A program made the position numbers and the translations under genes. A stretch of 64,000 bases of DNA from Rhizaria sp. SCN 62-66. Lineage: Eukaryota. The notes below the pieces were generated by a model. It made no database searches. It was not told the origin of the DNA and was given only the letters and a program-made list of their open reading frames with translations. The first letter of the stretch is position 1. The number at the start of each line of letters is the position of its first letter. The stretch spans positions 1 to 64,000 of the forward strand of contig MEDY01000320.1 of the NCBI GenBank assembly GCA_001724265.1, in the 5' to 3' direction. Positions 1 to 64,000 of this stretch are shown here, one piece after another.

Positions 1-1
1 C

Positions 2-1988
2 GACGGGGGCGCGGGCGGCGACGACGACGACGACGGCGGCCCCCTGGGCGGCGCCGGTGGCGACGGCGGGCTGGGCGGCGACGACGCCGACGACGACGCC
101 GCGCCCGCGCAGGACGACGACGACGACGACGCCGACGACGAAGAGCGCCTCCGCGTCCTCAAGGCCGACGCCGCCGCAGCCGCCGCTGCTGCCGCCGCCG
201 CCGCGTCCGCCGCGCCCGCCTCTGCTGCTGCCGCTGCGACCGCGTCTGCGTCTGCGTCCGGCGCGCTCGTGCCGTCCGGCGCCGACGCCGCTACGCCGCT
301 TGCGTCGTCTTCCGGCGCGCCCGTGGCCTCGAGTGCCGCTTCCGCGGCCGCCGCCGCCTCTGCTGCCGCCGCCGAGCCGCAGCGCTTCGCGTCGCTGTTG
401 CCCGGCCTGGCGGCGGGCCGGCGCTCGCCGCAGTCGGAGGCGCAGCTGCGCAGCCTGTTCGCGAGCCGCGGCCGCGTGCTCGCCGCCGCGGCCGCGCGCA
501 CGCGCACGCGCCTGGCCTTCCTGAACCCGGCGTCGGGCGCGAGCGGGCCCGCGGCGATGTCGGTGGCGGTGTCGTCGCGCGACTGGATGATCGAGGCCAT
601 GGGCGGGCTGTCGATTGACGTGCTGGCAGAGGACGCGCCCGACGCCGCGGCGCTGCGCGAGGGGCTCCTCAGCGAGATCGACACCGAGGAGGAGACTACC
701 GACGACGACGACGCGCGCGGCGCCTACAACCGCTTTACCGACGGCATCGCGCCGCGCCCGCTCTCGCGCCACCGCAAGACCCGCCTTGCGCGCGCCACGG
801 CGGCGGCCTCTGCGGCCGCCGCGGAGTCTAAGATGGGCAGCGGGAGCGCGACGGACGCACTGCTCAACAGCGCTGCCGCGGCCGCGGCCTCGGTGGCGGC
901 GGGCGAGGCGCGCGGCGTGCCCCTGGGCGCGGCCGACGGGCCTGGCGTTACTCTGCACGCCATGTCTGTGCCCACCGCCGTGGTGCCGGCGTCCGTGGCG
1001 GCAGTGCGGCGGCCGACGCCGATGTCGCACCTGCCGCCGCCGTCGTCGCTGCGGCAGCCGGCGGTGCGGCCGCTGTCCCACGACCTGCCCGCCGTGGCCA
1101 TCTGCAACGCGCGCGCGGGCGTGGCGCTGCCGCTGTACTCGCTCGTGACCGAGTCTGCGCCCATGACGGTGCACCTGCACCCCGCCGCGCGCGTGGGCAG
1201 CGCGCTGGCCGAGCCCGAGTCGGTGAAGCAGGCCGTGCTCTCGCAGCGCGTCGCCAAGGAGGTCGACGCGTACCGCGCGTCGGCCGCGCAGGCCGCCGAG
1301 ACGGCCGCGTCGCTGCGCCACCAGCTCGACCTGGTCGCGCAGGGTGCCGGCACCGCGCTGCCGGAGGACATCGCGGCCGCCGAGGTCCAGGAGGCCGAGG
1401 CGCGCGCTAACGCCGTCGCGCTCGCCGCCGCGGGGCAGCCCGTCGAGGTCGCCAAGCGCATCGTCGGAGACTACTTCACCGTCTTCTGGGCCTCGCTGGG
1501 CGCGCCCGCGGCGGGCGGCGACGCGGCCGCTGTCGACGCCGCCAACGCCGCCGCCGCCAACGCCACGGCCGCGGCGGCTGCGGCTGCTGAGGCGGAGGGC
1601 GCGTTGCCGACGATGACTGCGAGCCTCGCCGCAGGCTGCGCGCCCGAGTGGCTGAAGCAGCAGCGCCGGCGCAAGGCCGAGCAGCGGCGCGCGATGCGCG
1701 ACGCGCAGCTCCAGCGCGAGGCCGCGCTCGCCGCCGCGCAGGCCGAGGCCGAGGCGCAGGCTCAGGCGCACGCGCAGGCTCAGGCCCAGGCGCAGGCGCA
1801 GGCGCAGGCACAGGCTGATGAGTCTGCCGCCGCGATGGCCGCGATGCAAGCACATGACGCGATGCAGCCGCACGACGCGATGGCGCACGACGGCGGCAAC
1901 ATGGCCAGCGGCGGCGGCGACAACGCGGTCGAGTTCAGCGGCGGCATGGACCTGCAACAGCAGCAGATGCAGCAGCAGTTCGCCATGC

Positions 1989-2033
<45 letters not shown>

Positions 2034-2363
2034 GTGGTGAGAGCGTGGCGCCTGACGCGGGCGCGTTCGAGCACGACCAACAGACGCTCGCCCTCTTCCA
2101 GCTCCACCAGCTCCAGCAACAGCAACAACAGCAACAGCAGCTGGATGCTGTACAGGATGGCAGCATGCAGATGCACGACCCCGCGCAGGCGCAGGCGATG
2201 CACGACAACGCGGCCGCCATGCACGATGGCGCGCAGGCCATGCACGACGCCGCGGCCGCCGCGGCCGACTCCGCGTTGCCGCTGCTGCCCCCTGCTGGCG
2301 CAGACGACGCCGCTGCCGCTGCCGTTGCCGCTGCTGGCGCTGAGGCCGCCGAGCTGCACCACC

Positions 2364-2405
<42 letters not shown>

Positions 2406-2659
2406 GGCACAGCGGCGCGGTGGCTGCGCCGGACGCGGCCGTGGCGGGCATCGAGGCCGAGCTCGAGGGCTTCGGCGCCCCCGCTGCGCCTCAGGAGTTC
2501 GCCAATGCCGCCGTCGTTGCCGCTGCGCAGCATGAGGGCCTCGAGCCCACGCAGATGACCGACCCGGCCGCGGCGGGGCAGGGTGCGGAGCTCGGCGGCG
2601 TTGACACCAACAACGCGTTCGGTGTCCCGAACGTGTTCGAGGACTTTGGCCCCCAGTGA
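2..2659 (+). CDS. 5'-truncated hypothetical protein, Asp/Ala/Gln-rich (3' part of a longer gene)
   Basis: The frame of ORF 269..2659 is open back to position 2 (GAC GGG GGC GCG..., DGGAGGDDDDD), has GC-rich coding-like codon usage and ends in TGA before an AT-rich spacer. No domain recognised. Confidence 0.8.
1991..2032 (+). repeat. (CAG)14 microsatellite encoding polyGln; a second (CAG)12 at 2369-2404
   Basis: Pure CAG runs seen directly, in frame with the CDS. Confidence 0.95.
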
Positions 2660-3004
2660 GTGGGTGGGCTTCATGTGACTTAGCATCCCTTAACCAAGTA
2701 CAGTAATTACAATTGATCTTCTCTCTGTGAATCCATTTCAAAAGCATACATACTCTTCTTTCAACTCGAAACCCTTTAAGTATCTATCATAATTGCTGTC
2801 TAAAATTGGCACCACGACAGACTGCCCGCCCTATAGCATTGATTTACATTTTCCGTGACATTGCCGCAGAAACGACTGCGCTCTGATGACAGCACATGGA
2901 TTTTATGGCATTTTCGTTCTTCAACCACCTCTTATAGTCCGTCAGCGCGACATTGGGCTGTTAATATAGATAATTTATTACTACTTCTATAATATCCTAT
3001 AATA

Positions 3005-4954
3005 ATGGATCAACTGTCTTCAGCTGTCGCCCGTGTTGAGGCTAGTTTTGACACGTGCTTTAAGTTGGCGGAGGATAACAATGGGCGATTTCTTGCCGTC
3101 GCCCAGCTCATTCGTCCTTCACGGCGTAAGATTGCCGCCTCTTTGCAGCGCACAACTGTGAGCATGTCGTTGGCGGACCAACTGGCTTTCCTTAGCACGC
3201 CTCTTTCATCGTGCCCGCTCGTCTCAAAGGCGCAACCACGTGCTCCTTGGCCAGAAGGCGTGAAGCCTCCGACACTCTCTGCCACGTTCGCGCCGTGGGA
3301 AGGGCTTTGGAAGCTTATCTGCTCAAGCATGACGCAGAGCTCTTTACAATCATCCTCGCCCGTTGACGTGGCTGACGGCGCCGCGTTGCTGTTGTCCCTG
3401 TGCATGGACATGCTGCGCGTGGCCACGACAACGACACAGGCTGCGCTCGACTCATCACCCGCGCTCCGCATGCGCGCCACTCCTGCTCCCATCCAACCGG
3501 CCTTCCCGTCCCGCCTATGGTGCGACTGCGCTGACGTCGCGCTTGCCGCCTGCGCCGCGCTCGCCGCCAGCGCTGCCCCCGCGCCGCGCGCGCTCGCCGC
3601 CGCTGTGGGCGCGGAGCTGCCCCTGCTCGCATCGCTCTCGACGCTCGAGCACCTCGAGCTCTACCTCGCCACTGCGAACGTGGACGCCGCCGCGCGCTTA
3701 GACGCCGTTGTGCCGCCTGTGCTCCCGCGGTTTACCAGCGCGGCAGCCTTCTTCGCGCGCTTCAGCCGGCCCACGCCGCCCCCGCGCGGCGCGTGCCTCG
3801 TGTCCGACACCGCCGCGGCCGCGCTTGCTGCCTGCGAGGCGGGCGCCACGGCGCGGCAACTGCGGCAGCACGGCATGGCCGTCTTCCCGGGCGCGCTACC
3901 GCCGGCGCTGGCGGCGCAGTGGCGCGCGGCCGCCGTGGGCGAGCTGGCCCGTCTGCTGACCCGCGTGCACGCACACGCTGGCCCCGCGGGCGCGGCGCTG
4001 CGGTCGCGTGCGCTCGATCCGCGCGGCGGGTTCAGCGAGGTCGTGTACCGCTCGCGCGGGCGCTTTGACGTGCGGTCGGTCGCCGTCGTGCGCCCCGCTA
4101 TTGAGCGTCTCATGGCCGCAGCAGACCGCGCCGAGGCCACGCGCAAGGGCAAAGGGTCCAGCACGCAGAGCACTGCAAGCGGCGATGACGCAAAGAGCGA
4201 AGTGAAGAAGAGCGGCGCGAACAGTGAGGATTGTGGCACGGAGTTCGACGGCGTGCCCGCGTGGCTGTGGGCGGTGCGCGAGGTGCTGGGCGCTGACGCG
4301 CGGCTCCACTTCGCGGGCTGCGTCGTCGCGCTGCCGGGCGCGGAGCCGCAGCAGTGGCATCGCGATGGCGGTTCGCTCTACTCCGTCGCCGAGCTGGCGC
4401 GCGCGGCCGCCGTGCCCGAGGCGGCGCTGGTGCCCGACGCCTCGGCCGCGTTCGCCTTCCAGGTCTTTATCCCGCTCGTGGATCTGGACGTCGGCAACGG
4501 CCCCACGCAGTTCATGCCCGACACCCACCTCGCGCCGGAGTTCGCCAAGCTGGACCGCTTCTACGACGAGGCGCGCGCGCTCGCGGCCGCGCCCGCGGAC
4601 CCGCGCGCGCGCGTGGCGGCGGGACCCGTCGTCGTGGCGCCGCTGGGCCGCGCGGGCGACGCTGTGATCATGGACTACCGCACCATGCACGCCGGCGCCG
4701 CCTACCCGCGGTCCGTGCAGCACGGCGACGCGGAGTGGAGCAGCACGCCCGCGGAGCAAATCAAGCAGGCGCTGGACCGGCTGCCGCGCGCGCGCCCGCT
4801 GCTGTCACTGACGTTTGCCAAGCCGTGGTGGCGCGACAGCCACAACTACGAGAACCCCTCCATCAATGAGTTTATCGCCGAGGCAGAGAACGCCAAACAA
4901 AACACAGCGGCCAACGCAAACACTGCTTCAAGCACAATGACTACCTAGAGTTAA
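3005..4954 (+). CDS. Phytanoyl-CoA dioxygenase (PhyH)-like Fe(II)/2-oxoglutarate oxygenase
   Basis: Motifs QQWHRDG (HxD), GPTQFMPDTH, GDAVIMDYRTMHAG (distal His) and RPLLSLTF. The standard code ends at TAG 4946-4948; with UAG read as sense the gene ends at TAA 4952-4954 (ACC TAG AGT TAA). Confidence 0.8.
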
Positions 4955-5211
4955 TTTAAGATTTAAAATCAATCATACGGAATAATTATTTGTATCTGCT
5001 AACAATACACAAGTAGTATCTCATTCATACAATTGTATTGTGGAGCCATGAAACGTCTTGCAAATCTAAGTAGTATCTCCGAAGTTTGTTGACAAAACTG
5101 CGAGAAAAGGACAAGACAGAGTTAAGGCTGATTTAGACACAAATCCTCCCACAAATCCCCCCAAATGTTCTAAGTAACATAGTATTCGTAAGAGAGCGCG
5201 TGGCCGCCGCA

Positions 5212-8137
5212 TCAGTCGTAGATGTTGAAGTGGTCGTTGTTCTGGTGCGAGCGCAGCTTCTCTCCGACGACGCGGTGCACAACGCCCTCCTTGGGCCCCG
5301 ACCGCGCGGACGCGGACCGCGGGTTCTCGCGCGGGCGCGCCGAGCCCTCGCGCTTGCTCGCCGCCGCGGCCGCGGTCTCGCGCGCGTCGCCCGCGCGGTC
5401 CTTCTTGAACAGCGAGCCCAGTCCGACGGGCGCGCCGACGAAGCAGCGCTTGCCGTAGCGGTCGACGTGGCAGTACGGCCCAGGTTCCGTGTGCGCGGGC
5501 GGCTCGCGCAGGTAGAACCGCGCGTCGCCGCCTGCGGGGCCCTCGGCGCGCGCGCGCAGGTGCGGTCCGTGGAGCCCGCCCGCGTGTTGCGTCGTCAGCG
5601 CGGGGGACACGGCGACGACAACGCGGGGCTGCGCCGCGGCCTGCGCGCGCGTGCCCGCCATCGGCGTGTATACGCGCGACGAGACCCAGGGCTCCGCCAC
5701 GCCGCCCGCCGCGCCTGAGTTGTGGCCGTGCCCGTCGTAACCGTGACCGTGCCCGTGGCCGCTGTGGCCACCGCCGTTATAGCCGGTGTCGTAGTCATCG
5801 CCGTAGTCGCCGCCGTCGTTCAGCGGCACGAACACGGACTGTTGCTGCTGCTGTGTATAGCCGTAGCCTGCGTCGCCGAGCCCGCGGTGCGCGTGGACGC
5901 TGCCGCAGCCGCTGTCCCCCGCCCCATTACTATGCGGTGCGGGCGTGATGATACACCGAGCGGGGCCCGGGCCGTAGTCCTCGAATCCTGGCACCGGCGC
6001 CCACAGCGTCTGACTCTGCATCTGGCTCTGCATCTGACTCTGCGCCTGCGCTTGTGCCTGCGCGTATGTGGGTGCTGTGAGCACGATGCCGCGGCTCTGA
6101 TGCTGCTGCTGCTGTGCTGACACGGGCACGGCTAAGAACGCCGGCTCCGGCGCCGCCGCCGCGGGTGGAGGGCCCGCCGCGGCCGAGTGCGAGGGGTACA
6201 TGTGGTTGTGCTGCGCCGCGCGCCGGTGCTGTTGCGCCAGCATCGCGCGCCGCTGCTCCCCGTTCAGCGGCGGCGTCGCGGCGGCAGGGCCGGAAAGGGG
6301 GGAGGGAGCACCGCGGCGCGCGCGGCTGCCGGGCCGCGTGATCGTCACCGGCGGCGACGGCGCGCGCACCGGCACCGCGCGCGGCGGCGTCTGCGCACGC
6401 TGCTGCTGCTGCTGCGGCTGACGGCCACGGTTTTGAGTCGGGGTGACGGCGACGGCGACGCGTTCCGGCCGCGCTCCCGGCCGCGCCAGCGCCATCTGCG
6501 TCTCTCCAGCGGTAGCGGGGCCGACAGTGGGCGCGGGCGAGGGCTGGTGGCGCATCCCAGCTGCAGGCTGCTGCTGGGATCCTGACTGTGCGTTGGCGCG
6601 GGCGGCCATGGCGGAGGCGTTGCGCTGCAGCGGCCGGTTGACGTCCCGCTCCCACCGGTCATCACCCGCGCCGTACGCATTGGAAGCAACGGCGGGACCC
6701 ATCAGCGCGGCCGCGACGCCGCCCTCCGCCGCAGCCCAGGCGCGGTGGGGGTCGGCGCCCGCGGCGGGCGCGGCCCAGCCCCCGACCGTGGGCTGCGCGG
6801 CGCCGACCACTGGGTTCGCCGCCTGCCACGCCTGCGCGTGCAGCAGTGCGGGCGCCGCGTTGCCCGCAGCGTAGCTGCTCGCGTACTGCGGCGTGGCAGC
6901 CCGGCCGTTGTTCGTCCTGTTGCTGTTATTGTTGTGGTGATTGTTAGAGGACGGGTGGCCCCACCAGGGCTCGCTGTCGGCGGTGCCGGCGCCCTCGGTC
7001 TGCGCGCGCGGCGGCACCGGCGCCGGGGCCGCGGCGGCGGCGGCCAGCGCGGCGGCCTCGGCGCCGTCCAGCACCCACCCGGCAGGCGCGGCGTGCGCGC
7101 GCGCGCGGGCGCGGGCCGCGGGGCCGGCGGGCGCGCCGGGGGGCAGCCCGGTCACACCAGCGGCGCCTGATCCGGGACGCGCGGCGCCGAAGACGGCTGC
7201 GGCGGGGACTACGGAGGTGTCTGCGCCAAAGGCCTGCTGCTGCTGGCGGCCGTAGTGCTGCGCGGCGAGCTGCTGCGGCGCCGCCAGCGGCACGGGCGTG
7301 GGGATATACACCAGCGGCGTGTGCGGGGTCGCGGGCCGCTGATGCTGCTACGAGGCTTTGACCTGCGCCACTGCGGGCGGCCGGCCCGCCACGTGCGCGG
7401 CCCACGCAACCGCTTCGTCTGACTGCTGCTGCTGCTGCTTGCTGCGGGCGGCGGAGGCGACGGCGGCGGAGAGGAAGGCCTGCTGGTTGTACTGGTTCTG
7501 CGGCGGCGCGTGGGAGCCTGTGGCAACGGCGGGCGGCGCGGCTGTGGGCGCGTAGGGCGCCGTGTGCGCGTGATTATTGTCGCTGTAGTTGTTGTAGTTG
7601 TTGTAGCTACTGTTATCGGCGATGTAGAAGGGGCGTGACGCGTCGCCCCCGCTGCCGGGTCGCGCGGCGACCGCGATCACGGGCCCCGCAAACGGCACGA
7701 GCTCGGAGCGCGGGATCGCCACTGCGCCGGTGTTGTGGGCCGACGGGGCGGCGTACTGAGGTCCCTGTGGCTGCTGATACTGTTCGCTTTGACCGGGAGC
7801 GGGGGCCCAGACGGGCTGCCAGGCCTCGACCATGGGGTCCAGTGCGGGGGCAGCGGCTCCGGGCGCGGGCTGCCACAAGGATAACGCGGGGAGCACCTTG
7901 TGCAGCTTGACGGGCGGCACAAACGACGGTACAACCGTTTGCGACGGCTGCGGGGAGAGAGAAGGAAAGAACGAGAAGGAAGTGAAGTGAGAAGCGTGAG
8001 GTTACGCGAGTCATAGCGAGGTATGAAAAAGCAACCAAGAGCAGTAAATAGCGCGGGAGTAAAGAACGTACCGTGGCCACGCGCGGGTTAATCCATCCGC
8101 CGTATGCAGGAATGGGTGTCGCGCCTGTTGAGGCCAT
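5212..8137 (-). CDS. Hypothetical Ala/Pro/Gln-rich protein, about 933 aa; exons 8137-8072 and 7947-5212; one internal TAG at 7348-7350
   Basis: ATG at 8137, then a phase-0 intron 8071-7948 (GTACGT...pyrimidine-rich...CAG). ORFs 7348..7920 and 5212..7311 share a frame and are separated only by a TAG (VKAS*QHQRPATPHTPLVYIP). Ends in TGA. Confidence 0.75.
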
Positions 8138-8807
8138 AAAACACCTGTGAGTGAGGAGGGCGAAAGGGCGTTTCGTGAGGTTCGGGTCGGAGGAGGAAAT
8201 GGGGTCAAATTATGAGCTGAGATGTAGCAATTGAAAACCCGATAGTAAACATCATAGATAAAACCGAAAATGAAACAGATGTGACATTTGACGACAAGAC
8301 AATCGCGCTAGGACATTGTTTCATTTAAGCGTCGAGCCTCAACTTGAGTCTGATTTTTCGGTCCTGCCTCGACCTGCGATCGTCCGAGAGCATGCTTTTT
8401 GAGGCCATCGCAACCCTCCACGTTCAAAAGCAAGGCTCGCTTGGAGCGGCTAATGACCACATTTGGAAGTTACAGCGCTCTATGGTATTTTGCGAGTTCT
8501 GGGACTCGTTCCTTTTTGGTGTAAGGTCGCTTGGTGGTTTTTCTACGGCGTACCAACTGACTTAATCTCGCTCCCTCGCCAGTCGTCGACGAGCTTAGTC
8601 GGCGAACTCTTTACTATGCCTACCAGCCCTTGTTTTAACTAAATTTGATTTCAACGAGTATTATCTGTGCTTTCAACATAATGAGCTTGCTCACACTGCT
8701 ATTCTCTTTACTTACGCGTCCATACCCCTGTGGACAGAACCTTACTTTGACCGTTAAAGCATCTTGGCCAGTGACTCGACTGAACGCATTGGCAGGGTTT
8801 CCGCGAA

Positions 8808-10313
8808 ATGGGCAACACTTGTAGCGCTGAGGGCGCTTGTTGCGCGAGTGATCCTCGTGCTGGCCTTGACCCGTCCGCCTCGGTGCCTGAGGAGACGCAC
8901 AACGCGGCCCCCACGCCGCGCCAGACGGGCGCCGCCTCGAACCCCGCCGCACCGCCCTCCAACGCCGGGGGCGCGGCGCCCGGCGCGCCCGCGGGCGCCG
9001 AACCCCCCGCCGGCGGCGCCGCTTCTGTGGCGCCCCGCGCGCCGTCTGTGGCGCCTGGCGCCGCGGCGGCGACCGCGAGCGCGTCTGCGCTGCCGCCGCC
9101 CGGGCCGCACGAGCCGAAGCAGTTCAGCAAAACGTTCCGCATTCTGCTGCTGGGCGCGGGCGAGTCCGGCAAGACGACGTTCACGCAACAGCTGTCGCTG
9201 ATCCACAACATCAACCAGATCTCTGAGGAGGAGCGCAAGCGCAACACGCTGCAGGCGCTACACGAGAACGTCATCCAGTGCATGTCAGCGACGGCCGCCA
9301 ACGCCATGCGCCTGGGCTACTCGCTCTCACAGGAAGAGGCGGAGAAGCTCGACGCGATCAAGACTGCGCCGAAGCTCGACCGCATTTTCGCCGAGGACGT
9401 GCTGCAGCTGTGGAACACCGAAGTGATGCAGCGCTCGTACCAGCAGAAGAACAAGTACTGGGTGCTCGACACAGCCGAGTGGCTCATCGCCAACGTCACG
9501 CGCTTCGCCGATGAGGCGTACTCGCCGACGCGCGAGGACATCATCCTGTCGCGCCGCCGCACCACGGGCATTACTGAGCACACGTACATCGTTGACGATA
9601 CGGCTTTCACGATCATCGACGTCGGCGGCCAGCGTGCAGAGCGTCGCAAGTGGGTGCAGTTCTTTGCCGACGTTCACTGCATCGTCTTCTTCGTTTCGGC
9701 CATCGGCTTCTGCAAGGTGCTGTTCGAGGACCGCAACACGTACCAGATGAAGGAAGCGCTGGAGCTATTCTCGGCGACGTTCCGCGTGCCCGCGCCGCAG
9801 ACGGGGCCACGCATCGACAACGACTGGCAGGACTACGTGTTTGAAACAACACCCATCCACGTCGTCTTCAACAAGATGGACATGCTCGAGGCCTCGCTAG
9901 GCAAGCACAACCTCTCGTCGTGTTTCCCGTCGTATAAGGCGCAGAACCTGCCGGACCCAGTGATGCAGTTCCTGCAGCAGACGTTCGTGGAGCGCGTGTC
10001 GTCGATCCGCGCGCCGCCCGACTTCCACCGTATCTCGGCCACCAACGAGGCCGATGTGCACGAGCTTTTCTCCAAGATCTCCAACTTCCTTGTCGAGAAG
10101 GAAAAGGCCGGCATCGCGCTCAACATGTTCATGCAGGTGGAGAAGCAGCGCGAGAAGGATGCGGCCAACAACCCGCGGTCGCCGCCCGCCGAACTCGCGC
10201 GCCAGCGCACCCGCCAGAACCTCAACGGCGGCGGCAAGGACGCCGAGCAGGACAAGAAGCGCAGCCGCCAGCGCATGAAGCGCATCCAAGAGCTCATGCG
10301 CGACGGCTCATGA
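8808..10313 (+). CDS. Heterotrimeric G-protein alpha subunit with N- and C-terminal extensions
   Basis: G-box motifs GAGESGKTT, RRRTTGI, DVGGQR, NKMD and SAT; N-terminal MGNTCS (myristoylation-type) with nearby Cys residues; ends in TGA. Confidence 0.95.
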   Translation: MGNTCSAEGACCASDPRAGLDPSASVPEETHNAAPTPRQTGAASNPAAPPSNAGGAAPGAPAGAEPPAGGAASVAPRAPSVAPGAAAATASASALPPPGPHEPKQFSKTFRILLLGAGESGKTTFTQQLSLIHNINQISEEERKRNTLQALHENVIQCMSATAANAMRLGYSLSQEEAEKLDAIKTAPKLDRIFAEDVLQLWNTEVMQRSYQQKNKYWVLDTAEWLIANVTRFADEAYSPTREDIILSRRRTTGITEHTYIVDDTAFTIIDVGGQRAERRKWVQFFADVHCIVFFVSAIGFCKVLFEDRNTYQMKEALELFSATFRVPAPQTGPRIDNDWQDYVFETTPIHVVFNKMDMLEASLGKHNLSSCFPSYKAQNLPDPVMQFLQQTFVERVSSIRAPPDFHRISATNEADVHELFSKISNFLVEKEKAGIALNMFMQVEKQREKDAANNPRSPPAELARQRTRQNLNGGGKDAEQDKKRSRQRMKRIQELMRDGS

Positions 10314-12453
10314 ACATTCGATACTACACAGCAACAGCAACGAAGCGAACACTAAACGCTTGGCCTATCATACAACGCGACTACGAACTCGACGCCGTGT
10401 CTTTCTTCTGTTTGTCTGTATGAATGCGTGCGTGCGAGTTGTGTGCTGATTACTCTTGTTTTTTGATCGCGCGGCTCGGCGTTCGCCTTGCTTGCAGATG
10501 CGATGCGTGACTCTTTGCCTGTCCGTTGAGATGCTTCGTTAGTCGTACAAATGATCCCTGTTTTGCTGTCTCGCTCACACAGCTCTGGCTTGCGTGTGAC
10601 TCCTGTTTGGCTTGACTTGCTGTATTTTGGTTTGCTTTTGTTTTCTCACTCATCTTAAGATGTTCGTTTTTCTTGAGTGCGTGATTTGTCGTGATGTGTC
10701 TTTGCTCCGTGTATTGTAGTCTCGCTAAAATAGCTGGCTGTGTTGACTTTATATTCAGAACCAACCTCGCTCCTGCACTCCTCTGACTCTCCGACTCGAC
10801 TGCAGTGAAACTTTGCTCTGCACCGCACTGCCCACGCACACACGCGCACGCGTACTCATGCACATGTACATACGTGCACACATCGGGGCCCGGGGCCTGG
10901 CCGCGGCCACGCCTTGCTTTATGTCACTACTATTTCTCCGCTCCGTCAAAACTCAAAACTCAAAATGATCATGATATCACTCAAGCTATTGCATGCATAC
11001 CGCACCCCACCGCCGTTGTCGCCGCTACTCTGCCGCTGCGTCGTGTGTTTTTGCTCTATGTCTGCTCTCTGTGTGTGCTTCTGCGTGCGCCGGCGCCTTG
11101 TTTTAGCCGCCATGTGTCGTTCGCATGTCTCTTTGTCCCCCGTCTCTCTCTGCTGTTTCTTGTCGGCCCGGCCGCTCGGCGACTCGTCGGTTCATATCTG
11201 CTTTGGGGGCTCAGTCTGCGCCATTTGCAAGCGCGCTATCCCTCACTGCACTACGACCGGTCTTGCTCACCGCGTTGCGACGCCGGCTAATGCGTTTACT
11301 GCTACTTGAAGCAATAATCATAAGTATTAACCCTCTTGTTTCTTAGTACGCCGTATGTGCCTGTGTGGTCCTGCTCCCCCCGCATTGAGTGTGGCCTGAT
11401 TCATTCTTCCGCTCGCTCGCCCCGTCCTGAGCCGCTGCGCCTGTCACTGTGACCGTGACTGTTGTTGCTGTGACGTGGCGTGGCTGAGGCGGGGCTTATA
11501 TGTTGTTCCTGTGCGGGTGCGCGCACCGTGGGTGCAGTGCCGTCGCTTTTTTGAAATGAAATTATTTGCTTGCTTTTTCGCTTTACGAATTTGTCTTTTT
11601 AATATCAGCTTTACCTTCTGTTTTTGTTTCCTCCTTTGCATCTGTCATAAACGTACAGCATGCGAGTTCCGAGCATGTTGCTTTTTGTCTTCTTCTCTGT
11701 GTGCGCGGCAACCCGTTCCGTTGTTGGTCAGTTTGTTGCGCTCTAACTCAGGTGTGTTGTGTTGTGTTCAAATTGCGTTTTTGTCTTGTCCTCGTTTTCC
11801 CCCTCTGCTGGTTGCGCTTCGCTTATTAAAGTATCTTTTGCTTTTTGACTGATTTACCCCGTGAAGAAGCCTCAACCCGTCCGTGCAGTGGTATGTCGGT
11901 GATTTCACCGACATGCCAGCATCAGCAGCAAGCAACCTCAACACTGCCAACAAACAACAGCAATAACACGTCGCATGTATTTTCTTTATCTTTTGTGATA
12001 CGTACGTATTTCAGACTACGATACAATCAAATAAACAGATTTTATAGTTAAACATGTCACTTGGTCGTTGGATTAAGACAGGCTCTAGACAGGCTCTAGA
12101 CAAGGAGTGAGTTGAAGATAAAATAATTTCTATTGTAGAAAAATGATAACTGTGCGTGCGAAGTTCGCCGACAAGCGTAATGGTACATTCAGCGCAGTCA
12201 ACAACACGCGCACGTGCGCGCGATGTGAAGCGTTAAAGTGACACTGGTCAAAGCAACGCGGTCCACCTTCCGAAAACTGACATACAAACTCTCAGTCTCT
12301 CGTACTCTTTTTTTAGTACTCAACCTAACTCTTCTATTCTTTTTTCCCCAACCTTAACCTCAAACCGAACAATTCAAACTGTGCATTGAATCTGCACAAC
12401 ATCACCACTCACAACAGCACTCACTTCTCAGCGCTTCACTTAAGTAGTCGTAC

Positions 12454-14346
12454 TTAAGTGGAGGGCGCAGAAACGATGAGCTTGCCCTTCTGCGAGCGGT
12501 TGGAGAAGTTGTTGTTGCGCGAGCTCATGTAGGGGTAGAAGCCCGCCTTGGTGATCTGCATGAGCACGCCGCCGGCCAGCGACGCGGGCGCGTTGTTCAT
12601 CGCGGCGTTAATCTGCGTCTTGGTGCCGGCCTCGGCGACGGACGAGTAGTAGCCCGAAGTCGCGAGCACGAGCGCGCAGTTGACGTAGTCGGTGTCAGTG
12701 CCAAGGCGCGTGGTGCCGTCGAGCTCCCAGCACTTGGTGTGCTTGAACATGTGGTCCTTGGCGATGTCGAGCGCGATGGGCCAGTTGCCGCCTTGCTCGT
12801 CGGTGAGGACGAAGTTGATGCGGTCCGTGCCGCCCTGGCCCTGGCCGTCGTCGCCAGTCTGGCCGTCGCCACCGGGGGCGCCGTTGTTGTGCGTGTTGGA
12901 GCCAGTCCACTGCATGTGGATGAGGTCGTCAGTGGTGACGCGGAGGTCGTTGCGGACGAAGTCATACTCAACGGAGGGGAACGTCTGGACGATGTTACCA
13001 CGCTTGCCGCGGGTGTTAAAGTTCACAATGCGCTTGCCAGCGAGCGCGGTACCACGCTTCTTAATGAAGAACGTATGGGTGCGGTCCTGGAACGTGCGGC
13101 CGACCTGGGCCGTGTTGAGTGCGAGCTGGAGACCCTGGAGGTCGGCGCCGATGTCCACGGTGGGGTTGTTCTGCACAGGGGACTTAGCGCGGTTCGACTC
13201 GGCGTCGATGTTCCAGCCATCGTAGTCGTCCGAGGTCATGTTATAGCGGATGCGCATCACGCACTTGACCATGTCGTTGTTCGCGCCGTACGTCTTAAAC
13301 TTCTGCGTCGTGACGAGCTGCTCCCAGGTGGGGAGAGTCCAGGTGTAGTTGGCGGGAGTGCCGTCGCGGCCGTCGCCGAGGTGGTTGTCGCGCGACCAGT
13401 CGGCCTGCTTGCAGTCGGGCTTGGGGATGCCGAAGCTGGCGACCTACTCCCATTTGCCCTCGTTGGCCTTGCACGCCTCCTCGTTGTTGTACTTGGCCTT
13501 GGTGGCGTCCGTGATGGGGCCGCAGCGGAACTTGTCCTTGACGTTCTGGGACTCAGTGCCAACGTAGTTGCAGATGTCGATGTTCTGGTCGCCAATGGCC
13601 GTGGTGAGGTAGGCGATGTCGCGCCAGATCGTGGGCGTCCAGTACGGGTAGTAGTCGCGCTCCTCGGGGCACTCGAGGCCGGAGCGGCCGCCGTTGTTGT
13701 TCTGGCGGGTGTAGATTGCAGAGTCGCCGTTCAGGTTGCGGTCCGCGGTGAAGAGGCCCTTGTTGCGCTCGCGAGTCTGGCACAGGTAGTAGTTGTGTTC
13801 GTTCTCGTGGCGGCCGCGCTTGTTGTTGTCGTTGCTGGTCTTGGTGGTGGTGGCGCCAGCGAAGGTGCCCGATGCTTCGGGGGTGCCAGTGTTGCCACCG
13901 TTCTGGAGCGCAACCTCGAGGTCCTTGGTGTCGTCTTTCTGCGTGGCAGTGTCGCAGGTGTACTGCAGCACGACGTTACAGTTGATGTTGTAGGGGTCAG
14001 TGCCGTCGTTACCACCGCACGAGTGCTGGGTGGTCCACTGGTGGAGGAGCTCGGAGCCCTCGTAGTACACCATCGAGTACTGCTGCTTGTCGTTGTTGGC
14101 GCGCGAGAACACGGTCGTGAGGTCGGGTCCGGGGTTGCCGCCATCGAAGGCCTCGTTGGTCTTGTCACCGACGTTGAGGCCACCGCGCGCGTTGTTCTGG
14201 GTGTCCATCAGACGGTTGTTGTTGTCGCGGGTCGCCGTCTGCTCGTTCAAACGGTTGTTAGAACCACCGGTGAGGAGGTAAACATCGGCCAGGGCCGCGG
14301 GAAGCAGCCCAAGCACCAGCGCGAGCACAGCAACGTGAACCCTCAT
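12454..14346 (-). CDS. DD3-3-like secreted protein (630 aa) with one internal TAG at 13444-13446
   Basis: Signal peptide MRVHVAVLALVLGLLPAALA/DVYL; family motifs GSNNRL, ECPEERDYYPYW, RDNH, NTAQVGRTFQDR, RGKRGNIVQ, IQWTGS-like and RNNNFSNRSQKG. Two same-frame ORFs join through one TAG (KWE*VASFGIPKPDC) and are colinear with the neighbouring paralog. Ends in TAA. Confidence 0.88.
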
Positions 14347-15132
14347 GACTGGGACTGTGTTGGAAGCAACGCGAATAGTGGAGCAGACAAGGAGAGGGAG
14401 GGGGCAGAAAAACAAGTAATAGAAGGCACAGATGAGTGAAAATTGGTCGAGAACTTCCAGAGGTGAAATAAAAGAGAGATTTCTTCCAGCTTATTAAAAA
14501 TTCAGACGTGTCTGGCGAGATGGCTATCCGCTGGAAAGGCTTAAAGAGAGGGGACAAAGTGAGAGGCCTCACCCTTCGAGGGGAGTTCTGAGGAAATCCA
14601 AGAAGAAGCAAAAAGAGGTCCCAGAGCGCCGGTATTGCGACAAAAAAGATTGGAAGCGTCCTAAACAAATAGTTTTACCATTACATATCGCGTAAAGTGT
14701 GCGTTGACGAGGCAAATGGCCCCGACGCGGGGCGCTGAATCGCTCCTTGGAGGGCCCAAGCGCCCCTTAGTCGGTCTCGAGCTCACTCGCGAGCGGCCCG
14801 CGCCTGGCGTGCGCGCGGTCGCCAGCTCCCGCGTGCCTGCCTGGCCCCCCTTCGCCCGTCCTCCAGAGCCCCTTAGACGAGACGAGCGGCCCGCCTAAAA
14901 CGCGTTCAAGCGCTGCTCGGGCTCACTGCGTTGAATTGTGGGTTATTTTATCGAATGTGAATATTAGGGATGTGTCATATTTTTAAATTTTTGACTCGCC
15001 CTAAGGCGTTATTGTCTCGCTTGGCACCCTCTTCTGAGGGGGCCAAGTCCCTCGGGCCCTCCTCTCACCAAAGCTCTTCCTTTCGCCCCCCTTTTCTCGG
15101 GACCCCCGACCTTTTTCACATCCTTAGACCCG

Positions 15133-17640
15133 ATGAAGTTTGTTTCTACCTTTATCGTGCTGTCCCTCTGGGCCTACGCGGCCCTGGCGGACACTTACCT
15201 GGCGAACCCTCGTGGTTCTAACAATCGGTTCGTCCTTCATCGTCCCCCTTGACTCCCCATCTTGCTCCCCCACTCCACGCTCTCTCGCCGGTCGCAACAG
15301 ACTTGCCCCAGAGTCACAATGCGCATATTCTCTCATTCACTTTCTTGTCTTTTCAACCATGCCTTTTTTTCCCGGCGCACACTTAGTCTGAAGGGCCAGA
15401 ACCGCAACCGCAACAACGACAACCGCCTGTTCGACGACCAGAACAACAACCGCGGTGGTTACAACGTCGGCAACATGTACTACTATGAGGGCTCCATCTT
15501 GTCCGTCGAGTGGACTGCGCAGCACAGTTGCGGTAACGCTAACAACAAGTGCGAGTTCGTGTTCCAGTACATGTGCGAGAACCTCGTCCGTGACGGTACC
15601 GAGGAGACAACGATCCCGGCCAACAACGCTAACTGCCTTAACAACGACTGCGACACGGACCCGCGCTACGGCCGCCACGAGTCGTACGGCTACTACGACA
15701 ACTGCATCAAGCGCGAGCGCAACAAGGGCCTGTTCCGCGGCACGCAGAACCTGAACAACCGCAACACCGCGCGCCACACGCGCCAGAACGCGGCCGGCAC
15801 CCGCTACGGCTACGAGTGCCCCGAGGAGCGCGACTACTACCCGTACTGGGGTCCGTCCCCGTGGCGCGACGTCGCCATCTTCACCAACGAGCCCCAGCGC
15901 TGCGCCGCCTACGCCACCGAGTCGCAGAACGTCAAGTCCCGCTGGTACTGCAAGGTGCCCGAGATCTACTGGACGCTCTACCCCAATGCCGGCCAGCGTC
16001 CCATCCCGATCGCCGAGGACACGTGCGCCGCCTTCACCATGGTGAACCCCGAGACGCAGGCCAACGAGACGGCTGTGTGGACCGAAGTGTCCGCGTTTAA
16101 CCTGCCCGCGCCGCAGTGCCGCCAGAACCTCTTCACGCGTGACAACCACCACGGCAACGCGGTCGGCGGCCAGACCTACAACTTTAACTGGACCATCCCG
16201 GCCATCCCGCACGAGCGCTGCGTGTTCCGTCTCCGCTACAACATCACCACCGACGACTTCCCCGGCTTTGAGTCTGCGACGTCGATCCAGAGCTCGTACG
16301 TCAACGCCGACCTCTCTGGCCCCATCGGCGGCGGCGGCGAGGCCAAGGTGCCGATCTGGGAGAAGTTCGGCGTCTCCCAGGCGGAGGCCAAGACGCGCGG
16401 CTACGTGCTGCAGGGCAACCCCGAGGTGGACATGTTCGGCTCGCTGCTTACTGGCGCCGCCGCCGGCAAGGTGAAGCTCCAGCTTAACGTCAACACTGCG
16501 CAGTTCTCCCGCACGTTCGAGGACCGTTCGCACCGCTTCGCGATCCGCGCGCGCGAGGGCAACTACCCCGCCGACGCGACCATCTACAACCTCAACGTGC
16601 GCGGCAAGCGTGGCAACATTGTCCAGACCTATCCGGCCACCGAGTACGACTTCGCGCCCTCGCGCCTTGTCGCGAGCCAGGGCGACTACGTGCACATCCA
16701 GTGGACCGGCTCCAACGCCAACCCGCAGAACAACGACGGCCAGGGCCGCGCCGGCACGGACCGCTCCAACATGGTCGGCCTCGTCCGTCGCAAGTACACT
16801 GAGGCGCCCGAGAACAACCGCATCACGACTGTGGGCACTCTGGGCACCAACATCCCCAAGCGCCTCGGCGTCGACCTCAACTTCCTGGGCTGGTCCAACG
16901 AGACGCTGGTGCAGCTGGCGACTCTGTCGGCGCCCGGCGGCCAGTTCGGCGGCGATATGACCGAGTTTGACGACGCCGGCACGTACTTTGACATGGCGCC
17001 CCGCATGCTGGGCCGCATCGGTGTGTTTAACTACATGTGCACGCGCAACAACAACTTCTCCAATCGCTCGCAGAAGGGCGCCATCATCGTGTCGTTGGAC
17101 CGCATCTCGTCCGAGGTCATCGGCTGGAACGGTGGCGAGATCCAGGGCAAGGGCCGCAACAAGCTCATGGTCCCCGAGGGCGCCTTCCAGTCTGCACAGC
17201 TGCTGTCGCTCACGGTCGTGCCCGCGCACACGCTTGACTCGTCGCGCGGCGAGTCGATTGCCGACCTTTCCTCGGACGTCGTCGTGCTCGCCGGCGCCGT
17301 TGGTGCCAGCAACATGCTCGGCAACATGGTCAAGATCACCATCGGCCACGACGCGTCGCCGCTCGCCGACACCCACATCACCGTCGCCGACACGCTCGCG
17401 GGCCCCTGGACGCGCCTCGCGACCAGTGTGAGCTCCGACACCGCGTCGGCGTGGACGGACCGCGCCGGTGTGTACGCTGTGCAGTCGCCGCTTAAGGTCG
17501 GCGCCATCATCGGCATTGTCATCGGCGGGCTGATCCTCATCGCCGCGGGCGTCTTCCTCATCATCTACTGCAAGAAGAAGGCCGACGCCGCCGCCACGGC
17601 CGCCTACTCTGACTCCCTCAACGGCCCTCAGAACGCGTAA
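15133..17640 (+). CDS. DD3-3-like type I membrane protein (about 782 aa); exons 15133-15227 and 15387-17640
   Basis: Signal peptide MKFVSTFIVLSLWAYAALA/DTYLANPRGSNNR; phase-2 intron 15228-15386 (GTTCGT...TTAG) restores SNNRL; same DD3-3 motifs as the paralog; C-terminal hydrophobic helix VGAIIGIVIGGLILIAAGVFLIIYC followed by KKK; ends in TAA. Confidence 0.9.
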
Positions 17641-18294
17641 GTAGAGTAACCATGCGCTCCAACTGAGAGAGAACACTTGAGTTAATAACTCAGTTAATAA
17701 GTGTGCGGGAGGTGATTTGTGATAGTATGTGCGAGGCACAAGAATTGACTATGCGCGAACGAGAGACAGAAGCGTATATTGCATGAGAAGTAGATGCATG
17801 CGCGGGGGGTTTGGTATGTGCTGTGATGGAGAGACTGCTGTGCTGTTTATTATTGGTAGACAGAATGGCGAGGAGGATGACTACTGTTGTTTACTGTTTT
17901 ACAAAGCGAAAAGAAAAGAAAATACATTCCATATTGATACATTCCATACTGTTCTTATTCCAACGACAAAACGAAATTATAGCAAATCAAAAACGGTGTC
18001 ATAAACGGTGTCATAATCTGGCAACTGTATCGACCTCGCAATCGCTGGTACGTATTTGTTTCACATAGCTTGTTCGGTCATGTCACACTGTTCTCTTGTA
18101 ATCCAACGATGAGAAACGCTAAGTAAGTCGTATACAACGTAATCAAGTCATCATTCTGGTCAAGTCAAACTCAATTTAATCGTTCCCAATACTCCTTCAT
18201 TTTTCCTTCAATCATTCTACACCTTCACTGACCTCGATATCTTCGGCTGTTCGTCACGGTCACACAACACACTCGCTCACAGTGTCTCGCACGC

Positions 18295-21146
18295 TCAGGG
18301 CAGCTCAGCCTGATAGACGGTGTAGGCGTCGCGGAGGACCTGGAACACGACCTCGCCGATGACGCGCTCGCCCGCGTTGGCCGTGGCCATCTTGTCCGGA
18401 TGTGCCGCCTTGAGCGCGCTCTGGTACGCACGCCGCACTGCCTCTGCGTCGGCCACCGCGCCGCCGGCCTGCGCGTCATCCTCGAGCTCCGCGAAGGCCT
18501 GGGGCGCGTTGGGCAGGATCACGTGCAGCGTACGCAGCATCTCGACGAGATCGCCCTCGCAGACGCCGATCCAGTCCTCGACGAGCGCCTCGGCGGCGCC
18601 CATCTTACGGTCGCGCTCGCGGGCCGCGGCATCAAGCGTGAGCCGCTCTTGCGCCACGGCCGCAATGCGCGCCTCGACGCGCGCGGACCGCTGCTCCGCC
18701 ATGACCGTGGGCCGGCGCGGCAGTGCGCGCCGCGATGCCATCGTCGCGACTTCCACGCTCTCACCAACAGCACTGGCACTGCTCGTCTCGGTCGCGTTCT
18801 CGGCCGCAGCGGTGGCGGGGGCGGGCGCGGGCGCGGGGGCCATGATGGAGAAGCCACGGCCGCGGCGCGCGCCAGCGTCTGCAGTCGCGGCAGCGGGCTC
18901 GGGCGCAGCAGCAGCAGCAGCAGCAGCAGTGGCGGGGGCAGAAGCGGGAGCGGGAGCAGCGTTGCGTGCGCCGTTGACCGCGGGCGAGCCCAGGGAGTCT
19001 GGCTCTTGGCCCTCCACAGCCTCCGGCCCGTATCCCTCCTGCTGCGGCTGCTGCGGCTGGCGCTTGGCGGGCATGGGCGCGGCGGCTTCGTGCAGCGCGG
19101 CGAGCCACTGCGCGCGCAGCGCCGGCGTGGGCGCGGCGAGCACGAGCGTGCGGCCAGGCCTCGACGCGCCGCCACGGCTGGGCTTGAGCGGCGTCACCGT
19201 GAACGCGACGGACGCGCCCTCGACGTTGGTGAGACAGCTGCACGGCTCGCAGCGCAGGTCCTCGCGCGCGGCGCACACGGCGTCGAGCAGCGTCGCCGCC
19301 TTGATCGGCTTAGCTTGCGCCGCCAGGTCCGCTGGAGAGAACCAGTACCGCAGCGTCTTGGTGGACCGCGAGACAACGAGCCAGCGGCGGCGCCACTGCG
19401 CCTCCTTCTCGTCCCAGCGCAGCACCCAGCCCGCCGTGACGGCGTCGCGGTGGGACCGCTGCAGCGCGCCCGCGGCGGCCGCGCCCGCGGCGCCCGCGCC
19501 CGGGGCCGAGGCTGCGGCAGCGAGCGTCTGCACGAAGTCGGCGAGCTCCTCGGGCGTCAGCTCCACGCGCGCGGGCAGACCGCCGGCGGCGTTGCCATCG
19601 TTGTCAGCACCGTATGCGGAGGCGGAGGCGGCGGCGGGGGAAGTGGGGGAGCGCGCGCGGTCCGCTGCAACAAGCCCCGAGAGAACGGTGGACACGGAAC
19701 CCATCGCAGCGCTAGACCCACCGCCGCCCGCTGCGCCCGCCGCGCCGGCGACCGACGGACGCACTGGACGACTCGCACCACCAGCAGCGCCAGCGCCATC
19801 AGAGCCGGAGAGCGAAAAGGCGGATGCGGCGGCGCCGGCGCCGGCGGCGCGCGGGGATTGATCCGGCGACGGCGGCTCCGCCCCGTTGCTCGGCGGGCCC
19901 TGCGCCCCGGCGTCCAGCGCGCGCACCCATCCTAACGCGGAGGCGGCGTCTTGCGCGGCAAGGACCCAGCGGCGCGGCGCGGCGCCCGGCGCGGGCTCGG
20001 GCGTCACGGCAAAGACGTTGCGCACGCCCGCAACGATGGCGCCCGGCGGGAGCTGCGCGTGCACGGCCGCGGCCTCAGCCAGCGAGAGAAGCTCGACCTT
20101 CGCACCGACGAGGGACAGCGAGCCGTAGTACTGGTCCGCCGACGCGCGGTCGCGGTAATAGAATAGCGTGTCGTGGTCGAGCACGAAGTAGCGCGGCTTG
20201 AACTCCTTGCGGAAGGTCGGGAAAGTCGGGATCGCGCCCTGTTTCCACAGCGAGCCTTCACGCTGCGAGAACGGTGAGACCGGGAAGGCCTGGTCGAGCG
20301 CGGTCGCGTGCTCACCCAGCGTGTTAGACGCCGGGTCATAGGCGGCGCCGAGGGTGAGGAGTGTGGCGACCCAGTCCTCGAGCGAGGCGCGGGTGTCGCA
20401 GACGATGACGTAGGTGCGCTTCGAGCCCTCGGGCTGGATGCCGAAGGCGTGCGGGCGCTTGTGCGTCTCGGGCGGGAAGAGCGTCAGCCGCGAGCCGGGG
20501 ACGGGGATCTTGCCCAGCGCGATCGACTCGAGGTTCGACGGGGTCACCTTGGACGCGTCGTCTATGGGGGCAAAAAGGGAGTGCAAAGGAACAAGGTGGG
20601 GACAAGGGTGAGCGGGGGCGATGCGAGGGAGTGCGAATGAATGACGAGCGAGTGAATGACGAGTGCGAGTGCGAGTGCGAAAAAAACGAGAATGTGTGCG
20701 GAGACAATGAAGCGTACCAAGATAATAGAGGTTCTGCTGGGTGAGAACAAAGTAGCGACGCTTCCAGTTCTTGAGGAAACCACCCAGCTTGTGCAGGTAG
20801 TCTGCGCAGAGAGCATGCGAGAAGAGCGGAAGCATGTAACGAGCCATCCGTGCGGCGATGAACGAGGGCAGAAAACAGAGGATTAGGCAATGATGAGCAT
20901 CGGTGATGGGACTTTAGAGCCGCGAGCATAAAACAACGATAACGTGTGTGTTTCTTCGGGGAATTGAAAGCCAACGAATGTCTCGCTGCTGCCCCTGAAG
21001 ATCATAAGCGGTGGCGAGAAGTGGAGAATGCGAGTGTGCACGAACAACACGAAAAGATGGTATATGCAGACGAAAGACGAACCTTGTTTGATGATACTAA
21101 GTGCGTAGGACCATGACGGCGAAATAGCAGGCGCTCGGTCAGACAT
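18295..21146 (-). CDS. Protein with three PH domains and a C-terminal auxilin-type J domain (about 804 aa); exons 21146-21083, 20801-20718 and 20561-18295
   Basis: PH motifs YLHKLGG..KNWKRRYFVL, EGSLWKQG..FKPRYFVL and AGWVLRW..WRRRWLVV; J-domain VRRAYQSALKAAHPDK..VFQVLRDAY. Phase-1 introns 21082-20802 (GTTCGT..CAG) and 20717-20562 (GTACGC..TAG). The first exon is less certain. Ends in TGA. Confidence 0.82.
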
Positions 21147-21795
21147 TTTATATTTGACGGACAATAGAGCTGTTTCACCTCTCAATTTGAAACTCTCCTG
21201 ACGATGGCGAGACGACTCACTCGATACGTTGCAGATCGCCCAGTCTGACCGTCCGTTTCTCAAGGATATATTACCGCAAATATTGTGTTAAAGTACATTG
21301 ATTGTAGATATGTATGTAATGGGTTAATTTCTACTTAATATATGGTGCTTATTAACATAGCCCCCTTTTTGATAGAGATATCTTGAGAAATGCAGTATGA
21401 CCACAATCGCACGCGCCGTCAAGATTTTGCGTTTCGCAAGGCATAGCGGCGTTCCGACACGTACAATGTGGTAGTTAACAATATAAAAGGCTATGCCAAC
21501 AAACTTTTAGTATGAGCAAAGTGGGTGCAATTCCGTCAATCGCTAGATAATGGCTGTCAGCGTCTTGAGGAGAGGAATGAGATCTGTGATTTGCATGTCT
21601 CCTTTTTAATTGCAGATCAATGGGGATAAGACGAAGTAGATTAAAACAGTGGGATATGTATTTGGTTTTAGGTAAAAATAAAACACTATGGTTATATTAT
21701 ATTATTGTTTTTAGCCCCAGGAGAGCGGGCGCAGGCTTTGGGCGGCCTCGCCAAGACACAAAGTCTGGCGAGACGCGATGGTCAGAGCAAAGCGC

Positions 21796-22110
21796 TTACT
21801 TCTTGGGGGGGTACTCGGTGACGAGGAAGGTGTGGAGCGAGTCGGAGCCGCCAATGAAGTCCTTGGGAACGTTCTTAAGGGCGGTGTAGACGAGGGGGCA
21901 AGTCTTGTGGGAGTCGGCAGACTTGTTGAGCTTGGCGAGGGTCTTGATGCGGAGATCAGAGAACTCGGGCTTGGTGACCTCGATGACAGAGTAGGAGAGC
22001 TCCTCAGTGTGCTTCTCCGAGTACTCCTTGGCCTCCTTGACGGCCTTCTGGAAGTAGGGGCAGTCGCCGAAGCCGGAGACGACGATGTGAACGTGACCCT
22101 TGTCAGCCAT
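21796..22110 (-). CDS. Small glutaredoxin/thioredoxin-fold-like protein (104 aa)
   Basis: CPYF motif, a TCP motif at the cis-Pro position, and FIGGSDSL; strongly C/G-ending codon bias; ATG at 22110, ends in TAA. Confidence 0.75.
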   Translation of the reverse strand: MADKGHVHIVVSGFGDCPYFQKAVKEAKEYSEKHTEELSYSVIEVTKPEFSDLRIKTLAKLNKSADSHKTCPLVYTALKNVPKDFIGGSDSLHTFLVTEYPPKK

Positions 22111-22796
22111 GGTGGATACGGTGGAAACTAAACGTCGCGAAGAGCGGGTCAAGAAGGGTGACGTGGAAGATGAGAAACGGGAGAAGAAATTCATCTCAAT
22201 CCACTTCGCACAAGAGAACAAAGCAGAGTGAGGGTGATAGAGCGACACATGACAAAGCAAAAACATAAACAGATACGCAGAGGCAAAGTCTGTAAACCAG
22301 CCACAGGCAAGGTAAAGTCAGGTGGCGTTTGAACACCTTCCCGAAACCCCATTTTAGATCTTCTAATTTTCTGTCGCACAAATGCAGTGTTCGCGCAAAA
22401 AGAAAATAAATCAATACTAAAACAGGGGTGCAAAGCACTTAAAAGTGAACTGCAGTGCATTACCTAGCTCGGATGCCCGAGATCTTGTCTTTTACGTTGC
22501 TGACCCAGGATTGCATTTCGAGAGAGCATGCACCCGTTCGAGAACGGCCGACCGAAACCAATTTGTGGTGAATAAAGTTAAGCCGCGCCCACGGTCATTT
22601 CAGTTGGTCTCCGCTATCGCTTGCTGGGCGCGGAAGGCCCAAAGTTCAACTTTGGGGTCGCGATAAGTATGCATTGTCTACACGATCATTCGCTCACCTG
22701 CGCAGTTTGAGACGCGATTCTGTGTCTGCGCATCGTCACGTGGGTGGTCTTAATATTTTAAGAGCACTGACTGTCGTGTTTGGTTGATATCTCGAG

Positions 22797-24724
22797 ATGC
22801 CTGGCCTAGCTGCTGACTCGAGCCGTCGGAATCTGACTGGCCGCCGCGCGACGGGGGCCCAGGAGGAGGCCGATACCGCTTCTGACGCAGATGAAGTCCA
22901 AGTCGATGACGTCAACAGCGACGGTGAAGGCGACGAAGGTGACGAGGACGAAGAAGATGACGAAGACGAGTCCGAGGAGGAAGAAGTCATCGTGCCCCGC
23001 GTCCTGCCTCAGCGCCACAACCGTGGTAACAAACTCGCCAAACTCATCCAAGAGGGCGAGGATGAGGACGAATTTTGGGATCATTTGAAGGAGTACTTCG
23101 TCGAGAATGCGAACGACTCTGATTTCGAAGCCGATGGTACGTCAGGATGCCTACAACGATTGAAAACTGTCTTAGTATAATCCAATCTCTTACACCCCTT
23201 GCCACTTACCAGGTACTTGCACACTCCTTCGGAGGCTTTCATGCGAGTACCGCTGCTGGTGGGGGGAATAGCAACAGTTCCATGTTGGGCTCTCGTCTTT
23301 GTGGGGGTTTTCTTCACGCTCGAGGGCCCCGTGTGGGGCCGAACGGTCCTTAAATCTTCTTTCATGGTGGTGTTTGCGTTCGTAACCCGAACGTTGCAGC
23401 ACTTACCGGAGCCTGTCAGCCTGTCACTTGAAAGCAAATGAGTCATAAGCGTTCTACATTCTACTATCTACACACTATATTACTATGAAGTTTGCACTCT
23501 CCTCGACCAATGTCTCACTTGATCTCATTCTTTCAACCTGCTTTGTTTTTTCTTACGTTTACAGAGGAAGAAGACCTCGTCGACGACGACTTCGACGCCC
23601 CCGAGGAGCCCCCCGGCGACGACGATGACGACAACGACGGCACGGTGGGCGTGGCGGGCGATAAGTCCCTGCAGCGCGACGACCGGAAGCAGGCCAAAAA
23701 GCCCGCTCCCTACGTGGACCCCAACCGGGGCAAGAAGTCCCTCTCGGCGCCTGTTCCGCTCACAGCCGCCGAGAAGGAGGCCGCCGCCGCGGCCGCCAAG
23801 TCCGCCCGCGCGGCGCGCGCGGCCGCGCTGGCCGCGGACCGCGACCACTCAGCGCCCGCGGACGGCATCGCGGGCCACCGCACGCAGCGCAAGTCGGCCG
23901 CCAAGGCTCAGGAGCGGCGCGAGCAGGACCGCGCACAGCAGGACGCGGCATTCGCGGCGCGCGCTAAGGCCCGCGGGCTCACCAAGGAGGAGCTGCTGGC
24001 GCGGCAGCGCGACCGCGCCCAAGTGGTGTATCGCATGCTGACGCAGGAGGAGCAGCTGGAGCAGGCCAAAATCACCGAGGTGCTCAACCGCAACTCGCTC
24101 GAAGAGCTGCTGCGGATCGAGGAAGCGCAGAAGAGGATCACCGTGCGCAAGCGCGGCGTCGTCGGCGCGGCCATTTTCCTCCGCGACCGCGCCGGCGCGT
24201 CGACCGTCGCGTTCAAGTACTGCGCGCCCTTCGACTACGCGCGTTCCCCCGACTCGCCCGCAGTCAGCTCCAGCGCCAGCGTCGGTACCGGTGCGCATCA
24301 CGGTGGTCTCGTCAACGTCGAGCCCGAGTCGTCGGACGCACCCTTCGTGCCGCCCGCGCGGCGCCGCCGGCTGGCGCCGGGCCCGCTGCCGTGCTTCGTC
24401 ACGGGCGCGCCCGCCAAGTACCGTGACCCAGTGACGGGGCTGCCCTACGCCACGGCCGCCGCGCTGCAGACACTGCGCCAGCGCGTGGCCGCTGCCGCCG
24501 CTGATGGTAACGGCGCTGGCGCCAGTGAGCTGCTGCAGGCTTATGAGGCGCGCCACTTCGCGCCTGTGCCCACCGCCGAGGCGCTCGCTGAGGCTGATGC
24601 CGCCGTGGCGGCCGCTGCTGCTGGCCAGGCGCACGCGCAGATGGAAATGGCCGACCACGACGACGCGCGCGTCGCCGCCGCCAAGGCCGGGCACGGGCGC
24701 GGACGCAAGGCCAACCCCAAGTAA
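22797..24724 (+). CDS. VPS72: VPS72/YL1 (SWR1/SRCAP complex H2A.Z chaperone subunit); exons 22797-23136 and 23565-24724
   Basis: LPQRHNRGNKLAKLI, EDEFWD..F.E..DSDF, LTQEEQLEQAKITEVLNRNSL, and the YL1-C motif CFVTGAPAKYRDPVTGLPYA. A phase-1 intron 23137-23564 (GTACGT..ACAG) joins the two frames. Ends in TAA. Confidence 0.9.
23195..23436 (+). ncRNA. Candidate intronic structured RNA (H/ACA snoRNA-like)
   Basis: Three GC-rich hairpins inside an otherwise AT-rich intron: GGTACTTGCA/TGCGAGTACC (23212-21/23242-51), GGGCTCTCG/CGAGGGCCC (23287-95/23321-29) and CGTTCG/CGAACG (23377-82/23388-93). An ANANNA box (ATAGCA, 23268-73) lies 16 nt after the first upper stem. Confidence 0.45.
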
Positions 24725-26807
24725 GCACGTGGCCTCTGCCACTGCTGTCGCTGCCGGTACACACACTTGCGTCGTCGTCGACGTGCGTAGTTCTTTTGTT
24801 TATATAGCTCAAATTCAGTTGGTGCGTGACCTATCATACTTGACTCATCGCAAAGATTTCAGCGTGAGCTTGTATGTGGACCGCGCGACTTACTTAGATG
24901 TTACTTTACCATGTTTTACCTACACCGATTTTCTAGCTACACTAGTGCCTTGTATTCCGTTCGTTTCACTCGCGCTGCAACTAAAAGTTCCAGCTGCCAC
25001 TGCCACAATACACGCCTACCTTTGCGCCTTACAGTGCGCTGATATCAAACCAAACACTTCAAACTCAATTCAATTGCACCATTTAGATTTTCCCGAAGAA
25101 AAGAGTCGTAAAAAACGTTATGTAATGGTACAATAAACTATTAGTCATTAACACGAAACAAATATATTATGATAAGCTTACAATCTAATACGCATTCACA
25201 CAACCACATTTGCAAGCATTGACACCAACTTTGTCGACGGTGCCGTCACAAGCGTATGCGCATGAGCAACAACAGCAACAGTGACGGTGCTGCTTCCGCT
25301 TTACCAGCGTACACCTTGCCGCAGTCCCAGTCTCTTTCCTTTCAACTGCAGTCACAGTCATAACCGCATTCGTCACCTTGCAGTTCTACACGCAGCAAGC
25401 GCAATTGCATGGTTCGACGCCGCTTTATTCGCCGCCCGCCTCGTTGCCGCCGGCGCCTGTCGATGTCTACTCGGCATCTTGTCGCATCCACCGAGCTACT
25501 CGTCGCCGCACATCTCCGCGCGCCACACGCGTGCACACTCAGACTCGACCGCGTTCGCGGCACCTTAGCCACAGCGACAGTCAAAACGGCCAACACACAA
25601 CGTAGTGTGCCGTCAACATCTTCGCCATATTAACACTGTGCCGCGCCCAGTCAGGCCTATTGTCCCAATTGCTGAAGGTGATCGGGTCATCAACGATGTT
25701 GAAAAAACTGCGAGCAATTGATAAACCAGCCTTCAGCCTGCGCTCCCGGATCTCAGGAAGCGTATCAACAGCCATCTGTGAGGACAAGCGAAGCCTCAGC
25801 AAATGCCAGACAAATAACTTTCTGTTCGGCCGACTCCCCTCCTTGTCGGCAGTCGTGTTAAAGCCGAGAGAAATGAATGCAAAAGCACTTGAGTTGAGAA
25901 TATGCCTGTCAGCCTGGGAGATCCTATTGCTGCGGCATCCGATTTCATTCGCAATCGTTCTGTTTTTGCGCAATCAGTAGCAACTGCCAACAGAAAGGTT
26001 TCGAGCAGGTCATCCGGACGGGTGCTGAACGTCTCAATGAGGTTATCTCATAGAAATGGAGTGAATCATATTGGGTTGGGTTGTGAGTTGTAACGCGGAA
26101 ATCATTGGCTGCGAACGGCCGCAAGCCTCATTGGGCGCCAGAAAAAACACTGTGATGTGTATATCTAGTGTCTCTCTTTTCTGTTGGGCTTATTATTTTT
26201 TATTGTCCCATACACATGCATGTATTTTCTGTCCTACTTTCTAATCACATTCGAATATCTGAACGACAAAAACTTGTTCTGTAGGTGCCCCTCAAACCTC
26301 AGTGAAAGCTGAAAAACGGCAAGGCATCGTGCAAATAACTAAGATTGAGCAGGTTCGATTTGTGTCACACTTGCCGGAATTGAAAAGTGAAAACTACGTG
26401 TATTATATCATAGCAAAATGAAGTCTCCTACTCGGAGAAGCATCTATCGGCCCGAACGGGCCTTGCTTTAAACTTACTGTGTCCACCTTTTGAGGCAGCA
26501 GCTTCAACGTGTGCAACGAGTCCAATACAGCGACATTCGGTCTGTCACCGTCCTGTCATCGGTCACCGTGTGTCATCGTCCAACGCGCAATGGTACTTGC
26601 ACTCACCGGTCCTCGCACTCACCGGTACTAGCACTCACTCTGCAGCGTTGTAAGTGCGCGCGTAAAGCTTGTGCTATGGGAGCGATTTATGCGCCAGCGT
26701 TCTTGGCAGCGTTCGATGGAGTCAAACTTTGATTGAAAATGCATTGAGGATATTGCAGTACTGAGCAAGGAAATAAGGTGGAATGAATAACCAAGGTTAG
26801 GATTCAT

Positions 26808-26825
26808 CCCCCCCCCCCCCCCCCC
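26808..26825. repeat. C18 homopolymer
   Basis: Seen directly, in an AT-rich intergenic region. Confidence 0.95.
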
Positions 26826-27265
26826 TAATTTCCATGGGTATACACTTGCGAATACTTTATCAACTGAAATGACATGAGTACGGACCCGAGGGAACTTGCT
26901 CTAAAGTGCCGGCCCTTTCAGGAATTCGTACAAGCGGAATTTTGCCCTCCAGTTGATATCATTTGTGACCGTTTTAGATCATGATTTGAATCGTAATGAG
27001 ACGTATATTATAACAAAAGAATAGCAACTCTGCTAAACACAGACAAGGTATCCTGTAATCTCACGCTTCGGTCCTGCGACCACAATCGGAGCGTCGCCGT
27101 CAAACTCGGACCCGGGCGCGGATGCCAGATTAACCCCATGGTACACATGTACATGTACTTTGTACAATGTAAAAAAGAAATGCTATGTATTGGGAAAGAA
27201 GCTAATTAGAAACGTATTCAGAAAGTCTTGATCGTATTACGATGTACCAGTTCCAAGGAGTAAAA

Positions 27266-30200
27266 TTACCACCGTGACGTTACGAAACCCTGCCGAGCGC
27301 CGTCGATGCCAGCCTTCTTCTGCTGCTGTTGCTGCTTGCTCAGCTGCTCCTGGTGTTGCTGCTGTTGCGCCGCGCCCGGCCTGACAACCGGTGGGAGTGC
27401 GAGCGGGACGGCGTAGCGCGGCAGCGCGCTGGCAAGCGACTGTACGACCGGCGCCGCTGGCAGATTAGGAGCCAGCGCGGGCAGCGACACACCCTGAAGC
27501 TGCTGATGATGCTGCAACGGGTGTTTGCTGTCGGAAACATAGGCCGTGACGGGCAGGAAGCGCCGCTGCGCCGCGGTGGCAATGAGCTGCGGCGTCGCGC
27601 GGACGCGCCGCACAAGAGGCTCCTCCGGACCGATGGCAGCTGCTGCGGCTGCAGGCGCAGCGGATGACTCGGCCATCTCTGGCACGGCGTCGCATTGCTG
27701 CTGTTCCTGCTGCTGCTGTTGGAGAAGCTCGTCGCGCTGGCGTTGCTGCGCAGTGATAAAGGCAAAATACGGATCCACCGAGCTCACCGTGGGCAGCGCC
27801 GAGCGCGCGCTCTGCGGGGCCGCAACCGCCACAGCCGCTGCGGCCGTCGCCGGGCCAAGCGTGGGCCCCGCGGTGTGGACCGCCTTGAGCGGTGCCGCAG
27901 TCACCGCAGCTACTGCCCCGGCAGCGGCGGCCTGTGCGCGCAGGTCGATGAAGCGCTCGAGTGAGGCCAAGTCGTCGTACAGAGCAGGATCTGCCCAGTC
28001 GACGCCTGCAGGGTCCACCAGGACATCACCGCGCGCCGGAGCACCTTCAGTGGTAGCGTTACCGTCGGTGCTGCCGTCGCTGTCGGCGGCTGTGAGCTTG
28101 TGGCGGAGGTGCGCGGCGGCGACGTCCTGGAGCACGTTGGCCACAGCAGCGTTGCGGGCCAGCTCGCCCAGCATCGCGCCCTTGTCCGCCCAGTGACCGC
28201 GCGAGCTCCTAACTACCGCGGCCGCACTGGGCACAGCGGTGGCGCCAAGGAGGCTAAAACCGTCGCGCGCCGTGAGCATCTCCGCAACGCCGCCCGCGCC
28301 CGGCGGCAGCACGGCGTCGAGGTGGTCGAACTCGTCGCCGCGCATCGACTCAGACAGCGCGACAGGCGGCGCGTCGCGGAGCTGACGCATGCGCGCCGCG
28401 GCGGCATCGGCGGCCTCGCGCCGGCTGTGTAGTCGGCGCAGAGCCTCGCGCGCGGCCACTGACGGCTGCTGTGAGAGCCGCGACAATGACGTCGCGACGG
28501 TTGCACTGCCACTGACAGCGCCGCTGTCTCCGGCTGTCTCAGCGCCTGAGAACTCGCCCCAGTCGTCCGCGCCGTCGCCCCAGCCGCCGCCGCCGCCGCC
28601 GGCCTCCATGCCTGCGGTGCCCGCGCGGCCCGCGCGCGAGCGGCCGCGGCTGCGGAGGCGCTCTATTTCGCCGCGCGCGGTGCCCGTAGTCGCCACCGCA
28701 TTGGCCACGGAGTTGGACGCGTACATAACGACGCCGTCGGCCGCGCCGTCGCCGTAGCACGAGCCCGCGGCGGCGCAGCCGCCGCTCGCGGGCCCACGCA
28801 GCACAGCGAGCTCAGCCTCGACAGCGCGCACCTCGCGCTCGTACACGCCGACAAGTCCTTCCAGATCGAGCAAGTGCGCGCGGTAGAGACGCCGTACGAG
28901 TGGGGGCAGCCCAGCGTCGCCGCTTGTGCCGCCGCGCAGCCCCGCTGCGTGGGCCGCGGGAAGCAGCCCGCCCATGCCGCGCGCCGCGAGGGCGGCTGAG
29001 AGCATCGCAGACACGTGGGCGGCGTCGGCCTCGTCCGAGCCCGCGGGCAGCAAGCCCAGCGCGGACAGCGCGTCCTCGCCGCCGGGAACCGCGCGGGAGT
29101 TGGCGACGGCGTTCAGCAGCACAGCGCGGCCGCGCGGGCCCGCGCGCTGCAGCGCAGCGGCGTACTAGTTCGCGAGTGTGGCGTCTGCACGCAGCGCGCG
29201 CAGCGGCACGCGCGCCCATACGCCCGACGCGCCGTGGAAGAAGGCCGGGCGCGCGCCCATCATGCCGCCCTCGGCGCCGCCGCGGCGCGCGCGCGCAGAG
29301 GCTGCGGCGGCCTCGGCTGCTGCCACAGAGCGGGGCACAGCTACGCGGTAGTTGCGGCCTTCGGACGTATACTCAGGCCCACGGTTCAGCGGTAGCATGA
29401 ACAACGGCAGCCCGTCGGGACCCAGCCGCAGCGGCCTCGGGCGGCGACGGTTTCGGTTTGAGTCGGAGTTTGAGTCGCCACTCTCCGTCTCCCAGTCATC
29501 GTCGTCGTCCTCGGTGTCGTGGCGGTGACGGCGCCGGCGCTTGGGCTAGCCAGGCGAGCGCGGGCGCGCGTCGACCACGTGCGACGGCACCTTTGCGCGC
29601 ACGCGGCTGTAGTCAGTGCTGTTTACGTTCATGCTGCGCGCGCGTCGTGAGCGGCGACTAGAGCCATCGCCGCCGTCTTCTTCGCCGTTATCGTCACCGT
29701 CGGCGTCACTGTCCGAGTCGTCCGCCGAGCTTTCGCGAGCATGGCGGTTGCGGCGGCGACGCTTTCTCCGGTTGCTCGCCAGCGGCTTGTTAGGGTCGGG
29801 CCGCAGTCCGGCGGCGATCTCGATTTCCCTGCAGCGGCGCTCGAGCTCGCGCTCCTCGTCCTTGCGTTTGCGCTGAGCGGCACGCGCGCGGCGGTCCTCC
29901 GCGTCGTGGTTACGCTGACGGCGCTCGATCACGCGCTGCTCCATCTCCTTGCGCACATGCTCAAGCCTGCGCTTTAACGAAGCCTCCTTGAGCTGCGCTT
30001 GCGCACGCTTGGTATCCTCGTCCGCGAGCGCGGCCTCTTGCGCAGCCTCGCGGCGCTGACGGTAGGCGTCGAGCACGCGCTCACGCTCTTCACGTCGCGC
30101 GCGCTCCGTGTCGCCCCAGCCGCTGCCGCCGCCGCTGCTGTGCAGCCCGCCGCGCGAGTCGAGCCGCGTGCCGCCGGGCGAGCGCAGCGCGTCTCTGCCG

Positions 30201-33200
30201 TCGCCGCGCTTGCCGCCGCGGGAGCCAGACGGATGCTCGTCGTCATCGTCGTCTTCCGAGTCGGTGAGCGCGCGCCCGTCGGGGCCAACGCGGCGACGGT
30301 GACGACGACGGCGGCGGCGGCGGCGGCCGGGAGGTCCGCCCAGCAACGGCATCCAGATCTGCGTCTTGCGCACAGTTACAGTGCCATCAGTGTTGACGCG
30401 CACATCGTCGGGGCCTGCGACCCACTCGCCCTCCTCCGCCGCGCCCGTCGCGGAGGCGCCGGGGTCCGAGGCGGGGTCCTCCTCCCACTCCCAGTCCTCG
30501 TCGTCATCCTCGCTCGCCGGCCCGCGCCCGCGACGCATCTGCAGCCGCTCGGGTGACGCGTACGAAGACATCTCATCTTCGTCGTCGTCAGCGTGCGGGC
30601 CGAGGCGGCGGCGCAGACGGCGGCGGCGCAACTCCTGCCCGGCCGCGACGGCGTTGTGCGCGAGCGCACCCGCGCCGTCCTCGTAGATGGAACTGCTGTC
30701 GGATAGGTAGTCGCTATCGTCTTCCTCGTCCTCGCTGCTGCCGGGTGCAAAACCGTCGAGTGGGTTCACAGGCCGCACGCGCCGCCGCTGCGTCGCCTCG
30801 TCCAGCGCGCGGCGCCGCGACGCGCGCGCAAGGCGGTCCAGGGCCGCAGGACTGGCCTGGATCTCGCCGCGACCAGAGCCCGCGCCTGCGCTCGCGCCGG
30901 CTTGACCGGCATGCTTGAGCGCGCGCAGGGCTAGCGCGGCCATGCCCGCGCCGCGGCGGCGCGCAAATGTGGCGGCGATCTCGCGCGCGTCGGGCAGAAT
31001 GGCGCCAACGATAAGCTCGTCGAGCTGCTGTAGCGCGGTGGGCGTTGCCAGTGCGCCGGCGAACGCCGCGGGGCCGTGGCCTGCCGCGGGCGCCGAGTTG
31101 AACACGCTCACGGCCGGCGCGCGCAGGGAAAAGACCGGCACGGGCGCTGGGTGGCGCGCGAATGACGGCGCTGCGCAAGTGACAGTGAGCGTAACCGCGA
31201 GCGCAGGGTCCGACACGGCGAGCGCGGCGGCGTTGCTCGCGGTTCCCGGCGCGGCGTTAGGCTGAGCACGGAAAAACGACGCCAACTTGCCACCCGCAGC
31301 GGGCGCCGCAACTGTGGCTACGTCACCGGATGCCGCCGGGGCCGCGGCAGAGGCGGCACGCGAGCGCGCGTCGTCCTCGGCGATTGCGGCGGCGCCCGCA
31401 GCGAGCGCCGCCGGCGTGGCTAGGTCGTAAGGGTCCGCGGTGCCCAGCGCCAACGCGCGGTCAAGCGGCAGCGCCGCCACGCCGCGCTCCCGGCCGCCTA
31501 GCGTGATGCCGGCGCCGCGCCCGCGGGTAGCTGGCTACTGCGAGGCGGCGGGCGCGAGACCCAGCAGCACGGTAGCGGCGGCGGCGGCCACGGCGGCAAG
31601 CGCGCCCTCCGCGGCCGCGGCAGCCAAGTCGAGCGGGGTTTCCTTGAGCGCATAGCGCAGCATCTCGCGGCGGCGCAGAACGTCGCGCACGGCCACGGGC
31701 CCGCGCGCGGGCACCCACCACACGGGCGCACACGCGGTCAGGGGGAGCTCGCCCGCAGCGGGCGCGACGGACGGCGCGGTGGCGTTGGCTGTACTCATCA
31801 GCGCGCGGCGGGGAGAGCCCGCGAGCGCGGCCGAGTGCTGCAGCTGCTGGTGCTGCGGCTGCTGGTGCGCCAGCATCTGCTGCGTTTGCGGCTGCCCCGC
31901 GGCCGCCATCGCTGCGCGTGCGAGTACGAGCGTGGGGTGCGGCAAGTGCAGCGGACCGCGCGCGCGCCACCGCGGCACCAGCGGCGCCAGCGTCAACAGC
32001 AGACGTGCGGGCAGCGCAGCGGCGAAGGCGACGGACGCGGGTGTGCCGATCAGCGCCGCGTTGACCGCCGACGCCGCGGAGGCTGCAGCGGCAGCTGGAG
32101 TGATCAGCTCCATCGCGGCGCCGGGCTTGCCGCGGGGCGGAATGCCGCAGCGGCGCACGGTGGCTGCGCTCATCGCGGCGGCCGCGGCGGCATCTGCAAT
32201 GCGGCGCGCCTCCTCGGCGGCCGCGGCTGCCGTGCGCGAAGCAGCAGCCGCAGCCGAAGCCACGGCGGTCTCCGCGGCGTCGGCGGACAGTGAAGGCAGC
32301 GGCGGCACGTAAAAGACCTTGACGACGGGCGGTGTGGCGGGCAGCGCAGCCAGGGACAGATGCGCGCGCAACAGCGGCAAAAGCGTGTCGCGCGCGGGCG
32401 CGTGCACGGCCGACTGCAGCAGCGCCCACGGAAGAGTGTGCAGCGGCTGCACGGTCGAAACAGCCGGCGCAGCGGGCTCAAAAGGCTGCCCGGCTGCAGC
32501 GGCGCCGGAACTGGCGTTGGATGACGATGACGCAGCAGGCGCGCCGGACTGAGGCTCTGTCGGCGGCAGCACAAAGCTGTGGTAGTGCGCGTACAGGCGT
32601 GCAAGTGGCAGCGGCAGCGGGGGCACGGGGGCCGGTGTAGCGACGTCTGCGGAGCCGCCAGCTGCTGCGGCCGCCGCGCTTGCAGCAACAGAAGCGGCGG
32701 CAGAGGCGGCAGAAGCCTGCAGAGAGGCGAGCTGCGACAGAAACCACTGCACCGCAGGCGCGCCGGCCACGACAGCGGGGTCGTTGCGCGTGAGCGTGAC
32801 TGTGAGCCCACTACGTGGGAACAACAGCGTCGGCTGCGGCTGCGCAAGCGGCGCGAACACGGAGCCCGTGGGCCGCAGCAGCCCCGCGAGCGCGGAGTTG
32901 CGCACGCTCGCAGCGCTGCCGGGCTGCACAGCCGCGAACTGGGCTGTCAATGCAGCGGCAGCAGCGGGGGCCGAGGACTTGGCAGCGGGGCCGCGAGCGG
33001 TGGATTTGGCTCCGCCGCGCGAAGTGGCAGCCTCGGCCGCAGCGGCAACCTCAGCAGCAGGCGCGGCGTCTGAGGCTGCACCAGCAGGCTTCTCCTTGAG
33101 CAGCTGCGTTTGCAGACTCTCCGTCGCCTCGACGGCAGCAGCCAGCGCAGCGGCCAGCTGTGCGTCGCCGCCCGCAGTGCCGTCTTCAGCACCCGCAGCA

Positions 33201-36200
33201 CCAACAGCAGACACGGCGCCGCGCAAGCGGCCCGCGAGCACGAGGTCGAGCACGTCATCCGCGGCCAGACTGCCACGCATGATGTTGAGCGACACGGTGA
33301 CGCGATCTAGTGCCACTGTGAAGGCCGCGCGCGCCTTGGCCCCCGCGGGCGTCTCGGCGCCGCGGTAACGCGCGCGCCAAACACGGTGGAACAGGTTGCT
33401 CTGCGCGGGCGTCAACGCGCGCGCACCGTCGGGGCCGGACGGTTCAGCGGTGCCTGCAGCGGGACGCGGACTCGAGCCGATGGCGTCGTCGCCGCTGTGC
33501 TCACCCTTGTTGGCCGCGGTGGCGGCAACAGCGGCAGCGCGCAGGAGCCCAGCAGCGGCGGCGAGCGATGCGGTACGCTGAAAGGCGGCCAGAGGCCGGA
33601 ACGGCAGATCCGTCGACAACGCAGTGGGCGCGTCGAAGGCAGTGCCACGCGAGATCAGTGCGGCAACAGAGCTAGCCGTGGGCGCGTCGCCGCCGAGACA
33701 TGACGCGGAGCTCGAGAGCGAAGACCGGCCGGGCGAGCCGGGCGACGCGGGACCCATGCCAGGCTCTGACACAGAGATGTTGTTGAGCACCGCGATTTGT
33801 GCGACAGCGGCGACGACGGAAGAAGGCGCGGGGTCTGCGGCCGAGAGCCCGCCGGCAGCGCCAGACAAACTCATCGACGCTGCCAACAACGCGGGTGCAT
33901 CCTCAGTGTCAGCAAAGTCGCCCAGTGCGGCGGCCGCGGCTGCTGCAGCCGCGGAGGCGTGCTGCGTGGGCGGCGGCGGCACACCGCGCGCAGCAGCGTC
34001 GTAAGCCTCGGCCTTGGCCAGCAGAGCGCGCGCCCGGTGCAAGAGCGCGAGCGCGGCGTGAGGCGTGCCAGCAGAGCCCGCGCTCGCGCCGTGGCCGTGC
34101 CGAGAAGACGAAATGGTCGTCACGGGTTCGGGCGCATCGTCTTCGTCGTCGTCCTGCTGGCGCGGCACGCCGTCCTGCGCCGCCCCATCGCCGGCCGCGT
34201 TCGCGGCGGCACCGCCAGCGGGCGCGGCGGGTTGCTGGAACTCGACAAGAAGCGTGCCGCCGGACTCAAAGGCGTGCTTCGCAAACAGTACCCACACGGA
34301 CTCCTCGAGATCTAGCTCGATTGGCCGCGGTAGCGCGACGGAGAGGTCGTACTCAACCGTCGTGACGCCGCCCTTGCCGGCCTTGGTGGACGCAGACGGA
34401 CCGGACCCAAACAGCGCACGCTCGTCCTCGTCGTCAGAGTTCTACGCCGTCGCCGTGGCCTCGAGCTCGGGATGCGGCTCCACAGCAACGGCCATGGACG
34501 CAGTCTCTGACTCGGGCATGGCATAGGCGCTGGAGCCCGAGCCTGCAGCCGCCGCAGCGGCCGCGGCGCCAGGGCCCGAGACAGCAGCCTTGCGCGCGGT
34601 CGCCGTGCGCGCGAGCGCTCCCGCGGGCGGGGCGCGCGCGGCGGCGATGCGCGTGGGCGGGACGTGGTAATGGTCACGTTGCACGGGCTCCACAAGCACG
34701 TCGAGCCACAGTGTCACCGACTGGCCGGGCGCGGCGCGGCGGGCCGAGGACCGCTGCAGCCACGCGGTGAGGAAGCCGGGCGACGCCAGCAGTGGCGCCA
34801 GCGCGCGCGGCGGCGGCGACGGCGGCAGCGCGGCCGCGGGCGGGTGCAGCAGCGACGCCAGGTAAAGCTGGTACTGCGTCAACTGCCCAGCCCAGGCCGC
34901 GGTCGCCGCGACCGTCGCTGCGGCGGCAGCGGCCGCGGGCGAGGCCGCGACGCCCGCGGGGCCCAGCGGGGGCGCGAGCACGCCGGGCACAGGTGGCGCC
35001 AGCGCGGCGAGCGAGCACGACAGCAGCGCGCTGTGGCGGCGAGTGGCGGCCGCGGCGGCGACGGCCGCGGCAGTCGCGGCCGAGGACCGCGCGGCAGACG
35101 CGTAGCCCAGGTAGTGCGTCTCCGCCGCCAGCAGCACTGTGCCGTGGTGGTAGGGGAAGCCCGAGGCATAAACCGCGCTCAGCGCCGCCGCGGCGCCCGT
35201 CGCAGCCGCGGCGGCGCCGGGCAGCCGGCGGTGGCGGCCCGCGGCGTCCGGGGAGACGAGCTCCGCGGGGCGGCTCTGCGGCCGCGTGGGCGAAACGGCG
35301 CCGCTGCGAGACTGGCCAACGGCGGTCCCGGGCGCGGTGCCGGGCGGCGACAGGGGCCCGCCGGCCGTGGGGGTGAACGCGGGCGTGTTCGAGCGAGACG
35401 GCAGGCTTGCGCCCGTCGCCGCGGCGCCGGGGAGTTCGAGCGTGGCGCCCGCGGGCGGCGGCGAAATGGGCCGCGCGGCCTCGACCGCGAGCGTGGCGCG
35501 CGGGGCGGCGCGCGGGAGGTACGGTGGCGCGGAAAGGTGCGAGATCGGCAGCGACACGCAGGGTGCCGAGGCGGGCACGGGCTGATACGGTGGCGGCGGC
35601 GCGCCGTAGTGGCCCGCGGGCGCGAGCGGCAGCGGCGACTGCAGCATGTACAGCCCGTTGAGCGCCGACAAGAACGCAAACGCGAGGTGCCGCGCGTGCG
35701 CGCGCGAGGTCTGCGCGGGGATGAGCTCGGAGAAGCGCGGCAGCGGCCACGCGGCGAGGTCGACCGCCACTGGCGCGGGTGTGCCGTGGGGGCCGTCACG
35801 CGGACGCGGGCCGCGAGGGCCTCCGTGGCCACCACCGGGAGCAGCCGCGGCCGCAGCGGCGGCGGCGGCGGCGACGGCGGCCTGGCCGGCAGCGGAGCCG
35901 CGGCGCACGCCGGCGCCGCGGCCGCCCGCACCGGGGGCGCCAGCGGCGGCAGCAGCGGCGCGTGCAGTGACCGCGGCTGTGGTGAAGGCGGCCACGGCAT
36001 TGCGGAGGTAGTGCACCTGCTCTTGCCTGCGTGCGTTCGAGTCCGCGGCAGCGGCGCGCTCGCTGACGCGCACGGCCGCGGCGATGCGCGACACGAGGGC
36101 AGAGTCTGCGCGAATGAACTCAGCCGTCGACGCAGCAGCTGCGGCAGCAGCAGCGGCCTCTGAGCCCGACAGAGCGGCCGAGGCCGGCGGCGATGCCAGA

Positions 36201-39200
36201 ACGGCCGCAGTCGGTGGCAGCACGAGCGCCGGTGAGTGAGCGATCGCCCACGTCGCAGCGCCGAGCTCAGACACGGCCACGGCGGGCGCGGAGAACAGCG
36301 CGACCGCGAGGTCGGCCTCCGCGGGCGTGGGCGTCAGGACGCGGTACAGCTCGCGGAAGCGCGGGCGCAGCAGCGAGGGCTCGGCAACGGCCGCGATGAG
36401 CTCGTAGGCGCGCAGCGTCGTGGCCTCAAGCAGCATCTTCTCCGTCGCAGCCGCACGCAGTGCCAGCGCCAGAGCGTCGCACTCGCGCGTGAGCTGTTCG
36501 TGCGCCGTCGTCAGCGCGGCGCGCGCAGAGTCGGTCTGCGAGCGCTCCTGCGAGAGCCGCAGCCGCGCCTCGGCCACGTCCTGCTGCAGCGACGCGGCGA
36601 GCGCGCGTTCGCGGGCGATGGCGTGCGCGATGTGCGCGCGGTGGCGCGCGGCCGACGCCGCCGTGCCGCTCTGCGCGTCGCGGATCAAGTCCTCGACCTC
36701 GGCGCAGTCCGAGTCAAGCCGTGCGCGCTTGTTGCGGAGCTGCGCGAGCTCGCGCAAGAGACGGGCCTCCTCGCCGACTGCGCGCACCTGCAGCACGGCG
36801 AGCGAGCGCCGCTGGCGCCGGTCCACTGCCGCGAGCCGGCGCTGCACGCTGGCCGCGCGCTCGAGCCGCGCGTTAAGCGCGCGCCTGGCGGGCTCAGCCA
36901 GCCTCGCCCACGCCGCGAGCGACGCCGCCTCGCCGCGCGCGCGGGCCAACGCGTGCGCCGCGAGGGCGTCCGCCAGCGGCTGTGTGACGGACGCGGCGGC
37001 CGCGGGCGTCGCCGAGTTGTGGTCCAGCAGCACGCGCTTCAGAGCATAAACAAACCGCGCGTAGCGGGGGTACGGGTTCAGCGGTGCAGCGCGGCGCGCG
37101 GCGTCGGCGGGCGACATCATGTCCGACGCAGTGTCAGCTTTCACGAGCGTTGTCACATGCACAGGCAAGGGCGCAGGCGCTGGCGCGGGCGTCGGAGCCG
37201 CTCCGGGCATCGGCGAAGGCGCTGTGGAGCCGGGCAGCGCGGTCTGCTGCTGTTGTTTTTGTTGCTCTTTGAGCTTCGCGGCGTGCTCGGCCTCTGCGGC
37301 GGCGGAGGCAGCTGCAGCGGCGGCAGATGCGGTGGCAAAAGGGTCGGCGGGGCATGGCAGCACGGGCAGCAGCCAGCGGTTGCGGAGCTGCAGCCGTGAG
37401 GCCCACTGGTGCATGGTGCACTTGGTGATGAAGTTATCGCGCAAGTCCACGTCCTGCAGCGACGTGGGCAGCGTCAACAGCGGCGTCAGCGCGCCCGCGC
37501 CGCCGTCCGTCACGCACGCGCCGCGCAGAGACAGACTTAGCAGGCCCTGCTTCACAACGTGGCCGGCGCCGCCACCCCAGGCCGCGGAGGCCGCGCCGGT
37601 CGTGGCGGTCGCGGCGGCGTTGGCAGCGAGTGCCTGGACCAGCGCCAGCGCGCCGGCGGCCTCGCTTTCCTGCTCGCCCACCGCGAGCGCTGCGGCGGCC
37701 GCGGCGGCAGCCACGGCAGCAGCCGCGACGGGCTGCCCCGCGTTGGCACCCGCGACCGCGGAGCCAGCCGTTGCCACCGCTGTGGCGGGCGCGGCGGCGG
37801 TCAGGACGGCTGCCTGGCCACCGAGCGCCTCGCCGCCCGCGAGCGCGTCCGAGTGCGCTGCATTGTGGTACAGCCCGAAGATCGTGGGCTGCTGCGCACG
37901 CGCCGCGGCGAGCACGGCGGCGGCCGTCTTATTGCCCAGCGCCGCGGACAGCGCCGCTTGCTGCCGCAGCGCGTGTGCACGCGGACTCAGGTCGACGTTC
38001 TCGCCCGCGGCGGCCTCGGCCGCGGCGGACGCGGCGGCGGCAGCGGCAGCGGCAGCGGCGCTGGGTGCGCTTGTGGACGGTCCGTTGGGCGCGGCGCCTG
38101 CGGCGACGGCGATGGCGCGCGCGCGAGCCGCGGGCGAGACCCAGTTGGGCGGAAGGAACTCGGCGACACCGGGCAGCAGCGAGCGCCGCGAGGCGGATGG
38201 GGACAACGCGGCGGCCACGGCGGCAGCGGCGGCGGTGGCGACAGCGGCGTTCTTCACGGCCGCAGCGGCGGAACCAGGCGGCAGTAGACGCGACTCTGAC
38301 GCGGCGGGCGCGACCGTGACCGCGGGCAAACCGGGCAGCGAGGCGAGGCGCCGGTGCGCACCGCCGCCGCCGCCACCGCTGCCGCCGGTCGTGGATCCGC
38401 CGACTTGGCCCAGCGGCCCTGCAGCGACGACAGCGGCGACGGCGGCGGCGAACGCGTTAGCCTCCTCGCGGCCCGGCGCGGCGCCGGCGCCCTCGTCATC
38501 GTCCGCGTGGCCAGCCGCGGGGGTGGCGACAGCACCGGATCCGTCATCGGCCGCGGCCTCAGTCGGCGGCACCCACACGGGCTGCGCCGGGGGCGCTGGT
38601 AGCGCCTTAACCTGCCCGTTCATGGCCTTCTGCGGCGACGGACCCAGTCCGAACGACGGCGCGGCGCCGCTGCCGCCCCCGCGCGCGGCGATGGCGGCGG
38701 CGCCCGGCGAGGCGAAGCCCAAGGAGATGCCTTCGTAGACCATGAGCGCATCGTGGTTCGCAGTCTCGTCCTCAGGTAGACCCGCGGCGTTGGCGTCGAC
38801 AGGGGCCGAGGAAGACGCGCGGTTGATTCCCGGCGCAGCACTAGCGCCAGACTGACCCGAAGAGGCGGCGGCGACGGCGGCGGCGGTGCCTTGTTTGAGC
38901 TTGAGTTGGGCCTCAAGCTGCGCGCGCGCGGCCTCCTCCTCGGCGGCCGCGGCGGCTGCAGCGCGGCGCTCGGCCTCAGCGGCGACCTCGGCGGCCAGAG
39001 TAAGCAGACCGCCACGGGAGCGCGCGGCGCGCGAGCGGGCCAGTGCCTGCGTGCTCTTGGTGTCACCGCGGGCGCGCGCGCGGGCCAGCGCGGCGGCGTC
39101 TGCGTGCGCCTCAACGGCCGCGACGACCGGGTTCGACACACCGTGCTGCAGCACGTAGCCGATTAGCGACGCGCCCAGGTCGCCGACAGGGTTGTCGGAC

Positions 39201-42200
39201 AGGTCCAGGTGCGCCAGCAGCGGCGAGTGCAGCAGACAGAGGCAGAAGCGCATGAAGCAGTCGCGTCCGAGAGTGCCGTAGCCCCAACCAAACGCCGCCG
39301 CCGCAGTCGTCTGAGTCAGCTGCGTCTGCGCCGCGGCGGCGGCAGCCGAGGCCTGTGCGGCCGCGCTCGGGTCGACGTTCCCGCCGTGTGCCTGTGCGTG
39401 TGCTTGCGCAGCGGCAGCAGCAGCGGCGGCGGCCGCGGCGCCGGGCAATCCCGCGGCAACGCGGCGCGCGGTCGCGGGCAGCGAGGCGGCGGCGGCCTCC
39501 ACGGCGTCCGCGGGCAGCAGCGCCGCAAAGGGGCCAGAAGACATCGCAGTCGCGGCGGCGCCGGAGGTCAGCAGCGCGCGCGCCTCGGCCTCGCTCAGCG
39601 CGGCGGCCATCGCGGCAGCGTTCACGGCGGCGGCCGAAGACGTCGCGTCGCCGTCCCCGCCCCGGCCGTCGCCGCCAGCACCCGCCGCCGCGGCCGACGC
39701 GCTAGCGGTGGAGGACGGCGGCGCGCGGCCGGCGCGGCGCGCGCGGCCCAGCAGCGCGTTGACGGCCGCAGACGTGCCCGCAACCGTGCCGGGCACGCCC
39801 GCCATGACCGCGCCGCCCTGGACGAAGCTCGCGCCCGACGGCGCCGCGGTCCCGCCCGCGCCCACCGCACCCTGCCCCGCGCCCGAGCCGCCGGCACCGG
39901 GCTGCGCGGCGCGCGCGAGGAGCTGCGAGCCGCCGGCATTGGACTCAGCCGCAAGGCGCTGGTAGCGGCGCTCGGCGGCCGTCACGCCTGTCGGAGCCTG
40001 CAGAGACGCGCTGGGCCCGCCGGCTGCGGCCGAGGCGGCGGCTGCCGCGGACAGCGCAGTGGCCGACGCGCGCAGAGCGGCAGCGTGCGCAGCAGCGCCG
40101 TTGCCCGTGTCGGCGGTGTCGGCGCCCGCGGCGGCGGCGGCGGCGGGTAGCGCAGTCTGCGGCGTGATGAGCATGCCCAGCTGGCGCGAGGGCGCGATGC
40201 CGCAGCGCGCGAGTGAGAGCCGCTCCAGCCGAGTGTACGGCAGCGCGGACGACAGGTGGTACAGGCCGAAGGGCCCGATGGCGTTGCCGGCGAGCGACAG
40301 CGCCGAGAGCGCCGAGGACGACGACGTGAGCGCGGCGGCGAGCTGCGGGAACAGCGAAGTGGGACCACAGCCCACGGTCTGCGGGGTAAGCTCGCAGCGC
40401 GATATGTCGAGCGTGAGCAGCGCCGAGTTGAGAGCCACCATCGCGCACAGCGCGTCGACCGTAGACTGCGTGCGGAACGCGTTGCCGGCGATCGACAGCA
40501 CGCGCACACGCGGCAGCCGGCCGGAAGGGTTCCACGCGCTCTTGACGGGCGTCAGCGAGCGAAACAGCGTCTGCAGCTGCGGCTCCGACAGCCGGTTATC
40601 GCTGAGGTCCAGGTGCGTGAGCGCAGACCGCGGTGCGAGCCACGGCGCGCGGCGCAGCAAGTGTGTGAATCCGGCGTTGCCAACGCCCGCGAGGCCGATA
40701 CGCTCGAGCAGCGTGTTGTGCGCGAGCGCGCGCGCCAGGGCTTGCGCGCCGGCAAGCCCCATGGTGTTGTGCTGGCGGTCCAGACACGTAGAGCCCAGGT
40801 CGAGCGCGACCACGGACGCGCTCAGGTACACCGACACGCGCGTCCACTGAAGCGGCGCCACGGACGCGGGCAGAGGCGCCGCCAGCGCGGAGCTTGCGCC
40901 AGTCGTCGCAACGCCAGCGGCCGCGGGCACCGTGTTGTTGTCGGCGGCCGCAGTCGCGGTCGCAGTCGAGGTCGCAAGCGCGGTGGCGGCAGCGGCGGCA
41001 GCAGCAGCAGCGGTGGCCGCAGTGGCTCCCGCAAGTGCGTAGCCGACGACGGGCTTCTTCTCAGCGCCGCCGCCGTTGCCCACGCCGTCGGGCCCGCCAT
41101 AGCGCTGCGCAAGCACCTGCGCCTGCACCGACGCGCGCGCCAAATCGAGCGGGACAGGCACGCGGCGCTTGGCCACGCGGGTCAGCGCGCGCGCGACGGC
41201 CGTGACGCCCGCGGGCGAGAGCGAATTGCACTGGAGGTTGAGCGCGACAAAGGGCGGGCCGAACGAGTGCGGCAGCGGGTGCGTGCGCGGCGTCGCAAGC
41301 ACGGGCAGCACGCGTCCGTCGGCAGACCGCGAGCCTGCGATGGCGAAGCACTTGCCGACCAGCGCGCCCGCCAGCGCCGCTGCACCAGCGTCGCCCAGCG
41401 CGTTGGCCGAAAGGTCGAGCGAGACGAACCGCGCGGGCTGCCACGACGCCGCCACAGCGCGCGCCATTGCCGCGGCCGCGGCGGCCTCGGACCCGGCGGC
41501 CGCGCTGGCCGCCGCGGTCGGGTCCGCGGCCGCGCGCGCGGCGAGCGCGAGGTCGAGGCTGCGGCGCTGCGGCAGCGGTTGATTCCGCACCGACTGAGAC
41601 AGGACGAGTTGCGCCACAAGCGGCACCCACTCGGGAGTGAGCGCAAGATCCTGCAGCGACACTTCGCGCACCAGAGAACCGCCCGCGACGTCGCCACTGG
41701 AGGCGCTGCCCGAGAAGGAGAACCCAGGTGTGTCGCCCGCGTCGCCGGGCGCAGTGACGCTAGTGCCGCGGCGGCGCTGCTGCTGGCCCTGCTGCTGCGC
41801 CAGCTTCTTCTGCAGCACGTACTGGTTCGCCACCGACACGGCAGACGGCGCGGGGCCGTCGCCGTGACCCGCCGCAGCCGCCGCGACGGCGTCGGCGGCC
41901 AGCGCGGCGCGGTGACGGAGCCGGAAGGCCGTGGCGAAGCGCGACCAGCGCAGCAGCACGTCCGCCGACACGCCCTGCGCGGCGGCCGCGGCGGCCACAG
42001 CGGCGGCGGTCGCGCCCGCGCCGCCCGCGGGCAGCTGGCCGCGCTTGCGCGCCTGCGCGACGAGCCGGTCGTGCCCGTCGGTCGCCGCGTCCGGCAGCAG
42101 AGGAAACGCCTCCGCGGCGGGGCGTACGGTCTGGCTCGCGGCCGCGCGCGCGGAGGACGCCGCGGAAGCCACAGCGGCCGTCAGAGTCGACTGCAGGAAC

Positions 42201-43471
42201 GAGTCGAGCGCGCCGGCCCACTCCAGGCGCTGTGCCGCGCCAGAGTCCGGCGCCGCGCTAGTCGAGCTCACGGTCTCAGTCTCGGCAGCGGCCGCACTGG
42301 CGCCCGAGGGCGGCGCTGGGCCATGCTGACGCTTGCGCGCAGCAGCAGCAGCGGTGGCGGTGCCGGGCGCGGCCATGGAGGACGGGACGGTGTCATCGAC
42401 AAGACAGAGGTGCAGCAGCATCGTGTCTCCATCGCAGTCATCGTCAGACTCGCTGTCGCTGCAGCCGCGCAGCTCCATGTCGTCTAGACTGCCGCCATCG
42501 TCCTCGCCGGCGCCGCTGCCGTCGCCGCCGTCCGCGCCACCGCCGCCGCCGCCGGGGCCCGCGCGGGAGACCGACCGCGACGCGGCGCGCGATGCAGCAC
42601 GCGACGCAGCACGCGAGTTAGAGTGCGAGCTGTGATGGGAATTGTGGTGAGAGTTTTGGTGCGAGGTTTGGTGTGAGGTTTGCTGCGAAGATGCGAGCGA
42701 GCGGTGACCGCCCGCGCGGAAGCCTGTCGCGCCCAGGAAGGAACCGCGGGGTGACGCGCGGGGCGAGGCGCGCGGGGTAGCGCGCGAAGGGCCGCGGGAA
42801 GGGAAAAAGTCGGGGTTGGAGCCGGCGCCGGGGAAGCCGGGGGGCGGGAACGAGCCCGGGAGCACAACTGAGGGCCCGTGGACGGGCAGCAACGGGGTGC
42901 TGCTGTGCGAGGAGCCCGGGAAAGCAGAGGCTGACGCCGAGGACGCTGAAGAGTTGGGGGACTCGATGACAAACTCAAAGTGTCCGTGGGCCATCGCCAG
43001 TTCCTCCGCCTCTTCGTCGGCCTCCAGCACCAGCGCACGCGGGTGCGGCGACGCGTTGGCGTGGCGCAGAAACGCGGCAGCCTGATTGTCGGCCTCCGCA
43101 GCGGCCTCGGTGAACACGGCCTCAACGTCGGTCGCCGCGGGCATGTTACGGGCGGCGGCCACGTCCTCTTCAAGCTCGAGACGCCGCATCGCGAGACGGG
43201 ACGTCAGCGTGCGTCGCCCGTCGTCCAGCGCGGCCTCGTCGTGCGCGTGTTGCAGTACCGCGCGTGCGGCGTGTGCGAAGGCCACGGCAGCCGTCGGCGA
43301 CGCCGCGCGCATGCGGGCCTCTTCGGCAGCCATTTCAGCTGCCAACTCCTCCTCGCTGCGCTGGTTGCCATACAGCTGTCGCCGCAGGGAGTCAGGGGAA
43401 CCCGCGTCCGCGGCAGGCCGCAACTTGGGTGCGTGGACGGCCCCGTGGGCCGACCCGCCGAAGGGGAACAT
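27266..43471 (-). CDS. Giant intronless RI-type leucine-rich-repeat and coiled-coil protein (5401 aa) with four internal TAG codons
   Basis: Five track ORFs (34442.., 31535.., 29546.., 29165.., 27266..) share one frame. I translated the gaps between them and each contains only a single TAG. LRR units include LDLSANALGDAGA, LNLQCNSL, LDLSDNRL, LSLAGNAIG, LDLSDNPVGDLGA and VDLRDNFIT. ATG at 43471, ends in TAA. Confidence 0.8.
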
Positions 43472-43976
43472 GTGGCGGGGGCGGGCTAGTGGACGTCAAG
43501 AGCAGTTCGCTTGAGTACAGAGTGTCTTCAAAGGAAAGCAAGCTAAAAATGTAAATATCACGCGAAAGACATCGTCAGTTTGAAATAAGGTAAGGATATT
43601 AGACATTCAAAGTGCGATTTCATAACAATTCTTAATAATAACTTTTAAAATAAAGAAACACGCGCGATCAGCCTGCTTTTGTGGCTTTCGGGTTCGATCA
43701 GAAACGGAAAGTGACTGTGAGCTAGCTCGGCTGACCGACCGACCGCCGAGAGATTCCTCGAGAAGCCCCTATTCGACCGGAACGTCGTTTTTCGCCGATT
43801 GCTGTGATGCATTGAAAGAAGCGAGTGAAATGTCGTGTCTGGATTTTGAAACAAATAACCCACTGTAATCTTTATTTATGCAAAAACGCACCTGTAACCT
43901 CCGTATCTGTGGCTCACGGCATTGATTTCTGGGTTGTGATCTTCTCTTGTCGGACTTCGTATCTAGCTCTAGGAAA

Positions 43977-44885
43977 ATGTTCGGCCGTCTCGCTGGCACC
44001 TTCGCTAAGTCCTTCTCCCAGAAGGCCGCCGTTATGGCGGTGACTGCTGTCTCTGCTGCCGGTGTTGCTTTCGCTACCCAGCGCAAGCTCGCCTCTGCTG
44101 AGGCCTCTGCCCACGGTGGCCTCAACCCCAAGGATTTCGTGCCCCTCAAGGTTGCCGCTGTTGAGACCTACAACTACAACACCAAGATCATTTCTCTTGC
44201 TCTTGAGTCCCCCTCTGCTCAGGCCAACCTCCCCATTACCTCTTACGTCGTGACCCGCGCTGATGGCCTCACTGCTGACGGCAAGCCCACCATGCGCCCC
44301 TACACCCCAATCCACTCCAACAAGAATGGCGTCGTCACCCTTCTCGTCAAGGAGTACCCCACTGGCACCATGTCCAAGCACCTCTGCAACCTCAAGGTTG
44401 GCGACTCCGTCGACGTCAAGGGTCCCCTCCCCAAGTACAAGTACACCCCTAACGAGGTCAAGAAGGTCACCCTCATCGCCGGCGGCACTGGCATTACCCC
44501 CGTACTCCAGCTCGCCGAGGCCATCCTCGCCAACAAGGAGGACAAGACCAAGGTCGAGTTTGTCTTCGCCAACACTTCGCAGAAGGATATTCTGCTCAAG
44601 TCCGAGCTCGACGCGCTCGCGGCCAAGCACAAGGACCAGGTCAAGATGACTTACGTCATCGACAAGCCCGAGGCTGGCTTCACCGGTCACACCGGCTACC
44701 TCACCAAGGACCTCCTCTCCAAGCTCGTCGACAAGCCCAGCGCGGACAACAAGGTTTTTGTCTGCGGTCCCCCTGGCTTCATGACGGCCGTCTCCGGCGC
44801 CAAGGCCCCCGACTACAGCCAGGGCGAGGTCGATGGCGCCCTCAAGGAGCTCGGCTTCACCAAGGACAACGTCTTCAAGTTCTAA
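43977..44885 (+). CDS. NADH-cytochrome b5 reductase, probably the mitochondrial (MCR1-like) type
   Basis: RPYTP (FAD), LLVKEYPTGTMS, IAGGTGITP (NADH), VFVCGPPGF and terminal VFKF; N-terminal basic/hydroxylated presequence-like segment plus a hydrophobic stretch; ATG at 43977, ends in TAA. Confidence 0.93.
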   Translation: MFGRLAGTFAKSFSQKAAVMAVTAVSAAGVAFATQRKLASAEASAHGGLNPKDFVPLKVAAVETYNYNTKIISLALESPSAQANLPITSYVVTRADGLTADGKPTMRPYTPIHSNKNGVVTLLVKEYPTGTMSKHLCNLKVGDSVDVKGPLPKYKYTPNEVKKVTLIAGGTGITPVLQLAEAILANKEDKTKVEFVFANTSQKDILLKSELDALAAKHKDQVKMTYVIDKPEAGFTGHTGYLTKDLLSKLVDKPSADNKVFVCGPPGFMTAVSGAKAPDYSQGEVDGALKELGFTKDNVFKF

Positions 44886-45361
44886 ATTTAGGGACTTGTT
44901 TAAGTTGTTTGAAGCCTAAGTTGACACACGTAGCCTCTCAGTCTCGAGGTTGTTTCTGCTTTCTGTACTCATCTTTCTTTTTTTACATCCAATGAGCCAG
45001 AGCGGCCGCCAACGTGCTCTCCGACTGTCGGGTGTTGTGTTGACCGCCTGCTGCTGCTGGCTCCTTGAGAGTCGTCTATTATTTCCAATGTGACGCTCTG
45101 TGTTGCGCGGGAAGTGACTGCGCACGTGTGCAGGCGTCAGGGTATTAATCATTCAAGTCACGATACGGATGCGAATTGAATACATTTCTTATTTGAGCAT
45201 TCTGTTGGTCCCCGATCATCTATGATCACATATCTGATATACTGGTGTATTTCTACTGTTATGGCTAAATAAGAAGTTCTTCGGACTAAATAATCATTAT
45301 TTTTCAAAAACTGAGCCGCTTGACTCAAGATGTTCCTTGCATGCTTCTTTGCTTTAAGCAA

Positions 45362-48300
45362 TTACAGCACGTGCTGATTGTTGTCGCCAGCGTACGCCGC
45401 CGCTGCACGCCGCGGCCGCAGCGGTGATAGTGCCAGACCCGCAATGGGCCGCGCCGCCACGCTGCTCGGTGACATCGCATTGTCCGCACTTTCCACAGCG
45501 CCAGCGCCAGCGCCAGCGCCTTCGTGACCATGAGCGTGACCGTGACCGTGGGCGTGACCGTGAGCCTGGCTGTGGCTGTGCCCAGCGCGCGTGCTCATCG
45601 CGGCAACATTCGACGCGAGCCGCGTAAGCCGCGTGTGCTCCCGCAGACTCGCGCTCTCGCCCTCGCTGTCGTCGCTGTCGCTGCCCACGGCCGCCTCGGC
45701 CGCCGCCACGGCCGCGGCCGTCGCGCGCGCGCTCGGAGCACGCAGCTGCGACTGCGTGGCGTGCCCGCTGGCGTCGTACGAGTCGGACTCGGACTCGGAG
45801 TCCGCCGCGAGCCCCGCAACCGCGTGGCGGCGCCCGTTGCTTCGCTCTGCGTCGCCCATGCGCTCCGCATATGCAGCAGCGGCAGTAGCGCCGTAACTGT
45901 TGCTGTAGTTTCCGTAAAAGCCGGACGGGGACTGCGGGCGCTGCGTGAAGGGCTGCGCGAAAGACTGCCCAAACGGCTGCGCTGTTGCTGCAGCCGCGGC
46001 GGCGGCGGCGGCGGCGGCAAAGGGCGATCCGGGACGCGCGAAGGGCGGCACGTGACCGGAGGCTGAGGCAGAGGTGGCGGCGGACAGCGATGTAGACGCG
46101 AAGTGCGAGGCCCACGTCGGCGCAGCTGCAGTGGCAAATGGAGACTGTAAACGCGCAAACTGCGACTGCTGCGGGTGATGTTCCTGCTGGTGTTGCTGTT
46201 GCGCAGCAAAGCCTGAGCCAAACGTCGGCGTCGCGGAGACAGGGTGCGCGCGGCCGACGCTGCGACTTACGCCGTGACTCTGCGCGTTGCGCAAGTGGCC
46301 GTGAGCAGGCCTCAACGCAGGTGTCGCGTCGCCCATCGCGCAATTCGCAAGATTCGCGCTGGCGGCAGAGTTGCGGTGTTGAGCGCCGCGGACAGGCGGG
46401 GGCTTGCCGCTGCGACTGCCACCGCCAGTGCCAGTGCCGCAGTCGCCGCCACCGTCGCGGCGGTGTGACCGCGTACTGCGTCCGTCGTCGCGGCTGGAAC
46501 TCCTGCTCCGACTGCGGCTGCGTCTAGGGCTGGGACTGAGACCGTGGCGGCCAGACCGGTGCTGCGAGCGTGAATCGCGCCTGTCGTCGTGTTCGCGGAG
46601 GCTGCTGAGGCGGCTGCTGTGGCGGCGGTCGCTGGCGGGTTCGCCGCGCCTGTCGCTCACACGCCTGCTCTCGTGCCGACGTCCTGCGCTGCGACTGCCG
46701 CTGCTGTGGCTGTGGCGACGGCCAGTCTCCTGCGCATCCTCCTGTTCCCACTCGCTCTCGCTGTGGTTCTCATTGTAGTACTGCTGCTGCTGCTGCTGTT
46801 GCTGTACGCCGTGGCCCGCGATAGCGTCTTCATCTTCGCCGTCTCCCATTGTAGTCCCCGCACTGTTACTATGGGCGTGGGGCGCGGAGACGCGGGGCGC
46901 GGCGCGGGCGTCGGGGCGCGCGCTGCGGCTGCCGGCGTGGTGCGCGCGCGGCTGCGGCGCGGGCGAGTGCGGCCGCGAGTGCGCACGCGCCGAGTGCCCG
47001 TGTGACTTCGACTGCGAGTGCGCGTGCTGTGTGCGCGCGGCGAATGCGGCAAAGGGCGACGCGAGCGCGGCGAACGGGGAGGCGAAGGCGCCCGCCACCG
47101 CGGCGGCCACTGCGGCGGCCGTGCTTGTCACATCGGCCGCGGTCGAGCCGCCGCCAAACACGTGTTGCTGCTGCACTGACGACGGTGACGACGACTGTGA
47201 GTACGAGTGACCGTGGGCAGGGTGACCGTGAGCGCCCCATGCCGCACTGGCCGGTGACGCGGGCCGCCATGGCGACTGCGGGCGCGCGCCGTTGTGCGCG
47301 TGCGACTGCGCAAACATGGCCGCAGAAAGCGGACTGTGCGGCCGCGGCGGCATGCCCAAGCCACCGTGCGTGCGATAGCGGTGATGATCACCGCCGTGCA
47401 GTCCGCCAGCGCTGGCGCCGCCGGAAAGCGGCAGCGACAGCGGCGACGACCAGAGTGAGCGCGCGGGCGGCGCGGCAGTGGCGGAGTTACCGTCGGCCGC
47501 AGCAACACCGCGCGCCTCAGCCAGGAGCTTGAGTGAGGGCGGCAGCGGCAGCGGCATGGCGGCCGGAGTCACTGCGGGCGGCGATGCCTGCGACTGAGAC
47601 TGTTGGGACTGAGACTGGAACTGGGATTGTGCAGTGGCAGAGCCCGGGCCTGCGGCAGCGCTGCCAGTCGCGTGCCAAGGACGGCGCGCCGCAGCAGTAG
47701 CGGCTGCGTCAGCGTCGTCGCCAAAGTCGGAGTCGGCGTCAGAGGCCGAGTCCGGCTCGAGACCGCGCGGCCTCATACCGGGCATCGGCCCGCGGACCGC
47801 GCGCCGCGCGCTGCTGCTAGACGGCACCGACGCGCCCGCTCCAGCCGCAGCCGCAGTTCCAGCAGCGGAAGGGCCAAGTGCCGGTGTGGCGGCGCCGAAG
47901 AGGTACGACTTGACGGCGCCAAACAGCGTCGATGCCGACCCATCCGCTGCATCCGCCGTTGCTCGTGCTTGACCGGGACCGTGAGCATGACTGTAAGCGC
48001 GACCGTGAGTGCCCGGTGTAGGAGAGTCAGAGAGATGGAGCGCGCGGATGCCGCGGCGCACTGCGTCCGGCGCAGGGGCCGCTAAGGCCGCGGGAGCATT
48101 CGCGTTTGCAGAATCTGCGGGGGCAGGATGACCACCGGCTGCGAGGGCTGCAAAGAGCTGACCGAGCCTAGGCTGCTGCTCCTTTTGCGGACGCTGGGGG
48201 CCGCCACGCAGCTGCTGCTGGTGCTGCTGCTGCTGTTGTTGTTGTTGTGCGTGCGGTTGCGGCAGCGGGGGCAGAGATGTTTTGTCCGCATCAGCGTCAG

Positions 48301-51097
48301 CATCGGCGATATGGCCAGACACAGAGTGCGAGACTGTGGTCATGGCAGCGACCGTGAGCGCAGAGGCAGCGTCGTCGCTCGCGGCGGCCACAAACACCGT
48401 CCCAGGCGCAACATCACCCGTGTCGTTGCGAGCATCCTTGGTGGAAGCTGTGGCCGCCGGAAACAGTGTGCGCATCGCAACGCGCGCAGCGGCCCTCAGT
48501 ATCACGCGCATCGCACCGGCGCCGGCGACCAGCGCAGCGATGATAACCCCGGGTAGCGCCGCGAGCGCGAACGCGAGGATGCGGAGCAGCGCAGTGAGCC
48601 CCATGGCGATTGCCGCGCCGGCGACGGCGAGGATGATGATCAGCGGGCCGGTGCGCGTGGACAGTGTGGCGGCCGAGAAGAGCGCCAGAGCACAGGCGCG
48701 CAGTACGGAGGCCCAGGCAGACGCCGGCGCGCGCACGCAGTAGCACGGGAGAGCCGTCGCCGCAGCCACGTCCACACCCGCCAAGTCCGGCCAGCACTGT
48801 GCACAGACTGCGCCGTTCGCGGTGACATCCGGGGGAGGCAGCGCGCGGTGTGAGAGCAGCGCGGTCCAGGCGCGGCGCGCGGCGAGTGCGCGGCGCGGGG
48901 GATACCAGCTGCGGCGCGCGGCGGCGTCCACGAGCGCGCTGCCCGCAGCACCGCGCGCGCGGGCAGCGGCTGCGGCGGCCCAGCCGGGAGCGAACGGGCC
49001 CGCATTGACACTGCTCACTGCGGCGGCGGCATTAGTAGCAATATCGTCATCGTCGTCGTTGTCGTCGTCGCGGCAATTGCTGTGGCAACGCGCAGAGGGC
49101 TCGCGGAGCAAGAGCGCAAGCGCGGGCCGAGGGGCGAGCCAAAGCAGCGCGCGCACCGAGACGTCCATAGCGACGTCCGCTGCAGTCACCGCAGCCTTCG
49201 CGGCCAGCGCCGCTGAGTCCAACTCTGCCTCCACAGCATCGCCGGTGATCGCAGCGGAACCGGCGCCAGCAGCAGCGCGGGCAGGCGTTAAATCAGACCC
49301 TGCATCAGAGGCAGAGGCAGCAAAAGACTCATTAGCAGCAGCGCGCGCGTGTTTGCGCCGCCCCTCGCCTGGACTCCCGCCCGCCGCCGCGGCAACAGCG
49401 TTTCGCGCCGTTGCAGCATCGGTTGCAGCCGCGTTCGGGTTCGCGGCGGTGTGCGCGTGAGGCAGCGAGAGCACCGCGGCGAGGTACTGCTCAGTGCGGC
49501 GGCGGTGCTCCTCAACAGCAGCGGCGCAGTCGCGGCAAAGAGCGCCGTGGCGGAACGACAGCGCGGCCTCGCGCCGCCGCCGCGCTGCGGGGCCCGTCTC
49601 CGACCGCTGCTGCGAGTCACCACCCGCGCCATACCCAGTGCCACCGGCGTCAGAGACTGAGGCTGAGGCTGAGGCTGAGGCTAAGACTGGGAGGGCGTCG
49701 GTGCTCCGGTCAGCAAGTTTGGCGCCCTCAGCGGCGAGACAGGGCGCGCACAGAACCGGCGCCGCGGGGGGCAGCGGCTGCCGGCGGTGCGCGAAACCAG
49801 AACCAAGACCAGAACCCGAGCCAGAGCCAAAATCAGAAGTCAAGCCCAAAGTCACAGAGGCGCGAGTGGGGACCGTGAGCGTGGCAGTCGCGGCGACTGC
49901 GGGGTCGGCATCGGTCGCGGACGCCTGCCGTTGCTGTTGGGCTAGGGCCCATACTGCGGCGGCGGGGGGCGGCACGGGGACCGGCAGCGGCAGACACCCG
50001 CAGGCGCAGACCGCCCGCGCCAGCGCAGAGAGCGACCGCAGCGTCGACCGCAACAACGCGCGAGAGAGTCCCGTCTTCCCCCCGGTGTGAAACGGCCCGG
50101 TGTGAAGCGAACCGGCCGGGTAGCCGTTGGGCTCGCCGCAGTGCACGCAGCACCACAGCGGCGCTGGCTCGGCGCCAGAAGCGCTCTGAGTCTGACCGTG
50201 ACTCTGGCCGTGACCGGTGTGGCTGTGGGCGAAGGCGGACTCGGCGCCAAGGGCGATAGGCGTGTTCTCTGCGTCCGAGTCTGAGCTGGCCGAATCTGAC
50301 TCCGCGTCATCGTCGTCGTCGTTAAAGGAAATGCCGTAGCGGCGCGCGCGGAGGGGCTTGGCTGATTTGCCGTTGCTCTTGCCCGCGCTGCCACGCACAG
50401 TCTCATCACCGTCGCTGTCATCCTCGTCGTCGTCGTCGCTGCTGTTTAGACCGATCTTGCTGCAGTGGCTGATGGCCGCGGCGTAGATGAGTCGAACGGC
50501 AAATACCGCAGCGCGCGCGGCGGCGAGCGGCAGCAGCGCGAGCGCGGCGGCCACGGCGACGATGTCGGCGACCGCGGTGGCGACGCCGCGCAGCACGGCC
50601 GCCACGGGCGCGGCGACAGCGGCCGCGAGCAGTGCGGAGGTTACGAACGCAGCACTGGTGGCAGCGGGGAGAGACGCGGGTAACGCGCGCGCGACGGCGA
50701 GGAGTGCGGGCAAGGCCCGCGGAGAACGCGCGGCAAGCACCCAGGGCTGCAGCAGCAGCGGGCAGCCGGCGGGGACGAGCGCAGCGGTGTCAGCGTCAGC
50801 AGCGTCAGCAGCAGAGTCGGCGGAAGCGTCATCAGAGGAGGAATCAGTGAGGGCGGGGGGAGGGGCGACCCAGGAGGGTGCGTGGCAGGCCCAGCAGCGG
50901 CGGCGCGTGCGGGCAAGACAGCAACGGTAGAGGCAACACGAAAGAATAGCCGCGCTGCTGGAGAGCGCGAGGCGGATCACAACGGCGGCGAGCAGGAGCG
51001 CACCACAGACGAGGTATATCGTTGAGAATATGTCGGTCGACACGTACAGGACGCTGTCAAGCGCGGTCGGCGCCAGGTAAGTCATCGGGGACGACAT
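45362..51097 (-). CDS. Ima1/TMEM201(Samp1)-like inner nuclear membrane protein (1911 aa)
   Basis: N-terminal hydrophobic helix, then four spaced CxxC pairs matching the Ima1_N pattern (CWAC, WCCVHCGEPNGY, LCAPC, LCRDCAAAV), further hydrophobic helices, and a long disordered tail; ends in TAA. Confidence 0.6.
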   Translation of the reverse strand: MSSPMTYLAPTALDSVLYVSTDIFSTIYLVCGALLLAAVVIRLALSSSAAILSCCLYRCCLARTRRRCWACHAPSWVAPPPALTDSSSDDASADSAADAADADTAALVPAGCPLLLQPWVLAARSPRALPALLAVARALPASLPAATSAAFVTSALLAAAVAAPVAAVLRGVATAVADIVAVAAALALLPLAAARAAVFAVRLIYAAAISHCSKIGLNSSDDDDEDDSDGDETVRGSAGKSNGKSAKPLRARRYGISFNDDDDDAESDSASSDSDAENTPIALGAESAFAHSHTGHGQSHGQTQSASGAEPAPLWCCVHCGEPNGYPAGSLHTGPFHTGGKTGLSRALLRSTLRSLSALARAVCACGCLPLPVPVPPPAAAVWALAQQQRQASATDADPAVAATATLTVPTRASVTLGLTSDFGSGSGSGLGSGFAHRRQPLPPAAPVLCAPCLAAEGAKLADRSTDALPVLASASASASVSDAGGTGYGAGGDSQQRSETGPAARRRREAALSFRHGALCRDCAAAVEEHRRRTEQYLAAVLSLPHAHTAANPNAAATDAATARNAVAAAAGGSPGEGRRKHARAAANESFAASASDAGSDLTPARAAAGAGSAAITGDAVEAELDSAALAAKAAVTAADVAMDVSVRALLWLAPRPALALLLREPSARCHSNCRDDDNDDDDDIATNAAAAVSSVNAGPFAPGWAAAAAARARGAAGSALVDAAARRSWYPPRRALAARRAWTALLSHRALPPPDVTANGAVCAQCWPDLAGVDVAAATALPCYCVRAPASAWASVLRACALALFSAATLSTRTGPLIIILAVAGAAIAMGLTALLRILAFALAALPGVIIAALVAGAGAMRVILRAAARVAMRTLFPAATASTKDARNDTGDVAPGTVFVAAASDDAASALTVAAMTTVSHSVSGHIADADADADKTSLPPLPQPHAQQQQQQQQHQQQLRGGPQRPQKEQQPRLGQLFAALAAGGHPAPADSANANAPAALAAPAPDAVRRGIRALHLSDSPTPGTHGRAYSHAHGPGQARATADAADGSASTLFGAVKSYLFGAATPALGPSAAGTAAAAGAGASVPSSSSARRAVRGPMPGMRPRGLEPDSASDADSDFGDDADAAATAAARRPWHATGSAAAGPGSATAQSQFQSQSQQSQSQASPPAVTPAAMPLPLPPSLKLLAEARGVAAADGNSATAAPPARSLWSSPLSLPLSGGASAGGLHGGDHHRYRTHGGLGMPPRPHSPLSAAMFAQSHAHNGARPQSPWRPASPASAAWGAHGHPAHGHSYSQSSSPSSVQQQHVFGGGSTAADVTSTAAAVAAAVAGAFASPFAALASPFAAFAARTQHAHSQSKSHGHSARAHSRPHSPAPQPRAHHAGSRSARPDARAAPRVSAPHAHSNSAGTTMGDGEDEDAIAGHGVQQQQQQQQYYNENHSESEWEQEDAQETGRRHSHSSGSRSAGRRHESRRVSDRRGEPASDRRHSSRLSSLREHDDRRDSRSQHRSGRHGLSPSPRRSRSRSRSSSRDDGRSTRSHRRDGGGDCGTGTGGGSRSGKPPPVRGAQHRNSAASANLANCAMGDATPALRPAHGHLRNAQSHGVSRSVGRAHPVSATPTFGSGFAAQQQHQQEHHPQQSQFARLQSPFATAAAPTWASHFASTSLSAATSASASGHVPPFARPGSPFAAAAAAAAAAATAQPFGQSFAQPFTQRPQSPSGFYGNYSNSYGATAAAAYAERMGDAERSNGRRHAVAGLAADSESESDSYDASGHATQSQLRAPSARATAAAVAAAEAAVGSDSDDSEGESASLREHTRLTRLASNVAAMSTRAGHSHSQAHGHAHGHGHAHGHEGAGAGAGAVESADNAMSPSSVAARPIAGLALSPLRPRRAAAAYAGDNNQHVL

Positions 51098-51563
51098 TTT
51101 TTGTAGGGAAGTAGCAGGCTGCGCTGCCCACGCGCTTGCTTAGAGTCAAGGTGAAGCGATGGCAGTGCGAACGTGGGCAAGCAAGGCTCGAGCTGACTGG
51201 CCAGGGCACGAGCAAGGAAAAGATCGTGGAAATGAAAGTCATACGAAAACCTTGTAAGCTATATCTTTAGTATAATGCACCTTTAGTAATTTTAAACAAG
51301 GAAACTCGTGTATCTCAGTCTAAGAATAGTAATCAATGCTGATATGCCAAAAATATGGATAACTCCATAGGGAGCGCTCACACGGTCTTCAGCGCGATCG
51401 ACATAGCCGTGTTCCGGTAAACTTGACTTGTGACCTGTATAATCCGACAGTGGAAGTGCGGTCGAGATGTATAATTCAACTATCTTTCAGGAGCTTTATG
51501 TAATTTTCATACTCATACCGTCGTCTATCTTCCTTCTATATTCCCTCAGAGCCCCACTCTGCC

Positions 51564-54500
51564 ATGTCTGTGCGTGTGGGCACCTCCGGCCTGCCTGCCG
51601 GAACCCCCAGTGTGACTTCCCCTTCACACGCCATCCTGGCCTCGCTTGTGGATCAAGATGACGCCTCCCTTGTTAGCCACGCGGACCACCTGCTGAAGCT
51701 TTTCGCTGATCTCTCAATGATGTCTCTGGCGCACCACTCTACGCTGTCTTCGTCCTCGCCAGCGGCCGCTGGCGCGAGCGCGAACCAGCTTCTCGCGCGC
51801 TGGCTGGCGCGCGTCGTTGCGCTCGTCCGCTCACCCACGGCCTCGCACCAGGCCGTCGGTTTGCGCTACCTTGCCGCCGCCATCCGCGGAGCTGACCACC
51901 CCGTGCTGCTGACTCAGGGCGCGATCTGGGCCCGCTTGCTCATCGCAGCCGCGCACCCGCCCGCCAATGGTCCCTTAACCCCGACGCAGAGCACGGTCGC
52001 GGCGCTGCAGACGTTACTGCTACTGCTCGACCGCAGCACGCTCTGGCCCGACGTCTGGCGCGTCGTCTCCTCTGCGGGCTCCTCGAAGCTCGTCACACTC
52101 ACCGTCGCCGCCGTCAACGCGCTGCTCCCCGCGGCCCCCGCGTCAGCCGCGGCAGCCCCCGTGGTGTACCTGGCCGAGCTGCCCGCCGTGCTGTCGCTGC
52201 CGTCGCCCGCGGTCGCCGCGCTGGTGTTCCAGCTGCTGGGCGTGCTCCACGACTGCTTCGCGCGCCGCGCGCTGCAGCCGGCGTTCCGCGCGCAGACCCT
52301 CGCCGTCGAGGCCGTGTGCTGGCGCTGCGCCGACGTCGCGTCTGACCTCGTCTGGCTGCCCGCGCCCGCCGCGGGTGACGCAGCCGACGCCGCCGCGCTG
52401 CTGGGCGGCGGGTTCACGGTCCGCGCGCTCGCGGCTCGGGTGCTGGCGCTGCTGCCGCACGCGCAGGTTTCGCTCAAGAACGTCCAGACGCAGCTCACGC
52501 AGGCCTCGCAACTCCGCTCTTCTCACCACGCCGCCGGCTCCGGCGCTGGCGCTGGCGCTGCGCAGGGTGGCGCGACGGTCTCGCCGCTTTCTCAGTGCTT
52601 CTCGGCGACGCCGGTGCCTGTGGTGCTCACTGCGGCCACACTCCCGGTGTGTTTCGACCGAGTGCGCGCGACCTCGGCCTTCTCCGCCGACGACGCCGAC
52701 GACGACGCGACGGGCGGTTATGGCGGCGGCGACGAAGACCCGTCCTCGCACGCCACGGGCGCCGCGCCCGTCTCCTCCGGCCTCGCCGCGTCCGCCTCTG
52801 CCGCGTCCGCCGCCGCCGCCGCTGCGGGGCTCACCGGTGCGCTCTCATCTCTCACGAACCCGTGGTCGTTCTCGGCCCGCCGCGCGCTTGCCACGCTATC
52901 CGCGCTGCTGACGTCGCGCCTGCCCGCCTCCGCGCTTGCCGGCGCGGCCTTCACGCCCGTTGCGGCCGCCGCGGCGACTCTGCACGGCATCGAGCCGCTG
53001 CCGCTCTCGGCGCTGCCGCCGGGCGCCGGGCTGTCCTCGGCCGCCGCTGTCGCCGCGCGTGCGTCGTCGGTCTTCGCGCTGCTGCGGTTCCTGCTCACGG
53101 CACAGCCCGCCGCAGCGCCGCTCGCGCTGGGCGATCCCGCCGTGGCGGCCGCGCTCGCCGCCGCAGACGCAGCCTCCGCGGGCCAGGGCCAGGGCCATGG
53201 CGCAGGCGCGGGCGCGGGCGCAGGCGGCGTCTCGGGCACCGCGATGAACGCGCTCGCCGTGACGGGGCTCAACACCACGGGCGCGGGCAAGTTTAGCAGC
53301 AACACGACCTCCGCCGCCGCGGCCGCCGCGCTGGCGGGCGCTGTGCTGCCGCTGCCGTCGACGACCTTCACGGGCGCTTTCCCGCTCTACGAGGCGCTGT
53401 CGCTGCTGCAGGGCGTGCTCTCGCTTGAGCCGCTGCCCACCGCGGGCGCCGCCGGCGCCGGCCTGGCTGACGCCGCGCGCCTCTCCCCGCTCGCGTTCGC
53501 CACGGTGCTGCCGCAGCTGCAGCTCGAGGCGCTGGCGCTGCTGCGCACGCTCATCGCCGCCGCGGGCCGTGCGCTGCTTCCGTACGCACGATCGGTCGCT
53601 CTATGGCTCACGGCGTTCATCGCTGCCACGGCCTCCACGCCCGCCGCGGCCTCGCTCGGCTCTAGCGCTAGTGCGAACGCGCTTGTGCAGATCCCGGCGT
53701 CGTCAGTCGCGTCCCCGCTCTGGCGCGCGCGGCTCCGCACGTCCGCCTTCGCATGCGCGGCCGCGCTGGTGACTGCGCTGGGTGTAGCCACACTGCGCAC
53801 GGCGCTCGTTTCGCGCGCTCTGCCCTCTGCGCTCGCTGACGCCGCCGTGGCCGTCACGCGCGCGCTCGCCGCGGCTCGCGAGGCCTCGCGCAGCGGCGCG
53901 GGCGCGGCGCTGCTGGGCGTTGCCGCCACGGGCGCCAGCGCCTCGGCCGACGCGGGGGACGACGACGGGCCCGGCAGCGCGGCGCGCAACCGGCGCCGCG
54001 CAAAGAAGGCGCGCAAGCTGGAGCTGCTGGCGTCGCTCCCCACGGCGTCGATGGGCAGCACGGGCAAGAGCACCGAGCAGTCGGGCCGCAACGGCGACAA
54101 CGTCAAGCGCGGCAAGGCTAAGGCCGCCGACGACGACAGCGACGATGACAGTGACGACGACGACGACGAGGATGATGCTGCCGCACGCGCCGCCGAGGCC
54201 GCCCGTGAGGCCGAGTCCGCGGCGCAGCGCGCGTCTGGCGGCCACGGCATCGCCGTCTCGCAGAACGTGCTCGCCGCGACGCTGCGCGACCTGGCGCAGT
54301 ACCGCGTGTCGCCCACCGGCACTCCCGCGCGGTCTTTTGGCTCTGACGCCGACGCCGTGGCTTCGCACGCTGCCGTGGTCGCCGCGCTGGGCTTCCTCAC
54401 CGCCGTCGTGCGCTCCCCGGCCGCGGCGTCGGTGCTCTCGCTCGACGAGCGCGCCGCGATCGACTGCACGCTGCTCACCGTCACGCTCGCGCTTGCGGAC

Positions 54501-55511
54501 GACTGCGGCGGCGCCGCGCTGCCGCTGCCCGCCGCCGTGCCGCGCGCTCTCTACGCGCTGCTGCTGGCCGCGCTCAAGCTGCCGTCGACGCAGCCCGCCG
54601 CGCTGTCGGCGCTGCTGCCCTACGCAGTCCGCGCGTTCACCGCGGCCGCAGTGTCGCCTGACGCCGTGATCGCCGCCACATGCCGCGACGGGCTGCAATG
54701 GGCGCGCGCCGCGGTCAACCCAGCGGCGCCGCCGCCGTCGCTGCCCGCGGCCACCGTCACCGCGCTCGCCCGCGCGCGCGCCAACGCCGAGGCCGCGGCC
54801 AGCGTCGCGCCCGTCGCCGCGGCCCCCGCGGGCTACGGCTGGGCGGGTGCGCCCAGCGGTGGCAGCTCCATGGGCGGCTTCGGCATCGACGCCAGTGCGA
54901 TGGGTGGCAGCAGCGGCTCGCAGGGCGCGGACTCGAGCTTCCCGCTGCACTTGTTCCACTACCAGCGTCTGTTCAGCTACTGCGACGTCTCCGCCGAGGC
55001 TGACGCGGCGGACCGCGCTGCCCCCGCCGCCGCCGCCGCCGCCACAGCGCGCCCGGCGCCCGGTGTGCTGCTTAAGGCCGTGCCCGCGCCCGGTGTCGCC
55101 ACTGCTCGCCCCGCTTCTGCCACCTCCGCCGCCGCTTCTACTGCTGCTGTCACGAAGACTGTCACTGCGCCCGCTGTCACGGCAGACGCTGTTGCTCACG
55201 CGGCCGCTGCGCCGGGCGTCATCGAGCGCATGGACGACAGCAACACCGCCGATGCTGCTGCAGTCACCGTCGACGCCGAGCCCGCTATCTCCGCGGCAGC
55301 CGTGGCAGCTGACGCTGCTGCTGCTGCGTCGTCGGGACCACTGGAGACGATCAACGTTGATCTTGGCGGTGACGCCGACGGCAGCGACGCCGAGGGCGCA
55401 GCTGCGGGAGGTGAGACTGAGGACTTTGCCGCTCCGGTCGAGATGGTGATGGGCGACGACGACGTTGACGTTGACGCGGATGAGTCCGGCGCGGGCCTCT
55501 GGGCCCTGTGA
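51564..55511 (+). CDS. RIX1/PELP1-like pre-rRNA processing (rixosome) protein
   Basis: N-terminal LLARWLARVVALVRS..AVGLRYL..GAIWARLL resembles the RIX1 domain; helical-repeat body (VLPQLQLEALALLRTLIAAAGRALLPY), a terminal VNPAAPP motif and an acidic tail; ends in TGA. Confidence 0.6.
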   Translation: MSVRVGTSGLPAGTPSVTSPSHAILASLVDQDDASLVSHADHLLKLFADLSMMSLAHHSTLSSSSPAAAGASANQLLARWLARVVALVRSPTASHQAVGLRYLAAAIRGADHPVLLTQGAIWARLLIAAAHPPANGPLTPTQSTVAALQTLLLLLDRSTLWPDVWRVVSSAGSSKLVTLTVAAVNALLPAAPASAAAAPVVYLAELPAVLSLPSPAVAALVFQLLGVLHDCFARRALQPAFRAQTLAVEAVCWRCADVASDLVWLPAPAAGDAADAAALLGGGFTVRALAARVLALLPHAQVSLKNVQTQLTQASQLRSSHHAAGSGAGAGAAQGGATVSPLSQCFSATPVPVVLTAATLPVCFDRVRATSAFSADDADDDATGGYGGGDEDPSSHATGAAPVSSGLAASASAASAAAAAAGLTGALSSLTNPWSFSARRALATLSALLTSRLPASALAGAAFTPVAAAAATLHGIEPLPLSALPPGAGLSSAAAVAARASSVFALLRFLLTAQPAAAPLALGDPAVAAALAAADAASAGQGQGHGAGAGAGAGGVSGTAMNALAVTGLNTTGAGKFSSNTTSAAAAAALAGAVLPLPSTTFTGAFPLYEALSLLQGVLSLEPLPTAGAAGAGLADAARLSPLAFATVLPQLQLEALALLRTLIAAAGRALLPYARSVALWLTAFIAATASTPAAASLGSSASANALVQIPASSVASPLWRARLRTSAFACAAALVTALGVATLRTALVSRALPSALADAAVAVTRALAAAREASRSGAGAALLGVAATGASASADAGDDDGPGSAARNRRRAKKARKLELLASLPTASMGSTGKSTEQSGRNGDNVKRGKAKAADDDSDDDSDDDDDEDDAAARAAEAAREAESAAQRASGGHGIAVSQNVLAATLRDLAQYRVSPTGTPARSFGSDADAVASHAAVVAALGFLTAVVRSPAAASVLSLDERAAIDCTLLTVTLALADDCGGAALPLPAAVPRALYALLLAALKLPSTQPAALSALLPYAVRAFTAAAVSPDAVIAATCRDGLQWARAAVNPAAPPPSLPAATVTALARARANAEAAASVAPVAAAPAGYGWAGAPSGGSSMGGFGIDASAMGGSSGSQGADSSFPLHLFHYQRLFSYCDVSAEADAADRAAPAAAAAATARPAPGVLLKAVPAPGVATARPASATSAAASTAAVTKTVTAPAVTADAVAHAAAAPGVIERMDDSNTADAAAVTVDAEPAISAAAVAADAAAAASSGPLETINVDLGGDADGSDAEGAAAGGETEDFAAPVEMVMGDDDVDVDADESGAGLWAL

Positions 55512-55845
55512 CGATGCCGGCTTGACAAAGACGTGCTGTAAGCTCTGATGCATTAACATCTTTGAATTAAAGGATGGCCACGATCATCATGTGAGTTCTC
55601 CCTATCACGAATGTACGTATTATTATAAATTGAGAACCCACTTGGCCAAAATACACTCTTTACTTTTTCATAACACATGTTCACCTTTTTTCTCTAACAC
55701 AGTTTGAAATGACATGTACATGTAGTTGTATTGTTTTAAATAGTCATTTTTTTTTGTTTAAAATATACACTGCGTAAATCGTATTGAGGGTTAGTCTCAT
55801 CCTAAATGAAATACCCTGACTAATCACTTCACGAAAAGCTTCACT

Positions 55846-58800
55846 TTACGGTTGCATTGAGCGCCGCTGCTGCGGGCACACGTACTCGGCGAGAGATCCC
55901 ACCAGCACGGCGGGCTCCGCTCCGGGCCAGAAACTCAGCGGCTGCCCGGGCGCCGGCGCGCGCCACCACCCATGGTTGCGGTCAAGCCTGCCGTCGCGGC
56001 CGTCATCGGCGTCGGCGTCGTCGCAGTCAATGTCGCTGTCGCCGTCGATGGCAGCGCCCCACAGCGCGGCCAGGCCGGTGTTGGACGCGCTCGGCGCACC
56101 GGTCCGCGGGGTGCTCTCGGCCGCGAGACACGCGACCGCGGCGCCCAAGCCCCGGACGCCCGCATCCACGGCCACGTCTACCGCGCTTGCATCTGCCCCA
56201 GCGGCATCTGCCCCAGCGGCATCTGCCTCAACGGCGGCTGCCCCAGCGGCGGCGTCGGCGGCGGCGGCACAATCGCGGTGAGGCACCGGCATTGCATCAC
56301 TCGGCGGTCCTGAGCGCACGAGATCAAGCGCGGGTTTGTAGATGGGCGCGACTTCGAGACCAAGCAGCGGGGCCGCATCGGCGGGCTGGCAAGCGTTCTT
56401 CCGCAGCAGCTGGGTCAACGCGCGCGCGCTCGACGCCGCTGCGGTGACAGTGGACGGGCGCGCCGTGAGCAGGAGCAGCACACGCCACGACGACGCGGGC
56501 GCACCGGCGGCCTTGGACTGCAGCGCCAGCAGCCGCGCGGCGAGGCGCAGCAGCAGCACGGGCGGCAGCGCGCGCCACGCGTCGCAGTGTCGGTCGTGCG
56601 GGACCGTCGACTGCTCGTCTGCGTCGACTGCAGCGGGGGGCGCGGCGCGGCGGAGGAAAAGCCGGTTTGCGGCCGCGGTCTCGAGCAGGAACAGAGAGCG
56701 CAGCAGACGCTTATCGGAACTGTTCATCGGAACCTTATCAGACTCGGATGCGACAAGCGCGTTCGCAAGCGGGTCGGCCTCGACGGGCGCGCCAGCAGCG
56801 ACGAGCGCAGAGAGCGTGTGCGCGACACCGGCGGCGCTGCTTGCCGCGGGGGGCGGGAGCGCAGCTTCGTTGACAGCAATCTCTTGCTCGGGATCGGGCA
56901 TAGACTCGAACTTAAGCGCAGCGGGGGGCTTGGCGGGCTCGGTCTGCGCAGCCTGGGGCTCATAAGCGGCAACTATACTGGAGCTCGGCGTGGGCACGCC
57001 CTCCACTGTGGGTGTCTCGGCGACAAACACAGTCAGGGGAGCCACGCCCTCCCTTGCATCGCACTCAGCTGCCTCAGCGGTCTCAGCGGCCTTGGAGGCT
57101 TGGGAGACGCCCACTTCCGGAAGAGCGGCCTTGACGTCTCCGTTAACGCCTTCCTGTAGGTCTGCGCTATGATCGCCGTGGGCACGATAAACAGAGCCTT
57201 CTTGCGGCTCAGCATCGTGATCGTTCTTATCCTTAGCAGCCGAAATAGTGCCCTCTTTCGAAGGCGAACCCTCTTGCGGCCGAGAAGGATCAGCAGTCAA
57301 AGGGCCTAAGTCCTTGCCTTCGAAGGGTTCAGCAACGAGACCAGCCTTCTTGCCTGAGTACGTGCCTTCGAGGGGCTCAGGAGCAAGGCCAGCCTTCGCA
57401 GCGACTTCAGCGGCCTCAGCGGCTTCAGCGGCTTCAGCGGCCTCAGCGGCTTCGGCGGCCTCAGCGGCTTCAGCGGCCTCAGCGGCTTCGGCGGCTTCGA
57501 AGGCGCTAACGCCTTCCTGTGCGTCGATGGTATGATCACCGTGGGCAGAATTGCCCTCAAGAGGCTTCTCCGGAGCAGGATCGCCGTGAGCAACCGAGAC
57601 AGTGCCCTCTAACGGCTCAGCAGCAATGTGATCGAACTGCGCACGGGCTTGTTGCCCGCTTGACGCATCGACGACCGATGCGCCGCAAGAGGATGAGGAA
57701 GAGGATGAGAAGGTCTCGGACACCGAGGGCATGCCTTCCTGTGTAACAGCGGCGATCATCTTCTCCGCAGTCGCAGCAAGTGCTTTCCCCTCACCGTCAG
57801 CTTTACCTTCAGTGACAGCCTGACCTTCAGTGACGGCCTGGCCTTCATCGGCAGCCTTGCCTTGAGTGACGGGCCCATTGGACGTCGCGGCGTCGGCGCC
57901 AGCGGTGGCGGCGGCGTCGGCGTCAGAGCCCGCGTCAGCGGCCTCACGAGCTGGGGCGGCCGCAGGCGTGTCGCCCGAGTGCACACGCTCGCATTCGCGC
58001 TCGCACTCGCGGTCTGCGGGCACAGTCGCGGGCGGCAACGGCGAGAGGCCCGTGCTGGTGGCGGCCGACACGGCGCGCGACGTCCCCAGCGGCGCCGGCT
58101 GCAGCGCTGCGGGCGCGTCGGGCAGCGGCGAGAGCTGGTCCGGGCTCGTGCCACTGCTGCTGCTGGCGCCGCTGCCGTCGCCGCCGTTTGTAATCGCGGG
58201 GAGGACCTCTACGGGGGCGGGGCGCGGCGGCAAGGACGAGGATGCGGACGCGTCAGCAGCGGCGGAGGGAGAGGTGGAAGGAACGCCCGCCCGCAGCCGC
58301 GGCTGCGGCTGGCTGCCGGTGGCAGCAAGCTGCACGGCGGCGTTCTTCGCTTCGAGAGCACCGTCGGCAGCAGCAGATGCAGCACCAACAGCGACGGCGG
58401 CGGTCGCGACGGCGGTCGCGGTGTTCAAGGCGGGCGCGTCGCTGCTGTCAGACGCAGAGAGGTTGAGGCTCATGCGCGTATCGCTGTCGCTGCCGTTCAA
58501 GCTGCTGCGGCGGTGCTCCGAAGAGCTGTGTCCCAGATCAGGCGCCGTGACGCCAGCGACGGCGTCGGCGTCGTCATCGGCGCTGGTGCGGGGGCCGGTG
58601 ACCGCGGGCGCGGCGGCGGCCATGGGCTGCTCTGAGGGGGGCGTGGTGGAGCGCGAGTTGAGGGCCTGCGCCAGCGCCAGCGGCGGCGGCAGCGACGGCG
58701 GCAGCGGCAGCGGCGGCGGCGAGGACGACATGGCCGGCGCCAACGACAGCATCTGCTGATGTTGCTGTCGTAACTGTTGCTGTTGTTGTTGTTGTTGCTG

Positions 58801-61800
58801 CTGTTGCTGGAGGAGCAGCTGCTGCTGCTGCTGTGGCAGCACCGGGTGCGGCGGCGACGAGCCCTCTGCCGCGGCGGCCGCGGCGGCCAGCGGAGGCGCC
58901 GGCGTGCGGCGCGCCGACCCCGGCACCGCTGCCGTCACGGCCGGCGTCGACCAGGCACTTGCACCGCCCGGGTTGACGTTCACGCCAGCGTCGAGCATGT
59001 TGTCGTACTCGCGGCACGTCGTTGAGAGCTTTTGACCCGCGCGCGCGATGGCGCGTTCGGCGAGCGCGGCGAGCCAGCTGCCAGGGTCGTCTTGCGTCAT
59101 CGCGAGGACCGCCGCCTTGTAGTCATCGTCGTCATCGTCCTCGTCATCGTCGTCGTCGTCGTCGCTGACGTCGTCGCTGGCGTCGTCGGCCCCGCTGTCG
59201 GTCTCGCCCGCGCCAGGCCCGTGCGCCGCCGCGGCCGTGGCGGCGACGAGCGCGGCCGCAATCGCCGCGGGCTCGGCCGTGGGCGGGCAGCCGCGGGGCG
59301 GCGCCGCCGAAAGCCGCGGGCGCGGGTAGTCCGGGTGCAGCACGCGGCCCAGCTCGGGGTTCCACTCCACCATGGGCACCAGCGGGAGTGGCGCGCGGAG
59401 GGCCACGCAGGACAGCGAGAGCGTGCCCGCGGCGCCCATGTGCACGGGCGGCAGCGCCGCGGCGCGCGCCTGGCCCGTGCGCAGCGCGGCGAGCAGCGGG
59501 CCCGCCAGCGGCGTGTGCGCGTGCACGTGCAGCGTGAGCGCGAATGGGGACACCACGTCACGGCACAGGCGCACGCCATCGGCACGGGCGCGCACAAGCG
59601 CGTACACGGGCGACTGCCGCAACTGCACGTGCAGCGCGCGGACGAAAACGGCCATCGCCTTGGCGGCCGCGGGGGACGTCTCGGACAGGTCGAGCGGCGC
59701 GGCGGCGGCGGCAGAGGCCGCGGCGGAGGCCGAGACCAGCGCGGCGTCTATCGGCGCGAGTTGGGCCAGCGCCGCGGTGGGCGCCGCGAAGGGCGAGACG
59801 CTGGCGTCGTCCACGGCGGCGCTTGCGGCCGCGGCGGGGACGGAGCCCGCGGCGACGGCGGCAAAGCGGCCCGCCCCGCGCGGCGTCGCCATCTGCAGCC
59901 TTCCCGCGCCCGCCGCCGCGAGGGCCGCCGCAGAGGGGTCAGTTTGCAGCAGCGCGGTGGGGGGCTGCGGCGTGGGAGGCGTAAACCGCCGGTCCGCCGG
60001 AGACTGCAGCGGCGGCGACTGCAGCGGCTGCAGCGGCGCCAGCGCGGGCGACGGCGGTGCTGTACCGTGACCGTGACCGTGAGGGTGCGCGTGCGCGACC
60101 GTAGTGACCGTGCGCACGAGGTCGACATCATGCTCCAGCGACAGCGTCCACCGCTCCACAGGCACAGTCACGTAGTACGATGGATGCGCCCACGGCAAGT
60201 CGCACACATACGCCTCCTCGGCCACGCCGGCCGCGGCGGTCGCCGCCGACAGCGCCGTCGCAGCGGACTGCGCGGCCGCAGCAGCGGTGGTGGCAGCGGC
60301 GGCCAGCGCGGCGTCTCCGGGCGCGTTGGCAGCTGCCGCGGCGGCGGCCTGCGCGGCGGCGTTGGCGGCGGCGGCGGCCTCGAATGCCAACGCGCGCCGC
60401 GCGGCCGCGCCGAGCGCGTTCGCGGCGCGCGCGAGGTCCTGCACGTGGCGATTCATGCTGTGCACGGAGCGCATGATGTGCAGCGTGATCGTGATGTCGA
60501 CGCTCCACTGCGCGCGCGCGGGCACGAGCGCGGAGGCCGACGCCACGGCCAGCCCAGCGGCCGCGGCGGCGCTGCCGCCGCTATTATTGCCGCCCCCGCT
60601 GCTGCCCGCGCCGGCGCCTGCGCTGCTGTGCGCGTCGCCAGCGGCCAGCAGGGGAAGCGGCTCTGCGCCCGAGCCCGCGGCGGCGGCAGCGACGGTGCTG
60701 GCGATCGCGGCGCCCGCGGCGGCGTTGGCGACGGCCGTGGCGGCCGTGCGGAGCCAGGGTACGTTAGGCAGCACGAAGTCGAACCCGCGCGACGTGGGGA
60801 CGCGGCGCGTGGAGAGCTCGGCGTACCGGTCGCGCAGGTTGTGAAAGCTCGGGTGCGGCGCCGCGAACGCGGACGGGTCCGCCGGCGAGGGCCACAGAGC
60901 GGCGCTGCTCGGCGCGGCGCTCGCGGTCGCGCGCGCGCCGCCGCCGCCGCTGCCGCCGCTGGCTGTCGAGACCGAGAGCGCAAGCGCCGCCGAAGACCCA
61001 GCGGGGACGGTTGCGCGGTGCGGCAGCGACGCCGGCAGCGTGTTACTGCTGAGTCCCACGGTCACCCCGCCCACGGTCGCGGTGGCGGCGCCGTTGGACG
61101 GGGACGGGGTGGGCGGGGCCGCGGCGAAGGAGCTGGCGAGCGAGTGCTGCAGCGACGACGCCTGCGCGGGGGACACCCTAAACCGCGGCGGAGGGCCCGT
61201 CTGGCCGTGGAACGCGGGGCCATGGCGCGGGGAGACGGGGTCGAACAGACGCGCGTGGGCAAGCATCATCGCTACCTTGACCATGGCGGTCGCGGCCAGA
61301 TCGGAAACAAGCGGCCGCCGCTCAGGATGGCGCAGTGTGGCCACCACGGCGGCCGTCGCGGGCGCGGGCGCGGGCGCGGGCGCGGGTGCGGACGCGGGCG
61401 CAAGGGCAAAGGCTGAGGGCGCGTAACCGGGACCGGCACCGACGCTCTGGGGGAACCCATGCGTTCCGTGCGTGCCGTGAGTACCGTGGGTAGGCGTGGG
61501 CGCCGCGGGCGACGGCGACACAGGCGGCAGAAGCCCCGCCGCGGCGGGCGACAACATCGCAAGCAGCCGTGGCGAGCCCGCGGCGCCCGCGGCGGCGCCA
61601 GTGAGTCCGAGGCTGCTTACGCCAGGACCGCTGACGGCGCCGCTGAGGCCGGTAGTCGGCAGCGGCGGCGTGGGGGAGTACGGCTGCTGTGTGCAGCCCC
61701 CCTGAGGCTGAGGCTGAGTCGGGGGCTGAGACGAATGAGACTGCGACTGCTGGGCGAAGACGATGCTCCCGCGTGTCATCTGGTGGTGAAACGGAGAGCT

Positions 61801-63999
61801 GGTCTGAGCGTGAGAAGGGGAGCGGCTCAGCAGCGACACACCGTAGCCCGCCCCCTGCTGCTGTTGTTGTTGCTGCTGTTGCGGCGGCGGCTGCTGCTGC
61901 TGCTGCTGCTGATGCTGTTGAAACTGCGGTTGTAGCAAGGACGGCCGCCGCTGGGCCTGCATCGGAATTGGAACTGATGAGGCGTCAGCGCGCCGAGGCT
62001 GCGGCGGCAGCTGCTGCTGTGCCTGAGTATACTGCTGCTGCTGCTGCAGTTGCATCTGGTTCTGATACTGCTGTTGCTGCTGCTGTAGAGGATCACCCGA
62101 CATCTGCATCTGCTGTTGTTGTTGCTGTTGTTGCTGCTGTTGCGGGTCAAGCGCAAGCGTGTCCGCGCCCGTCATCAGCGGCGGCGCCGCCACGGGCTTG
62201 GCGGGCGCGAAGTCGGGCGTCTGCGCCACGAACCGGCTGAAAACAGGCTGTGCACGCTTCAACGCGGGCCCCGCACCGGGAATGGCGGCGCCGGACTGCT
62301 GACCGCCGACGCCCCCGCCGTGTGTGGGCGTGTAGGGCTGCGGCGGCAGCTGCTGCTGCATTGCCCGCTGCTGTTGTTGCTGTTGTTGTTGTTGTGGATT
62401 GGGGTGGCCGTAGCTGTGTGCATGGAGAGGGCCTGTGGGCAGCGGCGGCGTGCCCGCAAACATGCCCTGCTGCTGGTAATACTGTTGTTGCTGCTGTTGC
62501 TGCTGTTGTTGTTGGAGCGGCGCTGGAGAAGGCGCCCGTGTCCCAGCCGGCGAGTACACGCTTCCAGCAACCAGCACCATGCCCTGAGGTCCGCCGAAGC
62601 TGCTGCTGCCGCCAGAGGGAGTACTCCAGTGCTGCTGCATGCCCTGGCCCTGGCTGAAACCATGACCTAAGCCTTGATTGGCGTTGGGAGTGGGCGGGAA
62701 GCCTGTGCCCGCGCCGTTGCTGTTGCCGTGGGCGGGCGACTGCGCCGCAAAGGCCCCCGCCACAGACGCGGAGCCTGCTGAATGCGCACCCGTGGAGGAC
62801 GGCGCGCCCGCGGCGTTGGCCCCAGAGGGCGGCAGCGGCGACTGTGAGTGCACGAGGGAAAGCACCGGCGCGGGCGGCAGCGCGTGGCCACCGCGCACTG
62901 ACTGCTGCGGCTGCTGCTGTTGCTGCTGTTGTTGTTGTTGGGGGAGGAAGTGGGATGAGTCGCCCCCGGGGCTCTGGTTCAGGCCCTGGTTCGGACCTTG
63001 CTGTTGTTGCTGTTGCTGTTGCTGCTGGTTTTGCTGCTGCAGCTGTGCATGGAGCCCCGACGGCGCGCCGGATGGGCGCGGGTACTGCTGCTGCGGCAAA
63101 AACTGCTGCTGTTGCGGCTGAGGGAATTGTTGTTGATGCACGTGACGCTGCTGCTGCTGCTGCTGTTGCTGTGGCAGCCCAGAGTGCGCGTGTGCGAGCG
63201 AGCCCGTGAGCGAAGAGGGCCCCGACGGCATCAACGGCGGCGTCCGACCTTGGCCCTGGCCCTGGCCCTGGCCCTGGCCCTGGGGCTGTAGCGGCTGCGG
63301 CTGGTGCATCGGCGGGTGCTGGTGTTGATACTGCGGCTGCTGCTGTTGGGGACGCTGCTGCTGCTGCATTTGCTGCTGTTGCTGCTGGAGCAGCAGCTGT
63401 TGCTGCTGGTACGACCCGGGCCCCATCGGCCGCGGCGAAGACGCCGGCTGCGGCTGCAGCTGTACCTGCCCTTGGATCTGCATCTGCTGTTGTTGTTGTT
63501 GCTGTGCTTGCTGCTGCGGTGAGTATTGCTGCTGAGACTGGAACTGTGAAGCCAGGTTCGGAGACGAGCCAATGCGCGTCATCCCACCTTGCTGCTGCTG
63601 AATCTGCTGCTGTTGTTGCTGTTGTTGCATGTGCATCATAGCACTGGCGCGCGCGGCATCGACGCTGAACACCGGCGCCCCAGCCCCAGCCCCAGCCCCA
63701 GCCCCTACCCCAACCCCAGCGCCAGCGCCAGATCCAGCGCCAGCGCCAGCGCCAGAGCTAGGGCCAGTTGTTGCGCTCGAGCCGGTGGTTACGCCGGGGC
63801 CGCCTCCTACTGAGGGGGGCAGACCGCCCGCGGGCCGCACTGCGACGCCGCTGAACTGCTGCGTCAACGCGCCGGGCTGGAGAGCAGTGCTTAACTGATG
63901 CAGCGCGCTCGGCGGCTGCGAGCCGAGGCTGGAGCCCTGGGGACGCAGCGGCGGCGACGCACCTTGCTGCTGCTGTTGTTGTTGCTGTTGTTGTTGTTG
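55846..63999 (-). CDS. 5'-truncated ATG13-like HORMA-domain protein with very long polyGln/Ala regions
   Basis: The frame is open to the window end. HORMA-like blocks in the expected order: AMVKVAMMLAHARL, FDFVLP, VDITITL, VPVERWTLSL, AKAMAVFVRALHVQLRQSPVYALVR, GTLSLSCVALR. Ends in TAA. Confidence 0.55.
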   Translation of the reverse strand, partial: QQQQQQQQQQQQGASPPLRPQGSSLGSQPPSALHQLSTALQPGALTQQFSGVAVRPAGGLPPSVGGGPGVTTGSSATTGPSSGAGAGAGSGAGAGVGVGAGAGAGAGAPVFSVDAARASAMMHMQQQQQQQQIQQQQGGMTRIGSSPNLASQFQSQQQYSPQQQAQQQQQQQMQIQGQVQLQPQPASSPRPMGPGSYQQQQLLLQQQQQQMQQQQRPQQQQPQYQHQHPPMHQPQPLQPQGQGQGQGQGQGRTPPLMPSGPSSLTGSLAHAHSGLPQQQQQQQQRHVHQQQFPQPQQQQFLPQQQYPRPSGAPSGLHAQLQQQNQQQQQQQQQQGPNQGLNQSPGGDSSHFLPQQQQQQQQQQPQQSVRGGHALPPAPVLSLVHSQSPLPPSGANAAGAPSSTGAHSAGSASVAGAFAAQSPAHGNSNGAGTGFPPTPNANQGLGHGFSQGQGMQQHWSTPSGGSSSFGGPQGMVLVAGSVYSPAGTRAPSPAPLQQQQQQQQQQQYYQQQGMFAGTPPLPTGPLHAHSYGHPNPQQQQQQQQQRAMQQQLPPQPYTPTHGGGVGGQQSGAAIPGAGPALKRAQPVFSRFVAQTPDFAPAKPVAAPPLMTGADTLALDPQQQQQQQQQQQMQMSGDPLQQQQQQYQNQMQLQQQQQYTQAQQQLPPQPRRADASSVPIPMQAQRRPSLLQPQFQQHQQQQQQQPPPQQQQQQQQQGAGYGVSLLSRSPSHAQTSSPFHHQMTRGSIVFAQQSQSHSSQPPTQPQPQGGCTQQPYSPTPPLPTTGLSGAVSGPGVSSLGLTGAAAGAAGSPRLLAMLSPAAAGLLPPVSPSPAAPTPTHGTHGTHGTHGFPQSVGAGPGYAPSAFALAPASAPAPAPAPAPATAAVVATLRHPERRPLVSDLAATAMVKVAMMLAHARLFDPVSPRHGPAFHGQTGPPPRFRVSPAQASSLQHSLASSFAAAPPTPSPSNGAATATVGGVTVGLSSNTLPASLPHRATVPAGSSAALALSVSTASGGSGGGGARATASAAPSSAALWPSPADPSAFAAPHPSFHNLRDRYAELSTRRVPTSRGFDFVLPNVPWLRTAATAVANAAAGAAIASTVAAAAAGSGAEPLPLLAAGDAHSSAGAGAGSSGGGNNSGGSAAAAAGLAVASASALVPARAQWSVDITITLHIMRSVHSMNRHVQDLARAANALGAAARRALAFEAAAAANAAAQAAAAAAANAPGDAALAAAATTAAAAAQSAATALSAATAAAGVAEEAYVCDLPWAHPSYYVTVPVERWTLSLEHDVDLVRTVTTVAHAHPHGHGHGTAPPSPALAPLQPLQSPPLQSPADRRFTPPTPQPPTALLQTDPSAAALAAAGAGRLQMATPRGAGRFAAVAAGSVPAAAASAAVDDASVSPFAAPTAALAQLAPIDAALVSASAAASAAAAAPLDLSETSPAAAKAMAVFVRALHVQLRQSPVYALVRARADGVRLCRDVVSPFALTLHVHAHTPLAGPLLAALRTGQARAAALPPVHMGAAGTLSLSCVALRAPLPLVPMVEWNPELGRVLHPDYPRPRLSAAPPRGCPPTAEPAAIAAALVAATAAAAHGPGAGETDSGADDASDDVSDDDDDDDEDDDDDDYKAAVLAMTQDDPGSWLAALAERAIARAGQKLSTTCREYDNMLDAGVNVNPGGASAWSTPAVTAAVPGSARRTPAPPLAAAAAAAEGSSPPHPVLPQQQQQLLLQQQQQQQQQQQQLRQQHQQMLSLAPAMSSSPPPLPLPPSLPPPLALAQALNSRSTTPPSEQPMAAAAPAVTGPRTSADDDADAVAGVTAPDLGHSSSEHRRSSLNGSDSDTRMSLNLSASDSSDAPALNTATAVATAAVAVGAASAAADGALEAKNAAVQLAATGSQPQPRLRAGVPSTSPSAAADASASSSLPPRPAPVEVLPAITNGGDGSGASSSSGTSPDQLSPLPDAPAALQPAPLGTSRAVSAATSTGLSPLPPATVPADRECERECERVHSGDTPAAAPAREAADAGSDADAAATAGADAATSNGPVTQGKAADEGQAVTEGQAVTEGKADGEGKALAATAEKMIAAVTQEGMPSVSETFSSSSSSSCGASVVDASSGQQARAQFDHIAAEPLEGTVSVAHGDPAPEKPLEGNSAHGDHTIDAQEGVSAFEAAEAAEAAEAAEAAEAAEAAEAAEAAEAAEVAAKAGLAPEPLEGTYSGKKAGLVAEPFEGKDLGPLTADPSRPQEGSPSKEGTISAAKDKNDHDAEPQEGSVYRAHGDHSADLQEGVNGDVKAALPEVGVSQASKAAETAEAAECDAREGVAPLTVFVAETPTVEGVPTPSSSIVAAYEPQAAQTEPAKPPAALKFESMPDPEQEIAVNEAALPPPAASSAAGVAHTLSALVAAGAPVEADPLANALVASESDKVPMNSSDKRLLRSLFLLETAAANRLFLRRAAPPAAVDADEQSTVPHDRHCDAWRALPPVLLLRLAARLLALQSKAAGAPASSWRVLLLLTARPSTVTAAASSARALTQLLRKNACQPADAAPLLGLEVAPIYKPALDLVRSGPPSDAMPVPHRDCAAAADAAAGAAAVEADAAGADAAGADASAVDVAVDAGVRGLGAAVACLAAESTPRTGAPSASNTGLAALWGAAIDGDSDIDCDDADADDGRDGRLDRNHGWWRAPAPGQPLSFWPGAEPAVLVGSLAEYVCPQQRRSMQP
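57406..57495 (-). repeat. 10 x 9-bp tandem repeat encoding (Ala-Ala-Glu)10
   Basis: Units YTCRGCGGC on the + strand, counted directly. Confidence 0.95.
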
Positions 64000-64000
64000 T

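Follow-up and report, generated by a model that had tools for sequence, protein, structure and literature searches.

A GC-rich eukaryotic contig from wastewater metagenomes in which UAG is probably a sense codon while UAA and UGA remain stops

The closest described systems are two nuclear codes in which UAG alone has become a sense codon. In the fornicate Iotanema spirale, as described by Panek et al. 2017 (PMC5304391), UAG encodes Gln and UAA and UGA are stops, with UAG being a minority codon that accounts for about 8% of the Gln codons. In exLh, a rhizarian of the Sainouroidea, UAG is described in the same paper as encoding Leu, UAA and UGA being the stops, based on 384 in-frame UAG codons in 71 genes that have no further kind of internal stop and of which 56 terminate with UAA and 15 with UGA (PMC5304391). 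Both codes were defined there by the combination of in-frame UAG only and terminators of UAA and UGA only. The locus studied here has the same signature as exLh, with terminators of 9 TAA and 5 TGA, and it resembles Iotanema, as far as that description goes, in having in-frame UAG only, UAA as the main terminator with UGA also used, and UAG as a minority codon. It differs, however, from both. UAG makes up only 7 of 17,470 codons here, or about 1% of the Gln codons if it stands for Gln, and its density is about 0.5 per gene compared with the 5.4 per gene given for exLh. Unlike in Iotanema, the sole informative site favours Glu over Gln, and the genes, among them G-alpha, PhyH and cytochrome-b5 reductase genes, have 70-75% GC and come from wastewater metagenomes; unlike in exLh, Leu has a low likelihood (0.006) at the one site that can be compared, and the TAG contexts are polar or disordered.

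For phyllopharyngean ciliates, three independent UAG reassignments have been reported, once to Leu and twice to Gln, with UAA as the preferred stop (McGowan et al. 2024, PMC11687900). The present case would likewise be a UAG-only reassignment seen in metagenomic assemblies with UAA as the preferred stop, as those are described, but the DNA is not ciliate-like, with long genes of 70-75% GC that lie as much as 2.7 kb apart. In peritrich ciliates UAR encodes Glu, and in one ciliate UAG reportedly encodes Glu together with UAA encoding Lys. UAR is also described as Glu in Blastocrithidia nonstop (PMC12153298). These codes would share the amino acid with the present one if UAG is Glu here, but they reassign UAA as well, whereas in the window UAA ends 9 of the 14 genes, more than any other stop, and is never internal. 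The nuclear codes that split UAG from UAA are few, the papers cited above giving five lineages, i.e. exLh, Iotanema and three lineages of phyllopharyngean ciliates.

The window, i.e. the whole stretch of 64,000 nucleotides that was analysed, had been given a first-pass annotation that proposed a variant code with UAG as a sense codon, probably Gln. The six TAGs which that annotation placed inside genes, at 7348, 13444, 29165, 29546, 31535 and 34442, are all present as CTA on the + strand and thus TAG on the − strand, the peptide contexts it gave for them (KAS*QHQR, KWE*VASF, LAN*YAAALQ, SPG*PKRR, ASQ*PATR and ATA*NSDD) are correct, and the seventh TAG, at 4946 on the + strand, is followed by AGT TAA as it stated. 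With TAG read through, each of the three frames that it described as interrupted becomes a single ORF, of 873, 630 and 5401 aa (Table 1). Its count of 8 TAA and 5 TGA gene ends agrees with ours for its 13 genes; with a small ORF at 21796-22266 on the − strand, added in this analysis as the 14th gene model, the terminators in the window become 9 TAA, 5 TGA and 0 TAG, which is a small sample. Counting 4946, the 14 models contain 7 in-frame TAGs per 17,470 sense codons, and they contain no frameshift and, just as had been claimed, no internal TAA or TGA. UAA and UGA, which stand at all 14 ends and never internally among the 17,470 codons, retain their role as stops, and the genes of the window need no UAG terminator. 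We consider it probable that UAG codes for an amino acid here. That part of the proposal, with UAG translated and only UAA and UGA terminating, is upheld by frame continuity, by the DD3-3-like gene and by the stop counts, while its choice of Gln is unsupported, as discussed below.

Table 1. Positions of the TAG-bearing genes, their in-frame TAG codons and the comparator paralogue in the window.
Feature	Coordinates	Strand	Remarks
PhyH-domain gene	3005-4954	+	Pfam PhyH; TAG AGT TAA end at 4946..4954
Gln/Ala-rich low-complexity orphan gene	5212..7833	−	873 codons, TGA end
In-frame TAG, codon 162 of orphan gene	7348..7350	−	codon statistics continuous
DD3-3-like secreted protein gene	12454..14346	−	630 codons, TAA end
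In-frame TAG, codon 301 of DD3-3-like gene	13444..13446	−	sole TAG inside a conserved gene
Second DD3-3 paralogue	15133..17640	+	divergent orientation, inferred intron 15228-15386, without TAG, TAA end; comparator for the TAG column
Giant gene	27266..43471	−	5401 codons, 4 TAGs, TAA end
In-frame TAG, codon 3010 of giant gene	34442..34444	−	next 150 nt GC 0.65, 969 more open codons
In-frame TAG, codon 3979 of giant gene	31535..31537	−	in run X3 piece 30997-32754
In-frame TAG, codon 4642 of giant gene	29546..29548	−	in run X3 piece 28507-30453
In-frame TAG, codon 4769 of giant gene	29165..29167	−	in run X3 piece 28507-30453

An important point to consider is that UAG sits within frames that carry on as coding sequence. 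In the 150 nt past the six internal TAGs the GC content is 0.65-0.81 and the frame remains open for another 127-969 codons, whereas in the 150 nt past the 13 true terminators that were checked the GC content is 0.31-0.50 and an in-frame stop occurs again within 2-68 codons. The GC3>GC1>GC2 periodicity is intact across every internal TAG, with GC3 at TAG 7348, for example, being 0.85 before and 0.89 after the codon. It could be supposed, if only for the pair of orphan genes, that the TAGs truly terminate neighbouring genes or fall in unrecognised introns, the long ORFs being chance fusions in GC-rich DNA, where many frames are open; indeed, several antisense ORFs of 600-900 aa are present in the window. 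This supposition is, however, inconsistent with the high GC content past the TAGs relative to that past the true stops, and with the fact that the five TAG-bounded pieces of the giant ORF lie in one frame with the codon periodicity unbroken (GC3>GC1>GC2 in all 300-codon blocks). Moreover, the nearest downstream in-frame ATG is 50-216 codons from the internal TAGs (216 codons at TAG 7348), no splice-like pair GT[AT][AC]GT...YAG lies around any TAG within 300 nt, and the supposition is inapplicable to the DD3-3-like gene. We find it hardly credible. Taken as gene ends, the internal TAGs were rejected because the GC content stays high and the frame continues; taken as intronic, they were rejected because no GT...AG pair encloses them and the GC content of the inferred introns is about 0.5. 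The window has two such inferred GT-AG introns, at 15228-15386 and 23137-23564, neither of which is near any TAG. It is noted that the genome is not intron-free, which corrects an earlier impression.

The DD3-3-like protein has 2266 matching proteins at E<=0.001, the best of which is 77% identical with 97% query coverage. All 32 of the aligned full-length homologues bridge the column of TAG 13444 colinearly and without a gap, and the invariant columns are all kept by the DD3-3-like protein on both sides of the TAG, those downstream being e.g. C312 to K620. Relative to the nearest orthologue, the identity is 75% upstream and 78% downstream of the TAG, and the dN/dS ratio is 0.29 upstream and 0.23 downstream. 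The half of the gene downstream of the TAG is thus under purifying selection. In the relatives, no internal TAG occurs in the DD3-3 orthologue or in the five genes examined on L001 and L002, and thus the probable UAG-sense trait is indicated for this organism alone.

For the giant gene, which carries LRR_6 repeats in its N-terminal 3009 aa and whose tail has database matches to itself only, the TAGs at 29165, 29546 and 31535 are real sequence, with the run X3 pieces over them, from the DNA assembly of a different study, having 0 differences from the window. Pieces of the poly(A)-RNA run X7, which may be DNA carry-over, are located inside the giant gene, past its first TAG, at 30115-30473, 31189-31476 and 31744-32047.

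Now consider the possibility that the TAGs are ordinary nonsense mutations under the standard code, the genes being recent pseudogenes or tolerated truncations in the consensus of a metagenomic population. On this single contig, just one of the seven TAGs lies in a gene for which homologues are found; one TAG is at a gene end, and the other five, which are internal, are in two low-complexity orphan genes, for one of which (5212-7833) the single database match is its own 699-aa piece beginning past the TAG. Loss of the DD3-3-like gene could be compensated by the adjoining DD3-3 paralogue, and the dN/dS ratio would not yet have shifted if the stop is very recent. Moreover, while the composition of the off-frame stops (174 TAA, 292 TAG and 880 TGA) gives P of about 1e-4 for six TAGs out of six, random nonsense mutation of the GC3-rich codon set gives TAG in 68-70% of cases and thus P of about 0.10, so that the TAG-only pattern alone is weak evidence. 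The case draws its strength instead from the frames that run on past the TAGs, from the conserved gene and from the lack of any gene ending in TAG. If the TAGs were nonsense mutations, six of them in three genes would have arisen without a single frameshift, TAA or TGA among 17,470 codons. In the giant gene tail only 2.1% of substitutions generate a stop, and thus the three further stops there imply about 143 substitutions; yet the tail is open over 2391 codons without a frameshift, while its off-frames hold 36-43 stops. This is not neutral decay. The explanation is also inconsistent with the three TAGs being identical in another study's assembly and with none of the 14 genes ending in TAG, for which the chance is about 2-4% if TAG has its normal share of 20-25% of the stops. 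We therefore regard nonsense mutations as an unlikely origin of the TAGs.

The rarity of TAG was attributed in the first pass to GC pressure favouring CAG. This is not supported, because TAG itself ends in G, and the position-specific composition predicts about 162 TAGs per 16,338 codons while 7 are observed, i.e. about 23-fold fewer; the avoidance of TAG thus has a cause other than GC pressure. Such rarity would imply that the reassignment is recent or that UAG is inefficiently decoded, and the strong avoidance is less easily reconciled with a fully established sense codon.

In this connection the TAG at 4946 should be considered. The 150 nt past it have a GC content of 0.30 and it is thus located at a true gene end, where, two codons before TAA, it can be read equally well as a sense codon or as a terminator of the context-dependent kind. 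Codes with context-dependent stop and sense meanings are described for Condylostoma, for karyorelict ciliates and for the UAA of Blastocrithidia. UAG could similarly be ambiguous here, terminating near mRNA 3' ends and being read through within genes by a natural suppressor tRNA or a near-cognate one, which would be consistent with the position of TAG 4946 and with the depletion of TAG, as expected of a codon that is still costly. However, the remaining 13 gene ends are TAA or TGA, so that at most one of the 14 could be TAG, a number of genes too small to decide the matter; efficient readthrough would be needed at every one of the six internal TAGs, of which the giant gene alone has four; and the contexts 3' of these six TAGs have no common motif. 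An ambiguous UAG is thus improbable, if less so than nonsense mutations, and UAG as a sense codon, with only UAA and UGA terminating, is preferred.

As regards the amino acid, TAG 13444 is the sole site at which a comparison can be made, and there GAG is the codon of the nearest orthologue (77% identical) and Glu the residue of the in-window paralogue, which leaves the proposed Gln unsupported. The alignment column of the 32 homologues is variable (G8 A6 E3 K3 S3 T3 Q2 P2 L1 N1), and the single-site likelihood, by maximum likelihood, is 0.39 for Glu, 0.05 for Gln, 0.006 for Leu and 0.001 for Trp, the last being the least likely residue; the ratio of Glu over Gln is about 8:1, with one site being too few to decide. 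The sole informative site would thus point to Glu, while the precedent of other lineages would point to Gln. To our knowledge, no nuclear genome has UAG alone as Glu with UAA and UGA as stops, and UAG as Glu has otherwise been reported only alongside a reassigned UAA. We entertain, tentatively and with more doubt than confidence, that a deep-branching GC-rich eukaryote of wastewater bioreactors reads UAG alone as Glu and keeps UAA and UGA as stops, in an early-stage code of independent origin outside the ciliates, fornicates and sainouroid rhizarians.

The low likelihood of Trp bears on another explanation, namely that the code is standard and that UAG is edited in the mRNA, either to UGG (Trp) by A-to-I editing or to CAG by U-to-C editing. 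Fungal A-to-I editing is described as preferring U at −1 and often editing UAG (PMC11156358), and in Fusarium graminearum 71 'pseudogenes' with premature stops are reported to be restored by it (PMC10776026). The ascomycete system, as described, resembles the present case in having genomic in-frame TAGs in genes that are otherwise intact; the DNA of such a system would show the TAG-only pattern, and none of the RNA pieces listed crosses a TAG. By contrast, the ascomycete editing acts at the RNA level and gives Trp, which here has a likelihood of 0.001 against 0.39 for Glu, and a hairpin-loop signal is absent here, the central A of the TAGs having a mean unpaired probability of 0.79 compared with 0.73 in CAG/GAG controls, with no loop enrichment. 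In addition, editing of this kind is known from the sexual stage of ascomycetes, to which this organism has no link: the named proteins that match its G-alpha best, from Dictyostelium, Anaeramoeba, Plasmodiophora and Ectocarpus, share only about 33% identity with it. Since editing would also leave the missing TAG terminators unexplained, we deem it very unlikely.

Based on the preferred reading, i.e. UAG as a sense codon, the window would be part of the nuclear genome of an uncultured GC-rich eukaryote of bioreactor, wastewater and activated-sludge metagenomes, whose ribosomes would read UAG as an amino acid and whose genes would end only at UAA and UGA. UAG may be decoded by a cytoplasmic tRNA whose anticodon is CUA or by a near-cognate tRNA of very high efficiency, and the release factor would be an eRF1 that is poor at recognising UAG. 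In the window, ARAGORN finds no tRNA gene of any kind, and no eRF1 gene is present among the Pfam-annotated genes. If the reading is true, it adds another independent case that bears on the uncoupling of UAG from UAA, from a very GC-rich non-ciliate genome, and the rarity of UAG would open to study an early phase of reassignment, with a low codon density and mainly in fast-evolving proteins. It is also noted that the public gene calls cut the TAG-bearing genes at the TAGs (P0245-P0249), and thus proteome predictions that apply the standard code to this lineage are fragmented.

It is noted that the six in-frame TAG codons reported by the first-pass annotation on the minus strand (7348, 13444, 29165, 29546, 31535 and 34442), together with the plus-strand TAG at 4946, all lie exactly where they were placed, and that reading through the TAGs joins the pieces into three open reading frames of 873, 630 and 5401 codons. 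A recount on the refined gene models, where the first gene of the window is on the plus strand and ends in TGA, bears out the stop counts given earlier: within the 17,470 sense codons of 14 models there are seven internal TAG, no TAA and no TGA, and the terminators are nine TAA, five TGA and no TAG. The observation is confirmed. The most likely explanation, which we consider probable on the evidence of one contig and a comparative test from one conserved gene, is a sense decoding of UAG, with UAA and UGA serving as stops.

Gene models and other features of the window, with the basis of each assignment
Feature	Position	Strand	Basis or remark
PhyH dioxygenase	3005-4954	+	Pfam
Heterotrimeric G-alpha	8808-10313	+	Pfam
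DD3-3-like gene, TAG-bearing, 630 codons	12454-14346	-	TAG read through
Second DD3-3 paralogue	exon 1 15133-15227; intron 15228-15386; ORF 15319-17640		GT-AG intron inferred
Four-PH-domain protein	18295-20847	-	Pfam
Small ORF, 156 aa	21796-22266	-	GC3 0.75, TAA end
YL1	22797-24724	+	Pfam
YL1, parts	exon 1 22797-23136; inferred intron 23137-23564
Giant gene, 5401 codons	27266-43471	-	TAG read through
Cytochrome-b5 reductase	43977-44885	+	Pfam
RIX1-domain protein	51564-55511	+	Pfam

At the 13 true terminators covered by the flank check (the small ORF was added to the models afterwards), the GC content falls abruptly past the gene end to 0.31-0.50 in the following 150 nt, and a further in-frame stop comes in 2-68 codons. 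After the six internal TAGs the GC content is 0.65-0.81 and the frame remains open for 127-969 codons further. In the giant gene the order GC3>GC1>GC2 is alike in the 60 codons on either side of each TAG and in all 300-codon blocks, with 50-198 codons from the TAGs to the next in-frame ATG; in the 873-codon gene GC3 is 0.85 upstream of the TAG and 0.89 downstream, with 216 codons to the next ATG. The earlier impression of intron-free genes was mistaken, as there are two inferred GT-AG introns, one of 159 nt in the DD3-3 paralogue and one of 428 nt in YL1, both with a GC content of 0.47-0.53 and a pyrimidine-rich 3' end and neither close to a TAG; positions 2-39 of the Pfam YL1 profile correspond to exon 1 and positions 42-222 to exon 2. 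The genome thus appears intron-poor rather than intron-free. Within 300 nt around any TAG no GT...YAG pair like those of the inferred introns was found. Because of the GC content, the codon pattern, the distance to the next ATG and the lack of an enclosing intron, the frames truly run on through the TAGs. Comparison of the downstream contexts revealed no shared readthrough motif 3' of the six TAGs.

How often would all six interruptions be TAG by chance? With a null taken from the off-frame stop composition (TAA 174, TAG 292, TGA 880), P for six of six is about 1e-4. Random nonsense mutation is the fairer null, and since this GC3-rich codon set has many CAG, GAG, TCG and AAG but few codons ending in A, TAG would make up 68-70% of new stops, giving P of about 0.10; the TAG-only pattern by itself is therefore weak. 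If, on the other hand, the tail of the giant gene were decaying, with stop-creating substitutions being only 2.1% of the total, its three additional stops would call for about 143 substitutions, at which several indels would be expected; the 2391 codons of the tail stay in frame, with the off-frames carrying 36-43 stops. The case for UAG as a sense codon rests on the zero frameshifts, TAA and TGA in the whole set of sense codons, on the giant-gene tail and on the lack of TAG terminators.

The product of the 630-codon gene has a signal peptide and belongs to a very large eukaryotic family, which we take to be DD3-3-like, with 2266 proteins at E<=0.001 (8000 scored), some of which are called 'plastocyanin' by some sources. 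In the alignment with 32 homologues the TAG at 13444 lies within a gap-free stretch, and the protein retains all invariant columns both upstream and downstream of it. Relative to the closest orthologue (protein P0001 at metagenome locus L001, 77% identical), dN/dS is 0.29 upstream of the TAG and 0.23 downstream, with identities of 75% and 78%, respectively, and the downstream half has therefore been translated all through the divergence of both lineages. This gene alone cannot decide the sense reading because dN/dS is blind to a very recent nonsense mutation. The two DD3-3-like paralogues (12454-17640) are head to head, 34% identical and adjoin the G-alpha gene; locus L002 (6387-11845), from a more distant relative, likewise has two divergent DD3-3 copies.

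Glutamine is the most frequent outcome of such reassignment in other lineages, and it had been named as the probable residue here. This assignment is unsupported, since at the only comparable site, the DD3-3 TAG, the nearest orthologue has GAG and the in-window paralogue has Glu. The column itself is variable (G8 A6 E3 K3 S3 T3 Q2 P2 L1 N1 among the 32 homologues), and the residue likelihoods, calculated for this single site on a fixed tree with LG+G4 and 34 sequences, are E 0.39, G 0.17, D 0.11, A 0.07, K 0.05, Q 0.05, L 0.006, Y 0.003 and W 0.001. Judged from this one site, Glu would be at least as likely as Gln to be the UAG residue, and Leu and Trp look unlikely. Gln makes up 3 of the 36 residues flanking the TAGs versus about 5% overall, which is uninformative. 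A HMMER search with giant-gene residues 3901-5100 against 1.84 billion representatives gave four matches, all the gene's own pieces, and that with the 873-aa product gave one, again its own piece, so that five TAGs are without comparators. These self matches are the gene pieces as cut at the TAGs in public gene calls. This organism's proteins in public collections (P0245-P0249) are split at the TAGs, with lengths of 644, 618, 77, 405 and 699 aa, and gene calling with the standard code gives a fragmented proteome for this organism. The giant gene has LRR_6 repeats in its N-terminal 3009 aa and an Ala/Arg/Asp-rich tail.

By contrast, it could be proposed that the UAG codons are removed by restorative A-to-I editing, as described for ascomycetes in PMC11156358 and PMC10776026, and this is the main rival that leaves the code unchanged. 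This proposal appears unlikely in view of the very low likelihood of Trp at the DD3-3 site, the hairpin-loop test at the TAGs, which gave no signal, and the missing TAG among the 14 terminators. The stop signature of the window is that of the known UAG-only reassignments, with codon-usage values compared roughly. According to PMC5304391, UAG is Leu in exLh (384 in-frame UAG in 71 genes, ending with 56 UAA and 15 UGA) and Gln in Iotanema, where it makes up about 8% of Gln codons, and three UAG-only lineages of phyllopharyngean ciliates are described in PMC11687900. Among the papers listed by full-text literature searches, none on a UAG-only code in a GC-rich non-ciliate or wastewater eukaryote was found. 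The window would be another case of a known but rare kind of code; if the residue is truly Glu with UAA still a stop, the codon table would be hitherto undescribed.

The rarity of TAG had been ascribed to GC pressure. This does not hold, because TAG has G at its end; from the base composition at each codon position, about 162 TAG would be expected in 16,338 codons, and seven are observed. UAG remains strongly avoided, as would suit a recent reassignment, decoding of low efficiency or some remaining termination at UAG, the last being retained as an option because the PhyH gene ends with TAG AGT TAA. A metagenome scan with the window DD3-3 protein as query returned zero loci and that with P0001 returned 80, with only L001 (2.6 kb) closely related; L002 is from a relative at 54% identity and has four good genes. 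All five genes read in relatives (one in L001, with its terminator at 2355-2357, and four in L002) have TAA as their stop and are free of internal TAG, which is a TAA preference and is uninformative on the meaning of UAG there. TAA is strongly favoured at gene ends though GC3 is 0.74-0.90: with A at just 5.8% of third codon positions, TAA nevertheless closes 9 of the 14 window genes and 5 of 5 in relatives. Closer relatives sit on contigs of 9 kb, 78 kb and 220 kb, and in the closest one the G-alpha and DD3-3 orthologues are both on the 9-kb contig, so their synteny is retained. A bacterial locus (34% identity, E 7e-6), the sole match to the G-alpha alignment in genome contigs, was weak and was rejected as a relative.

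The window consists of gene-sized blocks of 60-75% GC interspersed with spacers of about 45-55% GC, and by Pfam annotation its genes are of eukaryotic nuclear type; neither tRNA genes nor matches to Rfam were found in it. Its DNA is present, in whole or part, in 10 runs from seven studies of bioreactor, wastewater and activated-sludge metagenomes, one of them probably the window's source, and the organism is therefore an uncultured eukaryote. The DNA runs with this organism are X1-X4, and the poly(A)-RNA runs X7 and X12 belong to the activated-sludge study. Searched against the Atlas, the cytochrome-b5 reductase matched general eukaryotic clusters alone. Its G-alpha has relatives at 56-78% identity, followed by a drop to 31-36% for the next best matches, where the named ones are from Dictyostelium, Anaeramoeba, Plasmodiophora and Ectocarpus. 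Pieces of run X3, from a different study, at 28507-30453 and 30997-32754 have zero differences from the window, an agreement that bears out the TAGs at 29165, 29546 and 31535. Among the contig pieces listed for four runs, none bridges the TAG at 13444, and among those listed no RNA piece bridges any TAG; poly(A)-RNA pieces (run X7) lie inside the giant gene, 3' of its first TAG, and may be DNA carry-over. A contig joint 22964-23617 (run X4, from a divergent strain, and run X7) omits 652 bases with ends GA..GG, at odds with the YL1 intron as inferred, and was set aside; its origin may be an acidic-repeat region of a different organism, or it may be a variant. Finally, the small ORF at 21796-22266, which is without a Pfam family, lies where run X5 has its heaviest cover (contig depth 222) and is possibly a small gene with high expression.

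Follow-up and report, generated by a model that had tools for sequence, protein, structure and literature searches.

We propose that the organism whose genome is considered here probably uses a nuclear code in which UAG, a rare codon, specifies glutamate while UAA and UGA remain stops, and that a DD3-3-like gene with an in-frame TAG is an instance of this code and not a broken gene. In the proposed mechanism, UAG would have been purged from gene ends and would then have reappeared within genes as a rare Glu codon, a single tRNA-Glu-like tRNA(CUA) would read it as Glu, an altered eRF1 would fail at UAG, and the DD3-3-like gene would yield a full 630-aa protein with Glu301.

A DD3-3-like gene continues through an in-frame TAG

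The window (the whole 64,000-nucleotide stretch of DNA that was analysed) contains a minus-strand frame of 678 codons, from 14490 to 12454, whose sole interruption is a TAG at 13446–13444. Within it, the DD3-3-like gene (12454–14346, minus strand), delimited from its open reading frame, its homologues and a full-length structural model, runs for 630 codons with no evident intron, from an ATG at 14346 to a terminal TAA at 12456–12454. Its product reads ...KWE-X301-VASFGIPKPDCKQADWSRDNHLG... and starts with a probable signal peptide, picked out by eye without a predictor as 20 hydrophobic residues before ADVY (14287–14346, minus strand). The TAG described in the original prediction is real, and falls at codon 301 of 630. 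P0003, the closest of the 120 homologues listed, has 77% identity across 612 columns, aligns without a gap at the site, and has Glu opposite the TAG; identity to P0003 is 213/281 before the TAG and 256/327 after it. The motifs downstream of the TAG are intact in translation and codon bias is retained past it (GC3 of 0.889 before and 0.903 after), both as had been claimed. That the two halves are equally conserved and have the same GC3 argues against a broken or truncated gene and, with the genome-wide pattern of TAGs described below, supports the earlier claim that this TAG specifies an amino acid.

The gene has a plus-strand paralogue beside it (15133–17640), which ends in TAA and contains a GT-AG intron (15228–15386, plus strand) that appears as a 159-base joint in the X5 contig described below. 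The overall identity of the two proteins is only 34% (222/660); the gap-free alignment with Glu opposite the TAG was nevertheless borne out locally, the aligned codon being a GAA at 16084–16086 (plus strand). The two starts (14346 and 15133) lie head to head at a distance of about 790 bases, and a C-terminal hydrophobic segment is present in the plus-strand paralogue and absent from the other. Two further minus-strand frames in the window contain in-frame TAGs: a 5,409-codon frame with an LRR_6 match, four TAGs (34444, 31537, 29548 and 29167) and a terminal TAA (27266–43495), and one of 929 codons that is interrupted by a single TAG, at 7350, and closes with TGA (5212–8001).

We modelled the DD3-3-like protein from a 121-sequence alignment (12457–14286, minus strand). 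The model predicts one confident fold (pLDDT 88.9, pTM 0.92), with the TAG residue in a strand at positions 278–282 of the mature chain. By contrast, pTM is 0.45 in the Atlas model for the truncated half. The predicted structures indicate that the two halves of the protein belong together, and are silent on which residue is used. Searches with the model gave no fold match at E ≤ 0.001 or Z ≥ 8. Below that level, residues 418–610 have a weak likeness to cupredoxins (best Z 6.8, rmsd 2.4, 93 residues aligned) and residues 1–411 a weak likeness to the LPMO-type fold (Z 5.0, rmsd 4.0, 142 aligned); with all Z scores under 8 and the domains folded jointly, these putative likenesses are a lead only. 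The source label "plastocyanin" is attached to two top-matching homologues and to one lower in the match list. The family is large and secreted, with 2,266 matches among 8,000 candidates; the protein itself had no Pfam match and no PDB sequence match. The family name was given in the original prediction, and no protein named DD3-3 is present among the 120 homologues listed. DD3-3-like proteins are described, in the passages cited, as glycoproteins of Dictyostelium and invertebrates, such as Dictyostelium DD3-3 and ascidian HrSMLP1 (PMC6916515), and the likeness of the present protein to these is by that family label only.

We also compared contig assemblies from four runs at the TAG. The X5 contig crosses the TAG without a gap and reaches 20 bases beyond it, where bridging was defined as at least 31 bases past the TAG; X3 has no cover at the site and X4 has a diverged, gapped contig. 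Taken together, the contigs neither confirm nor contradict the TAG. Five runs from four studies, comprising bioreactor and wastewater metagenomes and one unlabelled run, hold at least half of the window's words, and one of them is possibly the source of the window. A metagenome scan for DD3-3-like loci of relatives found one distant locus, with 30% identity. In public protein collections the gene is divided at the TAG into two fragments (13447–14346 and 12457–13272); both halves are on record as separate proteins, each on three contigs that may derive from the same material. Other genes are similarly split at TAG in public protein sets, and eight of ten fragments looked up were on record.

Coding sequence continues past TAG and ends at TAA or TGA

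We determined stop-codon usage in a sample of ~0.93 Mb that consisted of the window and fetched loci, overlaps included, and represented <3% of the 34.9-Mb eukaryote genome, in which the window is contig C320. A dicodon coding model was trained on this sample and used to classify stops that follow long coding stretches; its training frames allowed TAG read-through, which makes the test mildly circular. Coding continued past 15 of 16 TAGs, as compared with 9 of 104 TAA or TGA codons (Fisher p = 4e-12), and past 20 of 29 TAGs at a looser model setting. The 96 model-based gene ends comprise 59 TAA, 36 TGA and a single TAG; beyond this lone TAG "end", which is doubtful as a terminus, the frame runs on for 11 codons to a TGA. 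TAA terminated coding in 59 of 65 cases, with one doubtful internal TAA, and known C-termini (seven motif matches in six genes, two of the matches being ubiquitin copies) all ended in TAA. The presence of TAG inside genes with coding continuing beyond it, together with its near-absence from gene ends, suggests that UAG is sense and that UAA and UGA are stops. On the question of a dual code, in which UAG would be sense inside genes and a stop near their 3′ ends, this sample has the one doubtful terminal TAG among 96 ends.

The coding model placed 22 in-frame UAGs inside intact genes, followed by varied bases (C in nine, T in six, G in four and A in three) and far from the next stop. Separately, inspection of 31 TAG-bearing matches to protein families gave 12 exonic sites; the other 19 matches were dropped by eye as splice acceptors or intronic. 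No usable exonic TAG was found in the dynein heavy chain, kinesin, DEAD, ABC, HECT, myosin, AMP-binding, WD40 or AAA families. In total, UAG was counted 22–57 times in 175,598 codons, the upper figure including intronic noise, as compared with 6,964 GAG and 1,007 GAA codons, and hence makes up about 0.3–0.7% of Glu codons; for the whole genome we estimate 1,000–2,500 UAG sites. Open frames of 9,600 to 14,166 codons surround HECT and WD40 matches on four contigs (G000:C81, C42, C111 and C34).

A single tRNA(CUA) gene resembles tRNA-Glu

A pattern search followed by ARAGORN identified a tRNA gene with a CTA anticodon (G000:C84:76008–76080, minus strand). The gene scores 58 bits on Rfam RF00005, is single-copy, and is followed by a T run; its contig has host-like GC content and encodes a kinase and a kinesin as well. 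Of the tRNA types with which it was compared, the organism's own Glu(CTC) was the top-scoring match, with 64% identity, followed by Glu(TTC) with 54%, Asp with 51%, and two Gln tRNAs with 44% and 38%. The TCCCA...TGGGA acceptor stem is common to tRNA(CUA) and both Glu tRNAs, and the 5′ acceptor strand matches Glu at five of seven positions and Gln at one of seven. The variable loop is short and ARAGORN draws a standard cloverleaf, while the free fold is weak (z −1.53). Under the proposed code, this tRNA would be expressed and charged with Glu. In the ARAGORN drawing (L038:1489–1561, minus strand), CCC follows the D-loop GG and an A-G mismatch tops the anticodon stem; either feature may tune the reading of UAG.

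The pattern search was at background overall (61 matches as compared with 117 in the control), and became informative after ARAGORN had been applied to 30 fetched loci. The resulting tRNA set is incomplete, with 63 of 506 candidates scored and tRNAs for Phe, Pro and Val absent from it. We identified no tRNA(UUA) among 11 TTA-pattern matches, of which one was fetched and proved to be tRNA-Lys(TTT) and ten were judged by eye, a procedure that an intron-bearing gene would escape. Decoding of UAG as pyrrolysine was rejected: the ARAGORN label "Pyl" follows the anticodon, the cloverleaf is standard, and the genome, which may be incomplete, has no match to TIGR02367 for PylRS.

Conserved sites point to glutamate at UAG

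The original prediction held that Glu is the likeliest residue and that codon 301 of the DD3-3-like gene is the best site at which to identify it; the former stood, and the latter did not. Across the 120 homologues listed, the column aligned with the TAG is variable (G 24, A 18, S 13, gap 11, K 9, E 7, L 7, R 5, P 5, T 5, C 5, Q 4 and 7 others) and does not fix the residue, Glu being present in only seven. The closest homologue and the 34%-identical paralogue both have Glu in this column. The residue is instead named by an eRF1 site, a kinase hinge, FAP21 and tRNA(CUA), all of which lie outside the window.

At the eRF1 TAG, which corresponds to human position 107, the 117 homologues have Glu in 106, Asp in 10, Val in one and Gln in none. 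At a TAG in the hinge of a TKL kinase (VT-X-LC), 33 of the organism's own kinases include 24 with Glu, four with Asp and none with Gln; the Pfam score is 47.7 bits for Glu and 45.2 for Gln, and Glu is the best of 16 residues, while in KSR proteins, the closest relatives with a solved structure, this position is Ser. A TAG in FAP21/EFHB (NYGN-X-P) is opposite Glu in all five alignments listed, with eight chains matched. Other sites are less uniform: a UBC6-like site has Asp in 91, Glu in 17 and Gln in one of 150 sequences, a site in SUV3 has Asp in two and Ser in one of the three alignments listed, and a CaMK site has Ala or Lys in the five alignments listed.

We summed Pfam scores over ten sites, namely nine sites and the TKL-kinase hinge; three exonic sites (L137, L198 and L199) are outside the sum, as are L220 and two UCH matches with mixed stops. 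The totals were 546.1 bits for Glu, 541.9 for Gln, 540.7 for Lys, 540.4 for Asp, 536.0 for Ser, 527.3 for Tyr, 525.2 for Leu and 524.7 for Trp. By these profile scores, the pooled sum excludes Leu, Tyr and Trp; Glu is best or tied-best at only five of the ten sites, and its margin over Gln is only ~4 bits.

Substitutions in an eRF1 that itself contains a TAG

The only eRF1 gene found (L062:1117–1830 on G000:C63, minus strand) has its in-frame TAG in domain 1, which recognises stop codons. Relative to 117 homologues, the protein has the substitutions T32S and G57S, at positions where Thr and Gly, respectively, are present in 117/117, and T58K (1/117), as well as M34V, L124M and K130Q. It retains E55, NIKS, S70 and YxCxxxF, and L69 is intact. 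In Iotanema spirale, T32G has been linked to a lost contact with the G of UAG (Pánek et al., PMC5304391). However, in the simulations cited, the contact to the third-position G is credited only to the Thr32 backbone (PMC5681627), so T32S may do little; its effect on UAG recognition is uncertain and may be small.

Two proteins appear to come from a close relative, P0126 (84% identical) and P0003 (77%). The P0126 eRF1 keeps GTS, yet has T58K and M34V in common with the present eRF1, a state that may mark a step before the reassignment. The chance of at least one TAG in a 440-codon gene is 5–13%, and the TAG in eRF1 is therefore suggestive only. One scenario, speculative and in our estimate unlikely, is an early reassignment locked by feedback, with UAG rare, one tRNA-Glu remodelled, and any eRF1 that regained UAG recognition truncating itself.

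Alternative explanations

E. coli amber suppressors are frequently mischarged with Gln, and GlnRS might similarly charge the CUA tRNA through its anticodon, such that UAG would be sense and would specify Gln, or a mixture of Glu and Gln. We regard this as decidedly unlikely. In line with it, a TAG in a divergent ubiquitin copy (L128) is opposite Gln in the ubiquitins of this organism, polyQ tracts contain several of the TAGs, and the Pfam margin is small. A test of flanking residues at the 22 sites also failed to separate the two, giving a difference of −0.2 bits (Glu minus Gln) with Lys highest; the controls had a mean of +26 and a minimum of 0.2 for Glu and a mean of −31.5 and a maximum of 12.5 for Gln, and the test value falls between both sets. 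These Gln-like contexts would be expected under either code, however, if they reflect CAG-to-TAG transitions tolerated in unconstrained sequence, and Gln is absent from the eRF1 column (0/117), the kinase hinge (0/33) and the FAP21 alignments listed (0/5), while the acceptor strand of the tRNA favours Glu. Slightly less likely still is an ambiguous intermediate, with a Glu suppressor competing against an eRF1 that still partly terminates at UAG to give both full-length and truncated products. The great rarity of UAG, the one divergent copy of tRNA(CUA), the conservative nature of T32S and the motifs retained by eRF1 are all compatible with such competition; against it stand the single UAG among 96 gene ends, the UAG inside the only eRF1 gene found, and the varied 3′ bases, distant next stops and lack of a readthrough context at UAGs.

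Explanations confined to the DD3-3-like gene fare worse. That its TAG is a nonsense mutation, a heterozygous null allele or an assembly error in one redundant paralogue is very improbable, even though the paralogue is adjacent and no independent record with TAG at the exact site was shown by the contigs compared, since conservation and GC3 are equal on either side of the TAG, eRF1 and other genes are interrupted alike and by TAG only, a cognate tRNA exists, and on other contigs a kinase fragment that differs by one residue (P0527) ends at the same point. There is next to no chance that splicing, or editing to UGG or CAG, takes the TAG out of the mRNA. Splice acceptors in this genome are often TAG, and 19 of 31 inspected matches lay at intron ends or within introns; however, the P0003 alignment is ungapped on both sides of the TAG, the X5 contig crosses it ungapped, though by only 20 bases, Trp is worst in the Pfam sum, and Gln is absent at conserved columns. 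We therefore retain the reading of UAG as Glu, with Glu as the residue that would be present in the protein.

Discussion

Comparison with known codes. In the passages cited, Oligohymenophorea sp. PL0344 reads UAG as Glu and UAA as Lys, stops only at UGA, and has ten tRNA(CUA) genes (PMC10553269). The present organism is like PL0344 in that UAG would specify Glu and tRNA(CUA) is nearest to tRNA-Glu, but the PL0344 tRNA(CUA)s are closer to tRNA-Glu (69–93%) than is the tRNA here (64% to Glu(CTC)). Moreover, UAA is the main stop here, one tRNA(CUA) was found, the genome is GC-rich, and the organism does not cluster with a ciliate of confident placement. As in Rhizarian sp. exLh (UAG = Leu) and I. 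spirale (UAG = Gln), UAG alone would be reassigned and UAA and UGA kept (PMC5304391). The eRF1 of I. spirale is altered at the same position as here (T32G and T32S, respectively), whereas exLh, which is probably from the same supergroup as the present organism, has L69A where L69 is intact here (PMC5304391). In I. spirale, UAG accounts for ~8% of Gln codons (PMC5304391), far above its share of Glu codons here. Reported UAG-only reassignments give Leu, Gln or Ser, with Leu or Gln in phyllopharyngeans and Ser in Scotinosphaera (PMC11687900). UAA is still the preferred stop in these, as it is here, but the amino acids differ and UAG is present in 78–91% of their genes (PMC11687900). In peritrichs and Blastocrithidia nonstop, a Glu-accepting tRNA reads UAG, as proposed here, but UAA and UAG are both sense (PMC11687900, PMC12153298).

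Each of these codes was considered for the present genome and set aside. For the UAG = Leu code of exLh and phyllopharyngeans, the Pfam sum for Leu is ~21 bits below that for Glu, and tRNA(CUA) has no long variable arm. For the UAG = Gln code of Iotanema, Hartmannula and Trochilia, Gln is absent from the three best-conserved columns and tRNA(CUA) is only 38–44% identical to Gln tRNAs; with the ubiquitin copy and the flanking-residue test, it keeps a small probability. The UAR = Glu codes of peritrichs and Blastocrithidia and the PL0344 code require UAA to be sense, whereas coding terminates at 59 of 65 UAAs. In the literature covered, from which most subscription journals and supplements were outside scope, we found no code with UAG as Glu and both UAA and UGA as stops; the code may be new, and a prior report may exist.

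Identity of the organism. The sequences suggest that the organism is likely a divergent cercozoan protist. Among 120 HSP90 matches listed, no relative exceeds ~71% identity; named matches are Mataza, Leptophrys and Lapot, alongside entries labelled Euplotes and Ploeotia, and in a tree HSP90 is on a long branch (0.62) within an unresolved group that includes Mataza. Ubiquitin is encoded by single-unit genes that start MS-MQIFVK, with one additional Ser ahead of the canonical start, and end GG-HPQ; several copies carry deletions or are divergent. No polyubiquitin was present in eight loci fetched (L126–L133, on G000:C3, C651, C681 and others), although the assembly may have collapsed. An insertion of one or two residues at polyubiquitin junctions is described as a rhizarian marker (PMC12930898, PMC13746701), and the start of the monomers here, the only form seen, recalls it. 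Several dynein heavy chains suggest a flagellate stage. The only SSU rRNA gene found (L001:1501–5945 on G000:C706) is AT-rich and divergent, spans ~4.4 kb and has four matches to group I introns; it is a candidate only for the SSU rRNA gene of this GC-rich organism.

Implications. Nuclear codes seldom treat UAG differently from UAA, and the cases found involve Leu, Gln or Ser, or Glu with UAA also reassigned. The code of exLh was described as the first non-canonical nuclear code in Rhizaria (PMC5304391); if the lineage assigned here is right, the present code would be a second independent change in that group. The tRNA and eRF1 genes are both available and the genome is GC-rich, which leaves no place for explanations by AT pressure, so that codon-capture and ambiguous-intermediate models become testable. 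The eRF1 described here is a natural candidate for a release factor specific to UAA and UGA. UAG is so rare in this genome that its reassignment is easily overlooked, and similar codes may hide in other metagenome-derived eukaryote genomes.
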